58,678 bases of DNA from Candidatus Omnitrophota bacterium. Lineage in GTDB: Bacteria; Omnitrophota; Gorgyraeia; Gygaellales; Profunditerraquicolaceae. Under the pieces are notes generated by a model. That model saw nothing but the letters and a program-made list of their open reading frames with translations, was not told the DNA's origin and ran no database searches. Positions within the stretch are counted from its first letter, which is position 1. The number at the start of each line of letters is the position of its first letter. The stretch is taken from positions 1 to 58,678 of the forward strand of contig JAPLLS010000046.1 of the NCBI GenBank assembly GCA_026387435.1, written 5' to 3'. Both the position numbers and the translations under genes were made by a program. This document shows, in pieces, positions 1 to 58,678 of this stretch.

Positions 1-2
1 TC

Positions 3-434
3 AGCGCCAAGGGCGATCTGAAAGTGGATATCCATCATACTAACGAAGATATCGGCTTGGTTTTAGGCCAGGCATTTAGAAAAGCTCTTGAGGAGAAAAA
101 AGGAATAAAGCGCATCGGTTTCGCGGCGGTCCCCATGGAAGAAGTGGTCGGTAATGTGATCCTGGACATAAACGGACGGGGATTTTTTGATTTGAAGATG
201 GATGGGGCGGCTGACAAAAAAGAAGGCTATGAAATAGAATACGCCAAGCATTTTTTTGAAGGCTTTGCCAAGCAATTAGGGATGAATCTGAACATCCGGA
301 TCGACAGCACTAATCTGGATTTGCACGCGACTCTCGAGCCCGTATTTAAAGCTTTAGGGGTGGCGCTGGACCAGGCTACCCAGATCGATCCCCGCCGAAA
401 GGGCATCCCTTCAACCAAAGGCGTAATCGATTAG
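3..434 (+). CDS. hisB: Imidazoleglycerol-phosphate dehydratase (5' partial)
   Basis: GDLKVDIHHTNED motif and C-terminal IPSTKG; frame is open to the window start. Confidence 0.93.
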   Translation, partial: SAKGDLKVDIHHTNEDIGLVLGQAFRKALEEKKGIKRIGFAAVPMEEVVGNVILDINGRGFFDLKMDGAADKKEGYEIEYAKHFFEGFAKQLGMNLNIRIDSTNLDLHATLEPVFKALGVALDQATQIDPRRKGIPSTKGVID

Positions 435-461
435 CTTCGGTTATTTATAGGTAGATGATCT

Positions 462-1070
462 ATGATCGCGATAATAGATTACGGAATGGGCAACATCCAC
501 AGCGTCAAAAAAGCCCTTGAGGCTAAAGGCGCCAAGGTCGTGGTGACCAGTAATATCCATGAGATCAAAAGGGCGGATAAATTGGTTTTGCCCGGAGTAG
601 GCGCTTTCGGCGACGCTATGGCCGAGCTGCAAAAGCGCAGCTTAGTAGTTGCAATAGCCGAGCATATTCACGATAAGAAAGTATTTCTGGGCATCTGCCT
701 GGGCATGCATTTATTGTTCGAGTCCAGCGCGGAATCTTTGGGTGTGGCGGGAATGGGGTTTTTAAAGGGAAAGGTCGAGAAATTTAAGAGTATAGATCAT
801 CTCAAAATCCCCCATATGGGCTGGAACCAGATCAAGATCAGAAAGACCAGCTGCCCGCTTTTTAAAGAGCTGAAAGAGGCCAGCGAAGTGTATTTTTGCC
901 ACTCCTATTTCCCTAAGCCGCAAGACTTAGAGATCGTCGCCGCGAGCACGGAATACGGGGAAGATTTCGCGTCGATCGTCTGGAAGGAAAATATCTTCGC
1001 CACCCAGTTCCATCCGGAAAAAAGCCAGGCAGCCGGCCTTAAGATATTGGAAAATTTTGTCAATTTATAA
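462..1070 (+). CDS. hisH: Imidazole glycerol phosphate synthase glutaminase subunit
   Basis: IIDYGMGN, LPGVGAF, GICLG, PHMGWN and QFHPEKS motifs. Confidence 0.97.
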   Translation: MIAIIDYGMGNIHSVKKALEAKGAKVVVTSNIHEIKRADKLVLPGVGAFGDAMAELQKRSLVVAIAEHIHDKKVFLGICLGMHLLFESSAESLGVAGMGFLKGKVEKFKSIDHLKIPHMGWNQIKIRKTSCPLFKELKEASEVYFCHSYFPKPQDLEIVAASTEYGEDFASIVWKENIFATQFHPEKSQAAGLKILENFVNL

Positions 1071-1082
1071 TAGGGAGAACCT

Positions 1083-1826
1083 ATGATCATTATCCCGGCA
1101 ATAGATCTTAAAGATGGAAATGTAGTCCGGCTTTTTCAGGGTAAGCTTGATGCCAGCAATGTTTATTCTCACTCCCCGGTTACAATTGCCCGCCATTGGC
1201 AGAAACAGGGCGCGCAGCTTATCCATGTGGTTGACCTCGACGGTGCTTTCAGCGGAGAGATCAAAAACTGGCATGCCCTCAAAGAGATCATCAAGTCGGT
1301 GGACGTGCCTATCGAATTCGGGGGAGGGGTGAGGAGTCTGGAAACCATAAATTCACTTTTTGAATCCGGGGTAAGCCGGGTGGTCCTGGGCACTAAGGCG
1401 GCAGAAGACCGTGTTTTTCTCAAAAAAGCTTTTGAAAAATTCCAACAAAGAATAATCGTCAGCATTGACGCGAAAAAAGGCAAAGTTTTGACCGAGGGCT
1501 GGCAGAGCGCAAAAAAGGATCTAAGCGCAGTGGATTTTGCCTGCCAATTGAAAGAAATCGGATTTGCCGAGTTGATCTATACCGATATCTTGAAAGACGG
1601 GACTTTACAGGGGCCGAATTTCGAAGGAATAAAGAATATTTTTGAAAAATCCGGTTGCAAGGTAGTGGCTTCGGGAGGAGTATCCAGCCTCGACGATATC
1701 TCCCGGCTTAAAGATCTGGAAAGAGACGGAGTGGTAGGGGTAATAATCGGAAAAGCTTTATATGAGGAAAAATTCAGCTTAAAAGAAGCTATCAGTTTAT
1801 CTGATAAAAAAGGAGGAGTAAAATGA
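1083..1826 (+). CDS. hisA: ProFAR isomerase
   Basis: IIPAIDL, HVVDLDGA, GGGVR and TDILKDGT motifs. Confidence 0.97.
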   Translation: MIIIPAIDLKDGNVVRLFQGKLDASNVYSHSPVTIARHWQKQGAQLIHVVDLDGAFSGEIKNWHALKEIIKSVDVPIEFGGGVRSLETINSLFESGVSRVVLGTKAAEDRVFLKKAFEKFQQRIIVSIDAKKGKVLTEGWQSAKKDLSAVDFACQLKEIGFAELIYTDILKDGTLQGPNFEGIKNIFEKSGCKVVASGGVSSLDDISRLKDLERDGVVGVIIGKALYEEKFSLKEAISLSDKKGGVK

Positions 1827-2210
1827 AAAAGGGTCCAGTTTTTATTCTAGGGTTGGGAGTAACGGTTTTATTCTTATCGGGTTGTGCCACTACGGGCAGG
1901 AATGTCACCCAGGAAAACGATAATCTTAAGATCCAGATCCAGAATCTCGAAACCCAGATGCAGAAAAAAGACGCGGAAATCGATAGCCTCAGGAGATCTT
2001 TAAGCTCAACCACGGAAGAAAAATATAATCCAGACAGCTTTAAAGAATGCCGGTTTTGATCCCGGGTCTGCCGACGGCAAGCTGGGAAAAAAGACCCGCC
2101 AAGCGATCAGGGATTTTCAGAGGGCTAACGGGCTGGATGCCGACGGAAAAGTAGGCAAGAGAACCTGGGAAGTATTAGCGCCTTATCTGGAAAAAGCAGC
2201 TTCTAATTAA
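1823..2210 (+). pseudogene. Lipoprotein with coiled coil and C-terminal peptidoglycan-binding domain, frameshifted near 2027
   Basis: Lipobox LSGC. After EEKY a different frame encodes IQTALKNAGFDPGSADGKLGKKTRQAIRDFQRANGLDADGKVGKRTW (PG_binding_1-like), ending at TAA 2208-2210, which overlaps the hisF ATG. Confidence 0.8.
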
Positions 2211-2968
2211 TGTTAAATAAAAGAATAATTCCCTGCCTGGATATCAAAGGGGGGAGGGTAGTCAAAGGGGTGAAGTTCTTGGGGCTGCGGGATGCCGGAG
2301 ATCCGGTCGAGGTGGCCAGGGCATACGATTCTCAAGGAGCGGATGAGCTGGTATTTCTGGATATCATTGCCAGTTTCGAGAACCGTAAGACCTTGATCGG
2401 CCTGGTGGAAAAGATCGCGGAAAATATTTTCATGCCTTTTACGGTCGGAGGTGGCATAAGCGGTGTCGATGACATCCGCTGCCTGCTCAGTGCCGGGGCG
2501 GACAAAGTTTCCATCAATACTGCAGCGGTAAGATTCCCGGAACTGATCAAAGACTCATCAACGCGGTTCGGATCCCAGTGCATCGTGGTGGCTATTGACG
2601 CTAAGAAACTAAAAGACGCCAAGTGGGAAGTTTTTATTCACGGGGGCAGGACCCCCACGGGGCTTGACGCCGTGGAGTGGGCAAAAGCGGCTTCCCGGCT
2701 GGGAGCGGGCGAGATTCTATTGACGAGCATGGATTGCGACGGGACTAAAGACGGCTATGATTTGGAACTGACCAGGGCCGTAAGCTCTGCGGTAAATATC
2801 CCCGTTATCGCTTCCGGAGGCGCGGGAAAGCTGGAGCATTTCTACGAAGTTTTTACCAAGGCCGGAGCCGACGCCGGGCTGGCGGCATCTTTATTTCATT
2901 ACGGTGAGCTTTCAGTCAAAGATGTAAAAAAATATTTAAAAAACAAAGGAGTGGCAATAAGAACATGA
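2210..2968 (+). CDS. hisF: Imidazole glycerol phosphate synthase cyclase subunit
   Basis: [31 protein letters not shown] motifs. Confidence 0.97.
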
Positions 2969-3300
2969 AAAAAAACATCGCGTTTGACCTAAAAGCCCTT
3001 AAGTACGACAAAAAAGGATTGATCCCGGCTATAATCCAGGATTACAAGAACGGCGAAGTCTTAATGATCGCTTACATGAACTTGGAATCGCTGAGAAGGA
3101 CTATTAAATTGGGCAAGACCTGTTTCTGGTCAAGGTCGAGAAAGGAATATTGGCTCAAGGGCGAGACCTCGGGCCATTTTCAATTCGTCAAATCCGTCTC
3201 CTACGACTGCGACATGGATGCGCTATTGATCAAAGTCCGCCAGGTCAAAGCCGCATGTCATACAGGTAACAGATCATGTTTTTACAGGAGGATAGTTTGA
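2965..3300 (+). CDS. hisI: Phosphoribosyl-AMP cyclohydrolase
   Basis: [25 protein letters not shown] motifs. Confidence 0.96.
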
Positions 3301-4661
3301 TCCGTCCCTCATTACCGGAATTTATTCAATTAGCCGGGAAATCGAACGTTATCCCGATCTATAAAGAAGTCAGCGCCGACCTGGATACTCCGGTTTCCAG
3401 TTTTTTGAAGCTGCACAAGGACGAGTACGCATTTTTACTGGAATCGGTGGAAGGCCGGGAGAAGATCGCCCGTTATTCGTTCCTGGGGACCAGGCCCAGC
3501 CTGGTTTTTAGAAGCAAAGGAAACCTCATCGAGATCAACTGCCGGGATAAATCTGCCTGTGCTTGCCTAAGCCTCTGCGGCAGCGAAAAAGATCACTGCA
3601 GTTTTAAAACCGATTCCGACCCCCTGGCCGTGATCGAAAAGCTGATGTCCGGGTTTAAGCCGGCCCAGGTCCCGGGCCTGCCGCGTTTCTACGGCGGGTT
3701 AGTCGGGTTCATGGGCTATGACTGCGTCAGGTTTTTTGAAAAGCTTCCGGACAAGAATCCCGATGACCTTAAATTGCCGGATTCCGTTTTCATCCTTACC
3801 GAAACGATCCTGCTCTTTGACCACATTAACCATACCATAAAAATAGTTTCGAATTGTTTCCTGCCTCAGTATGGCAAGAAGCTTACCCAGGGGGTGGCGA
3901 AAAAGGTTTACGAACAGGCTTTAAAGAAGATCCGGGCTATTGAAGATGACCTGGCCCGGCCATTAAGCGGAAAAGGTATTGAAGTCAGGAAATCAGCTCC
4001 GAAAATAAAAATAACTTCTAATTTTGAAAAATCGGCATTTTGTGGTATAGTTAATAAAGCCAAAAGGCACATCCAAAAGGGCGATATCATCCAGGTTGTT
4101 TTATCCCAGAGATTTAAAGCCCGGATCCAGGAAAGAGGTAAAGACGAGACGCAGGACCGGGCTTTAGAGGTTGAGCTTTTAAACGACGCCAAAGAAAAAG
4201 CCGAACATTTGATGCTGGTCGATCAAGGCCGCAACGATATCGGCCGGGTTTGCCGGATCGGTTCGATCAAAGTCGATGATTTTATGTTCGTGGAGCGGTA
4301 TTCGCATGTAATGCATATCGTCAGTGAAGTCAGCGGCGTGCTGGACCGCAAAAATAACGCTTTTGATGTGCTCAGGGCCTGTTTTCCCGCGGGTACGGTT
4401 TCCGGAAGCCCGAAAGTCCGGGCCATGGAGATCATCGACGAGCTGGAAAATTCGCGGCGCGGCCCATACGCGGGATCTGTCGGATATTTCAGCTTCTCGG
4501 GAAATCTGGATACCTGCATAACCATCAGGACCATCTGCGTCAAAGGCAACACCGCCTACATTCAGGTAGGCGCCGGGATCGTAGCAGATTCCCGGGGTAA
4601 AAATGAGTATAACGAGACAGTCAATAAAGCGAAAGCTTTGTTCGAGGCAATAACAAAATAA
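3297..4661 (+). CDS. trpE: Anthranilate synthase component I family protein with an apparent in-frame internal deletion
   Basis: [28 protein letters not shown] motifs; TTG start after AGGAGG; the NPSPY...RPIAGT segment is missing. Confidence 0.85.
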
Positions 4662-4683
4662 CAATAATAAGAGGAGGATACAA

Positions 4684-4944
4684 ATGGCAGTAAGAATACG
4701 TTTAAGAAGGATCGGTAAAAATCCCATTAAGAAGCCGCATTTCCGGGTTACGGTTTTCGACGAACGCACCACCCGTGACGGCAGGTTTATCGAGGAATTG
4801 GGCTATTATAATCCCATTTCCAAATCGGTGAAAGTCGATTTAGAGCGGTACAATTACTGGCTGACCAAGGGCGCGCTGCCTACGCTGGCGGTTAAGACCG
4901 TAGTCAAGAACGCGATCAAGAAAAATACCCCAAAGGAGTCTTAA
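4684..4944 (+). CDS. rpsP: 30S ribosomal protein S16
   Basis: [11 protein letters not shown]...[14 protein letters not shown]. Confidence 0.96.
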
Positions 4945-4945
4945 T

Positions 4946-5248
4946 ATGCCTACACAGACAGCTGCGGTAAATCCTATTCTGCAATTAGTGCCATTTATTT
5001 TTATTTTTGCGATCTTTTATTTCATGATTATCATGCCGCAGAGAAAGCAGCAAAAAGAGCACCGTAACCTGCTTGCCAATCTAAAAAAGAACGACGAGGT
5101 GGTGACCGCCAGCGGCATACACGGGACTATCATCAACGTCAAGGATACTACCGTTATTTTAAGGGTAGACGATAACGTCAAGATAGAGGTGGAAAAAATC
5201 TCTATCGCCGCTTTGAAAAACATACCTAGTACAACTCAAGGGAAATAA
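4946..5248 (+). CDS. yajC: Preprotein translocase subunit YajC
   Basis: TM followed by PQRKQQK and LKKNDEVVTASGIHG; precedes secDF. Confidence 0.95.
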   Translation: MPTQTAAVNPILQLVPFIFIFAIFYFMIIMPQRKQQKEHRNLLANLKKNDEVVTASGIHGTIINVKDTTVILRVDDNVKIEVEKISIAALKNIPSTTQGK

Positions 5249-5249
5249 G

Positions 5250-7457
5250 ATGGACAAAAAACTTATTGTAAAGATCGGTTTGGTTCTAGCTGTTATCGGG
5301 CTATGTATTTATTATTCTTTTCCTTTAGATAAAAGGATAAACCTCGGCCTGGATTTAAAAGGCGGGATGCATCTTCTTTTAAAGGTAGATACCAGCAATT
5401 TAAGCGGAAAGGCTAAAGATGACGCCGCTGACCGGGCGATCGAGGTCGTCCGTAACCGTATCGACGAATTCGGGGTCAGGGAAACCTCGATCGCCAAACA
5501 GGGCGAAGACGAGATCGTGGTCCAGCTTCCCGGAATCACTGACCGCGAACGGGCTTTGGAGATCATCGGCCGGACCGCGCTTTTGGAATTTAAACTGGTT
5601 TCTCAGGACCAGGAGAAATTAAAGGCGGCTTTGGACGGTAAAGTCCCCGAGGGTTTCGAGTTAAAACGTTCGGAGGAAGATTCCGAGACGCTCTTGCTGG
5701 AAGCGAAAGCTGTTCTTACCGGTGATTCTTTAACCAACGCCGAAGTGCATTTCAGTTCCGGGGACTTTGGCGAGCCGGCAGTCGGTTTGAAATTCAACGC
5801 TGACGGCGCCAAAAAATTCGCCGATCTGACCGCGGCTAACGTCGGCCGGAGGCTGGCCATTGTTTTGGACGGCAAGATCCAATCCGCACCCCGGATCAGG
5901 GAAGCGATTCCCTCGGGCGAAGCGGTGATCAGCGGACATTTTGATGTCGAACAGGCTCAGGATCTATCGGTAATCCTGCGCGTAGGCGCGCTTCCCGCGC
6001 CGATGAAAGTCGAGGAAGAAAGGACTGTCGGGCCTTTATTAGGCCAGGATTCCATTAACAGCGGGGTCAAAGCCGCTTTAATCGGAGTCAGCCTGGTTTT
6101 CTTAGTAATGATCATATATTACTTTCTTGCCGGATTTATTTCCGATATCGCTTTATTCTTGAACCTTATAATGACCCTTGGGATTTTGGGGATGCTCAAA
6201 GATATCCTGGGATCGGGAGCTTCAGTTACTTTGACTTTACCCGGCATCGCCGGTATTGCTTTGTCATTGGGTATGGCCGTGGATGCCAATGTCCTTATCA
6301 ACGAACGGATCCGGGAAGAATTAGCAATAGGCAGGAATTTGCGCACGGCTATCGCTAACGGTTATCAAAAAGCCTTTAGCGCGATCTTTGATTCTAACCT
6401 TACTACTTTGATCGCGGCGTTCCTTTTGTTCCAATTCGGCACCGGGCCGATCCGGGGTTTCGCGATCACTTTGACCATCGGTTTGTTGACCAGCATGTTC
6501 ACGGCGATCGTGGTCACCCGCACAATATTCGAGGTTTTGCTGCATTTTAACCTGATCAAGTCCTTGCCGATGTTAAAGCTGTTCAAGGAACCGAAATTTG
6601 ATTATATCGGAAAGAGAAAGATTTTCTACGCCATTTCCGTGCTGGTTATCGGCATAGGGCTGTTTTCTTATTTTTCCAAAGGAAAACAGGCTTTCGGCAT
6701 AGATTTCGCCGGAGGCCAGTTACAGGAATACAGTTTTAAGGATACGGTTAACGTGGAAAAGGTCCGCAGTGTGTTAAAAGAGCTTAACCTGGCCGACGCC
6801 TCTTTGCAGCAGTATAAAGATCAACCCAAAGTGCTCTTGATCCGCACCGCGCAAGATAAAAATACCGAGATCACCGCGAAATTAAAACAGGCTTTTCCTG
6901 CTGAAGACATTCAGGTGCTTAAAATAGAGCGGGTCGGGCCGGTAGCCGGGAAACACCTTCAGGATAAGGCCGTCAAAGCTTTAATTTGGTCTTTGATCGG
7001 GATCCTGATCTATGTGGCTTTCCGGTTCAAGCATTTCAATTTCGCGATCGCCGGTGTTATCGCTCTTCTGCATGACGTTTTGGTGGCTGTCGGAGGCTTG
7101 GCTATTACCGGCAGGCAGATCGACCTCTTGTCGGTTACCGCGTTATTGACTATTGCCGGTTATTCCATCAACGACACCATTGTTATTTATGACCGGGTCA
7201 GGGAGAATATGGCTTTACAGAGGAAAATGAGCCTGGCCGAGGTGATTAACTTAAGCGTAAACCAGTGTATGTCCCGGACGATCCTTACATCAGGAGTCAC
7301 TTTATTGGTGGTCTTCGCGATATTCTTTTATGGCGGAGAAATTTTGAGCAATTTTGCCTATACCCTGATAGTCGGGTTCATCTCCGGCGTATACTCTACG
7401 GTATTTATTGCTTCGCCTCTGATTTTAGCTTGGAGCCGGGTGAGAGGAAAAAAATAA
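5250..7457 (+). CDS. secDF: Fused protein translocase SecDF
   Basis: LGLDLKGG, GMAVDANVLINERIRE, GIDFAGG and GYSINDTIVIYDRVRE in one ORF. Confidence 0.96.
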   Translation: MDKKLIVKIGLVLAVIGLCIYYSFPLDKRINLGLDLKGGMHLLLKVDTSNLSGKAKDDAADRAIEVVRNRIDEFGVRETSIAKQGEDEIVVQLPGITDRERALEIIGRTALLEFKLVSQDQEKLKAALDGKVPEGFELKRSEEDSETLLLEAKAVLTGDSLTNAEVHFSSGDFGEPAVGLKFNADGAKKFADLTAANVGRRLAIVLDGKIQSAPRIREAIPSGEAVISGHFDVEQAQDLSVILRVGALPAPMKVEEERTVGPLLGQDSINSGVKAALIGVSLVFLVMIIYYFLAGFISDIALFLNLIMTLGILGMLKDILGSGASVTLTLPGIAGIALSLGMAVDANVLINERIREELAIGRNLRTAIANGYQKAFSAIFDSNLTTLIAAFLLFQFGTGPIRGFAITLTIGLLTSMFTAIVVTRTIFEVLLHFNLIKSLPMLKLFKEPKFDYIGKRKIFYAISVLVIGIGLFSYFSKGKQAFGIDFAGGQLQEYSFKDTVNVEKVRSVLKELNLADASLQQYKDQPKVLLIRTAQDKNTEITAKLKQAFPAEDIQVLKIERVGPVAGKHLQDKAVKALIWSLIGILIYVAFRFKHFNFAIAGVIALLHDVLVAVGGLAITGRQIDLLSVTALLTIAGYSINDTIVIYDRVRENMALQRKMSLAEVINLSVNQCMSRTILTSGVTLLVVFAIFFYGGEILSNFAYTLIVGFISGVYSTVFIASPLILAWSRVRGKK

Positions 7458-7487
7458 TCTTCGAGCTGGTGATGTTTTTTAAAAAAT

Positions 7488-7527
7488 AAAAAATCGTCCG
7501 TCAAATACCATGGCGGACGATTTTTTT
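7488..7527. terminator. Intrinsic terminator, probably bidirectional
   Basis: A6-TCGTCCGTCA-loop-TGGCGGACGA-T7 downstream of secDF. Confidence 0.8.
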
Positions 7528-7549
7528 CCAAATAACCGATACCGACCGA

Positions 7550-7589
7550 TACAACCTCGTAGGTTGTACTTTGTACAACCTACGAGGTT
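7550..7589. repeat. REP-like palindrome doublet (TACAACCT-CGT-AGGTTGTA in inverted pair)
   Basis: AACCTCGTAGGTTGTAC-ttt-GTACAACCTACGAGGTT; the same unit recurs at 20217-20239. Confidence 0.75.
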
Positions 7590-7610
7590 AGTGACGGTGG
7601 TGGTAAGGCA

Positions 7611-9503
7611 ATGTTTAAATCCCTTAAAATCTTTAGCGGTGGTCACGCCAACCTGGATTATATCTGTAATACTCTGGTCAGTTTTGGGTATAAACGCCAG
7701 GACGCGGTCATGGAAGAAGGAGAGTTTTCCCTGCGCGGGGGGATCATCGATGTTTTTCCTTTTACTTTTGAACTGCCTATCCGTATCGACATCGATCTGG
7801 ACAAAGTTCAAACGATCAAGTCTTTTGACCCTCACCAAGGAAAATCCCTCTGGGATCACAAAATAGCGATTATTCTGCCTTTTAAAAAATCTATCGCTTC
7901 CCGGTCAGCGGTCTTTAGCGAGAACTCCCCTTTAGAAAATTTTGTGGATATCAATATCGGCGATTATGTGGTGCATAATGAATACGGCATCGGCAGGTTC
8001 AAGGGGTTTGAGAAGATCAAAGTGCGCGACAAGCCCGTGGATAACCTGGTCATTGAATACGAAGGCCATGAAAAGCTTTATGTACCGACCGAGTCGATGC
8101 ATTTGGTCCAGAAATACATCGCTTTTGCCAGCCGCCGGCCCAAGCTGCACAAACTGGGGGGCAAAGAATGGCAGGGGATCAAGAACCGGACCAAAAAAGG
8201 GATCCAGAAATTAGCCTGGGATTTGCTTTCCTTGCAGGCCATGCGGATGAGCGCCAACGGGTTTGAATTTTCCAAGGATTGCGAATGGCAGTCTGAATTC
8301 GAAAAGACGTTCCCCTATAAGGAGACTCCTGACCAGGTAAAAGTGTGCCTCGAGGTCAAGCAGGATATGCAGCAGACTAAGCCGATGGACCGGCTTATTT
8401 GCGGGGATGTGGGTTACGGTAAAACTGAAGTGGCCATGCGCGCGGCTTTCAAGGCGGTAGTGGACAAAAAGCAGGTGGTCTACCTGGTGCCGACCACGAT
8501 CCTGGCCGAGCAGCATTATCAGAACTTCACCCAGCGGCTCAAGGATTTTCCGGTCAATGTCGAGATGCTTTCGCGTTTCCGCACTCACGCCCAGCAGCAG
8601 GAGATCATTAAGCGCCTGGCTAAGGGCGGGGTGGATATTGTCATCGGCACCCACCGTTTGCTTTCCGAAGACGTGGTTTTTAACGACCTGGGGCTGGTGA
8701 TCATTGACGAGGAACAGCGTTTTGGAGTTAAAGCCAAGGAAAAACTCAAGGCCCTCAGGCTGACTACGGATGTTTTGACTTTGACCGCGACTCCCATCCC
8801 CCGGACACTGTATATGAGTCTGATGGGCGCCAAGGACTTGTCAATGATCAATACTCCTCCAGAAAATAGGTTGCCTATAAAAACCATAGTGGTAGAATAT
8901 GATGAAGATTTGGTCCGGCAGGTGATCCAGAAAGAGCTGAATCGTAAAGGCCAGGTGTTCTTTTTGCATAACCGTATCGAGGATATTGAACATATCCGCG
9001 AAAAACTGGCCCGTATCTTGCCTTCCAGCGCCAGGATCGCCGTGGGCCACGGGCAAATGGCTTCCCGGGAGCTGGAAAAGGTCATGGCTGATTTTTTGTC
9101 CGGCAAGATCGACGTTTTTCTTTGCACGATGATCATTGAATCGGGTATTGATATTCCTAATGCCAATACTATTATAGTTAACAACGCTAACACCTTCGGT
9201 TTATCCGATTTGCACCAGTTGCGAGGCAGGGTGGGCAGGTTCAACCGTTCGGCCTATGCCTATTTTCTGGTTCCCCGCTCGGAAATAGTTTCTGCTGTAG
9301 CCGGTAAAAGGCTAAGTGCCATTCAGGAATACGCGCATCTGGGGGCGGGGTTTAAGATCGCCATGGAAGACCTGGAGATCAGGGGAGCCGGCAATCTTTT
9401 AGGGCTGGAGCAGCACGGATTTGTCAACGCCGTGGGGTTTGACCTGTACTGCCGGCTTCTAAGAGAGGCCATTAACACTTTAAAAACATTACCGCGAGGC
9501 TAA
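7611..9503 (+). CDS. mfd: Transcription-repair coupling factor, minimal 630 aa form
   Basis: GEFSLRGGIIDVFP (D2), GDYVVHNEYGIG (RID), GDVGYGKT, DEEQRFG, TATPIPRT, QLRGRVGR, DLEIRGAG motifs. Confidence 0.9.
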   Translation: MFKSLKIFSGGHANLDYICNTLVSFGYKRQDAVMEEGEFSLRGGIIDVFPFTFELPIRIDIDLDKVQTIKSFDPHQGKSLWDHKIAIILPFKKSIASRSAVFSENSPLENFVDINIGDYVVHNEYGIGRFKGFEKIKVRDKPVDNLVIEYEGHEKLYVPTESMHLVQKYIAFASRRPKLHKLGGKEWQGIKNRTKKGIQKLAWDLLSLQAMRMSANGFEFSKDCEWQSEFEKTFPYKETPDQVKVCLEVKQDMQQTKPMDRLICGDVGYGKTEVAMRAAFKAVVDKKQVVYLVPTTILAEQHYQNFTQRLKDFPVNVEMLSRFRTHAQQQEIIKRLAKGGVDIVIGTHRLLSEDVVFNDLGLVIIDEEQRFGVKAKEKLKALRLTTDVLTLTATPIPRTLYMSLMGAKDLSMINTPPENRLPIKTIVVEYDEDLVRQVIQKELNRKGQVFFLHNRIEDIEHIREKLARILPSSARIAVGHGQMASRELEKVMADFLSGKIDVFLCTMIIESGIDIPNANTIIVNNANTFGLSDLHQLRGRVGRFNRSAYAYFLVPRSEIVSAVAGKRLSAIQEYAHLGAGFKIAMEDLEIRGAGNLLGLEQHGFVNAVGFDLYCRLLREAINTLKTLPRG

Positions 9504-9505
9504 AT

Positions 9506-10420
9506 ATGAGGATGATCAACAATTGTCTTAAATTTTTAATTATTTTTTCTCTTATCAGCGGGTTTATTTCTTTTGCCCGGGCCGAAGAGAAGATCGTGGC
9601 CGTCGTCAATAACGAAATAATCACCCAGCGCGATCTGGAAGCCTTCCTGAATTTCATGCGCATACAGTTATCCAAAGAGTATTCGGCTAAGGAATTAGAC
9701 GAAAAGATCGCGGTGATGAAATCGGATCTCCTGGACCGTTTGATCGAGGACAGGCTGATCCTTCAGGAAGCCAGGAGAAATAACCTCAAGGCCGATGAAG
9801 GAAGGATCAAAGCTAAGATCGACGAACTCAAAAAGCGCTACGATTCGCCAACCGATTTCGAGAATTCTTTAAAAAACCAGGGGTTGGTGGAATCGGACTT
9901 GGAAGCCAGGGTCAGGGACCAGATCCTGATGTATAATATTGTCGAGGTAAAAATCAGGGATAAGATTGTGATCAAACCCGCGGAGATTACTGAATATTAC
10001 AACAAAAATACCTCCGAATTTAATCTTAGTGAGGAACGTGATTTTCATTCTCTGGCCGGCGCGGACGAATCCGATGCCCGTAAAGCCGTGGAGAGCCTTA
10101 AGCAGGGAAAAGACATGAAAACAGTGGCCAAGGAGACTGCGTTTAGTTTGAATGCTTTCAGCGCCCGTAAAAACGGGGAATTAAAGAAGGACGTGGAAGA
10201 TGTATTGTTTAGTTTAAATTCCGGCGAGGTATCCGACCCGATCAAGATCAAAGATAGTTATTATGTGTTTCAATTGTTTAAGATCAAACCCGCTCACCAG
10301 CAGGCTTTAAGCGAAGTGCAGGAAGCCATACACGCAACTCTCTATGAAAAGAAAATGCAGGAGGCCATGACCAAGTGGGTAGAGGAACTCAAGAAAAAGG
10401 CCTACCTTAAGAAAATATAA
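9506..10420 (+). CDS. SurA/PrsA-like peptidyl-prolyl isomerase chaperone
   Basis: Signal peptide, IVAVVNNEIIT, GEVSDPIK; mfd-surA-pdxA-rsmA synteny. Confidence 0.85.
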   Translation: MRMINNCLKFLIIFSLISGFISFARAEEKIVAVVNNEIITQRDLEAFLNFMRIQLSKEYSAKELDEKIAVMKSDLLDRLIEDRLILQEARRNNLKADEGRIKAKIDELKKRYDSPTDFENSLKNQGLVESDLEARVRDQILMYNIVEVKIRDKIVIKPAEITEYYNKNTSEFNLSEERDFHSLAGADESDARKAVESLKQGKDMKTVAKETAFSLNAFSARKNGELKKDVEDVLFSLNSGEVSDPIKIKDSYYVFQLFKIKPAHQQALSEVQEAIHATLYEKKMQEAMTKWVEELKKKAYLKKI

Positions 10421-10421
10421 A

Positions 10422-11375
10422 ATGAATTTGAGAGACGTACACATAGGCATAACTATGGGCGATCCTTCGGGGATCGGCCCGGAGATCTGCGTTCAGGCAA
10501 CCCGGGCACTTGGCGGGAAATTTAAGCTGGTTATTATCGGAGATCTGGGGGTTTGGAGAAAAGTCGCAAGTCACAAGTCACATGTCACATGTGAATTTGT
10601 TGATCTTAAGAATGTTGATCTTAAACGATTTAATTTCGGCCAAGTGAATGCCGAATACGGAAGAGCTTCCATGGAGTATCTGGACAAGGCCATGGAGCTT
10701 CTTCGTAAGCGTCAGATAGACTGCATTGTCACGGCCCCGATTTCTAAAGAGTCGATCAATCTGGCCGGCTTTCATTATTCCGGCCACACCGAATATTTCG
10801 CGGAGAAAACCAGATCCAAAAATGTGGTAATGATGCTGGTCAATAAGGAATTGAAATTTTGCCTGGTTACCCGGCACATCCCTTTAAAAGAGGTAGCCGT
10901 GAAATTGAACCGGGCCAAGATCACCAACACTATCACGGTTTGCCGCAAGGCCTTAACGGAGTTTTTTGCGCTCCAAGATCCGCGCCTGGTTGTTTGCGGG
11001 ATAAATCCTCATGGTTCGGATAACGGTTTGATCGGCAGAGAAGAGAACCAAATCATCCGTCCGGCACTTCAAGCTTTGAAAAAAAAGTTTAAACACCTGG
11101 ACGGGCCTCTGGGAGCTGATGTGGCCATAGGTAAAGCTAAAAACAATCTCTATGACTGCGTTATCGCCATGTACCACGACCAGGCTTTGATCCCTTTAAA
11201 GCTTTTGGGTGATGAAACCGGGATCAACATGACCCTCGGGCTGGGTTTTGTCCGGACTTCTCCTTTACACGGCACAGCTTTTGACATCGCCGGGAAGAAT
11301 ATTGCCAGCCCCGCATCTTTAATCGCTGCAATTAAATTAGCCGCTCAATGCACACTAAACCAAAAAAAAGCTTAG
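10422..11375 (+). CDS. pdxA: 4-hydroxythreonine-4-phosphate dehydrogenase
   Basis: TMGDPSGIGPEI, GHTEY, NPH, AMYHDQ, RTSPLHGTAFDIAG motifs. Confidence 0.95.
   Translation: MNLRDVHIGITMGDPSGIGPEICVQATRALGGKFKLVIIGDLGVWRKVASHKSHVTCEFVDLKNVDLKRFNFGQVNAEYGRASMEYLDKAMELLRKRQIDCIVTAPISKESINLAGFHYSGHTEYFAEKTRSKNVVMMLVNKELKFCLVTRHIPLKEVAVKLNRAKITNTITVCRKALTEFFALQDPRLVVCGINPHGSDNGLIGREENQIIRPALQALKKKFKHLDGPLGADVAIGKAKNNLYDCVIAMYHDQALIPLKLLGDETGINMTLGLGFVRTSPLHGTAFDIAGKNIASPASLIAAIKLAAQCTLNQKKA
10563..10594 (+). repeat. Heptamer tandem repeat (GTCACAN)x4 + GTGA inside pdxA
   Basis: gtcgcaa gtcacaa gtcacat gtcacat gtga. Confidence 0.7.
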
Positions 11376-12130
11376 GACAGAACTTCCTTATTGACAGGAA
11401 TATCCAGGATAAGATCATCGACAGTGTAGGTCTTGCTCAGGAGGATACGGTTTTAGAGATCGGCCCGGGTGAAGGGGCGATAACCGGTTTACTTTGCCGG
11501 GATGCGGGTAAAGTTTTCGCGGTGGAGATCGATCGCAGCCTCTGCGCTTTATTAACTAACAAATTCGCCAAAACCCAGAATCTCAGTGTGATTAACGCGG
11601 ATTTTCTTAAATTTGACCTGCGCAGCTTGCCGCCCGGAAACAAGCTTAAGGTCATCGGCAATATCCCCTATTACATTACCTCTCCGATCGTCGAGCACTT
11701 GCTGCTTTACCGCGAGAGGGTGGAGGTTATCTATCTTACGGTTCAGAAGGAATTTGCCCAGAGGATGGCGGCTGACCCCGGATCAAAAGCTTACGGATCG
11801 TTCAGCTGTTTTGTCCAGTATTACACCGAGCCGGAGATTTTGTTTCTGATCAAGAAGAACAGTTTTCATCCTCCGCCTAAAGTGGATTCCTGTTTTTTAC
11901 GGATGAAATTAAGGCAGGAGCCGGCGGTTAAGGTCAAGAACGAGACATTGCTTTTCAAGATCATCCGCACCGCTTTCCAACAGAGAAGAAAGACCATGAA
12001 AAACGGCCTGGAGGAACTGATCCCCAACCGCCAACTCGAGGAATTCTTTCGGCAATACGATATCGATCCCCGGATCCGCGCTGAAGACCTTTCCTTGCAA
12101 GACTTCGCCAACCTGGCGAATCTAATTTAA
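11348..12130 (+). CDS. rsmA: 16S rRNA m6,2A dimethyltransferase
   Basis: KKSLGQNFL, LEIGPG, GNIPYYIT, PPPKVDS motifs. Confidence 0.97.
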   Translation: MHTKPKKSLGQNFLIDRNIQDKIIDSVGLAQEDTVLEIGPGEGAITGLLCRDAGKVFAVEIDRSLCALLTNKFAKTQNLSVINADFLKFDLRSLPPGNKLKVIGNIPYYITSPIVEHLLLYRERVEVIYLTVQKEFAQRMAADPGSKAYGSFSCFVQYYTEPEILFLIKKNSFHPPPKVDSCFLRMKLRQEPAVKVKNETLLFKIIRTAFQQRRKTMKNGLEELIPNRQLEEFFRQYDIDPRIRAEDLSLQDFANLANLI

Positions 12131-12187
12131 GAGTCCCTATTTTAAAAAACTGTTGCCAGTAATAACTTTTATATATATATTAATAAA

Positions 12188-13411
12188 ATGGTAAACGATT
12201 TCTGGAAATGTGTTTGGCGTGAGCTGTGGCGGAGGAAAAGCCGTACCATCATCCACGTCATAAGCTATATTTTGGCGATAAGCGTAATGCTCGTATTGAT
12301 CAGTTTGCTTAACTTTTCAAGAAGAGCGGCGGATGAGGTATTGGCCACTACCGGAACACATTTTATAGTTTTTTCTGTGGAAAAACAACCTTGCTGTCCG
12401 GTGAATATGTCGTCTGAATGCAGCGAAGGTTTTGTGGCAATGGGGGTTAGTTCTAAACTGATCCCGGCAGTTTACGTGGAGAATGTCAAAAGCCTGCCTT
12501 CGGTGAAAGACGCTTCACCTTTTCTATTATTTCGTTTTAAAGACGATAAGGACAACCATTTATTTACAATAGGGGGTTTTGACCCTGGCCGGGCCGTCTC
12601 GATCGGCTCAACAAGCTGCGCTCCGAATGATCTTGTCAGCGGAAGATTTATCGCGGCGCGGGACAGGTTGGTTGTCATGCTGGAGATGGATTACGCCAAC
12701 TCCCGAGGCCTGAAAACAAAAGACACTTTAAATATCAACGGGACCGATTTTAAGATTATAGGCATCGTCGCTCCCGGCGTTCGCCCGGCAAAAGCCGATA
12801 TATATATGAATATTAAGGACGCTGAATCGGTCATTAATAAACGCTTATCCTCGCCTATCCACTATACCGAAGATATCAACATTATCGTTGTGGAGGTAAA
12901 AAGCTCCACAGTGCAGGATGAAGCGATCCAAGAAGTCAAAAAAATAGACCCCCAGCTTACAGTTTCAAGCTTTGCTTGCTACCGGCCTGCGGCCAAAGTA
13001 ATCGGGATAAACGAAAAGGGCATGTGGATAACAATTTTGATCATAGCTTTGGGGCTTATCGTTTTTTCCGCGCAATTCCAATTTTCTTCGGTAATGGAAC
13101 GGCAGCATGATATCGGTATTCTGAAAGCGATCGGCTGGTCTAATAAAATTGTAGTAACCCAGATTTTAGCGGAATCTATCCTGAAGTCTATAATCGGCGG
13201 TATATTAGGCTGTATTTTGACATTTTTAATCATAATTTTTGTGCCGCTAAAAGGATTCAGCGGTCTTCAAACCGGAGGCGCGCTAACTATTTCACCTCTA
13301 ATGGTAGCCATTTTACTGGGGTTATCAGTTGTTTCAGGTATTATTGCCGGCGCTTTTCCGGCGATACGGGTTAGTTGCCAGAATCCGGCCGAAACTTTAC
13401 GGAGATTATAA
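12188..13411 (+). CDS. FtsX/MacB-family ABC transporter permease
   Basis: One N-terminal TM, large periplasmic domain, ERQHDIGILKAIGW, C-terminal PAIRVS...PAETLR. Confidence 0.85.
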   Translation: MVNDFWKCVWRELWRRKSRTIIHVISYILAISVMLVLISLLNFSRRAADEVLATTGTHFIVFSVEKQPCCPVNMSSECSEGFVAMGVSSKLIPAVYVENVKSLPSVKDASPFLLFRFKDDKDNHLFTIGGFDPGRAVSIGSTSCAPNDLVSGRFIAARDRLVVMLEMDYANSRGLKTKDTLNINGTDFKIIGIVAPGVRPAKADIYMNIKDAESVINKRLSSPIHYTEDINIIVVEVKSSTVQDEAIQEVKKIDPQLTVSSFACYRPAAKVIGINEKGMWITILIIALGLIVFSAQFQFSSVMERQHDIGILKAIGWSNKIVVTQILAESILKSIIGGILGCILTFLIIIFVPLKGFSGLQTGGALTISPLMVAILLGLSVVSGIIAGAFPAIRVSCQNPAETLRRL

Positions 13412-13412
13412 T

Positions 13413-14093
13413 ATGCAAAGTAATGAAATTATTCTTGAGTGTAAAGAGTTGAAAAAGAGTTTTCAGGTCAGGAAAAGGAATATTCCTGTCCTTAATGGTT
13501 TAAATCTAAGAATCAAAAGGGGAGAGATAGTCGCTATTTCCGGCAAGAGCGGTGCGGGTAAATCCACGCTCATCGGATTATTGGGGGGCCTCGAACGCCC
13601 GACTTCCGGCGCCATAGTTTTTGAAAATAAGCATCTGGATGAATTATCTAATGAGGAATTGGCGTTATTACGGCGTAAAAAGATCGGGATAATTTTCCAG
13701 AATTTTAATCTTTTGCCTTCGTGGACAGCTTTGGAAAATGTGCAAGCTTCTTTGATGCATCGCGGTTTATCTGAAAGAGAACAACGCCGCAGGGTGGAGC
13801 CGTTATTAAAACAGCTCGGGTTGCCTGCAAGATACAACAGCCTGCCGGCTGAATTAAGTATGGGGGAGCAACAACGCGTTGCGGTAGCCAGAGCTTTAGT
13901 AAACGAGCCGGACCTGATTTTAGCCGATGAGCCTACGGGAGATGTTGATTCCGAAAACGCAAAAGATATCACCAGCCACCTTGTGTCGGCGGTCAGAAAA
14001 AACGGCGCTACTATGATCTTAGCAACTCACGCGGATACACTGTTGGACATTTGCGATAGAGTTCTTAATCTGAAAAACGGCAGCCTTTCCTAA
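13413..14093 (+). CDS. LolD/MacB-type ABC ATP-binding protein
   Basis: GKSGAGKST, LSMGEQQRVAVARAL, ADEPTG; ATG at 13413 immediately after the permease stop. Confidence 0.9.
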   Translation: MQSNEIILECKELKKSFQVRKRNIPVLNGLNLRIKRGEIVAISGKSGAGKSTLIGLLGGLERPTSGAIVFENKHLDELSNEELALLRRKKIGIIFQNFNLLPSWTALENVQASLMHRGLSEREQRRRVEPLLKQLGLPARYNSLPAELSMGEQQRVAVARALVNEPDLILADEPTGDVDSENAKDITSHLVSAVRKNGATMILATHADTLLDICDRVLNLKNGSLS

Positions 14094-14110
14094 AACTAAG
14101 CTGGCGGATT

Positions 14111-14220
14111 GGCGTATTTCGTCCTCGGCTAACATTCGCGGATTTTGTTGAAATCCGCTCATGCCTCGGACTAAATTCGGCCCAATGACTTATGTTCGTT
14201 ATCGCTTCGCAAGTTGTGGC
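14111..14220 (-). repeat. Structured two-hairpin repeat, copy 1 (second hairpin degenerate)
   Basis: GTCC-TC-GG...CAT-TC-GCGGATTT/AAATCCGC-TC-ATG-CC-TC-GGAC; strand given is the one carrying the tandem GA mismatches. Confidence 0.85.
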
Positions 14221-14223
14221 TAA

Positions 14224-14339
14224 GTATCCGTCCTCGGTAACATTCGCAAATTTCGTTAAAATTTGCTCATACCTCGGACTAAATTCGGCCCAATAACTTA
14301 TGTCGCACTACGTGCTCCATAAGTTATGGCCTCATTTAA
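14224..14339 (-). repeat. Structured two-hairpin repeat, copy 2
   Basis: GCAAATTT/AAATTTGC stem; AAAT-TC-GGCC..ATAACTTATG-TC-GCAC-tac-GTGC-TC-CATAAGTTAT-GGCC-TC-ATTTAA. Confidence 0.9.
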
Positions 14340-14346
14340 ATTCTTT

Positions 14347-14375
14347 TTGACAAGTCCGGCTTTGTAAGGTATATT
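14347..14375 (+). promoter_or_regulatory. Sigma70-type promoter for pgk-tpiA-secG
   Basis: TTGACA-17-TATATT; AGGAG RBS before pgk. Confidence 0.75.
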
Positions 14376-14403
14376 ATTACTTCTTAATAAAAGGAGCTCA
14401 AAG

Positions 14404-15585
14404 ATGGCCAAATTGACCGTAAAAGACCTGGATTTGAAAAATAAGACTGTTTTGATGCGCGCGGACTTCAATGTTCCTTTGGATGGGGAGTTCAATATCA
14501 CTGATGATACCCGGATCAGGGAAACTTTACCTACGATTCAGTATATTCTCAAGAACGGCGCCAAAAATCTGGTTTTGATGAGCCATTTAGGCCGGCCGGA
14601 CGGCAAGAGAGTGGATAAATACAGCCTTAAACCAGTAGCCAAGAAACTGGCGGATCTGCTGGGAGAAAAGATAAATTTCCTCAGTGATTGCGTAGGTCCG
14701 GAGGTCAAAGCTGCGGTTGATTCTTCCCAGGATAGGGTTATTCTCCTGGAAAACCTCAGGTATCATGCCGAAGAAGAGGGCAATGACGAGAATTTCGCCA
14801 AGCAGCTGGCTTCTTTAGGCGAATTATTCGTTAACGACGCTTTCGGCACCGCGCACCGGGCTCATGCTTCCACAGCCGGAGTGGATAAATTCCTCAAATC
14901 CGCTGCGGGATTCCTGCTGGAAAAGGAAATAAAATACCTGGGAGACGCGGTCAGCAATCCCCAAAAGCCTTTTATGGTTATCCTCGGCGGCGCCAAGGTT
15001 TCGGATAAGATCGGCGTTATCGAGAATTTACTGCCTAAATGCGAAACGATCATTATAGGCGGGGGAATGGCCTATACTTTTTTAAAGGCCCAGGGTAAAT
15101 CAATCGGAAATTCCAAATTGGAGAAAGATAAGCTCGACTTGGCTAAGACTATCTTAGATAAAGCAGCAGCCATGAAAAAAGAGATCCTTTTGCCCATCGA
15201 CCATGTGGTTGTGGAAACAGTCGATCCCAATGCCAAGTCAGAGATAGTCGGCGAGCAGATACCAGAAGGCAAGATCGCCGTGGATATCGGCCCGAAAACC
15301 ATCGCTTTGTTCAATGCCAAGCTTCAATCCGCAAAGACTGTGGTCTGGAACGGACCGCTGGGAATATTCGAGATGGATGCTTTCAGCAAGGGGACTTTAG
15401 AAGTAGGGAAATGTTTGGCTGGATTAAAAGCAGTTACTATTATCGGCGGAGGCGATACTGCCGCCGCTGTAGCCAAGTTCAAATTACAGGATAAAATGAC
15501 CCATATTTCCACGGGCGGCGGAGCGAGCCTGGAGTTCTTAGAGGGGAAGACCTTGCCCGGGATCGCGGCGTTAACCGACAGATAA
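14404..15585 (+). CDS. pgk: Phosphoglycerate kinase
   Basis: RADFNVP, SHLGRP, DAFGTAHRAHAS, STGGGASLE motifs. Confidence 0.98.
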   Translation: MAKLTVKDLDLKNKTVLMRADFNVPLDGEFNITDDTRIRETLPTIQYILKNGAKNLVLMSHLGRPDGKRVDKYSLKPVAKKLADLLGEKINFLSDCVGPEVKAAVDSSQDRVILLENLRYHAEEEGNDENFAKQLASLGELFVNDAFGTAHRAHASTAGVDKFLKSAAGFLLEKEIKYLGDAVSNPQKPFMVILGGAKVSDKIGVIENLLPKCETIIIGGGMAYTFLKAQGKSIGNSKLEKDKLDLAKTILDKAAAMKKEILLPIDHVVVETVDPNAKSEIVGEQIPEGKIAVDIGPKTIALFNAKLQSAKTVVWNGPLGIFEMDAFSKGTLEVGKCLAGLKAVTIIGGGDTAAAVAKFKLQDKMTHISTGGGASLEFLEGKTLPGIAALTDR

Positions 15586-15595
15586 GGACACGTTA

Positions 15596-16375
15596 ATGAG
15601 AAAACCTATTATTGCGGGCAATTGGAAGATGTATAAGACCATCGGTCCGGCTATTGAGCTGGCTAACGGCTTAAAAAGGGAATTTTATAAAATCGAACCT
15701 GCGGACATTGACATTGTGCTTTGTCCGGTTTATACTTGTTTGAGCGAAGTAGCCGAGGTGATCGCCAATTCCAATATCGCCTTGGGCGCACAGGACGTTT
15801 ACTGGCAGGATGAAGGCGCGTTTACCGGTGAAGTCTCGGCGCCCATGCTTAAGGATGCCGGCTGCACTTACGTGATCATCGGCCATTCCGAGCGCCGGCA
15901 GTTCTTCGCAGAGACAAATGATACGGTTAATAAAAAAATAAAAGCGGCCTTAAAACACGGGCTTTTGCCGATAGTCTGCGTGGGCGAATCCCTGGCGGAA
16001 AGAGAAGCCAACAAAACTTTTGACGTTTTGACCGGCCATGTGCAAAACGGACTTGTTGGTCTGACCGCAGAAGAAGTTGCCAGGATCGTCATTGCTTATG
16101 AGCCGGTCTGGGCTATCGGGACCGGGAAAACCGCGACCTCCGCCCAGGCTCAGGAAGCGCATAAATATATCAGGGACCTTTTGGTCAAGTTTTACAATAA
16201 AGAGCTTGCCGCAGGTGTAAGGATCCAATACGGTGGCAGTGTTAAACCGGAAAACATCGAAGAAATAATGGCTCAGCCGGACGTTGACGGAGCTTTGGTC
16301 GGCGGGGCAAGCCTTAAAATCGAATCTTTTTCCGAAATCATAAAGCGCGGTTTGAAAGTTAAGGTGAAAAAATGA
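15596..16375 (+). CDS. tpiA: Triosephosphate isomerase
   Basis: AGNWKM, GHSERR, AYEPVWAIGTG, YGGSV motifs. Confidence 0.98.
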   Translation: MRKPIIAGNWKMYKTIGPAIELANGLKREFYKIEPADIDIVLCPVYTCLSEVAEVIANSNIALGAQDVYWQDEGAFTGEVSAPMLKDAGCTYVIIGHSERRQFFAETNDTVNKKIKAALKHGLLPIVCVGESLAEREANKTFDVLTGHVQNGLVGLTAEEVARIVIAYEPVWAIGTGKTATSAQAQEAHKYIRDLLVKFYNKELAAGVRIQYGGSVKPENIEEIMAQPDVDGALVGGASLKIESFSEIIKRGLKVKVKK

Positions 16376-16773
16376 TGAGTTTAGTGATTGCGGTCCATGT
16401 CACAGTCTGCATAGTTTTAATAACGCTGATCCTTATTCAAAGAGGAAGAGGCGGCGGTTTTATCGAGAGTTTTTCCGGCCTGGAATCCATGTTCGGCACT
16501 AAAACCAGCGCATTCCTTTCCAAGGCGACTTCGGTCCTGGCGGTAATGTTCTTTTTTACCTGCCTGTTTTTGGCTTTTCTGTCTTTAAAAGAAAGCAAAT
16601 CCTTGATGCGCGGAGTCAAGCCGAAATCCCTGATCCCCGCGGCAACAACGGGTCCGGCTAATACTACAGCAGTGGCAAACTCGGCTCAGAAGCCGGAAGC
16701 GGCCTCACAGGCCCAGCAGCAACCGTCTGTTGCAGCGACCACCGCAGCTCCAGCGAATCAGACGGCTAAATAG
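16372..16773 (+). CDS. secG: Preprotein translocase subunit SecG with Ala/Thr/Gln-rich tail
   Basis: Two TMs with LIQRGRGGG...FG; position after tpiA. Confidence 0.9.
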   Translation: MMSLVIAVHVTVCIVLITLILIQRGRGGGFIESFSGLESMFGTKTSAFLSKATSVLAVMFFFTCLFLAFLSLKESKSLMRGVKPKSLIPAATTGPANTTAVANSAQKPEAASQAQQQPSVAATTAAPANQTAK

Positions 16774-16819
16774 ATCTTCTTTAAAAGGAGTCAAAGCCTC
16801 TTTAAGGATTTTACCGGGC

Positions 16820-18433
16820 ATGCGCAGAAAAACGCTTAACATATTAAAGCTACCAATCGTCTTGGTAGCTTTTTTATTTGTTTTTATCTGTCTTCAAGCT
16901 TTTGCCCAGGATTATGGCGACGCTATTGTCGGCGCTTCCATCTCCGATGCCCGCAACCTTTTGCCGATGCTGGCTTCGGATTCAGCCTCCAGCGAAATAA
17001 GCGGGATGGTCTTTAACGGCCTGGTCAAATACGACAAGGATATAAACCTGGTCGGTGACCTGGCAAAAAGCTGGGAGGTGCAGGAGGGCGGACTGGTCAT
17101 AATTTTTCATTTAAGGGCAGATGTGCGCTGGCACGACGGATCGCCTTTTACCGCTGCTGACGTAGAATTTACCTACAGGAAAATGATCGATCCGTCCGTT
17201 CGCACGCCTTACGGAGGGGATTTTGAGCGGGTCAAGTCTTTAGAAGTTCTGGATGATCATACAATCAAGGTTACTTATAAAGAGCCATTTGTCCCGGGGT
17301 TGGCCAGTTGGGGGATGTCCATTATTCCCAGGCACCTGCTGGAAAAAGAGGATCTCAACAATACGGCTTTCAGCCGCTATCCCGTAGGAACCGGGCCTTA
17401 TAAATTCAAAACCTGGAAAACTCAGGAGAAGATAGAACTGGTTTCCAACCGCGATTACTTCGAGCACCGGCCGTTTCTCGACCGGGCCATTACCCGGGTC
17501 ATTCCGGATGAGTCAACTATTTTTCTTGAACTTCAGACTCAGGGGGTGGATTCAGCCGGGTTGACCCCGTTACAATACAGCCGCCAGACTGATACCGATT
17601 TTTTCAAAAAACATTATCGCAAATTCCGGCTTCCTGGTTTTAATTATACTTATCTCGGTTATAACTTGAGTAATCCTAAATTTTCCGATAAACGGGTCAG
17701 GCTGGCTTTGAATTACGCCGTGGACAAAACCGAGATAATCAATATCGTCCTTCTGGGTTTCGGAACAGTTTCGACAGGGCCGTTCGTTCCCCAGTCCTGG
17801 GCGTATGATCAGGGTGTTTTACCTGTCGCTTTTGATCCGGCCAAAGCCAGGAGCCTTCTGGCCGAAGCTGGTTGGAAAAGCGTCAATAAAGACGGCTGGC
17901 TGGAAAAAGACGGCCGGGTTTTTGAATTTACCATCGCCACCAATCAGGGCAATGAGGAACGCCAGAAAGTCGCTGAGATCATCCAGCGCCGGCTCAAAGG
18001 CGTGGGTATCCGGGTCAAGATCAAAGTAGTGGAGTGGAGCGTTTTTCTCTCGGAGTTTATCGATAAGAAAAATTTCGAAGCCATCCTGCTGGGTTGGTCG
18101 GTTCCCAGGGATCCGGATATCTACGATATCTGGTATTCCGGCAAGACCAAAGAGGGGGAGTTCAATTTTATCGGTTACAAGAACGATGAAGTAGATAAAC
18201 TGCTTATTGAAGGCCGGCGTATTTTTGATCAGCAAGAAAGGCAGAAAATTTACCACCGGATCCACGAGATAATTTACGACGAACAACCGTATATGTTCTT
18301 ATTCACCGCGGAAAGCCTGTCTATCTTGCATAACCGTTTTCAGGGGGTCAAGCCAGCTCCGGCCGGTATCGGTTACAATTTTATTGACTGGTGGGTGGCC
18401 AGACCCCAGCAGAAGTATAGGATAGCGAAATGA
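16820..18433 (+). CDS. Peptide ABC transporter substrate-binding protein (SBP family 5)
   Basis: DLAKSW, WHDGSPFTAADV, PVGTGPY; ATG at 16820 gives a signal peptide. Confidence 0.9.
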   Translation: MRRKTLNILKLPIVLVAFLFVFICLQAFAQDYGDAIVGASISDARNLLPMLASDSASSEISGMVFNGLVKYDKDINLVGDLAKSWEVQEGGLVIIFHLRADVRWHDGSPFTAADVEFTYRKMIDPSVRTPYGGDFERVKSLEVLDDHTIKVTYKEPFVPGLASWGMSIIPRHLLEKEDLNNTAFSRYPVGTGPYKFKTWKTQEKIELVSNRDYFEHRPFLDRAITRVIPDESTIFLELQTQGVDSAGLTPLQYSRQTDTDFFKKHYRKFRLPGFNYTYLGYNLSNPKFSDKRVRLALNYAVDKTEIINIVLLGFGTVSTGPFVPQSWAYDQGVLPVAFDPAKARSLLAEAGWKSVNKDGWLEKDGRVFEFTIATNQGNEERQKVAEIIQRRLKGVGIRVKIKVVEWSVFLSEFIDKKNFEAILLGWSVPRDPDIYDIWYSGKTKEGEFNFIGYKNDEVDKLLIEGRRIFDQQERQKIYHRIHEIIYDEQPYMFLFTAESLSILHNRFQGVKPAPAGIGYNFIDWWVARPQQKYRIAK

Positions 18434-19401
18434 TCAATTATATTCTTAAAAGATTACTAGGAATGATCCCCGTGCTTTTGGGGGTTACTGTTCTTAGTTT
18501 TGCCATTATTAATTTAGCTCCGGGCAAGTTTTCGACTCTGGACCAGGCAATGAATCCTAAGGTTTCTCCGGAATACCAGATGCGTTTGGTTAAGGCTTTT
18601 AACCTCGATAAACCCCTGCCCGTTAGGTATTGGCTTTGGCTTAAAAGTTCAATTTGTTTTGATTTCGGCCGGTCTTTCAGCGATAACCGGTTGATTATGG
18701 ACAAGATCGCAGAACGTCTTCCGGTGACTGTCGGGATCAACGTGCTTTCCCTGTTGTTCGTATTTCTGGTCGCCATCCCCATAGGTGTCAAAGCGGCGAC
18801 TAAAGCCGGCGGCGGGTTTGATACGGTTACGACCTATTTTTCTTTCTTGCTGCTGGCGGCTCCTACCTTTTGGCTGGCTTTGTTACTGATGCAGTTTTTT
18901 TGTATCCAGCTGGGTTGGCTGCCGATCTCGGGCATACATTCCCTTGATTTTGAGTACTTTAGTCCTTTGCGTAAAGTCTGGGATATATCCTGGCATTTGA
19001 TCCTGCCGGTGTTTGTTTCTTCTTTGGGAGGGTTTGCGGTCATTTCGCGGTATATGCGTTCGAGCATGATGGAGGCTTTGAACCAGCCGTATATTTACAC
19101 CGCCCGCGCCAAAGGATTGCCGCAAAGCCAGGTAGTTTACAAACACGCCCTGCGCAACGCGAGTTTACCGATAGTCACGATGATCGGGTTGTCTATCCCG
19201 GGGCTTTTGGGAGGCAGCGTTATTTTTGAGTCGATTTTTGCTCTCCCCGGCTTAGGCCAGCTCTTTTTTCAAGCGGTAATGGCCAGGGATATGCCGCTAA
19301 TAATGGCGGAAGTAGTTTTAGGTGCGGTACTGACCATGTTGGGGAATTTGATTGCTGATATCAGCTATGCTTATGTTGATCCGCGAATACGGTATAAATA
19401 A
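18430..19401 (+). CDS. Peptide ABC transporter permease (OppB/DppB-like)
   Basis: TARAKGL...KHALRNA EAA loop, ESIFALPGLG. Confidence 0.92.
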   Translation: MINYILKRLLGMIPVLLGVTVLSFAIINLAPGKFSTLDQAMNPKVSPEYQMRLVKAFNLDKPLPVRYWLWLKSSICFDFGRSFSDNRLIMDKIAERLPVTVGINVLSLLFVFLVAIPIGVKAATKAGGGFDTVTTYFSFLLLAAPTFWLALLLMQFFCIQLGWLPISGIHSLDFEYFSPLRKVWDISWHLILPVFVSSLGGFAVISRYMRSSMMEALNQPYIYTARAKGLPQSQVVYKHALRNASLPIVTMIGLSIPGLLGGSVIFESIFALPGLGQLFFQAVMARDMPLIMAEVVLGAVLTMLGNLIADISYAYVDPRIRYK

Positions 19402-20196
19402 ATGAAGAATAATCCTTATTTGTTCTGGGGGCTGGCGATAATCGTTTTTTTTAGCGGCGTAGCGCTTCTGGCGCCCTGGATCAGCCCGCATGATCCAACG
19501 CTGATCGACGGCCAGAATTTGCTTATGCCGCCGTCTCTAAAATATTGGTTAGGGACTGACGGTTTGGGCAGGGATCTCTTGAGCCGGATGATATTTGGCG
19601 CCCGGATATCGCTTTCTGTCGGTATTATCGCGGTGGGGATCTCGATCTTTCTGGGTTTGCTTCTGGGCTCTTGCGCCGGATTTTACGGAAAAACCGTTGA
19701 TTCGCTGGTCATGCGTTTCGCAGATATCATGTTGTGTATCCCTACGTTTTTTCTGATTCTGGCGGTCATCGCTATGGTCGAACCGTCGATCTATAACATC
19801 ATGATTGTAATCGGACTGACCAGCTGGATGGGTCCGGCCAGGCTTATCCGGGGAGAAATACTCTCTTTAAAAGAAAGGGAGTTCATCCAGGCTGAGCGGG
19901 CGTTGGGAGCAACTGATGCCCGGATAATCATTCGCCATCTAATCCCTAATGCGGCCGGTCCGGTACTGGTCAATGCTACTTTGGGGATCGCCGGAGCGAT
20001 CTTGCTGGAATCCAGCTTGAGTTTTTTGGGGCTGGGAGTGCAGCCGCCGATCCCCAGCTGGGGCAATATCCTGATCGAGTCTAAATCTACCCTGGGGATA
20101 GCCTGGTGGATCACCTTATTCCCCGGGCTGGCAATATTGGTCACTATTTTGGGATTTAATTTCATCTCTGAAGGGTTGAAGAAGATCATAGGTTAA
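19402..20196 (+). CDS. Peptide ABC transporter permease (OppC/DppC-like)
   Basis: LGTDGLGRD, RHLIPN, LSFLGLG...PSWG motifs. Confidence 0.92.
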   Translation: MKNNPYLFWGLAIIVFFSGVALLAPWISPHDPTLIDGQNLLMPPSLKYWLGTDGLGRDLLSRMIFGARISLSVGIIAVGISIFLGLLLGSCAGFYGKTVDSLVMRFADIMLCIPTFFLILAVIAMVEPSIYNIMIVIGLTSWMGPARLIRGEILSLKEREFIQAERALGATDARIIIRHLIPNAAGPVLVNATLGIAGAILLESSLSFLGLGVQPPIPSWGNILIESKSTLGIAWWITLFPGLAILVTILGFNFISEGLKKIIG

Positions 20197-20198
20197 CA

Positions 20199-20239
20199 AA
20201 CCAGTACAACCTAACCAGTACAACCTCGTAGGTTGTACT
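20199..20239. repeat. REP-like palindrome AGTACAACCT-CGT-AGGTTGTACT with 14-bp tandem duplication of its left side
   Basis: aaccagtacaacct x2 then cgtaggttgtact; same unit as 7550-7589. Confidence 0.75.
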
Positions 20240-20248
20240 AAGGGTTAT

Positions 20249-21043
20249 ATGGAAAAATTATTGGAAGTAAAAAACCTTAAAGTCGATTTTCAGCTGGATG
20301 ACCGGGTTATTCATGCCGTAGATGGCGTTGACCTTCGGTTGGATAAAAACGAGACCGTTGTTTTGGCCGGGGAGTCGGGTTCAGGCAAAACCATAACCGC
20401 GCTCGCGCTTACCCGGATTCTGCCCCGGAATGCCCGGATAGTTTCCGGAGAAGTGCTCCTGGAGGGGAAAAACATCCTTGATCTGGAGGAAAGACAGCTT
20501 TCTTTGATAAGAGGCGCTAGAATAGCGTACATTTTTCAGGAGCCCACCAGCTATTTAAACCCGGTTTATACTATCGGCGAACAGATAACTGAGGTAATAA
20601 TCCTGCACCAGGATAAGCTCAGAAAAGTTGCACAGGTGCAGGCTAAAAAACTGCTTGAGGCTGTTCAGATCGGCGAAGTGAACCGGGTTTTTTCCAGTTA
20701 TCCTCATCAGCTTTCCGGCGGAATGAACCAGCGGGTATTTATCGCCATGAGTTTGGCTTGTAAACCCGGCCTGCTTATCTGCGACGAACCCACGACTTCT
20801 TTGGATGTGACTATTGAAGCTCAGATATTGAAGTTGTTAATCCGGCTGAAGAAGGAAATGGGATTTTCTCTGTTGTTTATTACCCATAATTTGGCTATTG
20901 CCAATAAGATCGCCAGCAGGATCTATGTGATGTACCAAGGTAAAATAGTAGAAGAGGGGCTGACCGCCAAGATTTTTAATGATCCTCAGCATTTTCACAC
21001 CAAAGAGCTGATCACCGCTTATCAGAAGATAGGTAAACTATGA
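20249..21043 (+). CDS. Peptide ABC transporter ATPase (OppD-like)
   Basis: [25 protein letters not shown] motifs. Confidence 0.92.
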
Positions 21044-21789
21044 TCCTGGAAGCCAGAGATATCAGTAAGGAATTCAAGATAGAGCAAGGGATGTTTAAGA
21101 GTGAAGCGGGAAGAACCCTGGCCCTGGATAAGGTAAGTTTTGTTCTGGATGAATTCACCACCCTGGGGGTCGTGGGGGAATCGGGTTCGGGTAAAACAAC
21201 TTTGGCCAAGATTTTATTGGGACTGGTTCCAGCAAGCTCCGGGGAAATTGTTTTTAATGATAAGTTCATCAAAGATTTCCGCAAAGACGTCCAGATAATC
21301 TTCCAGAATCCTTATAACAGCCTGGATCCGAAGATGCGCATCAAAGACGCCCTTTATGAGCCGCTTTTGATACACAACATCTTGCCGCGGCGATCATTCC
21401 GGCTCAAGGCGACAGAATTGCTTAACCGGGTTGGGCTGGATGAGAGCGCTTTGGAAAGATACCCCGTTCAGTTTTCCGGCGGCCAGCGCCAGAGGATCTG
21501 TATTGCCCGGGCCATTGCCTGTGAACCGAAGCTTCTGGTTCTGGATGAGCCGATCTCATCTTTGGACTTGACCATCCAGGCTAAACTGCTGGAGCTCTTT
21601 TTGGAACTCAAACGTGAATTCAATCTTACCTATATATTTATCAGCCATAACCTGTGCGTAATCAAATATATTGCCGACAAAGTTATGGTCATGCACCAGG
21701 GCCGGGTAATAGAAGAGGCCAGCTCGTCGGAGATCTTCGCCAGCCCCAGCCAGGAATACACCCGCGAGCTGCTGGAAGCGGCCAAGTAG
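21040..21789 (+). CDS. Peptide ABC transporter ATPase (OppF-like)
   Basis: [25 protein letters not shown] motifs. Confidence 0.92.
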   Translation: MILEARDISKEFKIEQGMFKSEAGRTLALDKVSFVLDEFTTLGVVGESGSGKTTLAKILLGLVPASSGEIVFNDKFIKDFRKDVQIIFQNPYNSLDPKMRIKDALYEPLLIHNILPRRSFRLKATELLNRVGLDESALERYPVQFSGGQRQRICIARAIACEPKLLVLDEPISSLDLTIQAKLLELFLELKREFNLTYIFISHNLCVIKYIADKVMVMHQGRVIEEASSSEIFASPSQEYTRELLEAAK

Positions 21790-21956
21790 CGTATCTCGTC
21801 CTCGGTAACATTCGATGAGTCGATGATCTTCCCCTCGCATGGCGTTTGCAAATTCCTACGGGAATTTGCTCACACGCTCGGGGTAAATTCGCACATATGA
21901 GTTAATGTCGCTTAGCGTATTTGGTAGCGGGCTCCATAACTCATGTGCTCATTTAA
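21787..21956 (-). repeat. Structured two-hairpin repeat, copy 4 (expanded variant)
   Basis: TAGCGTATCTCGTCCTCGGTAACATTCG start; GCAAATTCC/GGAATTTGC; GCAC..ATGAGTTA/TAACTCAT-GTGC-TC-ATTTAA. Confidence 0.85.
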
Positions 21957-21976
21957 TTTATTTTTTGAAAAAACAT

Positions 21977-22004
21977 TTGACAGGTTTACAAAGTATGTTA
22001 TACT
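21977..22004 (+). promoter_or_regulatory. Sigma70-type promoter for rplM-rpsI
   Basis: TTGACA-16-TATACT with extended TGn; only 9 nt before the ATG. Confidence 0.75.
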
Positions 22005-22013
22005 TTACTACCT

Positions 22014-22451
22014 ATGCAAAAAACATATTTACCTAAAGAAAACGAGATCGTAAGAAAATGGTTCCTGGTGGACGCCAATGGCCAGATTTTGGGCCGTTTG
22101 GCCAGCAGGATCGCCATGATTTTACGCGGCAAGCACAAAGCGATATTTACTCCTCATATGGATACAGGTGACGGAGTGATCGTGATCAATGCCTCCAAGA
22201 TCAAGGTGACCGGCAAGAAACTGACCGATAAGGTCTATGAGAGGTATTCCGGTTACCCGGGCGGCAAGAGGTCAGTCACACTGGAGAACATGCTGGCTAA
22301 GAAGCCGGAAATGGTGATCAAACTGGCGGTTAGCCGGATGCTCGCTAAAGGGGCTTTATCGGAAAAAGTGATCGGTAAATTAAAAGTGTATGCGGGTGAT
22401 GTTCATCCGCATGCTGGGCTTAAACCTGAAAAGATAGAATTGGTGAAATAA
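22014..22451 (+). CDS. rplM: 50S ribosomal protein L13
   Basis: WFLVDA...LGRLAS...RGKHK...TPHMDTGD. Confidence 0.98.
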   Translation: MQKTYLPKENEIVRKWFLVDANGQILGRLASRIAMILRGKHKAIFTPHMDTGDGVIVINASKIKVTGKKLTDKVYERYSGYPGGKRSVTLENMLAKKPEMVIKLAVSRMLAKGALSEKVIGKLKVYAGDVHPHAGLKPEKIELVK

Positions 22452-22453
22452 AT

Positions 22454-22852
22454 ATGGAAAACGCGGCAGTAAAGACTAATGCAGTGGGTAGACGTAAAGA
22501 AGCGATCGCCAGGGTAAATGTTTTACCTGGTAAAGGCGATCTGATCGTTAACGGCATGGAATGCGATAAATATTTTGTCAGAGAAACCGACAAGATCATC
22601 GTCAGACAGCCGTTGCGGGCTACCAACACCTTGACTAAATACGATATAGTCGCCATCACTAACGGCGGCGGTATTTCCGGCCAGGCCAACGCCCTGCGCC
22701 ACGCGATATCCAGAGCGATCTTGAGCCTGGAACCCGAGACCAAGGATATCCTGAGAAAAAGCGGATATCTCACGCGGGACCCCCGGATGAAGGAGCGCAA
22801 GAAATACGGACAAAAAGGAGCACGTAAGCGCTTCCAGTGGACCAAGAGGTAA
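22454..22852 (+). CDS. rpsI: 30S ribosomal protein S9
   Basis: GRRKEAIARV, GGGISGQ, LTRDPRMKERKK...QWTKR. Confidence 0.98.
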   Translation: MENAAVKTNAVGRRKEAIARVNVLPGKGDLIVNGMECDKYFVRETDKIIVRQPLRATNTLTKYDIVAITNGGGISGQANALRHAISRAILSLEPETKDILRKSGYLTRDPRMKERKKYGQKGARKRFQWTKR

Positions 22853-22882
22853 GGTAGACATCCAGGAATTTCGAAACTATGG

Positions 22883-22913
22883 AGCCCCGCAAGAAATCTT
22901 GCGGGGCTTTTTT
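22883..22913 (+). terminator. Intrinsic terminator after rpsI
   Basis: AGCCCCGCAAGA/TCTTGCGGGGCT stem followed by a T run. Confidence 0.9.
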
Positions 22914-22914
22914 G

Positions 22915-23050
22915 TTAAATGAGCGCATAAGTTGTGGAGCCAGCTACCAAATACGCTAAGCGACATCAACTTATCCGCGCGAATTTATCCCGAGGCTGTG
23001 AGCGGATTCCAGAGAATCCGCGAACGAATTGCCGAGGGAGCAATACGCTA
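22915..23050 (+). repeat. Structured two-hairpin repeat, copy 5 (inverted relative to the other copies)
   Basis: TTAAATGAGCGCATAAGTTGTGGAGCCAGCTACCAAATACGCTAAGCGAC... is the reverse complement of a copy-4-like element; stem GCGGATTC/GAATCCGC. Confidence 0.85.
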
Positions 23051-23111
23051 CCCGAGGAAGAACCGGTCGAAAGGCCCTTTTTCCCCCGTCGACTACCCGA
23101 CGAGAAAATAC

Positions 23112-23139
23112 TTGATAAAATTTATCTTAATTGTATAAT
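23112..23139 (+). promoter_or_regulatory. Sigma70-type promoter of the arg operon with overlapping palindrome
   Basis: TTGATA-16-TATAAT; GATAAA-A-TTTATC inverted repeat at 23114-23126. Confidence 0.65.
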
Positions 23140-23176
23140 ATTAATCTATCCTGTTAAATTCAAGGAGGCGCATAAG

Positions 23177-24193
23177 ATGGCCATAAATGCCAGCATCGTC
23201 GGAGCAACCGGGTACACCGGGCAGGAATTGATCGACATACTCTTAGATCATCCTAATGTCAGGCTGACGGGCTTGTATTCCACCACCGACGAGCCTAAGC
23301 CGATAGGCTTGCTAGTTCCCAGGTTCGTTAAGCGCACGGATCTGGTCTGCAAAAAATTCGACAGTGCCGAGGTCATCGCTAAATCCAACGTGGTCTTTTT
23401 GGCTTTGCCGCATACTCAGGCCATGGATGCGGTGCCGGCTTTGTTGAAGGCCGGGAAATTAATTATCGACTTAAGCGCGGATTACCGTTTCAAGGATTTG
23501 AAAGCCTACGAGAAAGCCTACAATCTTAAGCACAAAGATAAAGCCAATATCGCCAAAGCGGTATACGGCCTTCCCGAACTATACCGGGAGAAGATCAAAA
23601 ACGCCAAACTCGTCGCTAATCCCGGGTGTTATCCTACTTGCGCGATCCTGGCTTTGGCTCCGTTGGTGGCCACCGGCGCTATTGATCTTGATTATTTGAT
23701 CATTGACGCCAAGTCCGGGACAAGCGGCGCGGGAAAGAAAGCTGTCCAGGAATCGCTGTTCAGCGAAGTGGACGAGGATTTCCGGGCCTATAAGGTCAAT
23801 ACTCACCCGCATATGCCGGAGATCGAACAGGAACTGACCAAGCTGGCCGGCGAAAAAGTGGGAGTGACTTTTGTCCCGCATCTTTTGCCTTTAAAACGCG
23901 GGATCCTGGAAACTATATATTTAAGGACGGATAAAAAATTGACCTCGGAAAACGTGCTGCAGCTTTACCTTAAATTCTACAAAAACGAACCTTTTGTGCG
24001 GATCAAAGAAGAAAGTTTTCCTTCTATCAAAGACGTCGGCTTGACTAATTTCTGCGACATCGGGATCAAAGTTTTCGCCAAAGAGATCATTATCGTCGCA
24101 GCCATAGACAATCTTTTAAAAGGCGCTTCCGGCCAGGCGGTCCAGAATTTGAACATCATGATGGACTATCCTGAAACCGCGGGACTTTTATAA
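23177..24193 (+). CDS. argC: N-acetyl-gamma-glutamyl-phosphate reductase
   Basis: GATGYTG, DLSADYR, ANPGCYPT, DNLLKGASGQA; ATG 23177 follows AGGAGG. Confidence 0.96.
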   Translation: MAINASIVGATGYTGQELIDILLDHPNVRLTGLYSTTDEPKPIGLLVPRFVKRTDLVCKKFDSAEVIAKSNVVFLALPHTQAMDAVPALLKAGKLIIDLSADYRFKDLKAYEKAYNLKHKDKANIAKAVYGLPELYREKIKNAKLVANPGCYPTCAILALAPLVATGAIDLDYLIIDAKSGTSGAGKKAVQESLFSEVDEDFRAYKVNTHPHMPEIEQELTKLAGEKVGVTFVPHLLPLKRGILETIYLRTDKKLTSENVLQLYLKFYKNEPFVRIKEESFPSIKDVGLTNFCDIGIKVFAKEIIIVAAIDNLLKGASGQAVQNLNIMMDYPETAGLL

Positions 24194-24213
24194 GCCACAC
24201 TTCAAGGAGTTAG

Positions 24214-25350
24214 GTGAAAGTATTTTATAAGGCAGTATTACCAAAGGGCTTTAAAGCTTCGGCTGCAGCGTGCGGTTTAAAGAAATCCGGAAAGCTGGAT
24301 CTCGCGCTTTTCTATTCCATAATCCCCGCCCAGGCCAGCGCTATGTTCACCAGCAATAAGATGGCCGCCGCTCCGGTTAAAGTTTGCCGGGAACATCTTA
24401 AGAATACCAGGTTTTTTCAGGCGATCATCGCTAATTCCGGGAATGCCAATTGTTTTACCGGTCTTGCCGGAATGAAGGCCTGCCGCCGGAGTGTTGAGGT
24501 TCTGGCCAAGGAGCTGGTGGTGGAAAAAAAATCGATTCTAGTAGGTTCGACCGGAGTGATCGGGAAACCTCTGGATTTTATGAAGATCGAGAAAGCTATT
24601 CCGGCTCTGGTGAAGAATCTTTCTTCTAAAGGGATCAGCCTCGCCGAAAAAGCGATCATGACCACGGATAAATTCCCGAAGACCGTCACCGTAAAATTCA
24701 GGCTGGGATTGCAGGATATTACTGTTTGCGGAGTGGCTAAAGGAGCGGGAATGATCGCTCCGCACATGGCTACGATGTTCGCTTTTATTTTTACCGATGC
24801 GGCTATAGCCCGGCCGGCAATGAAGGAGGCTCTAAAAGAAGCGGTGGAGAATTCTTTTAATCGCGTAACCGTTGACGGCTGCATGAGCACTAACGACACG
24901 GTGATTCTCCTGGCTAACGGCTGCGCGGAAAATAAGCTCATTCAAAACAAATCCGACAAACTTAAGTTCGCGCAAGCTATAAACACGGTTTGTCGGGAAT
25001 TAGCCAAGATGATGGTTAAAGACGGCGAAGGCGCTTCCAAATTCATCGAAATTAAAGTCGAGCGGGCGGCTACTGTCGCCGAAGCTAAAAAGGCAGGGCT
25101 GGCTATCGCTAATTCAAATTTATTCAAAACCGCGATTTATGGCGAGAACCCGAATTTCGGCCGGATCGTAGCTGCTGTGGGTGCTTGCGGGATAAAAGTT
25201 AAAGAAGAAAACCTAAAAATAGATCTGGGCGATTTAAAGAAAAAAAACATCCTGGTCAGGGTATCTTTAGGCAGGGGGAAAGCCGGATGCATCGTTTATA
25301 CATCGGATTTGACTCCTGAATATATCAAGATCAACGCGGCTTATAATTAA
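24214..25350 (+). CDS. argJ: Ornithine acetyltransferase
   Basis: NSGNAN, STGVIG, MTTD, KGAGMIAPHMAT, DGEGA; GTG start after AGGAG. Confidence 0.95.
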   Translation: MKVFYKAVLPKGFKASAAACGLKKSGKLDLALFYSIIPAQASAMFTSNKMAAAPVKVCREHLKNTRFFQAIIANSGNANCFTGLAGMKACRRSVEVLAKELVVEKKSILVGSTGVIGKPLDFMKIEKAIPALVKNLSSKGISLAEKAIMTTDKFPKTVTVKFRLGLQDITVCGVAKGAGMIAPHMATMFAFIFTDAAIARPAMKEALKEAVENSFNRVTVDGCMSTNDTVILLANGCAENKLIQNKSDKLKFAQAINTVCRELAKMMVKDGEGASKFIEIKVERAATVAEAKKAGLAIANSNLFKTAIYGENPNFGRIVAAVGACGIKVKEENLKIDLGDLKKKNILVRVSLGRGKAGCIVYTSDLTPEYIKINAAYN

Positions 25351-25382
25351 GGCCGCCCCCCTGATTCTAACGAGGAAAAATT

Positions 25383-26190
25383 ATGGAAGAAGCTATTAAG
25401 AAAGCTGATGTGCTCATTGAGGCGCTGCCTTATATCCGTCAGTTCAAGAAAGATCCGCAAGTCGGTGCTTGAGGATATAGTTTTTCTAAATTTTATGGGT
25501 CTAAGACCGGTTCTGGTCCACGGCGGCGGACCGAATATCAGCGACCGCATGCGCGCAACGGGTAAAAAGACGGATTTTGTTGACGGTATGCGGGTTACGG
25601 ATGAAGAAACGCTTCTGGTTGTTGAGGAAGAATTGAGAAAGCTCAACCAGGTCATTGTCAGCGAAATAATCGCCTTGGGAGCCGCAGCTGTCGGTTTGAA
25701 CGGCAAGGACAAGAATCTTATCCAGGCGGAGAAAAAGAAAGCCAAGGTTGATCTCGGGTTAGTCGGGAATATTATCGGAATTAACGCTCAGGTCATGCTC
25801 GGTGAACTGGAAGCTTCCCGGATCTGCGTGGTTTTACCGATGGGCCGTGGCTCGGACAAGAAGACTTACAATGTCAATGCCGATGAGGCAGCTTCCAGCA
25901 TCGCCGCCAGCCTCAAGGCCGAGAAATTCGTTCTTTTAACCAACGTTAAAGGGATCATGCGTAACCCCGAAGACCCGCATTCTTTTATTTCCCATTTGAC
26001 CAGGGAAAAAGCCGAGGGGTTGATCCGGGATAAAGTCATCCAGACCGGGATGATCCCTAAGGTCAAGGCTTGTATCGACGCTTTGGACAAAGGGGTGAAG
26101 AAAACCCACATTGTCGACGCCTGCATTCCGCACGCGTTGCTTCTGGAGATTTTTACCGATAAAGGAATAGGGACGGAGATAGTTCTCTAA
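25383..26190 (+). pseudogene. argB: Acetylglutamate kinase with apparent N-terminal deletion/frameshift near 25449
   Basis: ATG 25383 gives MEEAIKKADVLIEALPYIRQFKK, then the frame shifts to KIRKSVLED...VHGGG...NVNAD...GMIPK; the VIKYGG segment is absent. Confidence 0.85.
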
Positions 26191-26209
26191 CCGAAGGAAA
26201 CTCAAAATC

Positions 26210-27391
26210 ATGAAAATGGAAGAAGTTTTTAAGTCGTATGAAGATTATGTGATCCCCAGTTACACGAAGCTTCCTTTGATATTTGTCAAAGGCAAGGGAT
26301 CTTATCTTTGGGACGTCCAGGGCAAGAAATACCTGGATTTTTTCCCGGGTTTTGGAGCGGGCAATCTCGGCCATTGCCATACCAAGGTTTTATCCGCGGT
26401 AAGGGACCAGATCGCTAAGCTCGTGTTTGTCCCGAATACTTATTACAATGTTCCCCAGGCGAAATTAGCCAAAGAGCTGAATTACTGGGCCAAAAATGAT
26501 TTTAAGGCTTTTTTCTGCAATTCCGGGGCTGAGGCCAATGAAGCGGCGATAAAACTTTCCCGGAAATTCGGCCAGGGCAGGTTTGAAATGATCACTTTTG
26601 AGAATTCTTTTCACGGCCGGACTATGGCGGCATTATCGGCTACGGGACAAACCAAATATCAGCAGGGATTCAGTCCGTTAGTAGAAGGTTTTAAGGTGGT
26701 AAAATTCAACGACCTAAATGCGGTCAAGTCAGGGATCACCGAGGATACCGTCGCGGTGATGCTGGAGTTGGTCCAGGGCGAGGGCGGGATCAATATCGCC
26801 AATAAAGATTTTATTCTTGACCTGCGCAAGCTTTGCAACGAGAAAAAACTGTTGTTGATCATCGATGAAGTGCAGACCGGTGTCGGCCGGACCGGAAAAA
26901 TGTTCGCCTGGCAGAATTACGGCATCGTGCCGGATATTTTCACTTTGGCTAAATCCCTGGCCGGCGGATTGCCTATCGGAGTAATGATGGCCCGTAAAGA
27001 CATTGCTGATCTGCTTACTCCCGGCACCCACGCTTCAACATTCGGAGGAGGCCCGGTTATCTCTAAGGCTGCTCTGGCGGTTTTGACCGCGGTGGCTGAC
27101 GAAAAGCTGCTCTCTAAAGCCAATAAGGCGGGAGAATATCTTTTGGCTGAATTGTCGAAACTACAGGAAAAATATCCTTTGATTAAAGACGTGCGGGGGT
27201 TGGGATTAATGTGCGGTTTGGAATTAGACCGGGAAGGCAGGCCTATAGTTGAAGCCTGCATTAAACTAGGTTTACTTATAAATTGCACTCATGGAAGTGT
27301 ATTGCGGATCATGCCGGCGCTTGGGGTAAGCAAGAAGGAGATCGATAAGGCCGTGACGATCCTGGATAAAGTGTTAAAAGAGGTGAAATGA
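26210..27391 (+). CDS. argD: Acetylornithine aminotransferase
   Basis: NSGAEANE, SFHGRT, DEVQTG, AKSLAGG, HASTFGG motifs. Confidence 0.94.
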   Translation: MKMEEVFKSYEDYVIPSYTKLPLIFVKGKGSYLWDVQGKKYLDFFPGFGAGNLGHCHTKVLSAVRDQIAKLVFVPNTYYNVPQAKLAKELNYWAKNDFKAFFCNSGAEANEAAIKLSRKFGQGRFEMITFENSFHGRTMAALSATGQTKYQQGFSPLVEGFKVVKFNDLNAVKSGITEDTVAVMLELVQGEGGINIANKDFILDLRKLCNEKKLLLIIDEVQTGVGRTGKMFAWQNYGIVPDIFTLAKSLAGGLPIGVMMARKDIADLLTPGTHASTFGGGPVISKAALAVLTAVADEKLLSKANKAGEYLLAELSKLQEKYPLIKDVRGLGLMCGLELDREGRPIVEACIKLGLLINCTHGSVLRIMPALGVSKKEIDKAVTILDKVLKEVK

Positions 27392-28320
27392 TGAAAAAAG
27401 ATCTGATATCGATCGGTTTAATGAGTTCTGATGAGATCAAGGGGATCCTTTCTTTATCTAAAGAAATCAAGAATAATCCCGGCAAGTTCTCCAATGTTCT
27501 TAAAGGCAAATCCCTGGCTCTGATTTTTGAGAAGCCTTCGAACCGCACCTATGTTTCGTTTGCGGTGGGGATGTATCAATTGGGAGGCAACGCCCTTTAT
27601 CTGGGGCCGGAACAGATCAAGCTGGGAGTCAGGGAAACTATCCATGATGTGGCCAAGACCTTGAGCCGCTATGTCGACGGGATAGTCCTGAGGACTTTCG
27701 GCCACGAGAAGCTGCTGGAAATGGCCAGATACGCCAGTGTTCCGGTTATCAACGGTTTGTCTGATTATTCTCATCCTTGCCAAGCTTTAGCCGATACTTT
27801 CACTATCCTGGAAAAGTTCGGTGATCTTAAGAACCGGACTATGGTTTATATTGGTGACGGGAATAATGTTTGTAATTCTCTGCTTTTGATCTCGGCCAAG
27901 CTGGGGATCAATTTCAATGTCGCTACCCCCAGAGGTTACGAGCCGGACTATCTGCTTTTTAAGAATACCGTTGCCGCTGCCGCACGAAGAGGAGTTAAGA
28001 TCAGTCTTTCGCGCGATCCTGAATCCGCGGCCAAGGGAGCGGACGTGATTTACACCGATGTCTGGGCTTCGATGGGCCATGAAGATGAGGCTGCCAAGCG
28101 TAAAAGAGATTTTAAGAAATTTCAAGTGACGGGAAAGCTGGTTTCCCTGGCGAAGAAAAACTGCCTGGTGATGCATTGTCTTCCGGCGCACCGGGGGGAA
28201 GAGATATCCGATGATGCCATCGACGGCAAGCATTCCGTGGTTTTTGACCAGGCCGAGAACCGGCTGCATGTGCAAAAAGCGATACTTGTTAAATTATTAA
28301 AACACGGAGTTAAATCATGA
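27388..28320 (+). CDS. argF: Ornithine carbamoyltransferase
   Basis: FEKPSNRT, HPCQ, DVWASMG, HCLP motifs. Confidence 0.95.
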   Translation: MMKKDLISIGLMSSDEIKGILSLSKEIKNNPGKFSNVLKGKSLALIFEKPSNRTYVSFAVGMYQLGGNALYLGPEQIKLGVRETIHDVAKTLSRYVDGIVLRTFGHEKLLEMARYASVPVINGLSDYSHPCQALADTFTILEKFGDLKNRTMVYIGDGNNVCNSLLLISAKLGINFNVATPRGYEPDYLLFKNTVAAAARRGVKISLSRDPESAAKGADVIYTDVWASMGHEDEAAKRKRDFKKFQVTGKLVSLAKKNCLVMHCLPAHRGEEISDDAIDGKHSVVFDQAENRLHVQKAILVKLLKHGVKS

Positions 28321-29486
28321 AGAAGATCGTACTGGCATATTCCGGCGGGTTAGATACTTCCTGCGCCATCAAATGGCTTAAGGATAAAGGTTTTGAAGTG
28401 GTCTGTTTTATCGCTGACCTTGGTCAGGACGAAGATTTCCAGAAGATCGAAGAGCGCGCTTTGGCCGGCGGTGCTTCTAAAGTCTATGTTAAGGATCTCA
28501 AGGACGAATTTATCAAAGATTTCATTATTCCTGCGATAAAGGCTAATGCTGTTTACGAAGGGAAGTATCTTCTGGCTACCGCTTTGGGCCGCCCCTTGAT
28601 CGCCAAATACCTGGTGGAAGTCGCGCATAAGGAAAAAGCCGAATACGTCGGCCATGGCTGCACCGGCAAAGGCAATGACCAGGTCCGCCTGGAAGTGACT
28701 ACGGGCATTCTCGACCCGAAGTTAAAGATTATTGCCCCTTTGCGGGAATGGGAATTCAAGTCCCGCGAGGAAGAAATCGATTATGCGCTCAAGCACAATA
28801 TACCCATAGACGTGACCAAGAAAAAAGTTTACAGCCTGGACCGCAATCTTTGGGGCATCAGTATTGAGGCGGGGATCCTGGAAAACCTGGATCAGGAGCC
28901 TCCGGAAGACGCCTATATCATGACTAAAAGCCCTAACTCAGCCTCGACCTACCCTAAATATGTGGAGATCTCGTTCGAGAAAGGCGTGCCCAAGAAAGTA
29001 GACGGGAAAGCTTACGGTTTAAAGGAAATGATCTTTATGCTCAACGAAATCGGCGGCGCTTACGGGGTAGGCCGGTCGGATATGGTCGAGAACAGGTTGG
29101 TAGGGATCAAGTCCCGCGAGATCTACGAAGCACCGGCGGGAACCATACTTTATACCGCGCACAGGGAGTTGGAGTGTTTGGTTTTGGACCGGGAGCTGGC
29201 CCATTTCAAGGAGATCATCTCCCTGAAATACGCGGAGCTTATTTATTACGGATTGTGGTATTCGCAATTGAAGGAAGCGCTGGATGGGTTTATCAATTCC
29301 ACCCAGGAGCACGTCAGCGGTACTATCAGGCTGAAATTGTTTAAAGGCGCTTGCGTGGCTGTCGGACGGCAATCCCCGCAGTCGCTTTACAAAAAAGAGT
29401 TGGCTACTTACGGCAAGGAAGATAAGTTCGACCAGAAACTGGCTGAGGGGTTTATTAAGATATGGGGAATGCCATATAAGCGATAA
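28317..29486 (+). CDS. argG: Argininosuccinate synthase
   Basis: AYSGGLDTS, GCTGKGNDQVR, ENRLVGIKSREIYE motifs. Confidence 0.97.
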   Translation: MKKIVLAYSGGLDTSCAIKWLKDKGFEVVCFIADLGQDEDFQKIEERALAGGASKVYVKDLKDEFIKDFIIPAIKANAVYEGKYLLATALGRPLIAKYLVEVAHKEKAEYVGHGCTGKGNDQVRLEVTTGILDPKLKIIAPLREWEFKSREEEIDYALKHNIPIDVTKKKVYSLDRNLWGISIEAGILENLDQEPPEDAYIMTKSPNSASTYPKYVEISFEKGVPKKVDGKAYGLKEMIFMLNEIGGAYGVGRSDMVENRLVGIKSREIYEAPAGTILYTAHRELECLVLDRELAHFKEIISLKYAELIYYGLWYSQLKEALDGFINSTQEHVSGTIRLKLFKGACVAVGRQSPQSLYKKELATYGKEDKFDQKLAEGFIKIWGMPYKR

Positions 29487-29490
29487 CAGA

Positions 29491-29515
29491 GTCACACGTC
29501 ACATGTCACAAGTGA
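29491..29515 (+). repeat. Heptamer tandem repeat (GTCACAN)x3 + GTGA, intergenic
   Basis: gtcacac gtcacat gtcacaa gtga; same unit as in pdxA. Confidence 0.7.
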
Positions 29516-29539
29516 TACTTATTTAAAAAAGAGGAAGCT

Positions 29540-30889
29540 ATGGCGGAAAAATTGTGGGGAGGAAGGTTCAAAAAGCAGCTTGATAACGAATTTTATCTCT
29601 TCCAGAAATCGATCCAGTATGATTATAAGCTGGCGATGTATGATATTTACCACTCCATGATCCATATCAGCGCTTTGGTCTACACTAAGGTCCTGAAAGT
29701 TGAGGAAGCTCACAAGCTGGAGATGGGGCTTTTAGCCATTCTCAAAGAAGTAAAAGCGGGCAAGTTCAAATATGACCCGCTTTCCGAGGATATTCATACC
29801 GAGATCCAGAACCGGTTGGAGAAGAAATACAAAAGCATCGCTTTGAAAATGCACAGCTTTCGTTCCCGTAACGACCAGATCGTTTTTGACGAGAAGTATT
29901 ATTGCATCCACCAGGGGCTGGACATTGAGCGACTGCTGGCTAATGTTTTTGTTTCCCTGTTCGAGCTGGCGGAAAAATACAAGGATAATTTCTTTGTCGG
30001 ATACACCCATACCCGCCGGGCGCAGGTGATCAAGTTCTCCAATTACATTTTAAGCTTTGGCCGGATGCTGGAACGCGACCTCAAGCACCTGGAGTATTAC
30101 TGTAAAAATACGGAGATCTTTCTGGGATCAGGGGCGCTGGCCGGCTCTTTTATCAAAAAAGAGGATTATGATAAAGCGATCAAAGTGTTCATTAAAAAAT
30201 ATTCCCAGGATTTCCCTTTTAAGATCTCTCTGACCCGTAATTCCCTGGATAATGTCAGCTCCCGGGATTTTATTGTTGAGTTTTTAAGTATCCTGGCGAT
30301 CTTACAGACGCATCTTTCGCGCCTGGCCGAGGATTTTATCCTGTATTCGACCAAGGAGTTCAATTACCTGGGCCTTCCGGAGGAATTTTGCACGGGCTCC
30401 AGCCATATGCCGCATAAGAAGAACCCGGATTTCCTGGAGCTGGTCCGCGGTTATACCGGACGCATCCACGCTAACCTTTTTGCGGTACTGACGATCATGA
30501 AAGGGCTACCTTTGACTTACAATCGGGATATGCAGCTGGATAAAGAGCCGCTGTTTTCAACGGTTGAGATTGTAAAAAGCGAGCTCTCTATCCTGGCCAG
30601 GTTTCTTCGGGGAATAAAAATCAATACCAGGCAAGTCGATCTGGCCCTGGAAGATGAAAGTCTCTACGCTACTGAGCTGGCCGAGCATCTGGTCGGAAAA
30701 GGGCTGCCTTTTAAGACCGCCCATGAAGTTATCGGCAAACTTATCCGCTATTCCGAAGAAAAGAATGTCAAGCTCACCGACATAGTGGATGAGATATTGA
30801 AGGAATTTTCCCCTCATTTGAACAAAAATGAGATCAAAAAGATATTCAGTCCTGCTTTTGCCGTGCAGACCAAGCGTTCGGTACAGTGA
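29540..30889 (+). CDS. argH: Argininosuccinate lyase (divergent)
   Basis: KLWGGRF, EDIH, RSRNDQ, GSSHMPHKKNPD, YNRDMQ motifs. Confidence 0.93.
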   Translation: MAEKLWGGRFKKQLDNEFYLFQKSIQYDYKLAMYDIYHSMIHISALVYTKVLKVEEAHKLEMGLLAILKEVKAGKFKYDPLSEDIHTEIQNRLEKKYKSIALKMHSFRSRNDQIVFDEKYYCIHQGLDIERLLANVFVSLFELAEKYKDNFFVGYTHTRRAQVIKFSNYILSFGRMLERDLKHLEYYCKNTEIFLGSGALAGSFIKKEDYDKAIKVFIKKYSQDFPFKISLTRNSLDNVSSRDFIVEFLSILAILQTHLSRLAEDFILYSTKEFNYLGLPEEFCTGSSHMPHKKNPDFLELVRGYTGRIHANLFAVLTIMKGLPLTYNRDMQLDKEPLFSTVEIVKSELSILARFLRGIKINTRQVDLALEDESLYATELAEHLVGKGLPFKTAHEVIGKLIRYSEEKNVKLTDIVDEILKEFSPHLNKNEIKKIFSPAFAVQTKRSVQ

Positions 30890-30932
30890 TAGCCGTTTGT
30901 GAAATTTTCTAAAAGGAGAAGAACCGGAAAAT

Positions 30933-32177
30933 ATGCATGAATTCAAGTTTAAGAACAACTTACTTTACTGCGAAGATGTTCAGGTCCGCGATCTGGTCAA
31001 GAAGTATAATACCCCGTTGTATGTTTACTCCTACAATACTTTTATCGGCCATTTCCTGAAGTTAAAGGCGGCTTTTCAACAGGTTAACCCTTTGATCTGT
31101 TATTCCGTCAAAGCTAATTCCAATCTGGCTATCCTTAAAGCTTTGGTGGCTCGTGGCGCGGGGCTGGATATCGTTTCCGGCGGTGAATTGTTCCGCGCCA
31201 TCCGCGCCGGATGCGACCCGGCTAAGATCGTTTACGCTTCCGTCGGAAAGACCGATGTCGAGATAGAAGAGGCGATCCGCAAGGGTATAAAGTTTTTTAA
31301 CGTGGAGTCCCTGCCGGAACTGGAGAATATTAACCGCATCGCCGGGCGATTGCGCAAGATCACCAATGTGGCGATCAGGATAAATCCCGATGTCGCTCCC
31401 AAGACCCATCATTATATCACTACGGGTAAGCTGACTAATAAGTTCGGCATTGATTTCGCTACTGCCCGGAAAGTGCTTTTATTAGGCAGGAAATTGCGCA
31501 ACGTTAATATCAGCGGCATCCATATTCATATCGGTTCACAGATCACTGACGGCGCTCCTTTTTTGGAGGCGATCAAGAAAGTTATCGCTTTTATTTCCCA
31601 GCTTAAGCTCAAAGGAGTTAATATCGAGTACTTGAATATCGGCGGGGGCTTAGGAATAATTTATCAAAACGAAAAGCCTCAGACCGCAGATGAGTTTGCC
31701 CGGAAAGTTTTGCCCGTGTTAAAGGACAGCGGTTTAAAGATCATTATGGAGCCGGGCAGGTTTATTATCGGTTCAGCCGCGATCCTGGCGGTGAAAGTCC
31801 TTTACATCAAGAAGACTCCGCTCAAGAATTTTATGATCGTTGACGCGGGAATGAATGATCTTATCCGTCCCGCGCTGTATGACGCGCATCATGAGATCGT
31901 CCCGCTAAAAACACCTTCATCAAAAAAGACGATGAAAGTAGATGTGGTCGGCCCGATATGCGAAAGCGGGGATTTTTTGGCCAAGGCCCGGAATCTGCCG
32001 GTAACCAAAGAGGGGGATTTTCTGGCGGTAATGTGCACCGGAGCGTACGGCTTCAGCATGGCCAGTAATTATAATTCCCGCAGACGTCCGGCGGAAGTAT
32101 TAATAAAAGGCGATCAGGTAAAGCTGATCCGCAAGAGGGAAAGTCAGGAAGACCTGATCCGTAACGAGATTTGGTAA
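30933..32177 (+). CDS. lysA: Diaminopimelate decarboxylase
   Basis: YSVKAN, HIGSQ, EPGR, GPICESGD, YGFSMASNYN motifs. Confidence 0.96.
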   Translation: MHEFKFKNNLLYCEDVQVRDLVKKYNTPLYVYSYNTFIGHFLKLKAAFQQVNPLICYSVKANSNLAILKALVARGAGLDIVSGGELFRAIRAGCDPAKIVYASVGKTDVEIEEAIRKGIKFFNVESLPELENINRIAGRLRKITNVAIRINPDVAPKTHHYITTGKLTNKFGIDFATARKVLLLGRKLRNVNISGIHIHIGSQITDGAPFLEAIKKVIAFISQLKLKGVNIEYLNIGGGLGIIYQNEKPQTADEFARKVLPVLKDSGLKIIMEPGRFIIGSAAILAVKVLYIKKTPLKNFMIVDAGMNDLIRPALYDAHHEIVPLKTPSSKKTMKVDVVGPICESGDFLAKARNLPVTKEGDFLAVMCTGAYGFSMASNYNSRRRPAEVLIKGDQVKLIRKRESQEDLIRNEIW

Positions 32178-32357
32178 GTAAGTCTGAGTAAATAGAAGTA
32201 AGTTTAAGTAATAATATTATAGAATATAATATAAAATAGTAAAAAAATTATAAATATAGATAAATAAGTAAGTAGTTAGAATTGAAATAATAGAATATAG
32301 AGAGATAAATGAGTAATAAGCGAGTAATATTAAGTAGGTTTAAGTAAAACGGAGTAA
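32176..32357 (+). repeat. AT-rich intergenic region with two arrays of 10-bp-phased RAGTAR boxes
   Basis: Boxes start at 32176/32186/32196/32206 and 32311/32322/32332/32342/32352. Confidence 0.75.
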
Positions 32358-32364
32358 GTTTATA

Positions 32365-33195
32365 ATGAATAAAAAGAAGATAGATTTTGATAAACTGGAA
32401 GGTGCAGGCAATGATTTTGTCCTGATCGACAACCGTGTTTATAAGATTTCTTCGACCAAACTTCTCCAGGCTCTGGCCCGGAAAATGTGCGACAGGAAAC
32501 TCGGGGCAGGCGCGGACGGGCTTTTGGTCCTGGAAAGATCCAGGGTCGCAGATGTGAGAATGAGGATCATTAATGCTGACGGTTCCGAAGCTGAAATGTG
32601 CGGTAACGGAGCCCGGTGTTTTGCTTATAATTTTGCCAGGCAAAAGAAAGCTTTAAATAATTTTTCTCTGGCTTTGGAGACCAAAGCCGGCATTGTCAAA
32701 GCCCAGGTCTTCAAGGATAACGTTAAAATAAATCTTACTCCGCCTAAAGATTTAAAGCTGGATATTCCCTTAAAAGTAAGCGGTCGAACTATTAAAGTTA
32801 ACGTTATTAATACCGGAGTGCCGCACGCGGTAATTTTTGTCCAGGGGTTGGATAAGATCGACGTGCAAACCCTGGGCTGCGAGATCCGCAATCACCGCTA
32901 TTTCGCGCCGGCAGGGACGAACGTCAATTTTGTCGAGGTTTTAAACCGGGATTCAATGAGGATCAGGACTTATGAAAGAGGAGTTGAAGCAGAGACTTTG
33001 GCTTGCGGCACCGGCTCTACTGCGGCGGCATTAATTACGAGTATTAAGATGAACAAGAATATCGATAAGATCAACGTGCACACTGCCGGCGGCGAGATCC
33101 TGAAAATCAGTTTTAACAAGAGTAAAAACTCGTTTAGCGATGTCTGGCTGGAAGGCCGGGCCAGGTTAGTCTACAGAGGAGAATACTATGTTTGA
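32365..33195 (+). CDS. dapF: Diaminopimelate epimerase
   Basis: GAGNDF, EMCGNGARC, GVPH, ERGVEAETLACGTG motifs. Confidence 0.96.
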   Translation: MNKKKIDFDKLEGAGNDFVLIDNRVYKISSTKLLQALARKMCDRKLGAGADGLLVLERSRVADVRMRIINADGSEAEMCGNGARCFAYNFARQKKALNNFSLALETKAGIVKAQVFKDNVKINLTPPKDLKLDIPLKVSGRTIKVNVINTGVPHAVIFVQGLDKIDVQTLGCEIRNHRYFAPAGTNVNFVEVLNRDSMRIRTYERGVEAETLACGTGSTAAALITSIKMNKNIDKINVHTAGGEILKISFNKSKNSFSDVWLEGRARLVYRGEYYV

Positions 33196-34066
33196 AGGTT
33201 CGTTAGTAGCTTTGGTTACCCCGTTCAAGAACGGCAAAGTCGACGAGAAAAAATTAAAAGAGCTGATCGAATTCCAGATCAAGAACGGCACTTCCGGAAT
33301 TGTCCCCTGCGGAACGACCGGAGAATCCGCCACGCTTTCCACCGCTGAGCATGAGCGGGTGATCGAGATCACCATTGAGAAAGTGAACAAAAGGGTCCCG
33401 GTGATCGCCGGAACCGGTTCTAATTCCACCGAAGAAGCCATCAACCTGACCAAGCACGCGGCAGCCAGCGGAGCAAGCGCTTCTTTGCAGGTTTCGCCGT
33501 ATTATAACCGGCCGACCCAGAAAGGTCTTTATGAACATTTCAAGGCTATTGCCGATGCCGTGAATATTCCCATCGTCCTTTACAACATTGCCGGGCGCAC
33601 CGGAGTGAACATCGAGCCGGAGACCATTGCGAAATTAGCCAAGGATTGCAAGAACATCGTGGGGGTCAAGGAAGCTTCGGGAAATCTGGAGCAAATGTCC
33701 AGGATCAAATTTCTCTGCCCGGAAAATTTTGACCTTATTTCCGGAGACGACGGATTGACTTTGCCGGTTTTAGCGATCGGAGGCACCGGGATCATTTCGG
33801 TCGTAGCCAACATCGCGCCTAAGGATGTAGCTAATATGGTCAAGGAGTACCGGAAAGGCAATGTGGACAAAGCCCGCAGCCTGCATTACAAATTATTCCC
33901 GCTGGTCAAGGCCATGTTCATCGAGACTAATCCTATCCCGGTTAAAACGGCGATGGGTATGCTGGGTATTTGCGAGCCGGATCTGCGCTTGCCGATGACC
34001 GCGATGCTGCCGGAGAACGCCGACAAATTAAGGAAGGCCCTTAAAGAGTACGGGCTTTTAAAATAG
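33188..34066 (+). CDS. dapA: 4-hydroxy-tetrahydrodipicolinate synthase
   Basis: GTTGE, PYYNRP, LYNIAGRT, GVKEAS, SGDD motifs. Confidence 0.97.
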   Translation: MFEGSLVALVTPFKNGKVDEKKLKELIEFQIKNGTSGIVPCGTTGESATLSTAEHERVIEITIEKVNKRVPVIAGTGSNSTEEAINLTKHAAASGASASLQVSPYYNRPTQKGLYEHFKAIADAVNIPIVLYNIAGRTGVNIEPETIAKLAKDCKNIVGVKEASGNLEQMSRIKFLCPENFDLISGDDGLTLPVLAIGGTGIISVVANIAPKDVANMVKEYRKGNVDKARSLHYKLFPLVKAMFIETNPIPVKTAMGMLGICEPDLRLPMTAMLPENADKLRKALKEYGLLK

Positions 34067-34115
34067 CTAACCTGCAACATCACCTACGCGGTGATCTTGG
34101 GTAAGGAGAGTACTT

Positions 34116-34838
34116 ATGATAAAGCTAGGAGTCGCCGGAGCGATCGGCAAAATGGGAAGAAGGATCATTGAACTTGCCCAGCAGGACAAGGATTTTGAAG
34201 TTACTTTTGCCCTGGAACGCCGGGGGATCCCGGAGATAGGCAAGGAGATCGGAAAACTCAAGATCTCCTCCAATCCCGACGGAATGTTTTTGATCGACGT
34301 GTTCGTGGATTTTACCACGCCTGAGGCCAGCGACGGCCACCTGGATTACGTGGCCAGGTATAAGAAAGGGTTGGTCCTGGGAACAACCGGGTTAAGCGAG
34401 GCCCAGATCAAGAAAGTCGAAGAAGTTTCCAAAGTAGTCCCGGTAGTATTTACTCCCAATATGTCCATCGGAGTCAATACTTTATTTAATGTTCTGCCGG
34501 AAATAGCCAAGAAGCTGGGGCCGGATTACAGCATTGAAATAGTCGAGGCCCACCATAAGTTCAAGAAAGACGCGCCTTCGGGAACCGCCAAGAAAATGGC
34601 TGAGGTAATTACCGGTGTTACCGGAAAAACAATCCCGACCCATTCTGTCCGGCTGGGGGACATTTTCGGTGACCACACGGTTATCTTCTGCGGCAATTCC
34701 GAGCGGATCGAGATTAAACATCAAGCTCACACCCGCGACCTGTTCGTGGTCGGGGCCTTAAAGGCGGCAAAATGGATCGCCAACAAGCCGGCGGGATTGT
34801 ATACCATGCAGGACGTGTTGTACTCGAGTAAAGCGTGA
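34116..34838 (+). CDS. dapB: 4-hydroxy-tetrahydrodipicolinate reductase
   Basis: GAIGKMG, GTTG, EAHHKFKKDAPSGTA motifs. Confidence 0.97.
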   Translation: MIKLGVAGAIGKMGRRIIELAQQDKDFEVTFALERRGIPEIGKEIGKLKISSNPDGMFLIDVFVDFTTPEASDGHLDYVARYKKGLVLGTTGLSEAQIKKVEEVSKVVPVVFTPNMSIGVNTLFNVLPEIAKKLGPDYSIEIVEAHHKFKKDAPSGTAKKMAEVITGVTGKTIPTHSVRLGDIFGDHTVIFCGNSERIEIKHQAHTRDLFVVGALKAAKWIANKPAGLYTMQDVLYSSKA

Positions 34839-34849
34839 CAGGTCATTAG

Positions 34850-34963
34850 TTCGTCCTCGGCAGACATTCGCGGATTTCATTAAAATCCGCTCATGCCACG
34901 GACTAAATTCGGCCCAATAACTTATGTCGCACTTCGTGCTCCATAAGTTATGGCCTCATTTAA
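34850..34963 (-). repeat. Structured two-hairpin repeat, copy 3
   Basis: Near-identical to copies 1 and 2; GCAC-ttc-GTGC loop; ends CTCATTTAA directly before the RBS of the next gene. Confidence 0.9.
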
Positions 34964-34972
34964 GGGGGAGTT

Positions 34973-36004
34973 ATGGACCAGCTATTAAAGAAAATTTTGG
35001 ATGCTTCCGGGATCTCGGGATACGAAAAAGAGATCACCGGGATAATGAAGGCTGAATTGAAAAAAAGTTGTTCTGAAGTGATCATCGATAATTTCGGCAA
35101 TGTCATCGCCAGAAAAGGCAAAGGCAAGAAGAAGATCATGATCGCCGCGCACATGGATGAAGTTGGTTTCCTGGTAAAACATATCAGTAAAGAGGGCTTC
35201 ATTTATTTTATCAAGGTCGGCGGGATCGACGACCGGATCCTTCTCGGCCAGAGGGTGGTTATTAAGTCCAAAAAAGGCGACATCCAGGGTATTATCGGAG
35301 CCAAGCCGCCGCATCTGATGAAAGACGATGAATCCAAGCGCACGGTAAAATACGAGGACATGTTCATCGATATCGGCTGCAAGAGCAGGGAAGAAGCGGC
35401 CAAGAAAGTGGAGATCGCCGACCCTATAGTTTTTGACGCGGACGCCGGGATTTTGAACGGGGATTTGTGTTACGGTAAAGCCATAGATAACCGTGTCGGT
35501 TGTTACGCGATGATCAAGATCATGGAAAAGCTCAAAGTTCCGGCTGAGGTTTACGCCGTGGCGACTGTCCAGGAGGAAGTCGGGTTAAAAGGCGCGCGCA
35601 CTTCGTCGTTCAAGATCAATCCCGATTTTGCCATCGCCATCGACACTACGGTCGCCGGAGACACTCCGGGGATCAAGGAGACCGAATCCAACTTGAAACT
35701 GGGATCCGGCGTGGCTATCACCATAATCGAGGCATCCGGACGGGGAGTGATCGTCAACGAAAAAGTCAAAGAACTTTTTATCGAGACCGCGAAAAAGAAC
35801 AACGTCCGCTATCAGATCGATGTCATCGAAGGCGGGATGACCGACGGCGCGATCATTTATATGAACCGCGAGGGAATTCATACCGGGGTTTTGAGCATTC
35901 CTACCCGGTATATCCATTCCTCGACCGGGGTTTTTAATCTTAATGACCTGGACTCGGCGGTGGATCTGGCGATCAGAATTATTGAGAAAGTAGCCAAAGC
36001 TTAA
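34973..36004 (+). CDS. M42 family metallopeptidase
   Basis: AAHMDEVG, KAIDNR, QEEVG, D and H metal-ligand motifs (RYIHS). Confidence 0.9.
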   Translation: MDQLLKKILDASGISGYEKEITGIMKAELKKSCSEVIIDNFGNVIARKGKGKKKIMIAAHMDEVGFLVKHISKEGFIYFIKVGGIDDRILLGQRVVIKSKKGDIQGIIGAKPPHLMKDDESKRTVKYEDMFIDIGCKSREEAAKKVEIADPIVFDADAGILNGDLCYGKAIDNRVGCYAMIKIMEKLKVPAEVYAVATVQEEVGLKGARTSSFKINPDFAIAIDTTVAGDTPGIKETESNLKLGSGVAITIIEASGRGVIVNEKVKELFIETAKKNNVRYQIDVIEGGMTDGAIIYMNREGIHTGVLSIPTRYIHSSTGVFNLNDLDSAVDLAIRIIEKVAKA

Positions 36005-36018
36005 AAAGGAGATATTCG

Positions 36019-37182
36019 ATGGATTATGCTTTTTCCAAAAGACTGCAGGAATTACCTCCTTATCTTTTTCTGGAGATCGATAAAGCCAAAAGAAAAGCCC
36101 GCCAGGAAGGCCGGGATATTATCGATTTAGGCGTGGGAGACCCGGATCTTCCTACTCCGCAGTTCGTGATTGAGGCCTTAAATAAAGCGGCCAATGACCC
36201 GGCTAACCATCGCTACGCCCTGGACCAGGGAATGCCGATTTTACGCCAAGCCATCGCTAAATGGTACGCCAGAAGATTCAATGTCCAGCTGGAACCGGAC
36301 ACTGAGGTCCTGCCTTTGATCGGCTCAAAAGAAGGGATCGCCCATTTTCCTCTGGCTTTCATCAATCCCGGCGAGTATTCATTAGTTCCTGATCCCTGTT
36401 ATCCTCCCTATAAAGGCGGGACGATATTCGCAGACGGCAAAGTTCATCTAATGCCTTTACTGGAAAAAAACGGTTTCCGGCCTGACCTGGATAAGATTCC
36501 GGCGGCTAAACTCAAAAAAGCCAAAGTTCTTTATCTGAATTATCCCAATAATCCCACCGGCGCGACCTGCGACTTGGAGTTTTATTGCAAGGCCGTAGAT
36601 TTCTGCCGGAAAAATAATCTTATTCTGCTTTCTGACCTGGCGTATTCGGAGATGGCTTATGACGGGTACAAGCCGCAGAGCGTCTTTGAAGTCGATGGGG
36701 CCAAGGACGTAGCTATCGAGTTCCATTCACTCTCCAAGACTTACAATATGACCGGGTGGCGGGTAGGCTGGGCTTGCGGGAATAAAAGCCTGGTTGCGGG
36801 ATTAGCTAAAGTAAAATCCAACCTGGATTCGGGAATATTCTCTGCGATCCAGGTAGCGGCAACCGCGGCTTTGGAAGCCGATGACAGCCACATTCGCAAG
36901 ATGTGCCAGATCTATCAGGAGCGCAGGGATTGTCTGGTCAGCGGGCTGAAAGCTTTAGGCTGGAAGACCCAAAATCCCAAAGCCACGTTCTATGTCTGGG
37001 TCAAGACTCCCAGAGGCAAGAGCTCAATAGATTGCGCGGCCGAGATCCTGGAAAAGGCGAATCTGGTGGCAACACCGGGTGTTGGTTTCGGTAAATACGG
37101 CGAAGGTTATATCCGTTTCGCTTTGACCGTGAAAGTCGAAAAAATCAAGGAAGCCATCGAAAGGCTGAAAAAGTTCCGTTAA
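36019..37182 (+). CDS. dapL: LL-diaminopimelate aminotransferase (class I PLP)
   Basis: GSKEG, NYPNNPTG, DLAY, SLSKTYNMTGWRVG; located in the dap cluster. Confidence 0.8.
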   Translation: MDYAFSKRLQELPPYLFLEIDKAKRKARQEGRDIIDLGVGDPDLPTPQFVIEALNKAANDPANHRYALDQGMPILRQAIAKWYARRFNVQLEPDTEVLPLIGSKEGIAHFPLAFINPGEYSLVPDPCYPPYKGGTIFADGKVHLMPLLEKNGFRPDLDKIPAAKLKKAKVLYLNYPNNPTGATCDLEFYCKAVDFCRKNNLILLSDLAYSEMAYDGYKPQSVFEVDGAKDVAIEFHSLSKTYNMTGWRVGWACGNKSLVAGLAKVKSNLDSGIFSAIQVAATAALEADDSHIRKMCQIYQERRDCLVSGLKALGWKTQNPKATFYVWVKTPRGKSSIDCAAEILEKANLVATPGVGFGKYGEGYIRFALTVKVEKIKEAIERLKKFR

Positions 37183-37197
37183 CCTTAACCGGAGAAC

Positions 37198-37704
37198 ATG
37201 GTCAACTGTTTTATCGCGCTCGGTTCAAATCTTGGGGACAGGAAATACTACATCGATACGGCGATAAGAAAGATCCGTACTCTGGCTAATACCAGAGTGA
37301 TCAAGGTCTCGCGCCTTATCGAGACTTTGCCTCAAGGCGGTCCGGCGCAAGGTCCGTATCTTAACGCGGTATTGGAGGCGGCGACCGAACTTTCGCCGTA
37401 CCAGTTGCTTTTTGAATTGCAGAGGATAGAAGCGGCTTTAGGCCGTGTGCGCGTAGTGTTGAACGGGCCGCGGACCATAGACCTGGATATCCTGACGTAC
37501 GGGGATTGCCGTATCAACGAGCAAGCCCTTTGTATTCCTCATCCCCGGATGCTGGAAAGGGATTTTGTGCTCATTCCCCTTAAGGAAATCGCCGGCGGGG
37601 TGGTTAAGAAGTTGTTCAGCAAAAAGAAAAATGTTGTCAGCCGCAAGGTTGTGAAGAATAAATCGTTGAAATCAAAGCGTACTAAACGGAATAAACGCGG
37701 ATAA
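37198..37704 (+). CDS. folK: HPPK with basic C-terminal tail
   Basis: ALGSNLG, GPRTIDLDIL, PHPRMLERDFVL motifs. Confidence 0.94.
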   Translation: MVNCFIALGSNLGDRKYYIDTAIRKIRTLANTRVIKVSRLIETLPQGGPAQGPYLNAVLEAATELSPYQLLFELQRIEAALGRVRVVLNGPRTIDLDILTYGDCRINEQALCIPHPRMLERDFVLIPLKEIAGGVVKKLFSKKKNVVSRKVVKNKSLKSKRTKRNKRG

Positions 37705-37720
37705 CGAACTAACGATTATT

Positions 37721-38569
37721 ATGCGCATTATTCGAAGTATACCCGAAATGCAGAAAATCTGCGCAGCCCTAAAGCGCAAAGGCCGGACCATCGGTTTTGT
37801 TCCTACTATGGGCGCTTTGCATAAGGGCCATTTAAGCCTGATCCAACAGGCCCGCAAAGATAACCGTACGATCGTAGTCAGTATTTTTGTCAATCCTATC
37901 CAATTCGCTCTCCACGAAGACCTTAAAGCTTATCCCCGTCCTTTTAAAAAAGATATTCCTCTTTTACAAAAAGAGAATGTTGATTTTCTTTTTTATCCCC
38001 AGGCAGAAAAAATGTACCCGGAAAATTTCCGGACTTCGGTTGAGGTGAAAGTTATGGGCAAAGTGCTTTGCGGTGTTTCCCGGCCCGACCATTTTTGCGG
38101 GGTAGCCACGGTGGTAACCAAACTTTTCAATATCATCCAGCCGGACGCCGCTTATTTCGGACAGAAAGACGCTCAGCAGGCAACGATCATCCGCAGGATG
38201 GCCGATGATCTGAATATGCCTTTCAAGATCAAAGTCATGCCCACGGTCAGGGATACTGACGGCCTGGCTTTAAGCTCAAGGAATGTTTATCTCAACTCTC
38301 AAGAGCGCCAAGACAGTCTGGTTTTGTCCAAGGCTTTAGGATTGGCCCGGGAATTGATCCGCCATGGCCAGAGAAACGCGCTGTGCGTAATCAACAGGAT
38401 GAAAGCCTTGATCAGAACCAAGAAAACCGCTAAGATCGGCTACATCGCTATAGTAGATAGCCGGACTCTCAATCCGGTTAAAATTGTCGGCAACAACTGT
38501 CTGATCTGCCTGGCAGTGCGTTTCGGAAAGACCAGGTTGATAGATAATTTATTAACGAGAGGGGAATAA
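37721..38569 (+). CDS. panC: Pantoate-beta-alanine ligase
   Basis: PTMGALHKGH, FGQKDAQQ, GLALSSRN, RLIDN motifs. Confidence 0.97.
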   Translation: MRIIRSIPEMQKICAALKRKGRTIGFVPTMGALHKGHLSLIQQARKDNRTIVVSIFVNPIQFALHEDLKAYPRPFKKDIPLLQKENVDFLFYPQAEKMYPENFRTSVEVKVMGKVLCGVSRPDHFCGVATVVTKLFNIIQPDAAYFGQKDAQQATIIRRMADDLNMPFKIKVMPTVRDTDGLALSSRNVYLNSQERQDSLVLSKALGLARELIRHGQRNALCVINRMKALIRTKKTAKIGYIAIVDSRTLNPVKIVGNNCLICLAVRFGKTRLIDNLLTRGE

Positions 38570-38577
38570 GGGAAATT

Positions 38578-39399
38578 ATGAAAATACTCAAAATTGGAAT
38601 CGTGGGATGCGGAGCGATCGGAAGTTCATTGGCTAAGGCGGTCAGCCGGGATTTTAATAAGGCGGCGAAACTCGCGGCTTTATACGATCTTATCCAGGAT
38701 AAATCGGAAGGACTTTCGTTTAAGCTGACCGGAAAAAAAGATCTGGCGGTTGACAGTTTAGAGAGACTTATTCGTAAATCGGACCTGGTCATCGAAGCCG
38801 CCCACGCCAATTGTTCCCTGGATATCGCCCGTAAAGCAGTTTCCAGGGGCAAAGACGCGATGATCATGAGCGTGGGCGGGGTTGTCGGCGGGTTTATTTC
38901 CCTGGCCAGATCAGCTTCCCTGGCCAACGCCAGGATCTACATCCCCAGCGGAGCTATTGCCGGCATCGACGCGCTTAAAGCCGCTCATTTAGGCAAGGTC
39001 AGAAAAGTCGTTCTGACCACCAGGAAAAACCCTTTATCTTTTAAAGGCGTTAAATATGTTCAGGACAAAAAGATCAAGCTGGATAAAATAAAGAAAGATA
39101 CCGTGCTGTTTTCCGGATCCGCGCGCCTGGCGATGAAATTTTTCCCGCAAAACGTCAATGTCGCGGGGATCCTCAGCCTGGCCGGAATAGGATCGAACAA
39201 GACCAGGGTCAAGATCATCGCATCTCCCAGCGCTTTGAGGAATATACACGAGATAGAGATCGAATCGGAAGCCGGCAAAGTTTTTACCCGGACCGAGAAT
39301 GTTTTGCATCCCGATAACCCCAAGACCAGTTACTTAGCGGTTTTATCGGCTGTGGCCACCTTGATACTGATCCTTGAGCCTTCAAGAGTGGGCTCTTGA
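38578..39399 (+). CDS. nadX: L-aspartate dehydrogenase
   Basis: GCGAIG, PSGAIAGID, FPQNVNVA, NIHEI, NPKTSYLA motifs. Confidence 0.88.
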   Translation: MKILKIGIVGCGAIGSSLAKAVSRDFNKAAKLAALYDLIQDKSEGLSFKLTGKKDLAVDSLERLIRKSDLVIEAAHANCSLDIARKAVSRGKDAMIMSVGGVVGGFISLARSASLANARIYIPSGAIAGIDALKAAHLGKVRKVVLTTRKNPLSFKGVKYVQDKKIKLDKIKKDTVLFSGSARLAMKFFPQNVNVAGILSLAGIGSNKTRVKIIASPSALRNIHEIEIESEAGKVFTRTENVLHPDNPKTSYLAVLSAVATLILILEPSRVGS

Positions 39400-39637
39400 T
39401 AAGGTACAGAAGGTGGGGATCAAAAGAGAAAAGGGATTCCTTTATTACCTGGATAAGCAGGGTGATGTTTCTTGCGCGAAAATGGCAAGAGGCAAAAATA
39501 AGGGAGGAAAACCTAAGAAAGTAGCCAAATGCGGTATCAAGAGAAAAGAGGGCTATCTCTACTTCATCGACAAAGCAGGTGATGTCTCTTGCGCTAAGAT
39601 GGTAAGAGGCGGAAAGAAGAAGAAGAGTAAGAAATAA
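39398..39637 (+). CDS. Small very basic protein with an internal duplicated ~31-aa module; start codon/RBS apparently missing
   Basis: KVQKVGIKREKGFLYYLDKQGDVSCAKMARG and KVAKCGIKRKEGYLYFIDKAGDVSCAKMVRG. Confidence 0.7.
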   Translation, partial: DKVQKVGIKREKGFLYYLDKQGDVSCAKMARGKNKGGKPKKVAKCGIKRKEGYLYFIDKAGDVSCAKMVRGGKKKKSKK

Positions 39638-39647
39638 GTGTCCTTGA

Positions 39648-39698
39648 AAGAATGAAGCCTCTGTTGAAATTACTTCTTTCGGCAGGGGCTTCATTCTT
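39648..39698. terminator. Long hairpin/terminator between the basic protein gene and uvrA
   Basis: AAGAATGAAGCCTCTGTTGAAA / TTTCGGCAGGGGCTTCATTCTT with G-U pairs. Confidence 0.65.
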
Positions 39699-39712
39699 AT
39701 AATACTAAAAAT

Positions 39713-42511
39713 ATGGAAGAATTTATCGTAATCAGGGGAGCTAAGGAACACAATCTTAAGAGTATTGACCTGAAGCTGCCCCGCAATAAATTTATCGTGG
39801 TTACCGGGCTATCCGGCTCGGGAAAGTCCAGCCTTGCCTTTGACACTATTTATGCCGAAGGCCAGCGCCGTTATGTGGAGAGCCTTTCCAGCTATGCCCG
39901 TCAGTTCTTGGAGCAGCTGCAAAAGCCGGACGTGGAATACATCGAAGGGCTGTCCCCGGCTATATCCATAGAGCAGCGTAATGCCGGCGCGAATCCCCGT
40001 TCCACGGTCGCCACGCAGACCGAGATCTACGATTATCTGCGGCTTCTTTTCGCCCGGGTAGGCCATGCTCACTGTTATAAATGCGGCCAACCGGTAGAGC
40101 GGCAGAGCGCCCAGGAAATAGTCCAAAGGGTAAACGTTATTTTCGCGGATAAGCCGGTGCAGGTTTTAGCGCCGTTCGTTCAAGGTAAAAAAGGCGAATA
40201 CAGGGATATTTCCAACCAGGTCCAGAAAGCGGGATTCGTGCGCTGCCGCATCGACGGAAAAGTCTTTGAGCTGCCCATAAAAGTCAAGCTGGAAAAATAT
40301 AAGATCCATAATATCGAAGTCGTTGTCGACCGTCTTAAAATTACCCCCGAAAATACCAGCCGCCTTACGGATTCCGTGGAAACCGCGCTTAAGACTTCCA
40401 AAGGATCGGTGATCATCAGCCCCGGAGACAACCCGGCAAATGATATCGTTTTTAGCGAGAAATACGCCTGCGCCAAGTGCGGGATCGATATCTCCGAGAT
40501 CGAACCGCGTCTTTTTTCTTTTAATTCTCCTTATGGTGCCTGTCCCGCTTGCAATGGATTGGGGATAAAACTGGAATTCGACCCGGACCTGGTCATCCCG
40601 GATAAGACCAAATCCATTAACGAAGGGGCGATTGCGCCCTGGAAACGCGGAGGCCGGGGCTATATTCTTTATTACCGTTGGCTTTTGCGGGAGTTATCCC
40701 ATAAATTGAGCTTTAGCCTGGACACCCCTTTCAATAAATTACCTAAAGATATCGCCAATGCCATTCTCTACGGCAGTGAGGAATATGCCGGCAGCAAACC
40801 GTTTGAAGGAGTCATTCCGCATTTAGAAAGGCTTTTTAAGGAATCCGACAGTGATTATCTTAAAGAAGAGATCCAAAAATTCATGTCCAGCCTGCCTTGT
40901 CCGCAATGTGACGGTGCCCGGCTTAAAAAAGAGGCGTTGGCAGTAACCATTAATAAGAAGAATATTTCCCAGGTGGTCAATATGCCGATCAAAGAGGCGC
41001 AGGAGTTTTTCCGCGCTTTGAGCTTCAATGAAACCGAGAAACTGATCGCTGTTCAGATATTAAAAGAAGTGATAGCCCGGCTGCAGTTTTGCATCGATGT
41101 GGGGCTGGATTATTTGACCCTGGAGCGAAAAAGCGCCACCCTTTCCGGAGGAGAAGCGCAAAGAGTAAGGCTTGCCACTCAAGTGGGTTCGGGGCTGGTG
41201 GGAGTTTTGTATATCCTGGATGAGCCGAGCATCGGGTTGCACCCTAAAGATACGGCGAAGCTTATCGCCACCCTAAAGAAACTAAGGGACTTGGGCAATA
41301 CCCTGATCGTGGTCGAGCACGATGAATCTTTGATCCGTTCTTCGGATTACGTGGTTGATTTGGGGCCGGGAGCCGGACGCCACGGAGGAGAAGTGATATT
41401 CTCGGGTCCCCTGGATGATCTGTTGAAAAATAAGAATTCGCTTACCGCAAAATATTTGCGCCGGGAATTTTCCATCCCAATGCCTTTGAACCGCAGGAGC
41501 TGGAAAGCAAATAAGTTCCTGGAGATCAAGGGGGCGTGCGAGCATAATTTAAAAAACATCGACGTGAAATTCCCGCTGGGCAATTTCATCTGTGTCAGCG
41601 GAGTTTCCGGATCGGGGAAATCAACCCTGATCCAGGATATACTCTCCAAGAGCCTGATGAGAAAAATTTACCTTTCTAAAGAAAAACCCGGTGCCTGCAA
41701 AAAAGTCTTAGGGATGGAGAATATCGATAAAGTGATCATCGTTGACCAGTCGCCTATCGGCAGGACCCCGCGTTCCAACCCGGCCACTTATACCGGGATA
41801 TTCACTCAGATCCGGGATATTTTCAGCCGGCTGCCCGAGTCCAGGGTGCGCGGTTTTAAACCGGGCAGGTTTTCTTTTAACGTTAAAGGCGGCCGGTGCG
41901 AAGCCTGCACCGGAGACGGGATCAAGAAGATTGAGATGCATTTTCTTCCAGATGTTTACGTCAAGTGCGGCGTATGCTCCGGCCGGCGTTTTAACGAGGC
42001 CACGCTGCAGATAAAATACAAGGGCAAATCCATAGCCGACGTTCTGGAGATGACCGTCGAAGAAGGGCTTAACCTTTTCGAGAATATAAGCTCCATCAAG
42101 AATCCTCTTCTAACTCTTTACGAAGTCGGCTTAGGCTATATCCAGCTGGGGCAATCCGCGACTACCCTTTCCGGCGGAGAGGCTCAGCGGATCAAGTTAT
42201 CTGCCGAGCTCTCTAAGCGCGCCACCGGAAAGACGGTTTATATCCTGGATGAGCCCACTACCGGGCTGCATTTTGCCGACGTGGAAAGATTGGTCGCGGT
42301 CCTGCAGAGGCTGGTTGACCGCGGCAATACCGTGATTGTTATCGAGCATAACCTGGAAGTGCTCAAATGCGCGGATTACCTTATCGATCTGGGTCCGGAG
42401 GGAGGGGACCGGGGCGGCAATCTGGTGGCCAGCGGCAGCCCGGAAGATTTAGTTAAAGCGGCCGGATCTTATACCGGGGAGTTCTTAAGAAAGGTATTGA
42501 ATAACCGTTGA
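39713..42511 (+). CDS. uvrA: Excinuclease ABC subunit A
   Basis: Two ABC modules ([26 protein letters not shown]) and Zn fingers. Confidence 0.98.
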
Positions 42512-42535
42512 AGTAGTGGTATAGTTTAAATTCCA

Positions 42536-45028
42536 ATGAATAAAATCACGTTTAAAAAATCAATTTTACTTATTTTGGTTTGTGGATTTTTGTTATCCTG
42601 CGGATTGCCTGTTTCTGCGCAGGAAGGCAAGGAAGAAGAGTCGCTTTTTGTGGCCCAGAAGGCTTTTGACGACGGGTTTTATGACGTGGCCCTGTCGCTT
42701 CTGGAGCGGTTTGGGAAAAATTATCCTTCCTCGAACAAATTCGCCGAAGTAAACCTTTTGATCGGCGAATGTTATTTCCACCAGAACAAATTCCTCGATG
42801 CTTTGAATACTTTCGAATCCCTCCTGGCCCAGCCGGCCGGCCAGCGGGTCAAAGACGCGGTGCTTTATTGGATAGCCGAGGTGCATTTCCGGGGGAATAA
42901 TTTCTCCAAGGCCGCAACTTACTACAAAATGATCATCGACGATTTTCCCAACTCGACTTATTTGGCCAGCGCTTATTATTCCATGGGCTGGTGCCTTTTT
43001 CAGGAACAAAAATTCGAGGAAGCGATCAATTATTTCAAGATCGTGGAAGAAAAATTCCCCCGCCAGTCCCAGGTCCAGGAAGCGTCTTTTAAGATCCTGG
43101 AATGCCTTTATAACTTGAAAGATTATTCCGGGCTTAAAGAGCGGATCAAATCGAACATGAAGATGTATTCTAAAGACAGCGCCAAGGTTCCTTATCTGCA
43201 GTTTTATCTGGCGGAAGCGGAGTATTACCTGAATAATTTACAGGAAGCGGCGGATAGCTATTCCAAGGTATTAACGGGGGTCGTTGAGCCGAAGCTGCAG
43301 GCTTTATCCCGGCTGGGTTTAGCCTGGACTAATCTTAAAATGAAAAATTACCAGCAGGCCGGAGATAATTTCAATCAGGTCCTCACGGATTCGTTGGACA
43401 AACGCAGCCGGGATGTTTTATACCTGGGCAAAGCCGCGATGTATTCCGAAACCGACAAATGGCAGGAAGCCAAGAACGCCTACGACGAGCTTGTGATTTC
43501 GAGTTCCGAACCGCTGACTTTAGTCCAGGGATATCTCGGTAAAGCCGATTCCCTGTATAACCTGGGTAATTTTAAAGAGTCTATCGCGGCCTATAAGGAG
43601 GCAGCAGAAAGGTCTGAATCCGCCTCGGTCCCCAATGAAATGCTGGACAAGCTGCACTACGGCCTGGCCTGGGCTTACCTTAAAGACGGCCGGTTCAAGG
43701 AAGCGATCGTGGAATTCCAAAAGATAGTCAAACAGAGCGAGGATAAAATATTCAAGGTAAGCGCGCTTTGCCAGATAGGGGACGCTTACCAGGATTCCGG
43801 GGATTACCAGAAAGCTCAGGAGGCTTATGAGACTATCCTGCGGGATTATCCGGACAGTCTTTACAGCGATTATGTCCAGTACCAGACCGGGCTGATCATG
43901 CTTAAGCTTTCTAATTACGATGGAGCGATCTTGAGTCTGTCAAATTTTAAAAGGAATTTTCCCAGCTCGAAACTGGTTGATAACGCTGCCTACTCTTTGG
44001 GGCTGGCTTATTTTCAGAAACAAGATTATAATTCCAGCAAAGAGATCTTTCAGAAATTCCCGGATGAATTCCCCAATTCCGGATTAAAGTCCCAGGCCAG
44101 CTATCTTTTGGGAACAAGCCTTTATAATATCGGCGATTTCAGCGGAGCCATCGAAGTGTTCAAGAATATCATCAGGTTCAACGGAGCCGACATTGAGCTT
44201 GTCCAGAAAGCCGAATACGAAATAGCTGATTGCTATTACCGCCTGGGAAACGAGAAAGAAGCTATGGCCAGGTTCAATATGCTCAGGGTCAAGTATCCTG
44301 ATTCGAGCTTGACCGCGGAGATCATGTGGTGGCTGGGAGAGTATTACTACCGGCAAAACGACCTGAATCTGGCTTTGCGTTATTTTTCTTCTTTGATCCA
44401 GGATTTTCCCTCCAGCACCATAATCCCCGATGCCTATTACGCCCTGGGTTCGATTTATGCCGAGGAAGGAAAATTTCCCGAAGCCATAGATAATTTCAAC
44501 AAGGTCATTGAATTGAGCAAGTCCGATCTTGCCGGCCAGGCTTCCGTCGCCATCGCCGATATCTACGTAAAACAGGAAAAATTCGATAAAGCAATAGAAG
44601 CTTACAAGGACAAAGTTAAGGTTTATCCTAACCTTTCGCATTTGATATTCCCCAAGATCGGCGAAATTCTTTACAAGCTGGCCAAATACGACGAAGCGCT
44701 GGAATTCTATCAGAAAAGCCTGGACGTGGTGCCATTGCGGGAAATGGCGGATATCCATTTCAAGATCGCAGAAATCTACCAGGCCCAGGGTAAGGCGGAT
44801 GAGGCGAGTGTTGAGTATTTGAAAGTCACTTATCTTTACCCGGATAACAAAGAGTTGAACGTGAAATCCCTGCTGCGGGTAGCCCAGATCTACGAAGAAA
44901 AAGAAAATTTTATGGAAGCGGAGAATATTTATAAAAAGATAGTTTCCCTGGATGTGGCGGAATCAAAGTTCGCCAGAGAAAGGCTGGAAGCTATCCAGGC
45001 CAGCCCTAAAGGGTTAAAGTCAAAATAA
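42536..45028 (+). CDS. Exported tetratricopeptide repeat protein
   Basis: Signal peptide/possible lipobox LLSC; many TPR pairs ending in (F/Y)P(N/D/S)S. Confidence 0.88.
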   Translation: MNKITFKKSILLILVCGFLLSCGLPVSAQEGKEEESLFVAQKAFDDGFYDVALSLLERFGKNYPSSNKFAEVNLLIGECYFHQNKFLDALNTFESLLAQPAGQRVKDAVLYWIAEVHFRGNNFSKAATYYKMIIDDFPNSTYLASAYYSMGWCLFQEQKFEEAINYFKIVEEKFPRQSQVQEASFKILECLYNLKDYSGLKERIKSNMKMYSKDSAKVPYLQFYLAEAEYYLNNLQEAADSYSKVLTGVVEPKLQALSRLGLAWTNLKMKNYQQAGDNFNQVLTDSLDKRSRDVLYLGKAAMYSETDKWQEAKNAYDELVISSSEPLTLVQGYLGKADSLYNLGNFKESIAAYKEAAERSESASVPNEMLDKLHYGLAWAYLKDGRFKEAIVEFQKIVKQSEDKIFKVSALCQIGDAYQDSGDYQKAQEAYETILRDYPDSLYSDYVQYQTGLIMLKLSNYDGAILSLSNFKRNFPSSKLVDNAAYSLGLAYFQKQDYNSSKEIFQKFPDEFPNSGLKSQASYLLGTSLYNIGDFSGAIEVFKNIIRFNGADIELVQKAEYEIADCYYRLGNEKEAMARFNMLRVKYPDSSLTAEIMWWLGEYYYRQNDLNLALRYFSSLIQDFPSSTIIPDAYYALGSIYAEEGKFPEAIDNFNKVIELSKSDLAGQASVAIADIYVKQEKFDKAIEAYKDKVKVYPNLSHLIFPKIGEILYKLAKYDEALEFYQKSLDVVPLREMADIHFKIAEIYQAQGKADEASVEYLKVTYLYPDNKELNVKSLLRVAQIYEEKENFMEAENIYKKIVSLDVAESKFARERLEAIQASPKGLKSK

Positions 45029-45052
45029 CAGCGCCATAAGGGGGGGTATCAA

Positions 45053-45685
45053 ATGGACTTATACAAGATGAGTTTTTGGCAGATGATCCTTGCCGGCAAA
45101 GCGGTGATGTGGCCGATAATCCTTTGTTCGGTTTTGGCATTGGCGATTGTTCTGGAAAGGTTGAGGTATTTTAAATCCATCAAGATCGATACCCAGCAGT
45201 TCCTATTAGGGATCTTTGAGCAGCTCAAGCGCCATCAGATAAAAGAAGCGCTGCAGCTTTGCGATAAGGCCAAACACCCTATGGCGCATATCCTCAAGGC
45301 CGGCATTCTTAAATACGACCGGCCTCGTTCCCAGATCAAAGAAGTCATGGAAGATGCTTCTTTGTATGAGATCCCTAAACTGGAAAAAAACCTTTTGGCG
45401 CTGGCGACTATCGCGCATATTGCACCGCTCTTGGGCCTTCTGGGCACAGCCACGGGCATGGTCCGTTGTTTTCAGGCGATCTCGATTAAATCAGCCGGCC
45501 TGAATACTATCGCCATAGCTGATCTTTCGGCCGGGATATGGGAAGCCTTGTTGACTACGGTCGCCGGTTTGGTTGTGGCTATACCGGCATATGTGGCTTA
45601 TAATTATCTGGTCAGCCTGGTCAACAGCGCGATCCTGGAAATGGAGAAGGCCGGTGCGGAATTGATCAATTTTCTGGCCGAGTGA
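45053..45685 (+). CDS. MotA/TolQ/ExbB proton channel protein
   Basis: APLLGLLGTATGM and EALLTTVAGL motifs. Confidence 0.92.
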   Translation: MDLYKMSFWQMILAGKAVMWPIILCSVLALAIVLERLRYFKSIKIDTQQFLLGIFEQLKRHQIKEALQLCDKAKHPMAHILKAGILKYDRPRSQIKEVMEDASLYEIPKLEKNLLALATIAHIAPLLGLLGTATGMVRCFQAISIKSAGLNTIAIADLSAGIWEALLTTVAGLVVAIPAYVAYNYLVSLVNSAILEMEKAGAELINFLAE

Positions 45686-45700
45686 CGCGAGGGCGAACTT

Positions 45701-46102
45701 ATGCATTTTAAGAGGCGTTTACTTTACGAGCAGGGGCTTAAACAAATGGATATCGCCCCGTTGATAAACATCATTTTCCTGCTTCTAATATTCATCCTGC
45801 TTATCCTGGGTTTTACGGGATTGCCGGGTATCAGTGTCAGTTTGCCGGGATTGGCGACAAGTGCTAACTTCAGGGCCCGCAACCTGGAGATCGTCGTTAA
45901 CAGGCAAGGTGTGATATTATATAAAGGAAAAGAAGTTTCTTCCCAGGAGCTTCGCGGATTGCTGGTTCAATTGCCGTTGTCAAAAACGGCGGTTTTGATC
46001 AAGGCGGATAAAGCTGTACCGCTGACCAGCGTGATGGAGCTTTGGAAAATCTGTCAGGAGCTTGGGCTGCAGCAGGTAAATATCGCTACTACCAGAGAAT
46101 GA
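45701..46102 (+). CDS. ExbD/TolR family protein (TM Asp replaced by Asn)
   Basis: DIAPLINIIFLLLIF TM and IKADK motif; follows ExbB. Confidence 0.88.
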   Translation: MHFKRRLLYEQGLKQMDIAPLINIIFLLLIFILLILGFTGLPGISVSLPGLATSANFRARNLEIVVNRQGVILYKGKEVSSQELRGLLVQLPLSKTAVLIKADKAVPLTSVMELWKICQELGLQQVNIATTRE

Positions 46103-46725
46103 TAAGAGCTATTTTAAGAAATACGGTCATAATTTCATCTCTCGGCCATTTGCTGGTTTTGGGAATGTTCAGTTTTTCTTTTAATTCCAGCAAACCGGGC
46201 AATTTGGAGCCGGCTTTGATATTCTGGGGCCAGATCTTACCTAAGGCGGCGCTTGATTTCAGGGGCTTTGGTTCGGATGTCCGCCAGGCGATAAACCCGA
46301 AACTGGATACTGTTTTGCCAAAAAGACTTAGCCCGGAATCCAGCCTATCAATGAAATACAGTTTAAAGCCTGGGGTTGAGTTGCCTTTTAATACTGAAAA
46401 ACCGGCTTTTACCCCGCCGGATGTTATTCCCGAGTTCGTGCCACAGAAGAGAGACAGCCCGATCATGTTCCATCCAATGCTGCCTTATCAGTTACAGCTT
46501 TATTTCAAAGACCGGCAGGCGGTGCATATTGAGCTGATGTTCAATATAGTGTCGCTGAGGGAGAAAAATTCGATCCTGATCAAAAGAAAGATCTCATCCG
46601 GGAATCTGGAGGCGGATCTTTTAAGTTCCAGGTATATCAACCACTATCTTTTCATTCAACAGGCAAGGTTTTCCCGGGACAATTGGCAGACGGTAAAAAT
46701 CGACCTTTCGAGTAAAAATGATTAA
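46099..46725 (+). CDS. Putative TonB/TolA-like energy transducer
   Basis: N-terminal TM with SxxxH (SSLGH), Pro-containing linker, C-terminal ISSGNLEAD; follows exbBD. Confidence 0.5.
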   Translation: MIRAILRNTVIISSLGHLLVLGMFSFSFNSSKPGNLEPALIFWGQILPKAALDFRGFGSDVRQAINPKLDTVLPKRLSPESSLSMKYSLKPGVELPFNTEKPAFTPPDVIPEFVPQKRDSPIMFHPMLPYQLQLYFKDRQAVHIELMFNIVSLREKNSILIKRKISSGNLEADLLSSRYINHYLFIQQARFSRDNWQTVKIDLSSKND

Positions 46726-46948
46726 TCTGGATTTTACCTTTGCAGTCGCAGGCTACTCGGTGATATTCTTGTCGATAATCTTTATTCTCTGGCTTACCGG
46801 CAAGAAACTTAAAGATAAAGACTTATTGTTGGACGATAAATTCCTTTGGTACTGCTGGGTCTGCACCTACACTTATATAAGTACAAAAGAAGAACCGATC
46901 TCAAGGTGCCCCCGCTGCGGCAGTTATAACAAAAAAACATTGACATAA
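46718..46948 (+). CDS. Small membrane protein with CxxC...CxxC zinc ribbon
   Basis: N-terminal TM, CWVC and CPRC. Confidence 0.7.
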   Translation: MINLDFTFAVAGYSVIFLSIIFILWLTGKKLKDKDLLLDDKFLWYCWVCTYTYISTKEEPISRCPRCGSYNKKTLT

Positions 46949-46968
46949 AGAACTTTTATTCATAGAAT
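46940..46968 (+). promoter_or_regulatory. Sigma70-type promoter
   Basis: TTGACA-17-TAGAAT; AGGAGG RBS follows. Confidence 0.7.
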
Positions 46969-46989
46969 GTTCTTTAGGAGGTAGTATCT

Positions 46990-47196
46990 ATGATTACCGA
47001 AATAGGGATTGTGGCAGGCGAAATATGGCATTTTCTTGATTCTCACGGAGTGGTAAGTCTTTCGGCTTTAGTCAAAGGCATAGACCGGCCGCGGGATAAT
47101 GTGCTTATGAGTCTGGGATGGCTTGCCAGGGAAAGCCATGTGATCCTACAAAAAGAAGAGAACGATTACATCGTTTCTCTTAGAAAGAACGCTTAA
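46990..47196 (+). CDS. Small winged-helix protein (DUF2582-like)
   Basis: IGIVAGEIWHFL...LGWLARE pattern. Confidence 0.75.
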   Translation: MITEIGIVAGEIWHFLDSHGVVSLSALVKGIDRPRDNVLMSLGWLARESHVILQKEENDYIVSLRKNA

Positions 47197-47197
47197 G

Positions 47198-47602
47198 ATG
47201 AATAAAAAAGGGGTAGCTTTGTATTTTGTCCTGGCAATACTTTTAGTGGTAGTTATATTGGCTAACATTGTTTTGAATTTCGTTTCCAGCCAGCAAAGGC
47301 TGACCACTCATCAAGTCAAGCGGGTTCAGGCTTATTATGCGGCCCAGGCCGGGGTTAATTATGCCCTGGAACAATTGAGATTAAACAATACTCCCTATAA
47401 TGCTATTGCCGGAGGTAATTTCACGATTTGCGGGAGTAGTTATAAATTAAGTAATCCCGCTATTTGTAACGGTGCCGGCAATATTACCGAAACCTCATTT
47501 CCGGCTTCGATCAACTATGTTCAGATATTCATCGGCCCGTTAGATGCCACAAACAACAACCGGACGGTTAACGCGACAGTCAACTATACCTCGGCGTTTT
47601 AA
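47198..47602 (+). CDS. PilX/GspK-like minor pilin
   Basis: KKG|VAL prepilin leader without E5, hydrophobic helix, QAYYAAQAGV motif. Confidence 0.75.
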   Translation: MNKKGVALYFVLAILLVVVILANIVLNFVSSQQRLTTHQVKRVQAYYAAQAGVNYALEQLRLNNTPYNAIAGGNFTICGSSYKLSNPAICNGAGNITETSFPASINYVQIFIGPLDATNNNRTVNATVNYTSAF

Positions 47603-47690
47603 TTCTAATTTACCTTTTATTAGTCCGCTGTTTTAAATAATCTTTCCTGATTTATGTTTGTTAATCCCCTAATAATTCCTTTCAAGTCCG

Positions 47691-47854
47691 CTTAAGCTTT
47701 TAACCAAGCTTGAGTAAGTTTAAGTAAGTTTATTATAATTTAAATATGTTTATATTAAAAAAAGTAAAATAAAAGTGTATTTTATAAGTATAATGTGATT
47801 TAATTAAGATTTTTATAAAAAATACTTGACAAAATATATCTTTTATGATTTAAT
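47691..47854 (+). promoter_or_regulatory. AT-rich regulatory region of the pilus operon with phased repeats and promoter
   Basis: GAGTAAGTTT/AAGTAAGTTT at 47712/47722; TTGACA 47826 + 17 + TTTAAT with TG extension. Confidence 0.6.
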
Positions 47855-47894
47855 TAACATTAAGCTAATTGGTAATGAAATAGGGAAGGATAGA

Positions 47895-48095
47895 ATGACT
47901 AGGTTTGCGACGAGATTAATGAATATTGAAGAACTTGCCGACTACTTAAGAATTCAGCGCCAGACGATCTATAATTGGCTGAACCAGGGTAAGATTGCGG
48001 GGATTAAAGTCGGCGGAGTGTGGCGTTTTGACCGTAAAGATGTTGATGATTGGTTGAACAGCAGAAGGCGCTCAACTAGAACCGGAGATAAATAA
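47895..48095 (+). CDS. Excisionase/BldC-like MerR-type HTH (HTH_17) protein
   Basis: LMNIEELADYLRIQRQTIYNW...GKIAGIKVGGVWRF; RBS-supported ATG at 47895. Confidence 0.88.
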   Translation: MTRFATRLMNIEELADYLRIQRQTIYNWLNQGKIAGIKVGGVWRFDRKDVDDWLNSRRRSTRTGDK

Positions 48096-49630
48096 TGAAA
48101 ACTTTGGGGATATATTTCGGGCCCAAGTCCATTAGCCTGGTAGAAACCGAGGGGCAGAAGGTCACGAATAATGTTTTGATCCCCTTGCAGCGGCTTACAG
48201 GGACAGCCGTAGAGGAAAAGATCCCCGAAGAGATCAAGATCGCCGCCGCGATAAAGGATGAATTAAGGAAGAATAATATTGAAGCCAAAGAAGCGGGATT
48301 GGTCCTTTTGGGCAGGGATTTGATCATTCGTACCTTTCATATGCCTGTTTTGGCCGCCAATGAACTTTATACCGCGGTCCGCTTTGAGGCCAAGAAGTAT
48401 ATACCTTTTAAGGTTGAAGAGTTAGTTTACGATTTTCAGGTTTCTTTAGATAAAGCTAACCGGAAAAACCTGGTTTTATTCGTAGGGGTCAAAAAAGACA
48501 ATCTGGAGAAGTATATTTCGATTTTTAATCAGGTGGGCCTAAGGGTAAACTCCATTGAATATTCCGGTTTTGGGGTTTTGAGGCTGCTGCAAATGGCTAA
48601 GATCAAAGAAAAAGGGATCATCGCGGTAGTGGATATTGATCTTGCCGAAGAAGACGAAGTTAATTTTATCGTCCTGGAAAACGGCATGCCGTTGTTCAGC
48701 CGGGATATAATCCTTTCCGGAGACTCCGCCAGCGCCATGGATGGCGGGGTGCCGGTAAAATTAGATTTTGCTCAAAGCCTGGACAAGCTTAAAGTCGAAT
48801 TGCGGATTTCCCTGGATTTCTATCTGCGTAAGTTCCCAACCAAAAATATAAATAGTATCGTGGTCATCGCTCCCGATGATTGCCGCCAGGAGCTGGAATC
48901 GTTCGTCCGGGAGCGGGGGATAGCCATAAAATTCGCCGATGCCCGGAAGTTGGTGGACCGTCCGATGGCTTTTTCTCTGGGGTTTTTCAAAGCTTATGCG
49001 GTAAATTTGAAGAAAATAATCAAGAGCAATATCAATATCGATCTACTGCCTGCCAAGATCAAGGCCAAGGGGCAGGATCGTTCAGGCTCAGGTCTCGGGT
49101 CAGCTTTATTCGGTTTTAAGTTCGACATCAGGTTTATTTTGCTGGCCATCGCCATAATCGGCATTCCCTTCGGACTTAATTACTACCGGGTGCAGCCGGT
49201 GCAGTCGGCATTAAACTCGGTTAAAAGCAGCCGTCCGCAGGTCCGGTCAATAAAATCCGAACTTAATCTGGATGAACTAAAGGCTGTAGATGCCAAATAT
49301 AAGGAAAGTATCAAAGCCATAGCCGAAGTTCTAAAGAAAAGGATGTTTATTACCGGACAGTTGGACAGCATCCCCAGGATTATTGCCGATGGGCTTTGGT
49401 TGCGGGATTTCAATTTCAAGAAAAGCGATAGTGATTTTATTATGACCATCCGCGGTTCGTGTTATCAGGAGGATGCCGATAAGGAGAGGGAAACGGTTAC
49501 CAAATTCAAAAATGACCTTAAGGGAAACCCTAATTTCAGCAAATTTAGCGCAATAGATTGTACTTCTATGGAACGAGGGCAATTGGGCAAGGTTTCTTTA
49601 ACCAATTTTGTAATTGAATGCAGGAGCTGA
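48095..49630 (+). CDS. PilM-PilN fusion-like pilus assembly protein
   Basis: Actin-like N-terminus (EAKKYIPF), INIDLLP, TM, then PilN-like IPRIIADGLWLRDF. Confidence 0.75.
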   Translation: MKTLGIYFGPKSISLVETEGQKVTNNVLIPLQRLTGTAVEEKIPEEIKIAAAIKDELRKNNIEAKEAGLVLLGRDLIIRTFHMPVLAANELYTAVRFEAKKYIPFKVEELVYDFQVSLDKANRKNLVLFVGVKKDNLEKYISIFNQVGLRVNSIEYSGFGVLRLLQMAKIKEKGIIAVVDIDLAEEDEVNFIVLENGMPLFSRDIILSGDSASAMDGGVPVKLDFAQSLDKLKVELRISLDFYLRKFPTKNINSIVVIAPDDCRQELESFVRERGIAIKFADARKLVDRPMAFSLGFFKAYAVNLKKIIKSNINIDLLPAKIKAKGQDRSGSGLGSALFGFKFDIRFILLAIAIIGIPFGLNYYRVQPVQSALNSVKSSRPQVRSIKSELNLDELKAVDAKYKESIKAIAEVLKKRMFITGQLDSIPRIIADGLWLRDFNFKKSDSDFIMTIRGSCYQEDADKERETVTKFKNDLKGNPNFSKFSAIDCTSMERGQLGKVSLTNFVIECRS

Positions 49631-49634
49631 AAAA

Positions 49635-50150
49635 GTGGATAATGCCGGTTTAACAGCTAAAATAAAAGAAAACGCGATTACCGTGCTTGTTCTAGTAATT
49701 GCGGTAATAATCGCTTTTAAAGTTTACCAGAGCAAGGAAATTGAAATTCAGAAGCTCAATACCCGGAAAGCGGAGGAAGAACAAAAAAACGCTGTCCTGG
49801 GAGAGATCGGCGGCCTGGAAAATAAACTGGAGAATTTGAAGAAGAATTTCACTGCTAAAGAGCCGAAAACCGGAATGGAAAAAATCGGGGATATCGCCAA
49901 GTCCGCCTCGGTGCAGATCGTCAGGATAAACCCTTTAAAAGAAACTGTTTCCAACGTATATACCAAGTACCCTTATGAGGTGATCTTATCGGCAAAAGAT
50001 TACCATCAGGTAGGCAAGTTCATAAGCTTGCTGGAAAATTCCCCGGATAGTTATTTAGTAGAGAATCTGGTGATAAACAGCAATGCTGCCGGCGGCACGG
50101 TTTCGATCAGTGCATCGCTTACAGTTTACACTATCATAATCAATAAATGA
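49635..50150 (+). CDS. pilO: PilO-like protein
   Basis: TM, coiled coil, YHQVGKFISLLE; GTG start after AGGAG. Confidence 0.75.
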   Translation: MDNAGLTAKIKENAITVLVLVIAVIIAFKVYQSKEIEIQKLNTRKAEEEQKNAVLGEIGGLENKLENLKKNFTAKEPKTGMEKIGDIAKSASVQIVRINPLKETVSNVYTKYPYEVILSAKDYHQVGKFISLLENSPDSYLVENLVINSNAAGGTVSISASLTVYTIIINK

Positions 50151-50638
50151 GCGGGATGACGAGCAGGATAAAAATTAAAGCTGATATCAATCTCTTGACT
50201 GTACTGGGGATGTTCATATTCTTTTTGACCGGGGCGTTCGCCCAAGGGCAACCTCAGGTAAATGCCGATGTCGAGGGTATTGTTCTTAAACCCGGAGTAT
50301 CTTATACGGCCGAGAATTTGCGGGATCCTTTTACCAATCCGGTTCTGACCGAGACATCGCCCGATACCGGAGATTCGAATACTAATATTCCGGAAGTTCA
50401 TCTTCCGGCCATGAAAGTACAGGGGATTTTCTGGGGAGGGAAGTTCCCTCAGGCAATAATCAATGACAAAGTCGTTAAAGTTAACGAGAAAATAGATAAC
50501 GTCCAGATACTCGAAATAACAAAAGATTCGGTCACGGTATTCTTCGGCAACAAGCAATTTGTTCTAACTTCGCCCGCGTTCGATAATTTAGAGGCTTCTT
50601 CTAATAAAAAAGATGCTAAAAAAGGAGGAAATCAATGA
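50147..50638 (+). CDS. PilP/GspC-like protein
   Basis: RDPF, VQGIFWG..QAIIND; lies between pilO and the secretin. Confidence 0.65.
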   Translation: MSGMTSRIKIKADINLLTVLGMFIFFLTGAFAQGQPQVNADVEGIVLKPGVSYTAENLRDPFTNPVLTETSPDTGDSNTNIPEVHLPAMKVQGIFWGGKFPQAIINDKVVKVNEKIDNVQILEITKDSVTVFFGNKQFVLTSPAFDNLEASSNKKDAKKGGNQ

Positions 50639-52218
50639 GGAACAATTTAAGATTATCCGGTTTTTTTATGGTCTTCTTTCTTTCTATTTTGATCCCCAGG
50701 CTTAATGCCGAAACAGGATTGTCGTCTATTCTTGATTCCGACAAGACTGTCTCCATGGATCTGCAGGATGCCAACCTCAAGGACGTATTGAAAATATTCT
50801 CGATACAATCGGGCTTGAATTTTATATCCTCGGATGCGGTAAAGGACCGTAAAATCACCCTCTACCTGGAAAATGTCCCGATACAAATGGCCATGGAGAA
50901 GATCTTCTCGGCGAATAAACTGAATTACGATTACGATGAAGCTGCGGGAATTTTTACCATAAATTACGCCGACGACCCCGCCAACCCGGATATGTTGACC
51001 AAGATATATCAGCTGAAATACCGCAGTGTTTCCAGCGCAAATCTGGAGAAGGAGAAAGTTAATTTGTTCTCCGGGGCGTCAGTTACCTCCGGGGGCACCA
51101 CTACTGGCACTGTAGGCGCTACTTCTTCTACCTCAGCATCAACCACATCCAGCCTTTTGGAAACACTTAAGCAGCTTTCAAGCAAAACCGGAAAGATCGC
51201 CGAAGACAGCAAGACCAACAGTATAATCATCACCGATGTCGCCAGCAAGTTTCCTTTATTTGATGAGATCATTTCCCGGCTGGACGTTCCCCAGCCGCAG
51301 GTAATGCTGGAAGTCGAGATGCTCGACGTCAGCAAGGACGTCGTGGATAAAATGGGGTTCAATGTCGGCTCATCCACTTCTCCCAGCCCGTTTACCATGA
51401 TCTTGGGTTCAAGTACGAGAAATAGCACGGCGTTTATCGGAGATTTGGCTTTGAGATCAGCTAGTATCGACACCGCTAATGTCGCCGGCAATGTGGTTAT
51501 GGGCCATACTTTAGCCATGGTCCTGGATTATTTGAATGAGCAGGCTGATACCAAATATTTGGCCAGGCCCAGGATCCTTACTTTGAATAATGAGACGGCT
51601 GAAATCGGTATCACCAAAGATGAGATCGTAAGCTCGTCACAAACTGTCGAAACCCAGCCTAGCGGTCTGTTTACAACGTCAACTACATACACCAGGGCCA
51701 CGGAATTAAAACTGACTCCGGAAGGTATCGGTATTTTCCTGAGGGTTACTCCGCAGATCAATATAGATACCGGAGAGATCAACCTGGTAATTAACCCCAA
51801 GACCAGTTCTACCGTCAAAAGCCCGGTTATTAATTCCGCAACTGAGTCCGCTTATGACCCCGAGGTCAGGTCCACTAAATCCATCATCAAGGTCTTTGAC
51901 GGAGAAACCGTAGTCCTGGGCGGACTTATTCACCAGGAAAAGCAGGAGACCGACACTAAACTGCCGCTCTTAGGAGATATTCCGGTGCTGGGCGCTTTGT
52001 TCAGGCATAAAAATGTCGAAAAGAACCTGGAAAGGGAGTTACTGGTTTTTATTACCCCGCGGATCATGAAAGAAAGGGGCTTGAAAGTCGCCCAGAACGG
52101 CAAACCAGTGGTTACTGATTTAGCTTATTCCGCTGGGCAGCCGATGACTACTTCCGAGCGCAAGCAGGCGATTATCGACATGCTCGATACTTTTGAAAGG
52201 GAAAGAAACAAACGCTAA
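50635..52218 (+). CDS. Secretin (PilQ/GspD family)
   Basis: STN/N domains, QVMLEVEM, PRILTLNN, GETVVLGGL, PLLGDIPVLGALF, ITPRI motifs. Confidence 0.93.
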   Translation: MRNNLRLSGFFMVFFLSILIPRLNAETGLSSILDSDKTVSMDLQDANLKDVLKIFSIQSGLNFISSDAVKDRKITLYLENVPIQMAMEKIFSANKLNYDYDEAAGIFTINYADDPANPDMLTKIYQLKYRSVSSANLEKEKVNLFSGASVTSGGTTTGTVGATSSTSASTTSSLLETLKQLSSKTGKIAEDSKTNSIIITDVASKFPLFDEIISRLDVPQPQVMLEVEMLDVSKDVVDKMGFNVGSSTSPSPFTMILGSSTRNSTAFIGDLALRSASIDTANVAGNVVMGHTLAMVLDYLNEQADTKYLARPRILTLNNETAEIGITKDEIVSSSQTVETQPSGLFTTSTTYTRATELKLTPEGIGIFLRVTPQINIDTGEINLVINPKTSSTVKSPVINSATESAYDPEVRSTKSIIKVFDGETVVLGGLIHQEKQETDTKLPLLGDIPVLGALFRHKNVEKNLERELLVFITPRIMKERGLKVAQNGKPVVTDLAYSAGQPMTTSERKQAIIDMLDTFERERNKR

Positions 52219-53936
52219 TGGCTAAAGAAAAGTATCTTAAGTTGGGCGAGCTTTTGATCAAGGAAGGATTGCTTAGCCAAGCTGACCTTGATAAAGCGAT
52301 AAGCGCGCAAAGGCAGGACGGGGGACGTTTAGGCGAAATAATCGTCAAGTTGGGGATAACTCAGGAAGAAGAGATAATCCGCGTCCTCGGTAAGCAGCTG
52401 GGTATACCTTATTTTACCCTGGGGACCGGCATGCTTAAGCCGACTATGGGCCAGAAGCTGGAGAATTTCATTCCCCACGAATACGCGATGAAGAATTATG
52501 TTTTGCCTCTGTCGCATACTTTAAAATCCATAACCGTGGCCATGTCGGATCCGCTGGATTTGCTTCTACTTGATAACCTGAGAAAATTGACCGGTTGTGA
52601 GATCAACCCGGTGATCGCCACCAAAGGCGATATCCTCAAGGCCGTCGATGATTTCTACGGCAAAGCTACGATGCTCAAGGACGCGGTCAGCGCTTCTTAT
52701 GAGGAAACCGGAGCGCACAATATAGATGCATCGGAGACCATAGAATCCGAGTTAAGCCTGGATAAGCTCATAGCCCGGGCGGAAGAAGCTCCGGTGGTAA
52801 AGCTTGTGGATTTGATCATCAGGCAGGCGATCAACGAACGGGCATCGGATATTCATATTGAGCCGTTTAAAGACCGGATGAGCCTGAGGTACCGTATTGA
52901 CGGCAAGCTCTATGAAATTCCGCCTCCGGCAAAACATCTGCACCTGGCGATCATTTCCCGCGTTAAGATCCTGGCCAAGCTGGATATCGCCGAAAAACGG
53001 CTTCCCCAGGACGGGGCTATTTTGGTCAAGATCGACGAGCGGCCGATCGACTTGAGAGTTTCCACAGTCCCTACTATCTACGGGGAAAAAGTGGTTTTAA
53101 GAATTTTGGATAAAGGGGCGGTGGTGCTTGATCTGGGTCAGCTGGGTTTTGACGCTAAACAGCTGGAGCAATTACGCAGAGCGATGAGCTCTTCTTACGG
53201 CTTGATATTATTGACCGGCCCCACGGGAAGCGGAAAGACTACTACCCTTTACGCGATGTTAAGCGAGTTGAAAGATGCCACCAGGAATATCGTGACCATA
53301 GAAGATCCGGTGGAATACAAGATGGACGGTATCAATCAGGTCCAGGTAAAACCGGAGATCGGGCTGACTTTTGCCGGAGCATTACGGAGTTTTTTAAGGC
53401 AGGACCCGGATATACTGCTGGTGGGTGAGGTCAGAGATATGGAGACAGCGGAGATCTGTATCCGGTCGGCTTTGACCGGCCATATGGTCTTAAGCACGCT
53501 GCATACTAACGACGCGCCGTCGGCTATAAACCGGCTTATGGATATCGGGATCGAACCGTATTTGATCACTCCGTCTTTATTGTGCGTGGTCGGCCAGAGG
53601 TTGATCCGCAAGCTTTGCCCGGATTGCAAAGAAGCTTACGAGCCGACAACCAAACAGGTGGCTGATTATAAGATCAAAGCGGATTTGATATATAAGCCTA
53701 AAGGCTGCCCGAAATGCAATCATTTGGGTTATAAAGGAAGAATGAGTATCGCCGAGGTTATGATGGTCAATCTGGAGATCAGGGAAATGATCTCCAAGAG
53801 GGCCACGTTCCAGGAGATCCGGGATGTGGCCAGGAAAACCGGAATGCAGTCTTTGTCTGATTCAGCGATGAAAAAAGTCGAATTGGGTTTGACTTCGCTT
53901 GAAGAAGCGATCGCCGTCACTTTGGGGGTGGATTAA
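52218..53936 (+). CDS. pilB: PilB/GspE assembly ATPase
   Basis: LGELL MshEN-like N-terminus, ASDIHIEP, GPTGSGKTTT, RQDPD, tetracysteine motif. Confidence 0.93.
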   Translation: MAKEKYLKLGELLIKEGLLSQADLDKAISAQRQDGGRLGEIIVKLGITQEEEIIRVLGKQLGIPYFTLGTGMLKPTMGQKLENFIPHEYAMKNYVLPLSHTLKSITVAMSDPLDLLLLDNLRKLTGCEINPVIATKGDILKAVDDFYGKATMLKDAVSASYEETGAHNIDASETIESELSLDKLIARAEEAPVVKLVDLIIRQAINERASDIHIEPFKDRMSLRYRIDGKLYEIPPPAKHLHLAIISRVKILAKLDIAEKRLPQDGAILVKIDERPIDLRVSTVPTIYGEKVVLRILDKGAVVLDLGQLGFDAKQLEQLRRAMSSSYGLILLTGPTGSGKTTTLYAMLSELKDATRNIVTIEDPVEYKMDGINQVQVKPEIGLTFAGALRSFLRQDPDILLVGEVRDMETAEICIRSALTGHMVLSTLHTNDAPSAINRLMDIGIEPYLITPSLLCVVGQRLIRKLCPDCKEAYEPTTKQVADYKIKADLIYKPKGCPKCNHLGYKGRMSIAEVMMVNLEIREMISKRATFQEIRDVARKTGMQSLSDSAMKKVELGLTSLEEAIAVTLGVD

Positions 53937-55183
53937 TGGGAAAATTTAATTATGTAGCCAGGGATGGTTCCGGCAAAAGGGTAACCGGTGCTCTTGAAGG
54001 GCCAAATGAAGAAGAGGTGATCAATCGTCTCCAGGCAATGAATTTACTGGTCGTGGAAATTTACGCCGAAGGCATTAGTCAGGGAGCGGCTTTAACTTCA
54101 GAAATGAGCGTGAAAGTCGCCGGCCGGGGGAAAAGGCATTACGGGATCCAGAGTAATGACCTGGTGATTTTTTGCCGGCAGCTGGCGACTTTGCTGGGCG
54201 CGGGGGTCACGATCTTAAGAAGTTTGGATACGATCTCCAAGCAGGTGGCCAGCCAAAAGCTTTATTTGGTTATCGCCAACTTGAAGAAGAATATGGAACA
54301 GGGTTTGAGTTTTCACGAGGCCCTGGCTAAAGAGCCGGCCGTTTTCTCGGACCTCTGGGTCAATTTGGTGGAATCCGGCGAGGCTTCGGGAAACCTGGCC
54401 ATAATCCTGGACCGCCTGGCGGTTTATCTGGAAAGAAACGCGGAATTTACCAGAAAACTGATTTCCAGTTTGATCTATCCTTTTATACTTTTGGGCGCTT
54501 CGGTAGTAGCGCTATTATTTTTGACGATCAAGATCGTCCCGACTTTCGCGGAGGTATTTAAAAGCTTCAATATAACTCTTCCTTTACCGACTTTGGTCCT
54601 TCTTGCAGTAAGTAATTTTATCCGAAAAACCATCATCTTTATGGCTATCGGCGCAGTCATCCTTTATTTTTTGTTTATGAACTATATCAAGACCAAAGAC
54701 GGCCGGAGGAATTTTGAGAAGTTTCTGTTTAGTTTGCCTTTGTTCGGCGAGTTCTTCCGGGCTTTGGCGATTGAGCGTTTCTCTTCGGAGATGTCAACTC
54801 TGGTTGAATCCGGGGTGCCTATTTTGTATTCACTGGAAATTTCCGAAAACAGCGTAGGCTCTGTCGTGATCGGGGAGATAATCCGCTCGATCAAGGAAGA
54901 CGTGCGCGCGGGAAAACCATTAAGCCAGCCTTTGGAAAGAAGCGGTTTTTTTGAGCCGATGGTTGTGCAGATGGTCCATATCGGAGAAGAGATTGGGGAA
55001 TTATCCCAGATGTTCAAAAGGATCAACGTTTTCTACCAGAACTACGTGGAAACTTTTCTGGGCCGGTTTCTGGCTTTGTTCGAGCCGATGATCCTGATCT
55101 TCATGGGCCTGGTGATCGGCATGATGGTTATCGGGATGTTCTTGCCGATCTTTAAGATCAGCCAGATCGGCAGCCAGGGGTAA
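53936..55183 (+). CDS. pilC: PilC/GspF inner-membrane platform protein
   Basis: FCRQLATLLGAG, GEASGNL, GEEIGEL, EP motifs. Confidence 0.93.
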   Translation: MGKFNYVARDGSGKRVTGALEGPNEEEVINRLQAMNLLVVEIYAEGISQGAALTSEMSVKVAGRGKRHYGIQSNDLVIFCRQLATLLGAGVTILRSLDTISKQVASQKLYLVIANLKKNMEQGLSFHEALAKEPAVFSDLWVNLVESGEASGNLAIILDRLAVYLERNAEFTRKLISSLIYPFILLGASVVALLFLTIKIVPTFAEVFKSFNITLPLPTLVLLAVSNFIRKTIIFMAIGAVILYFLFMNYIKTKDGRRNFEKFLFSLPLFGEFFRALAIERFSSEMSTLVESGVPILYSLEISENSVGSVVIGEIIRSIKEDVRAGKPLSQPLERSGFFEPMVVQMVHIGEEIGELSQMFKRINVFYQNYVETFLGRFLALFEPMILIFMGLVIGMMVIGMFLPIFKISQIGSQG

Positions 55184-55203
55184 TACGAGTAAAGAGTAAA
55201 ATA

Positions 55204-55231
55204 TTGACAACAGCTAGGGGGATGGTATAAT
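55204..55231 (+). promoter_or_regulatory. Strong sigma70-type promoter for the pilin genes
   Basis: TTGACA-16-TATAAT with TG extension. Confidence 0.8.
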
Positions 55232-55273
55232 AAACTAGTTGTTCAAAAAAAGCGGTTAATGAGAGGAGGAAAC

Positions 55274-55705
55274 ATGAAAAAAGGGTTTACGTTGTTGGAA
55301 CTGTTAATTGTTATCATAATCGTCGGTGTCATGGCTACTTTGGGGTTGACCCAGTATACGGCGGTAGTGGAAAGATCCAGGGGCGCTGAAGCCAGGCAGA
55401 TCTTAGGGCAGCTGCGAAGTGTTTGCGCTGCGTTATACATGGATGGGAATAATGTTTCTATGTGCACCGACGGGAACCTGGGATTAGGCAACGCAGCCGG
55501 GCAAATTCCTAATACGCTATGTAATCAGTCGCATTTCTTTAGGTACATTCAGACAGCCGTTACCCAACCTGATCAAATTTCTTTTCAAGCTCTAAGATGT
55601 ACCGCTGACGGTAAATCCCCGCAACACACCGGGGGAGGAACTGTTACTTTAGTCGTTGATTATGGCGCTGGAACCGCGACTTGGAACAGCCCTAACGGGT
55701 ATTAA
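55274..55705 (+). CDS. Type IV pilin (probable major pilin)
   Basis: KKG|FTLLE leader; own promoter and strong RBS (AGGAGG). Confidence 0.9.
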   Translation: MKKGFTLLELLIVIIIVGVMATLGLTQYTAVVERSRGAEARQILGQLRSVCAALYMDGNNVSMCTDGNLGLGNAAGQIPNTLCNQSHFFRYIQTAVTQPDQISFQALRCTADGKSPQHTGGGTVTLVVDYGAGTATWNSPNGY

Positions 55706-55718
55706 GAGATAGGAATCC

Positions 55719-56117
55719 ATGCGAAAAAGCTTTAAGGGGTTTACTCTCCTGGAAGTGATTATAGTTACGATAATCATAGGTATCCTGGCTGTTTTAGGGC
55801 TCGCGAGTTTTGCGGGCCCTAAAGAACAGGCCGCCGAGAGGGAAGCCCAGGCTAATGTGAAACTTGTTTCTTCCGCGGAGAAGATTTACCGGATGGAAAT
55901 CGGGGAATACATTGGCTGCACTAACACGGGCGAGGTCAACGGTTTTTTAAAGTTGATGCTGCCGGTCAGCGATACCAACTGGAAATACTCGGTTAAGACC
56001 GCAAGCCTTAATACTACTTTCATTGCCAAGGCCCAGCGCACCAGCGGACCGAAAAGCGGTATCACGGCATACTGTATCGACGAAACCCAGGATAATGCGA
56101 GCATTTGCGCCTGGTAA
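55719..56117 (+). CDS. Type IV pilin-like protein (PilE-like)
   Basis: KG|FTLLE leader, FIAKAQR, C-terminal cysteines. Confidence 0.88.
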   Translation: MRKSFKGFTLLEVIIVTIIIGILAVLGLASFAGPKEQAAEREAQANVKLVSSAEKIYRMEIGEYIGCTNTGEVNGFLKLMLPVSDTNWKYSVKTASLNTTFIAKAQRTSGPKSGITAYCIDETQDNASICAW

Positions 56118-56151
56118 GTCGGAATAGATTTTTCGGAAAAAAGGATCGAAA

Positions 56152-56520
56152 ATGAGCAAAACAAAACATTCTTCGGGAATCAGCATGTTGGAAATAATTA
56201 TATCGATGATGATTTTGGCTTTGGTGCTGGTCGGCCTGATCAACGTGTTTGTGGTCAGCAGAGGCTACATGGCTCACAGCCGTTCCCGGACATCAGCCGG
56301 CCAATTAGCTACGGTTTTCATGGATCCCTTGCAGAATGAGGTTAACCAGAGTAGTTGGGATACTCCCGGTAATCTGCTTAATGCAAGTAACAGGGCCGGC
56401 TCACCAGTTGTTATCGACGGAGTAACTTATACCCCGACCTATGAGATAACCAATGAAACTACGGGGGGATCCACCTTGAGACGGGTTAGAGTCAATATTA
56501 CCTGGAATGAAACCAAATAA
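56152..56520 (+). CDS. Minor pilin (PilV/GspI-like)
   Basis: SG|ISMLE leader, LRRVRVNITW C-terminus. Confidence 0.8.
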   Translation: MSKTKHSSGISMLEIIISMMILALVLVGLINVFVVSRGYMAHSRSRTSAGQLATVFMDPLQNEVNQSSWDTPGNLLNASNRAGSPVVIDGVTYTPTYEITNETTGGSTLRRVRVNITWNETK

Positions 56521-57106
56521 TAATAGAGCGATAACGCTTATTGAACTGATCATCAGTGTTGTTCTTTTGGGAATGGTTATGCTGGGGTTTTACGGAATTG
56601 ACATGTTCAGCCGCCAGCAGTTTTTAGCCGCCGACAAAAGGTCTAAGGTGCAGAATGAGGCTAATTATGCCCTTAGCCATATGAGCAAGCATCTTTTGGC
56701 GGCGATCGGTGATTTTGATAATCCCGCGGTGATTATTACTTCTTCCGGCGCAAATAATGCTAAAATTGTCGCAACAATCGATTCCGTCGCTGATGGGGTG
56801 AGGAATACAAGCAGCGGCAGCGATTGTAATATCGGTTACTGTTTTAATGATGCCGGCTGTAACGCGGCCGCCCAAGCCTACACGATCCTTTTTAATTCCA
56901 ACATTTCTTCTTCTTCTCCGCCTGCTGCCGAAGTTATTGCCAGGCATGTCCGGTCTTTTAACGTTACCCAGAACGGAAACTACCTTACTATGCATATTAT
57001 TACCTGCTGGCAGCCTTCGGGAACCCCCAAAGCCTGCGGAACGCTCGACAATCCCGCCATGAACTTGACCAATATCATAAAAATGCCTTCTGTTTCAGCT
57101 CAATAG
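56507..57106 (+). CDS. Minor pilin (PilW/GspJ-like)
   Basis: RA|ITLIE leader and hydrophobic helix. Confidence 0.78.
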   Translation: MKPNNNRAITLIELIISVVLLGMVMLGFYGIDMFSRQQFLAADKRSKVQNEANYALSHMSKHLLAAIGDFDNPAVIITSSGANNAKIVATIDSVADGVRNTSSGSDCNIGYCFNDAGCNAAAQAYTILFNSNISSSSPPAAEVIARHVRSFNVTQNGNYLTMHIITCWQPSGTPKACGTLDNPAMNLTNIIKMPSVSAQ

Positions 57107-57140
57107 GGTTTATCCGACGAGAATACTGAATAATTTAAAT

Positions 57141-57168
57141 TTGCCAAAACCTGAATTAATGTTATAAT
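57141..57168 (+). promoter_or_regulatory. Sigma70-type promoter for the OST gene
   Basis: TTGCCA-16-TATAAT with TG extension. Confidence 0.65.
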
Positions 57169-57201
57169 AATTTCAATTAACTTCAATCCGGAGAATATGA
57201 A

Positions 57202-58678
57202 ATGAAAAAAAATGTGGGCATCGTTTTATCTTTACTTGCCGTATTAAGCATAAGCATTTATTTTCGGAGCTATCCTATTTTTTTACCCCAGTTTGTCAAG
57301 CTTGCCGGACAAAAGGTGGATCGCCAAGTCCAGCAGAGGATAGCCCGGGAAATCAGTAAAAACTTTCCCGCTCTTTCCGACGTGGCTAAATCCAAATTAT
57401 TCGATGCTGCGGTAAAGGATTATGAGAAAACCAACAAAAAAACCCTCCAAGAGCAAAAGAAAGAAGAGTTTGCCAGGTTGAAAGACCGCTTCCAAGATAA
57501 GTTCGGCCGGACATATTTGATGGAGTTGGACGGTTGGAATTGGGCAAGATACGTAGAGAACATCGACCGCCTGGGCCGGACAGGTGACGAGGTCAAGGAT
57601 GGCAAACAGCATGATAACCTGATGGTTTTTCCTCAGGGGAGAGATTTCAATTGGAGCACTTTTTTCTATTACACTTCTTGGGCGGCCTATAAGTTTTTTG
57701 CCTTATTTAAACCGATTGTTCTTTTTGATTTTATTTTCTACCTGCCCTTATTTTTTTTATCAGTTTTCATTATCCTTTTATATTTTTTTTGCTGCCGGTA
57801 TTGGGGAAGCATTACAGCTTTTATTTGCTGTATTTTTGTGGGGACGGCACCGATTTTTATACCTCGAAGCTGCGTTGGGTGGTTTGATCTTGATATTTTG
57901 ACCATGATTTTCCCGCTTTTGATCATCTGGTTTTACATTCATGCTTATAATTCTTCTTCCTGGCCGCGCAGTGTTGGTTGGGCTGTTTTGGCGTCTTTAT
58001 GGCTGAGCTTGTTCTGCGCGACCTGGCTCGGTTGGTCGTTAATTTTGGCCATTATTTTTTTCTACGAGTTTATCGTACTGGCCAATTGTTTTTCCGAGAG
58101 GTTCCAGTACGGCCAGGATACTTCCGGCGAGATCAAAAGGCATCTGTTAGTTTTTACGACTTTTCTATTCTTCGGAGTGTTCTGGATAATTTTGTTTTCC
58201 GGATTTGAGCCTTTAGATGCCCTGGCGGCGCAGATAAAATCCGCCGTCTCTTTAAATAACCCTTTGACCTCGATTATCTGGCCGAATGTCTACTCTACGG
58301 TGGGCGAATTAAAAAAAGGCGACTACTTATCCGTAGCCAATGCGGTGGGTGGGGTTTTCATGCTGGCTATTGTATTATTATTAATGCTCTGGAGCTTCCT
58401 GAAGATCAAGAAATACAGGGGCGCGAAAAGAGAGTTGCTGATAATCATGGTGGTCTGGTTTATGACCGTATTTTTCTTGTGCTCTAAAGGCATCAGATTC
58501 GCGATATACTTGCTGATCCCCATGGGAGTGTTTCTGGGCTGGGGTATAGTTGAGCTGTACGAATTTATTTTGGAAAAAGGCCGGAAGTTGTTTTTGGTCC
58601 CGTTGACTCTTGGTTTGGTCTGGCTGGCGGGCTCTAGTATCCAAAAAGCCGACAACACGGCCAAAGGCTGCCTGCCGC
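57202..58678 (+). CDS. STT3/PglB/AglB-family oligosaccharyltransferase (3' partial, absent from the ORF track)
   Basis: Frame open from ATG 57202 to the window end; multi-TM; MELDGWNW, RSCVGWFDLD (RSxxGxxDxD), STVGE (TIXE-like) and GIRF motifs. Confidence 0.85.
   Translation, partial: MKKNVGIVLSLLAVLSISIYFRSYPIFLPQFVKLAGQKVDRQVQQRIAREISKNFPALSDVAKSKLFDAAVKDYEKTNKKTLQEQKKEEFARLKDRFQDKFGRTYLMELDGWNWARYVENIDRLGRTGDEVKDGKQHDNLMVFPQGRDFNWSTFFYYTSWAAYKFFALFKPIVLFDFIFYLPLFFLSVFIILLYFFCCRYWGSITAFICCIFVGTAPIFIPRSCVGWFDLDILTMIFPLLIIWFYIHAYNSSSWPRSVGWAVLASLWLSLFCATWLGWSLILAIIFFYEFIVLANCFSERFQYGQDTSGEIKRHLLVFTTFLFFGVFWIILFSGFEPLDALAAQIKSAVSLNNPLTSIIWPNVYSTVGELKKGDYLSVANAVGGVFMLAIVLLLMLWSFLKIKKYRGAKRELLIIMVVWFMTVFFLCSKGIRFAIYLLIPMGVFLGWGIVELYEFILEKGRKLFLVPLTLGLVWLAGSSIQKADNTAKGCLP

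Follow-up and report, generated by a model that had tools for sequence, protein, structure and literature searches.

REPs are single palindromes of 20 to 40 nt that contain a conserved GTAG and flank their own RAYT gene, and some of them stabilize the mRNA upstream. The BOX elements of Streptococcus pneumoniae are assembled from modular, hairpin-forming boxes that are separable, shuffled, repeated, and transcribed. The effect of ERIC on mRNA stability is reported to depend on the orientation of the element (PMC2229807). The stretch of 58,678 nucleotides analyzed here (the window), part of a 1.78-Mb Omnitrophota MAG (G000), contains five copies of a two-hairpin repeat that is best read as a new ERIC/REP-like structured repeat and that probably acts as a folded transcript. 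Such repeats constitute a large, phylum-wide family located between the genes of the uncultured Candidatus Omnitrophota. The suggestion of an undescribed dispersed repeat, made earlier in a sequence-only reading of the window, was borne out: Rfam held no family that matched the repeat at the gathering score and none at an E value of ≤1, and a literature search found no description of it. The family is far wider than the five copies first noticed. Covariation in the family is very strong. There were 33 full-length copies in G000, including those in the window, and the repeat was carried by 31 of the 41 relatives searched, at 1 to 55 matches per carrier, with the other 10 showing none. In a phylum-wide sample of 151 genomes, 83 had it. 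When 185,579 species genomes were scanned for an exact pattern, at least 116 stretches matched, and 66 of the 80 matches listed were labeled Omnitrophota. The G000 copies form two subfamilies, A (short) and B (long), with 58% identity between them, and paralogues within this genome have an average identity of only 82 to 84%.

All five copies in the window lie where the sequence-only reading had placed them and each was recovered by the covariance model, which detected no further copy in the window. These copies and the features around them are as follows (scores are those of the covariance model; gene names are from Pfam):

14112..14220, + strand: c1, A (short) subfamily, 92.7 bits, with a model match spanning 14112-14229; its 3' end is truncated at a tandem junction with c2, where the alignment reads ...GTGGC and then TAAGTATC
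14222..14339, + strand: c2, complete A-type copy, 126.2 bits, fold z-scores of -7.2/-8.6, with hairpin 1 at 14230-14279 and hairpin 2 at 14280-14338, after an ABC ATPase gene (stop codon at 14093) and ahead of the pgk promoter-like site
14347..14375, + strand: promoter-like site of pgk (TTGACA, 17 nt, TATATT; 11 of 12 consensus matches), starting 8 nt past c2; context, outside the repeat
21787..21814, + strand: A-type 5' fragment that starts at the TAG stop codon of the ABC ATPase gene upstream and breaks off within the 5' arm of hairpin 1
21815..21956, + strand: c3, B (long) subfamily, 112.4 bits, with a model match at 21822-21956
21977..22004, + strand: promoter-like site of rplM-rpsI; context, kept with or without the element
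22881..22910, + strand: canonical intrinsic terminator 3' of rpsI, abutting the inverted c5; context
22915..23048, - strand: c5, inverted copy, 117.2 bits
34844..34963, + strand: c4, complete A-type copy, 133.3 bits, fold z-scores of -8.8/-8.1, with hairpin 1 at 34853-34903 and hairpin 2 at 34904-34962, between the stop codon of dapB (34838) and the Shine-Dalgarno sequence and ATG of an M42 peptidase gene (34973)

The region from 21787 to 21956 is a composite of a short-type 5' fragment and a complete long-type copy, c3, which is nested behind the fragment and has a larger apical loop in hairpin 2. Since c5 joins a B-type hairpin 2 to an A-like hairpin 1, modules have been exchanged. Downstream of both c2 and c3 come T-rich tracts and a promoter, with no further terminator predicted at either copy. 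The TTGACAA that begins the pgk promoter-like site is conserved in the congener G001, where the aligned segment stops.

The element is noncoding and intergenic, about 115 to 135 nt in length, and comprises two parts: hairpin 1 is a variable, exchangeable module, and hairpin 2 is a conserved unit of ~60 nt with a 3' end of CTCATT plus 3 nt. A shared terminus had been claimed, and c2, c3, c4, and the inverted c5 do all finish with CTCATTTAA; terminal inverted repeats were absent, with shuffled versions scoring equally high. As first described, the TC/TC internal loops (GA/GA when read on the opposite strand) are nearly invariant, but there are four per element, two in each hairpin, and not three. 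Among 32 aligned G000 copies, TC occupies both sides of the outer and inner loops of hairpin 1 in 30 and 27 copies, respectively, and those of hairpin 2 in 25 and 26. In a set of 108 copies obtained with a search pattern that left the 5' TC of both hairpin-2 loops unfixed, the 5' T was present in 105 at the outer and inner loops alike; the base after it was C in 106 of the 108 at the outer loop and, at the inner loop, C in 74 and T in 31. The C(GNA)G triloops fared less well: the minus strands of c2 and c4 do read GTA and GAA with C-G closing, and on the GA strand GNA is found in 11 of the 13 apical triloops that are intact in A-type copies, but the motif is not conserved, given that the triloop in the G001 orthologue of c2 is TTT (AAA on the opposite strand) and that the apical part of the hairpin differs across the phylum. 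Some lineages have a REPIN-like arrangement in which hairpin 1 stands between two hairpin 2 copies in inverted orientation.

Fold z-scores on either strand were -7.2 to -8.8 for c2 and c4 and -3.2 to -5.6 for c3 and c5; those of the truncated c1 were weak (-1.4 and -2.7) because its hairpin 2 is incomplete. Every stem variant quoted in the sequence-only reading was found, with pairing maintained, and its view that the repeat is selected for fold is upheld by strong covariation. About 96 to 98.5% of cells pair across the 32 G000 copies (98.5%) and the 108-copy set, with both-side changes in 17 of 35 pairs in the former and compensatory changes in 31 of 35 pairs in the latter. For the 32 copies, four of five measures had values that none of 500 shuffles reached, and on the fifth 6 of 500 did so; when the 3' partner was shifted by 1 to 3 columns as a control, only 26 to 49% of cells paired.

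The proposal that the repeat is mobile is in keeping with the empty orthologous sites found in close relatives. Occupancy differs between congeners, and copies have therefore been gained and lost: 11 of 16 G001 sites are shared with G000, three are empty in G000, c1 has no counterpart at the orthologous G001 site, and c3 and c4 are both missing from theirs. The c3 site is also empty in metagenome locus L186 and in one contig of run X3 and is occupied by a variant in L187; at the c5 site, the model found no element in either L186 or L187. Signs of remodeling include tandem copies and the nesting of a long-type copy in a short-type one, and hairpin 1 modules have been swapped between orthologues, which shows recombination among copies. 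From the empty congener sites and the tandem and nested copies, it follows that this two-hairpin family is non-autonomous and arose as a mobile element, has multiplied, and continues to turn over. The resident copies are nevertheless constrained. At five shared sites, the stems and TC loops of hairpin 2 differ at 3 of 258 positions, compared with 17 of 76 in its loops and bulges (Fisher P = 1.6e-9), in a comparison that took in only copies still recognized by the model; the flanks of these sites are 69 to 87% identical. Changes in the hairpin-2 stems include one compensatory pair and one that yields T.G on the TC strand. Only two differences, both loop bases, separate hairpin 2 of c2 from its G001 orthologue, and for c5 the corresponding differences number 0 of 42 in stems and 5 of 22 in loops. 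The disparity between 3/258 and 17/76 therefore reflects purifying selection for fold in resident copies and shows that selection acts on the folded single-stranded form, mismatches included.

Emphasis had been laid on the GA strand, but wobble pairs point to the TC strand instead, with 77 G.T stem cells against 29 A.C on that strand, and TC is mRNA sense in about 70% of cases. The asymmetry could be partly mutational: co-oriented copies show it more strongly (G.T:A.C, 21:4) than inverted copies, whose ratio of 21:10 is still above 1 (P = 0.07). Of 26 copies on contigs of ≥10 kb, 19 are co-oriented with genes, and in the phylum sample the gene downstream lies on the same strand in 49 cases and on the opposite strand in 21; inverted copies make up about 27 to 30%, and in G000 the effects of gene strand cannot be separated at all from those of replication direction. 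The assignment to operon boundaries suits the copies that follow a stop codon and precede the next promoter, but others lie within operons, directly 5' of a Shine-Dalgarno sequence; in 43 of 117 copies, the 3' end is ≤15 nt from a Shine-Dalgarno-like motif. Our best explanation, to which we lean with somewhat more confidence than doubt, is that a phylum-wide repeat of mobile origin, selected for its fold, acts in cis in the transcript with the UC strand as sense. The element would work as a structured part of the RNA, positioned just past a stop codon and just ahead of the next promoter or Shine-Dalgarno sequence, and may serve there as a 3'-end or intercistronic hairpin for stabilization, termination, or processing; the UC/UC loops would constitute a mark read by a conserved host factor. 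Tandem G.A is a known RNA recognition motif, and we know of no such motif formed by tandem U.C mismatches. The inverted c5, equally well conserved yet located behind a strong terminator, fits better with a DNA-level or orientation-independent role.

The sequence-only reading had linked the repeat to HUH transposases. A REP/REPIN- or PATE-like element mobilized as ssDNA by a Y1 HUH enzyme (RAYT or IS200/IS605 TnpA), with the GA strand active and its hairpins stabilized as DNA by sheared tandem G.A pairs and GNA triloops, would accord with the complement of the TC loops, 5'-GA/3'-AG, which has the Y-GA-R surroundings of known sheared G.A pairs in two of three cases, and with the prevalence of GNA among the A-type triloops. 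The GA strand also folds slightly better, by 1 to 3 kcal/mol with DNA parameters and 3 to 10 kcal/mol with RNA parameters, terminal inverted repeats are absent, the REPIN-like arrangement occurs, and Y1 genes are common (30 of 41 genomes). Loops of the d(GNA) type with C-G closing are reported to be very stable (PMC13037366, PMC3201870). We nevertheless consider this origin unlikely, as the link itself was not supported: Y1_Tnp genes were found in 24 of the 31 carrier genomes and in 6 of the 10 noncarriers (Fisher P = 0.41), four genomes with 17 to 44 matches gave no Y1 hit (G028, which is 94% complete, G022, G027, and G032), and the element accompanies no Y1 locus among 10 from relatives and the 3 of G000, where the RAYT-like C18 Y1 gene bears different REP-like flanks with a short palindrome. 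TnpB was detected in only 6 of 41 genomes and is absent from G000, no gene recurs in the flanks of 167 loci, the wobble pairs side with the TC strand, the triloop varies between orthologues and across the phylum, and selection on resident copies is not predicted for a purely selfish ssDNA transposon.

Another reading is a structural site in DNA, like REP/BIME in E. coli, a cruciform or a fold on a transient single strand, that binds a conserved host protein of the nucleoid, replication, recombination, or topoisomerase class and owes its orientation bias to replication, not transcription. Both orientations are retained and conserved, as in c5, orientation follows GC skew no less closely than it follows genes, and mismatch identity is conserved, a constraint beyond the needs of a simple RNA hairpin that blocks exonucleases; however, a candidate protein was not found, copies occupy tight operon junctions by stop codons and Shine-Dalgarno sequences without regular chromosomal spacing, and the range of 1 to 55 matches per carrier, with none in 10 of 41 relatives, is odd for a core chromosomal function, so that we regard such a site as quite unlikely. 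The frequent turnover and nesting, the recombination evident in hairpin 1 swaps between orthologues, and the restriction of the comparison to model-recognized copies could instead suggest a MITE that is purely selfish and has no role at the level of the host, its apparent conservation being due to recent spread, gene conversion, or detection bias. Gene conversion or reinsertion would homogenize the loops as well as the stems and TC positions, contrary to the differences recorded, G000 paralogues at 82 to 84% identity fall below the orthologous hairpin-2 stems, and ~15% neutral decay leaves copies, which score 100 to 135 bits, far above the detection threshold; we judge this explanation very unlikely.

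Compared with known systems, the Omnitrophota repeat resembles the Correia/NEMIS and RUP MITEs in size, intergenic location, and expected RNA-level effects, as these are treated in PMC2229807, and about half of its copies have TA at both termini; those MITEs differ in having terminal inverted repeats of 9 to 24 bp and in the clear TA duplications that DDE transposases produce, whereas the inverted-repeat score of the Omnitrophota termini equals that of shuffles and the youngest copies lack matching trinucleotides in their flanks. The IS200/IS605-derived PATEs likewise lack terminal inverted repeats, carry a subterminal hairpin at each end, and show an orientation bias of the kind that insertion into the lagging-strand template could produce, but a parent IS with the ends of the Omnitrophota repeat was not found, TnpA-like genes are unlinked, TnpB is rare, and the left end does not adjoin a fixed 4- to 5-nt target. 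REP/BIME and REPIN-RAYT elements are also short structured intergenic repeats known by their shape and found in tandem or inverted arrays; the hairpins described here are 50 to 60 nt, and a Y1 gene is neither linked to them nor co-occurring. The build from separable hairpins recalls BOX, which differs in sequence, as compared through Rfam, and in phylum, and which has no reported invariant tandem mismatches. The ERIC/IRU of enterobacteria shares no sequence similarity, as c2 had no match by blastn against 20,395 E. coli records, and it is described as a single long, imperfectly palindromic sequence that has short terminal inverted repeats and a duplicated TA (PMC2229807), whereas the Omnitrophota repeat has two separate hairpins, four conserved TC/TC loops, and no such termini. 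ERIC is, at about 127 bp, within the length range of the Omnitrophota repeat, and according to the account in PMC2229807, it is likewise without a demonstrated transposase and cotranscribed with its neighbors, as is predicted for the Omnitrophota repeat; both are intergenic, with long predicted stem-loops, variable copy number, and wide phylogenetic conservation.

The five stretches that the sequence-only reading had grouped together are, by sequence and alignment, genuine copies of a single intergenic repeat of two hairpins, and a covariance model (R1; 121 positions, 35 pairs) found no copy in the window beyond these five. Their positions and flanks are as follows.

14112-14220, plus strand: copy c1, which with c2 lies between an ABC ATPase gene and a promoter-like site of pgk (Pfam names, consensus matches)
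14222-14339, plus strand: copy c2, in the same interval as c1
21815-21956, plus strand: copy c3, between another ABC ATPase gene and a promoter-like site of rplM (Pfam names, consensus matches)
22915-23048, minus strand: copy c5, between the rpsI terminator and a promoter-like site of a semialdehyde-dehydrogenase-family gene
34844-34963, plus strand: copy c4, between dapB and an M42 peptidase gene (Pfam names)

In the source genome, G000 (136 contigs, 1.78 Mb, 47% GC), an HMM built from the five copies recovered 32 full-length copies at E below 1e-15, and R1 returned the same 32 together with one diverged copy and four opposite-strand echoes, 37 matches in all. The copies form two subfamilies, a short one, A (17 copies of about 115-120 nt, 84% mean pairwise identity), and a long one, B (15 copies of about 135 nt, 82% mean identity), which are 58% identical to each other; the apical loop of hairpin 2 is larger in B. 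A small ORF with its ATG within hairpin 1 of A-type copies was discarded because it is missing from B-type copies. Short-read contigs of run X1, the likely source sample, were compared with window positions 14050-34049 and stop at or inside repeats, for example at 21852, 22944 and 22918; because they end there, the element fragments assemblies of G000, and short-read assemblies of Omnitrophota are broken by it, Logan contigs ending at the repeat.

Every copy is predicted to fold into two neighboring hairpins, of about 50 nt (hairpin 1, an outer and an inner helix) and 60 nt (hairpin 2, three stacked helices and a 2-nt bulge), with four internal loops in which TC stands opposite TC, both sides reading TC in 30, 27, 25 and 26 of the 32 copies; on the complementary strand, these loops are 5'-GA/3'-AG, and we refer to the two strands as the TC strand and the GA strand. 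Complete copies have fold z scores of -7 to -9 against shuffles on either strand and with RNA or DNA parameters, the GA strand folding marginally more stably under both. The covariation first suspected from the five copies emerged strongly in both alignments examined. In a MAFFT alignment of the 32 copies, which was not fitted to the model, 98.5% of cells are paired and both-side changes occur at 17 of 35 pairs; of 500 shuffles, none equaled the real alignment on four of the five measures and 6 did so on the fifth, and sliding the pairing partner by 1-3 columns, as a control, lowered pairing to 26-49%. Among 108 copies from other species, in an alignment whose fitting to R1 favors pairing, 96.1% of cells pair, compensatory changes are found at 31 of 35 pairs, and no shuffle out of 500 reached the observed value on any of the five measures. 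The 5' TC of both hairpin-2 loops was left free in the search pattern, and its first base is T in 105 of these 108 copies at either loop; its second base is C in 106 copies at the outer loop, with 74 C and 31 T at the inner one. The outer loop of hairpin 2 has turned Watson-Crick in some of the 32 G000 copies, to TC/GA in 3 and to GA/TC in 1. The copies with the outer TC/TC loop converted to perfect pairs are the following.

Contig C80 of G000: copy with converted outer loop
Contig C3 of G000: copy with converted outer loop
Contig C112 of G000, 9380-9516: copy with converted outer loop
Contig C112 of G000, 11965-12099: copy with converted outer loop

In the converted loops, one arm has the appearance of a copy of its partner, and their existence implies that the TC mismatch can be lost; it is nonetheless kept nearly everywhere.

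Selection for the fold, which the sequence-only reading had proposed, was assessed by comparing hairpin 2 position by position between G000 and its congener G001 at five shared sites that hold the same subfamily in both. Differences were found at 3 of 218 stem positions, 0 of 40 TC-loop positions and 17 of 76 loop and bulge positions (Fisher p 1.6e-9). These are corrected values; the uncorrected script counts were 8/218, 1/40 and 17/76 (p 1.4e-6), and the correction removed three stem differences due to a G001 segment 3 nt short and two stem differences and one TC difference due to the misplacement by MAFFT of a 20-nt insertion, the alignments showing identity at these positions. Two of the three stem changes make up one compensatory pair (T-A to C-G), and the other yields T.G on the TC strand. 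Flanks at the five sites are 69-87% identical, and paralogues within G000 are less similar than the orthologous hairpin-2 stems. Gene conversion or recent reinsertion is disfavored because either would homogenize the loops too. The comparison took in only copies that R1 still recognizes, and neutral decay would not be sufficient to drop the compared copies under the detection threshold. The conservation of stems and TC loops against drifting loops at orthologous sites thus upholds the proposal and indicates that resident copies are under purifying selection. In two G001 copies, hairpin 2 is interrupted at an identical point of its outer TC loop by a mini-insertion of about 20 nt, palindromic in sequence (CTGCCT..GGCAGGCAGGC), which the orthologous G000 copies lack.

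G001:C2:24330-24467 (locus L285): copy with the mini-insertion
G001:C75:22991-23146 (locus L288): copy with the mini-insertion

This insertion may represent a third, smaller nested repeat for which the mismatch loop serves as the target.

The family is widespread in the phylum. An exact 23-letter degenerate pattern for the 3' arm of hairpin 2, scanned against one genome per species (185,579 species), matched at least 116 stretches; among the 80 matches listed, 66 are labeled Omnitrophota or Omnitrophica (with Ca. Zapsychrus, of the same phylum, counted in), the remainder bearing Planctomycetes-type labels (9), "bacterium" (4) or Neomarinimicrobiota (1). The covariance model detected the family in 31 of 41 same-order relatives, at 1-55 matches per genome, and in 83 of 151 genomes of an even phylum-wide sample (E<=1e-5; 23 candidates scored per genome), including 69 of 125 high-quality genomes. 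The module conserved across the phylum is hairpin 2; hairpin 1 varies in length and sequence, at times being a mere short stem-loop, and some lineages carry a second, inverted hairpin 2 on the far side of hairpin 1. The claim that the repeat was undescribed has held: Rfam 15 gave 0 matches at gathering score across the whole window, and a search at E<=1 of six copy-bearing loci gave no match to the element at its gathering score. A weak match to C0465 (28 bits versus 40, E 0.14) that partly overlaps one copy is at chance level, and the sole above-threshold match in the six loci was an FMN riboswitch beside a copy in a relative (L046:1707-1847, minus strand; 94 bits versus a gathering score of 66, about 35 nt from the copy). 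The element is not described in the papers found on repeats, repetitive extragenic palindromes and RNA motifs in Omnitrophota, no description of the phylum's noncoding DNA was met among papers found, and the terms intergenic, MITE, palindrom- and hairpin are absent from the passages searched of a 2026 preprint that announces 176 complete Omnitrophota genomes (10.64898/2026.06.07.730766). There was no blastn match in plasmids, and a pattern scan of viral contigs returned 0 matches.

Sites are gained and lost between close relatives. The empty orthologous sites that the sequence-only reading had called for as a check on mobility were found: the c3 and c4 sites are without the element in G001 (flanks about 82% identical), L186, the nearest metagenome relative, and a run X3 contig likewise have an empty c3 site, and of the 16 sites that hold the 21 matches in G001, 11 are occupied in G000 (two less surely), 3 are empty and 2 could not be placed. 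Copies c2 and c5 are common to both genomes. Shared sites often differ in content, with an A copy in one species and a B copy in the other, or a nested arrangement in which a B copy follows the 5' fragment of an A copy, and hairpin 1 can be exchanged at a site where hairpin 2 is retained. By inspection, A fragments adjoin 9 of 15 B copies in G000; on the left, the junction mostly falls in hairpin 1 of A, within its 5' arm or its loop, and on the right it coincides with any of three TAA sites of A. A recurrent tandem junction, ATGGC followed by T(T/A)AGTATC, occurs twice in G000, with one further instance on a run X1 contig. In the metagenome locus L187, the c3 site has the same ends and a different interior. 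Another short hairpin repeat (AAAGTCGGGGAC.GTCCCCGACTTT) lies in L187, a close relative, at about 1290-1460 and about 2400-2470, at the c3 and c5 sites, and at the former it sits between the ends of an A-type element. Around rplM-rpsI, R1 found elements in 12 of 80 metagenome loci; in 8 they lie upstream of rplM, in both orientations, and in 4 they lie downstream of rpsI, which suggests that the element reached these spacers repeatedly and independently. Contigs of four short-read runs all break at repeats and contain no near-identical empty allele; they provided one replaced joint across c3 (a relative, in run X3) and one extra tandem joint (run X1).

All copies are intergenic, and many take up the whole interval from a stop codon to the start signals of the next gene. 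In roughly ten co-oriented copies, the conserved left end of the element lies no more than about 5 nt from the upstream stop, a Shine-Dalgarno motif and start codon follow directly 3' of its last base in 9 of 32 copies, and a T-rich tract, often with a TTGACA box, lies 3' of about eight others (by inspection of the 32); in the phylum sample, a Shine-Dalgarno-like motif is present within 15 nt of the element end in 43 of 117 copies. T-rich tails are seen by inspection 3' of c2 and c3, and a simple terminator scan of the window did not call the elements terminators. Orientation is biased, not fixed: 22 copies are co-oriented with both neighbors and 6 opposed to both (crude ORF calls; p 0.004), on contigs of at least 10 kb, 19 of 26 copies run with the prevailing coding strand (p 0.03), and the downstream gene in the phylum sample is on the same strand in 49 cases, on the opposite strand in 21, unclear in 41 and not assessable in 6 (p 0.001). 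Because one-strand coding tracks GC skew (r 0.91 over 57 G000 contigs of 10 kb or more), the directions of transcription and replication are inseparable in this genome. Element-carrying contigs of G000 have 86-100% of their coding DNA on a single strand, the window 98%. Two minus-strand promoter-like matches at 23130-23163 of the window (10 and 9 of 12) would direct transcription through inverted c5 along the sense strand of that copy, and they may be chance consensus matches in AT-rich DNA.

The evidence as to which strand folds is split, and the two readings conflict. On the GA strand, the tandem G.A mismatches stand in a favorable context and GNA apical triloops are present in 11 of 13 intact A copies, the high stability of such loops being established in the reports consulted (PMC13037366, PMC3201870). 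The sense strand is the TC strand in about 70% of copies, and stem wobbles favor that strand, with 77 G.T versus 29 A.C cells over the 108 copies (p 3e-6); the ratio is 21:10 in inverted copies (p 0.07), 21:4 in co-oriented copies and 18:7 in the 32 G000 copies. The triloop differs between c2 orthologues (TAC in G000, TTT in G001) and varies across the phylum, and this lack of conservation weakens the argument for a DNA mini-hairpin. 

The mobilization of single-stranded DNA by an HUH transposase, which the sequence-only reading had favored, is unsupported. A Y1 gene (PF01797) is present in 30 of 41 genomes, in 24 of 31 with the element and 6 of 10 without it (Fisher p 0.41), a co-occurrence test that is weak alone because MAGs are incomplete; the element was not detected at 10 Y1 loci of relatives (covariance model, filters off, E<0.1), and three Y1-bearing contigs of G000 gave no HMM match to it. 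The associated HUH or RAYT gene that had been anticipated thus neither adjoins nor co-occurs with the element, and membership in REP/REPIN-RAYT systems was rejected because the repeats do not flank Y1 genes and their presence is not tied to Y1. REPs are single imperfect palindromes of 20-40 nt whose 5' side bears a conserved GTAG, whereas the element has two hairpins of about 50 and 60 nt and GTAG precedes the left end in some copies only. G000 has a RAYT-like Y1 HUH gene of 166 amino acids (G000:C18:12822-13154, minus strand, and about 250 nt on either side), both flanks of which carry arrays of a different 13-nt palindrome (GGAAACACTTTCC and variants; its degenerate form has 20 matches in G000), and together these look like a separate, classical REP-RAYT system. 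An IS200/IS605-derived PATE or a TnpB omega-RNA end would call for a parent insertion sequence with the same ends, and none was found; TnpB (PF07282) is rare, occurring in 6 of 41 genomes and in neither G000 nor G001.

Other routes of mobilization fared no better. No gene enclosed by half-element pairs, as in an autonomous form, was found in G000, and no flanking ORF family recurred as a partner among 167 loci, the largest real cluster being an ABC-type ATPase at 6 loci. The terminal inverted repeats expected of a DDE-type MITE (Correia, RUP, IS630 or IS5 derived) are lacking: a local alignment of the first 35 nt with the reverse-complemented last 35 nt scores 4, and shuffles average 5.0-5.2. 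The left boundary carries TA(A/G) in about 17 of the 32 copies (by inspection), and the right end carries TAA in 28, a pattern that might recall a target duplication; the left and right trinucleotides differ in 4 of the 5 youngest copies, filled and empty alleles are too diverged to fix the ends, and no convincing duplication was found among G000 copies or between filled and empty alleles. Integron attC sites are single hairpins with R'' and R' boxes (RYYYAAC/GTTRRRY) that form cassette arrays next to intI; attC was rejected because the core (ATAAC/GTTATGG) misfits GTTRRRY and the copies are dispersed among housekeeping genes (pgk, rplM-rpsI and dapB).

The core of the sequence-only reading, that of an undescribed, fold-selected structured repeat gained and lost between relatives, stands. 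The best reading is of a mobile-derived hairpin module that would have been retained as a cis-acting structure in transcripts, the RNA step being one that we infer. Three aspects set the element apart from another REP: the purifying selection on resident copies, the failure of the usual RAYT, IS200/IS605, TnpB and DDE MITE signatures, and the opposite chemical readings of its strands, G.A motifs on one and wobble tolerance on the other. The element points to a partner, for which it offers precise bait. It would be a long shot, yet hairpin 2 with its invariant tandem mismatches could be the ligand of a yet-unrecognized Omnitrophota-wide protein. That protein could conceivably be a new structure-specific mobilizing enzyme, neither HUH nor DDE, which if it acted on the transcript might make the element a SINE-like, RNA-mediated repeat in bacteria; it could alternatively be imagined as a dedicated RNA-binding regulator, in which case hundreds of mobile hairpins would constitute a genome-wide post-transcriptional control network in very small cells. 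The bacteria of this phylum, uncultured and for the most part very small, are known almost exclusively through metagenomes, and the repeat is a ready marker that is phylum specific, multicopy and, among congeners, polymorphic. As a natural experiment in selection on structure, it is also unusually clean: stems covary and loops drift, with the four tandem mismatches frozen, among paralogues and orthologues alike.

In size, position, copy number and predicted fold, the element would fit the descriptive class of ERIC- and BOX-like repeats, which PMC2229807 characterizes as intergenic sequences of 100-200 bp, present in many copies, with transcripts predicted to form long stem-loops and with no known transposase. 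It has no sequence homology to ERIC, and c2 gave no blastn match in 20,395 E. coli records, ERIC copies included. For ERIC, REP/BIME and BOX, experimental support for mobilization by a transposase was not yet available in that account (PMC2229807). These three families, structured and transcribed intergenic repeats all, are the closest analogues of the Omnitrophota element.
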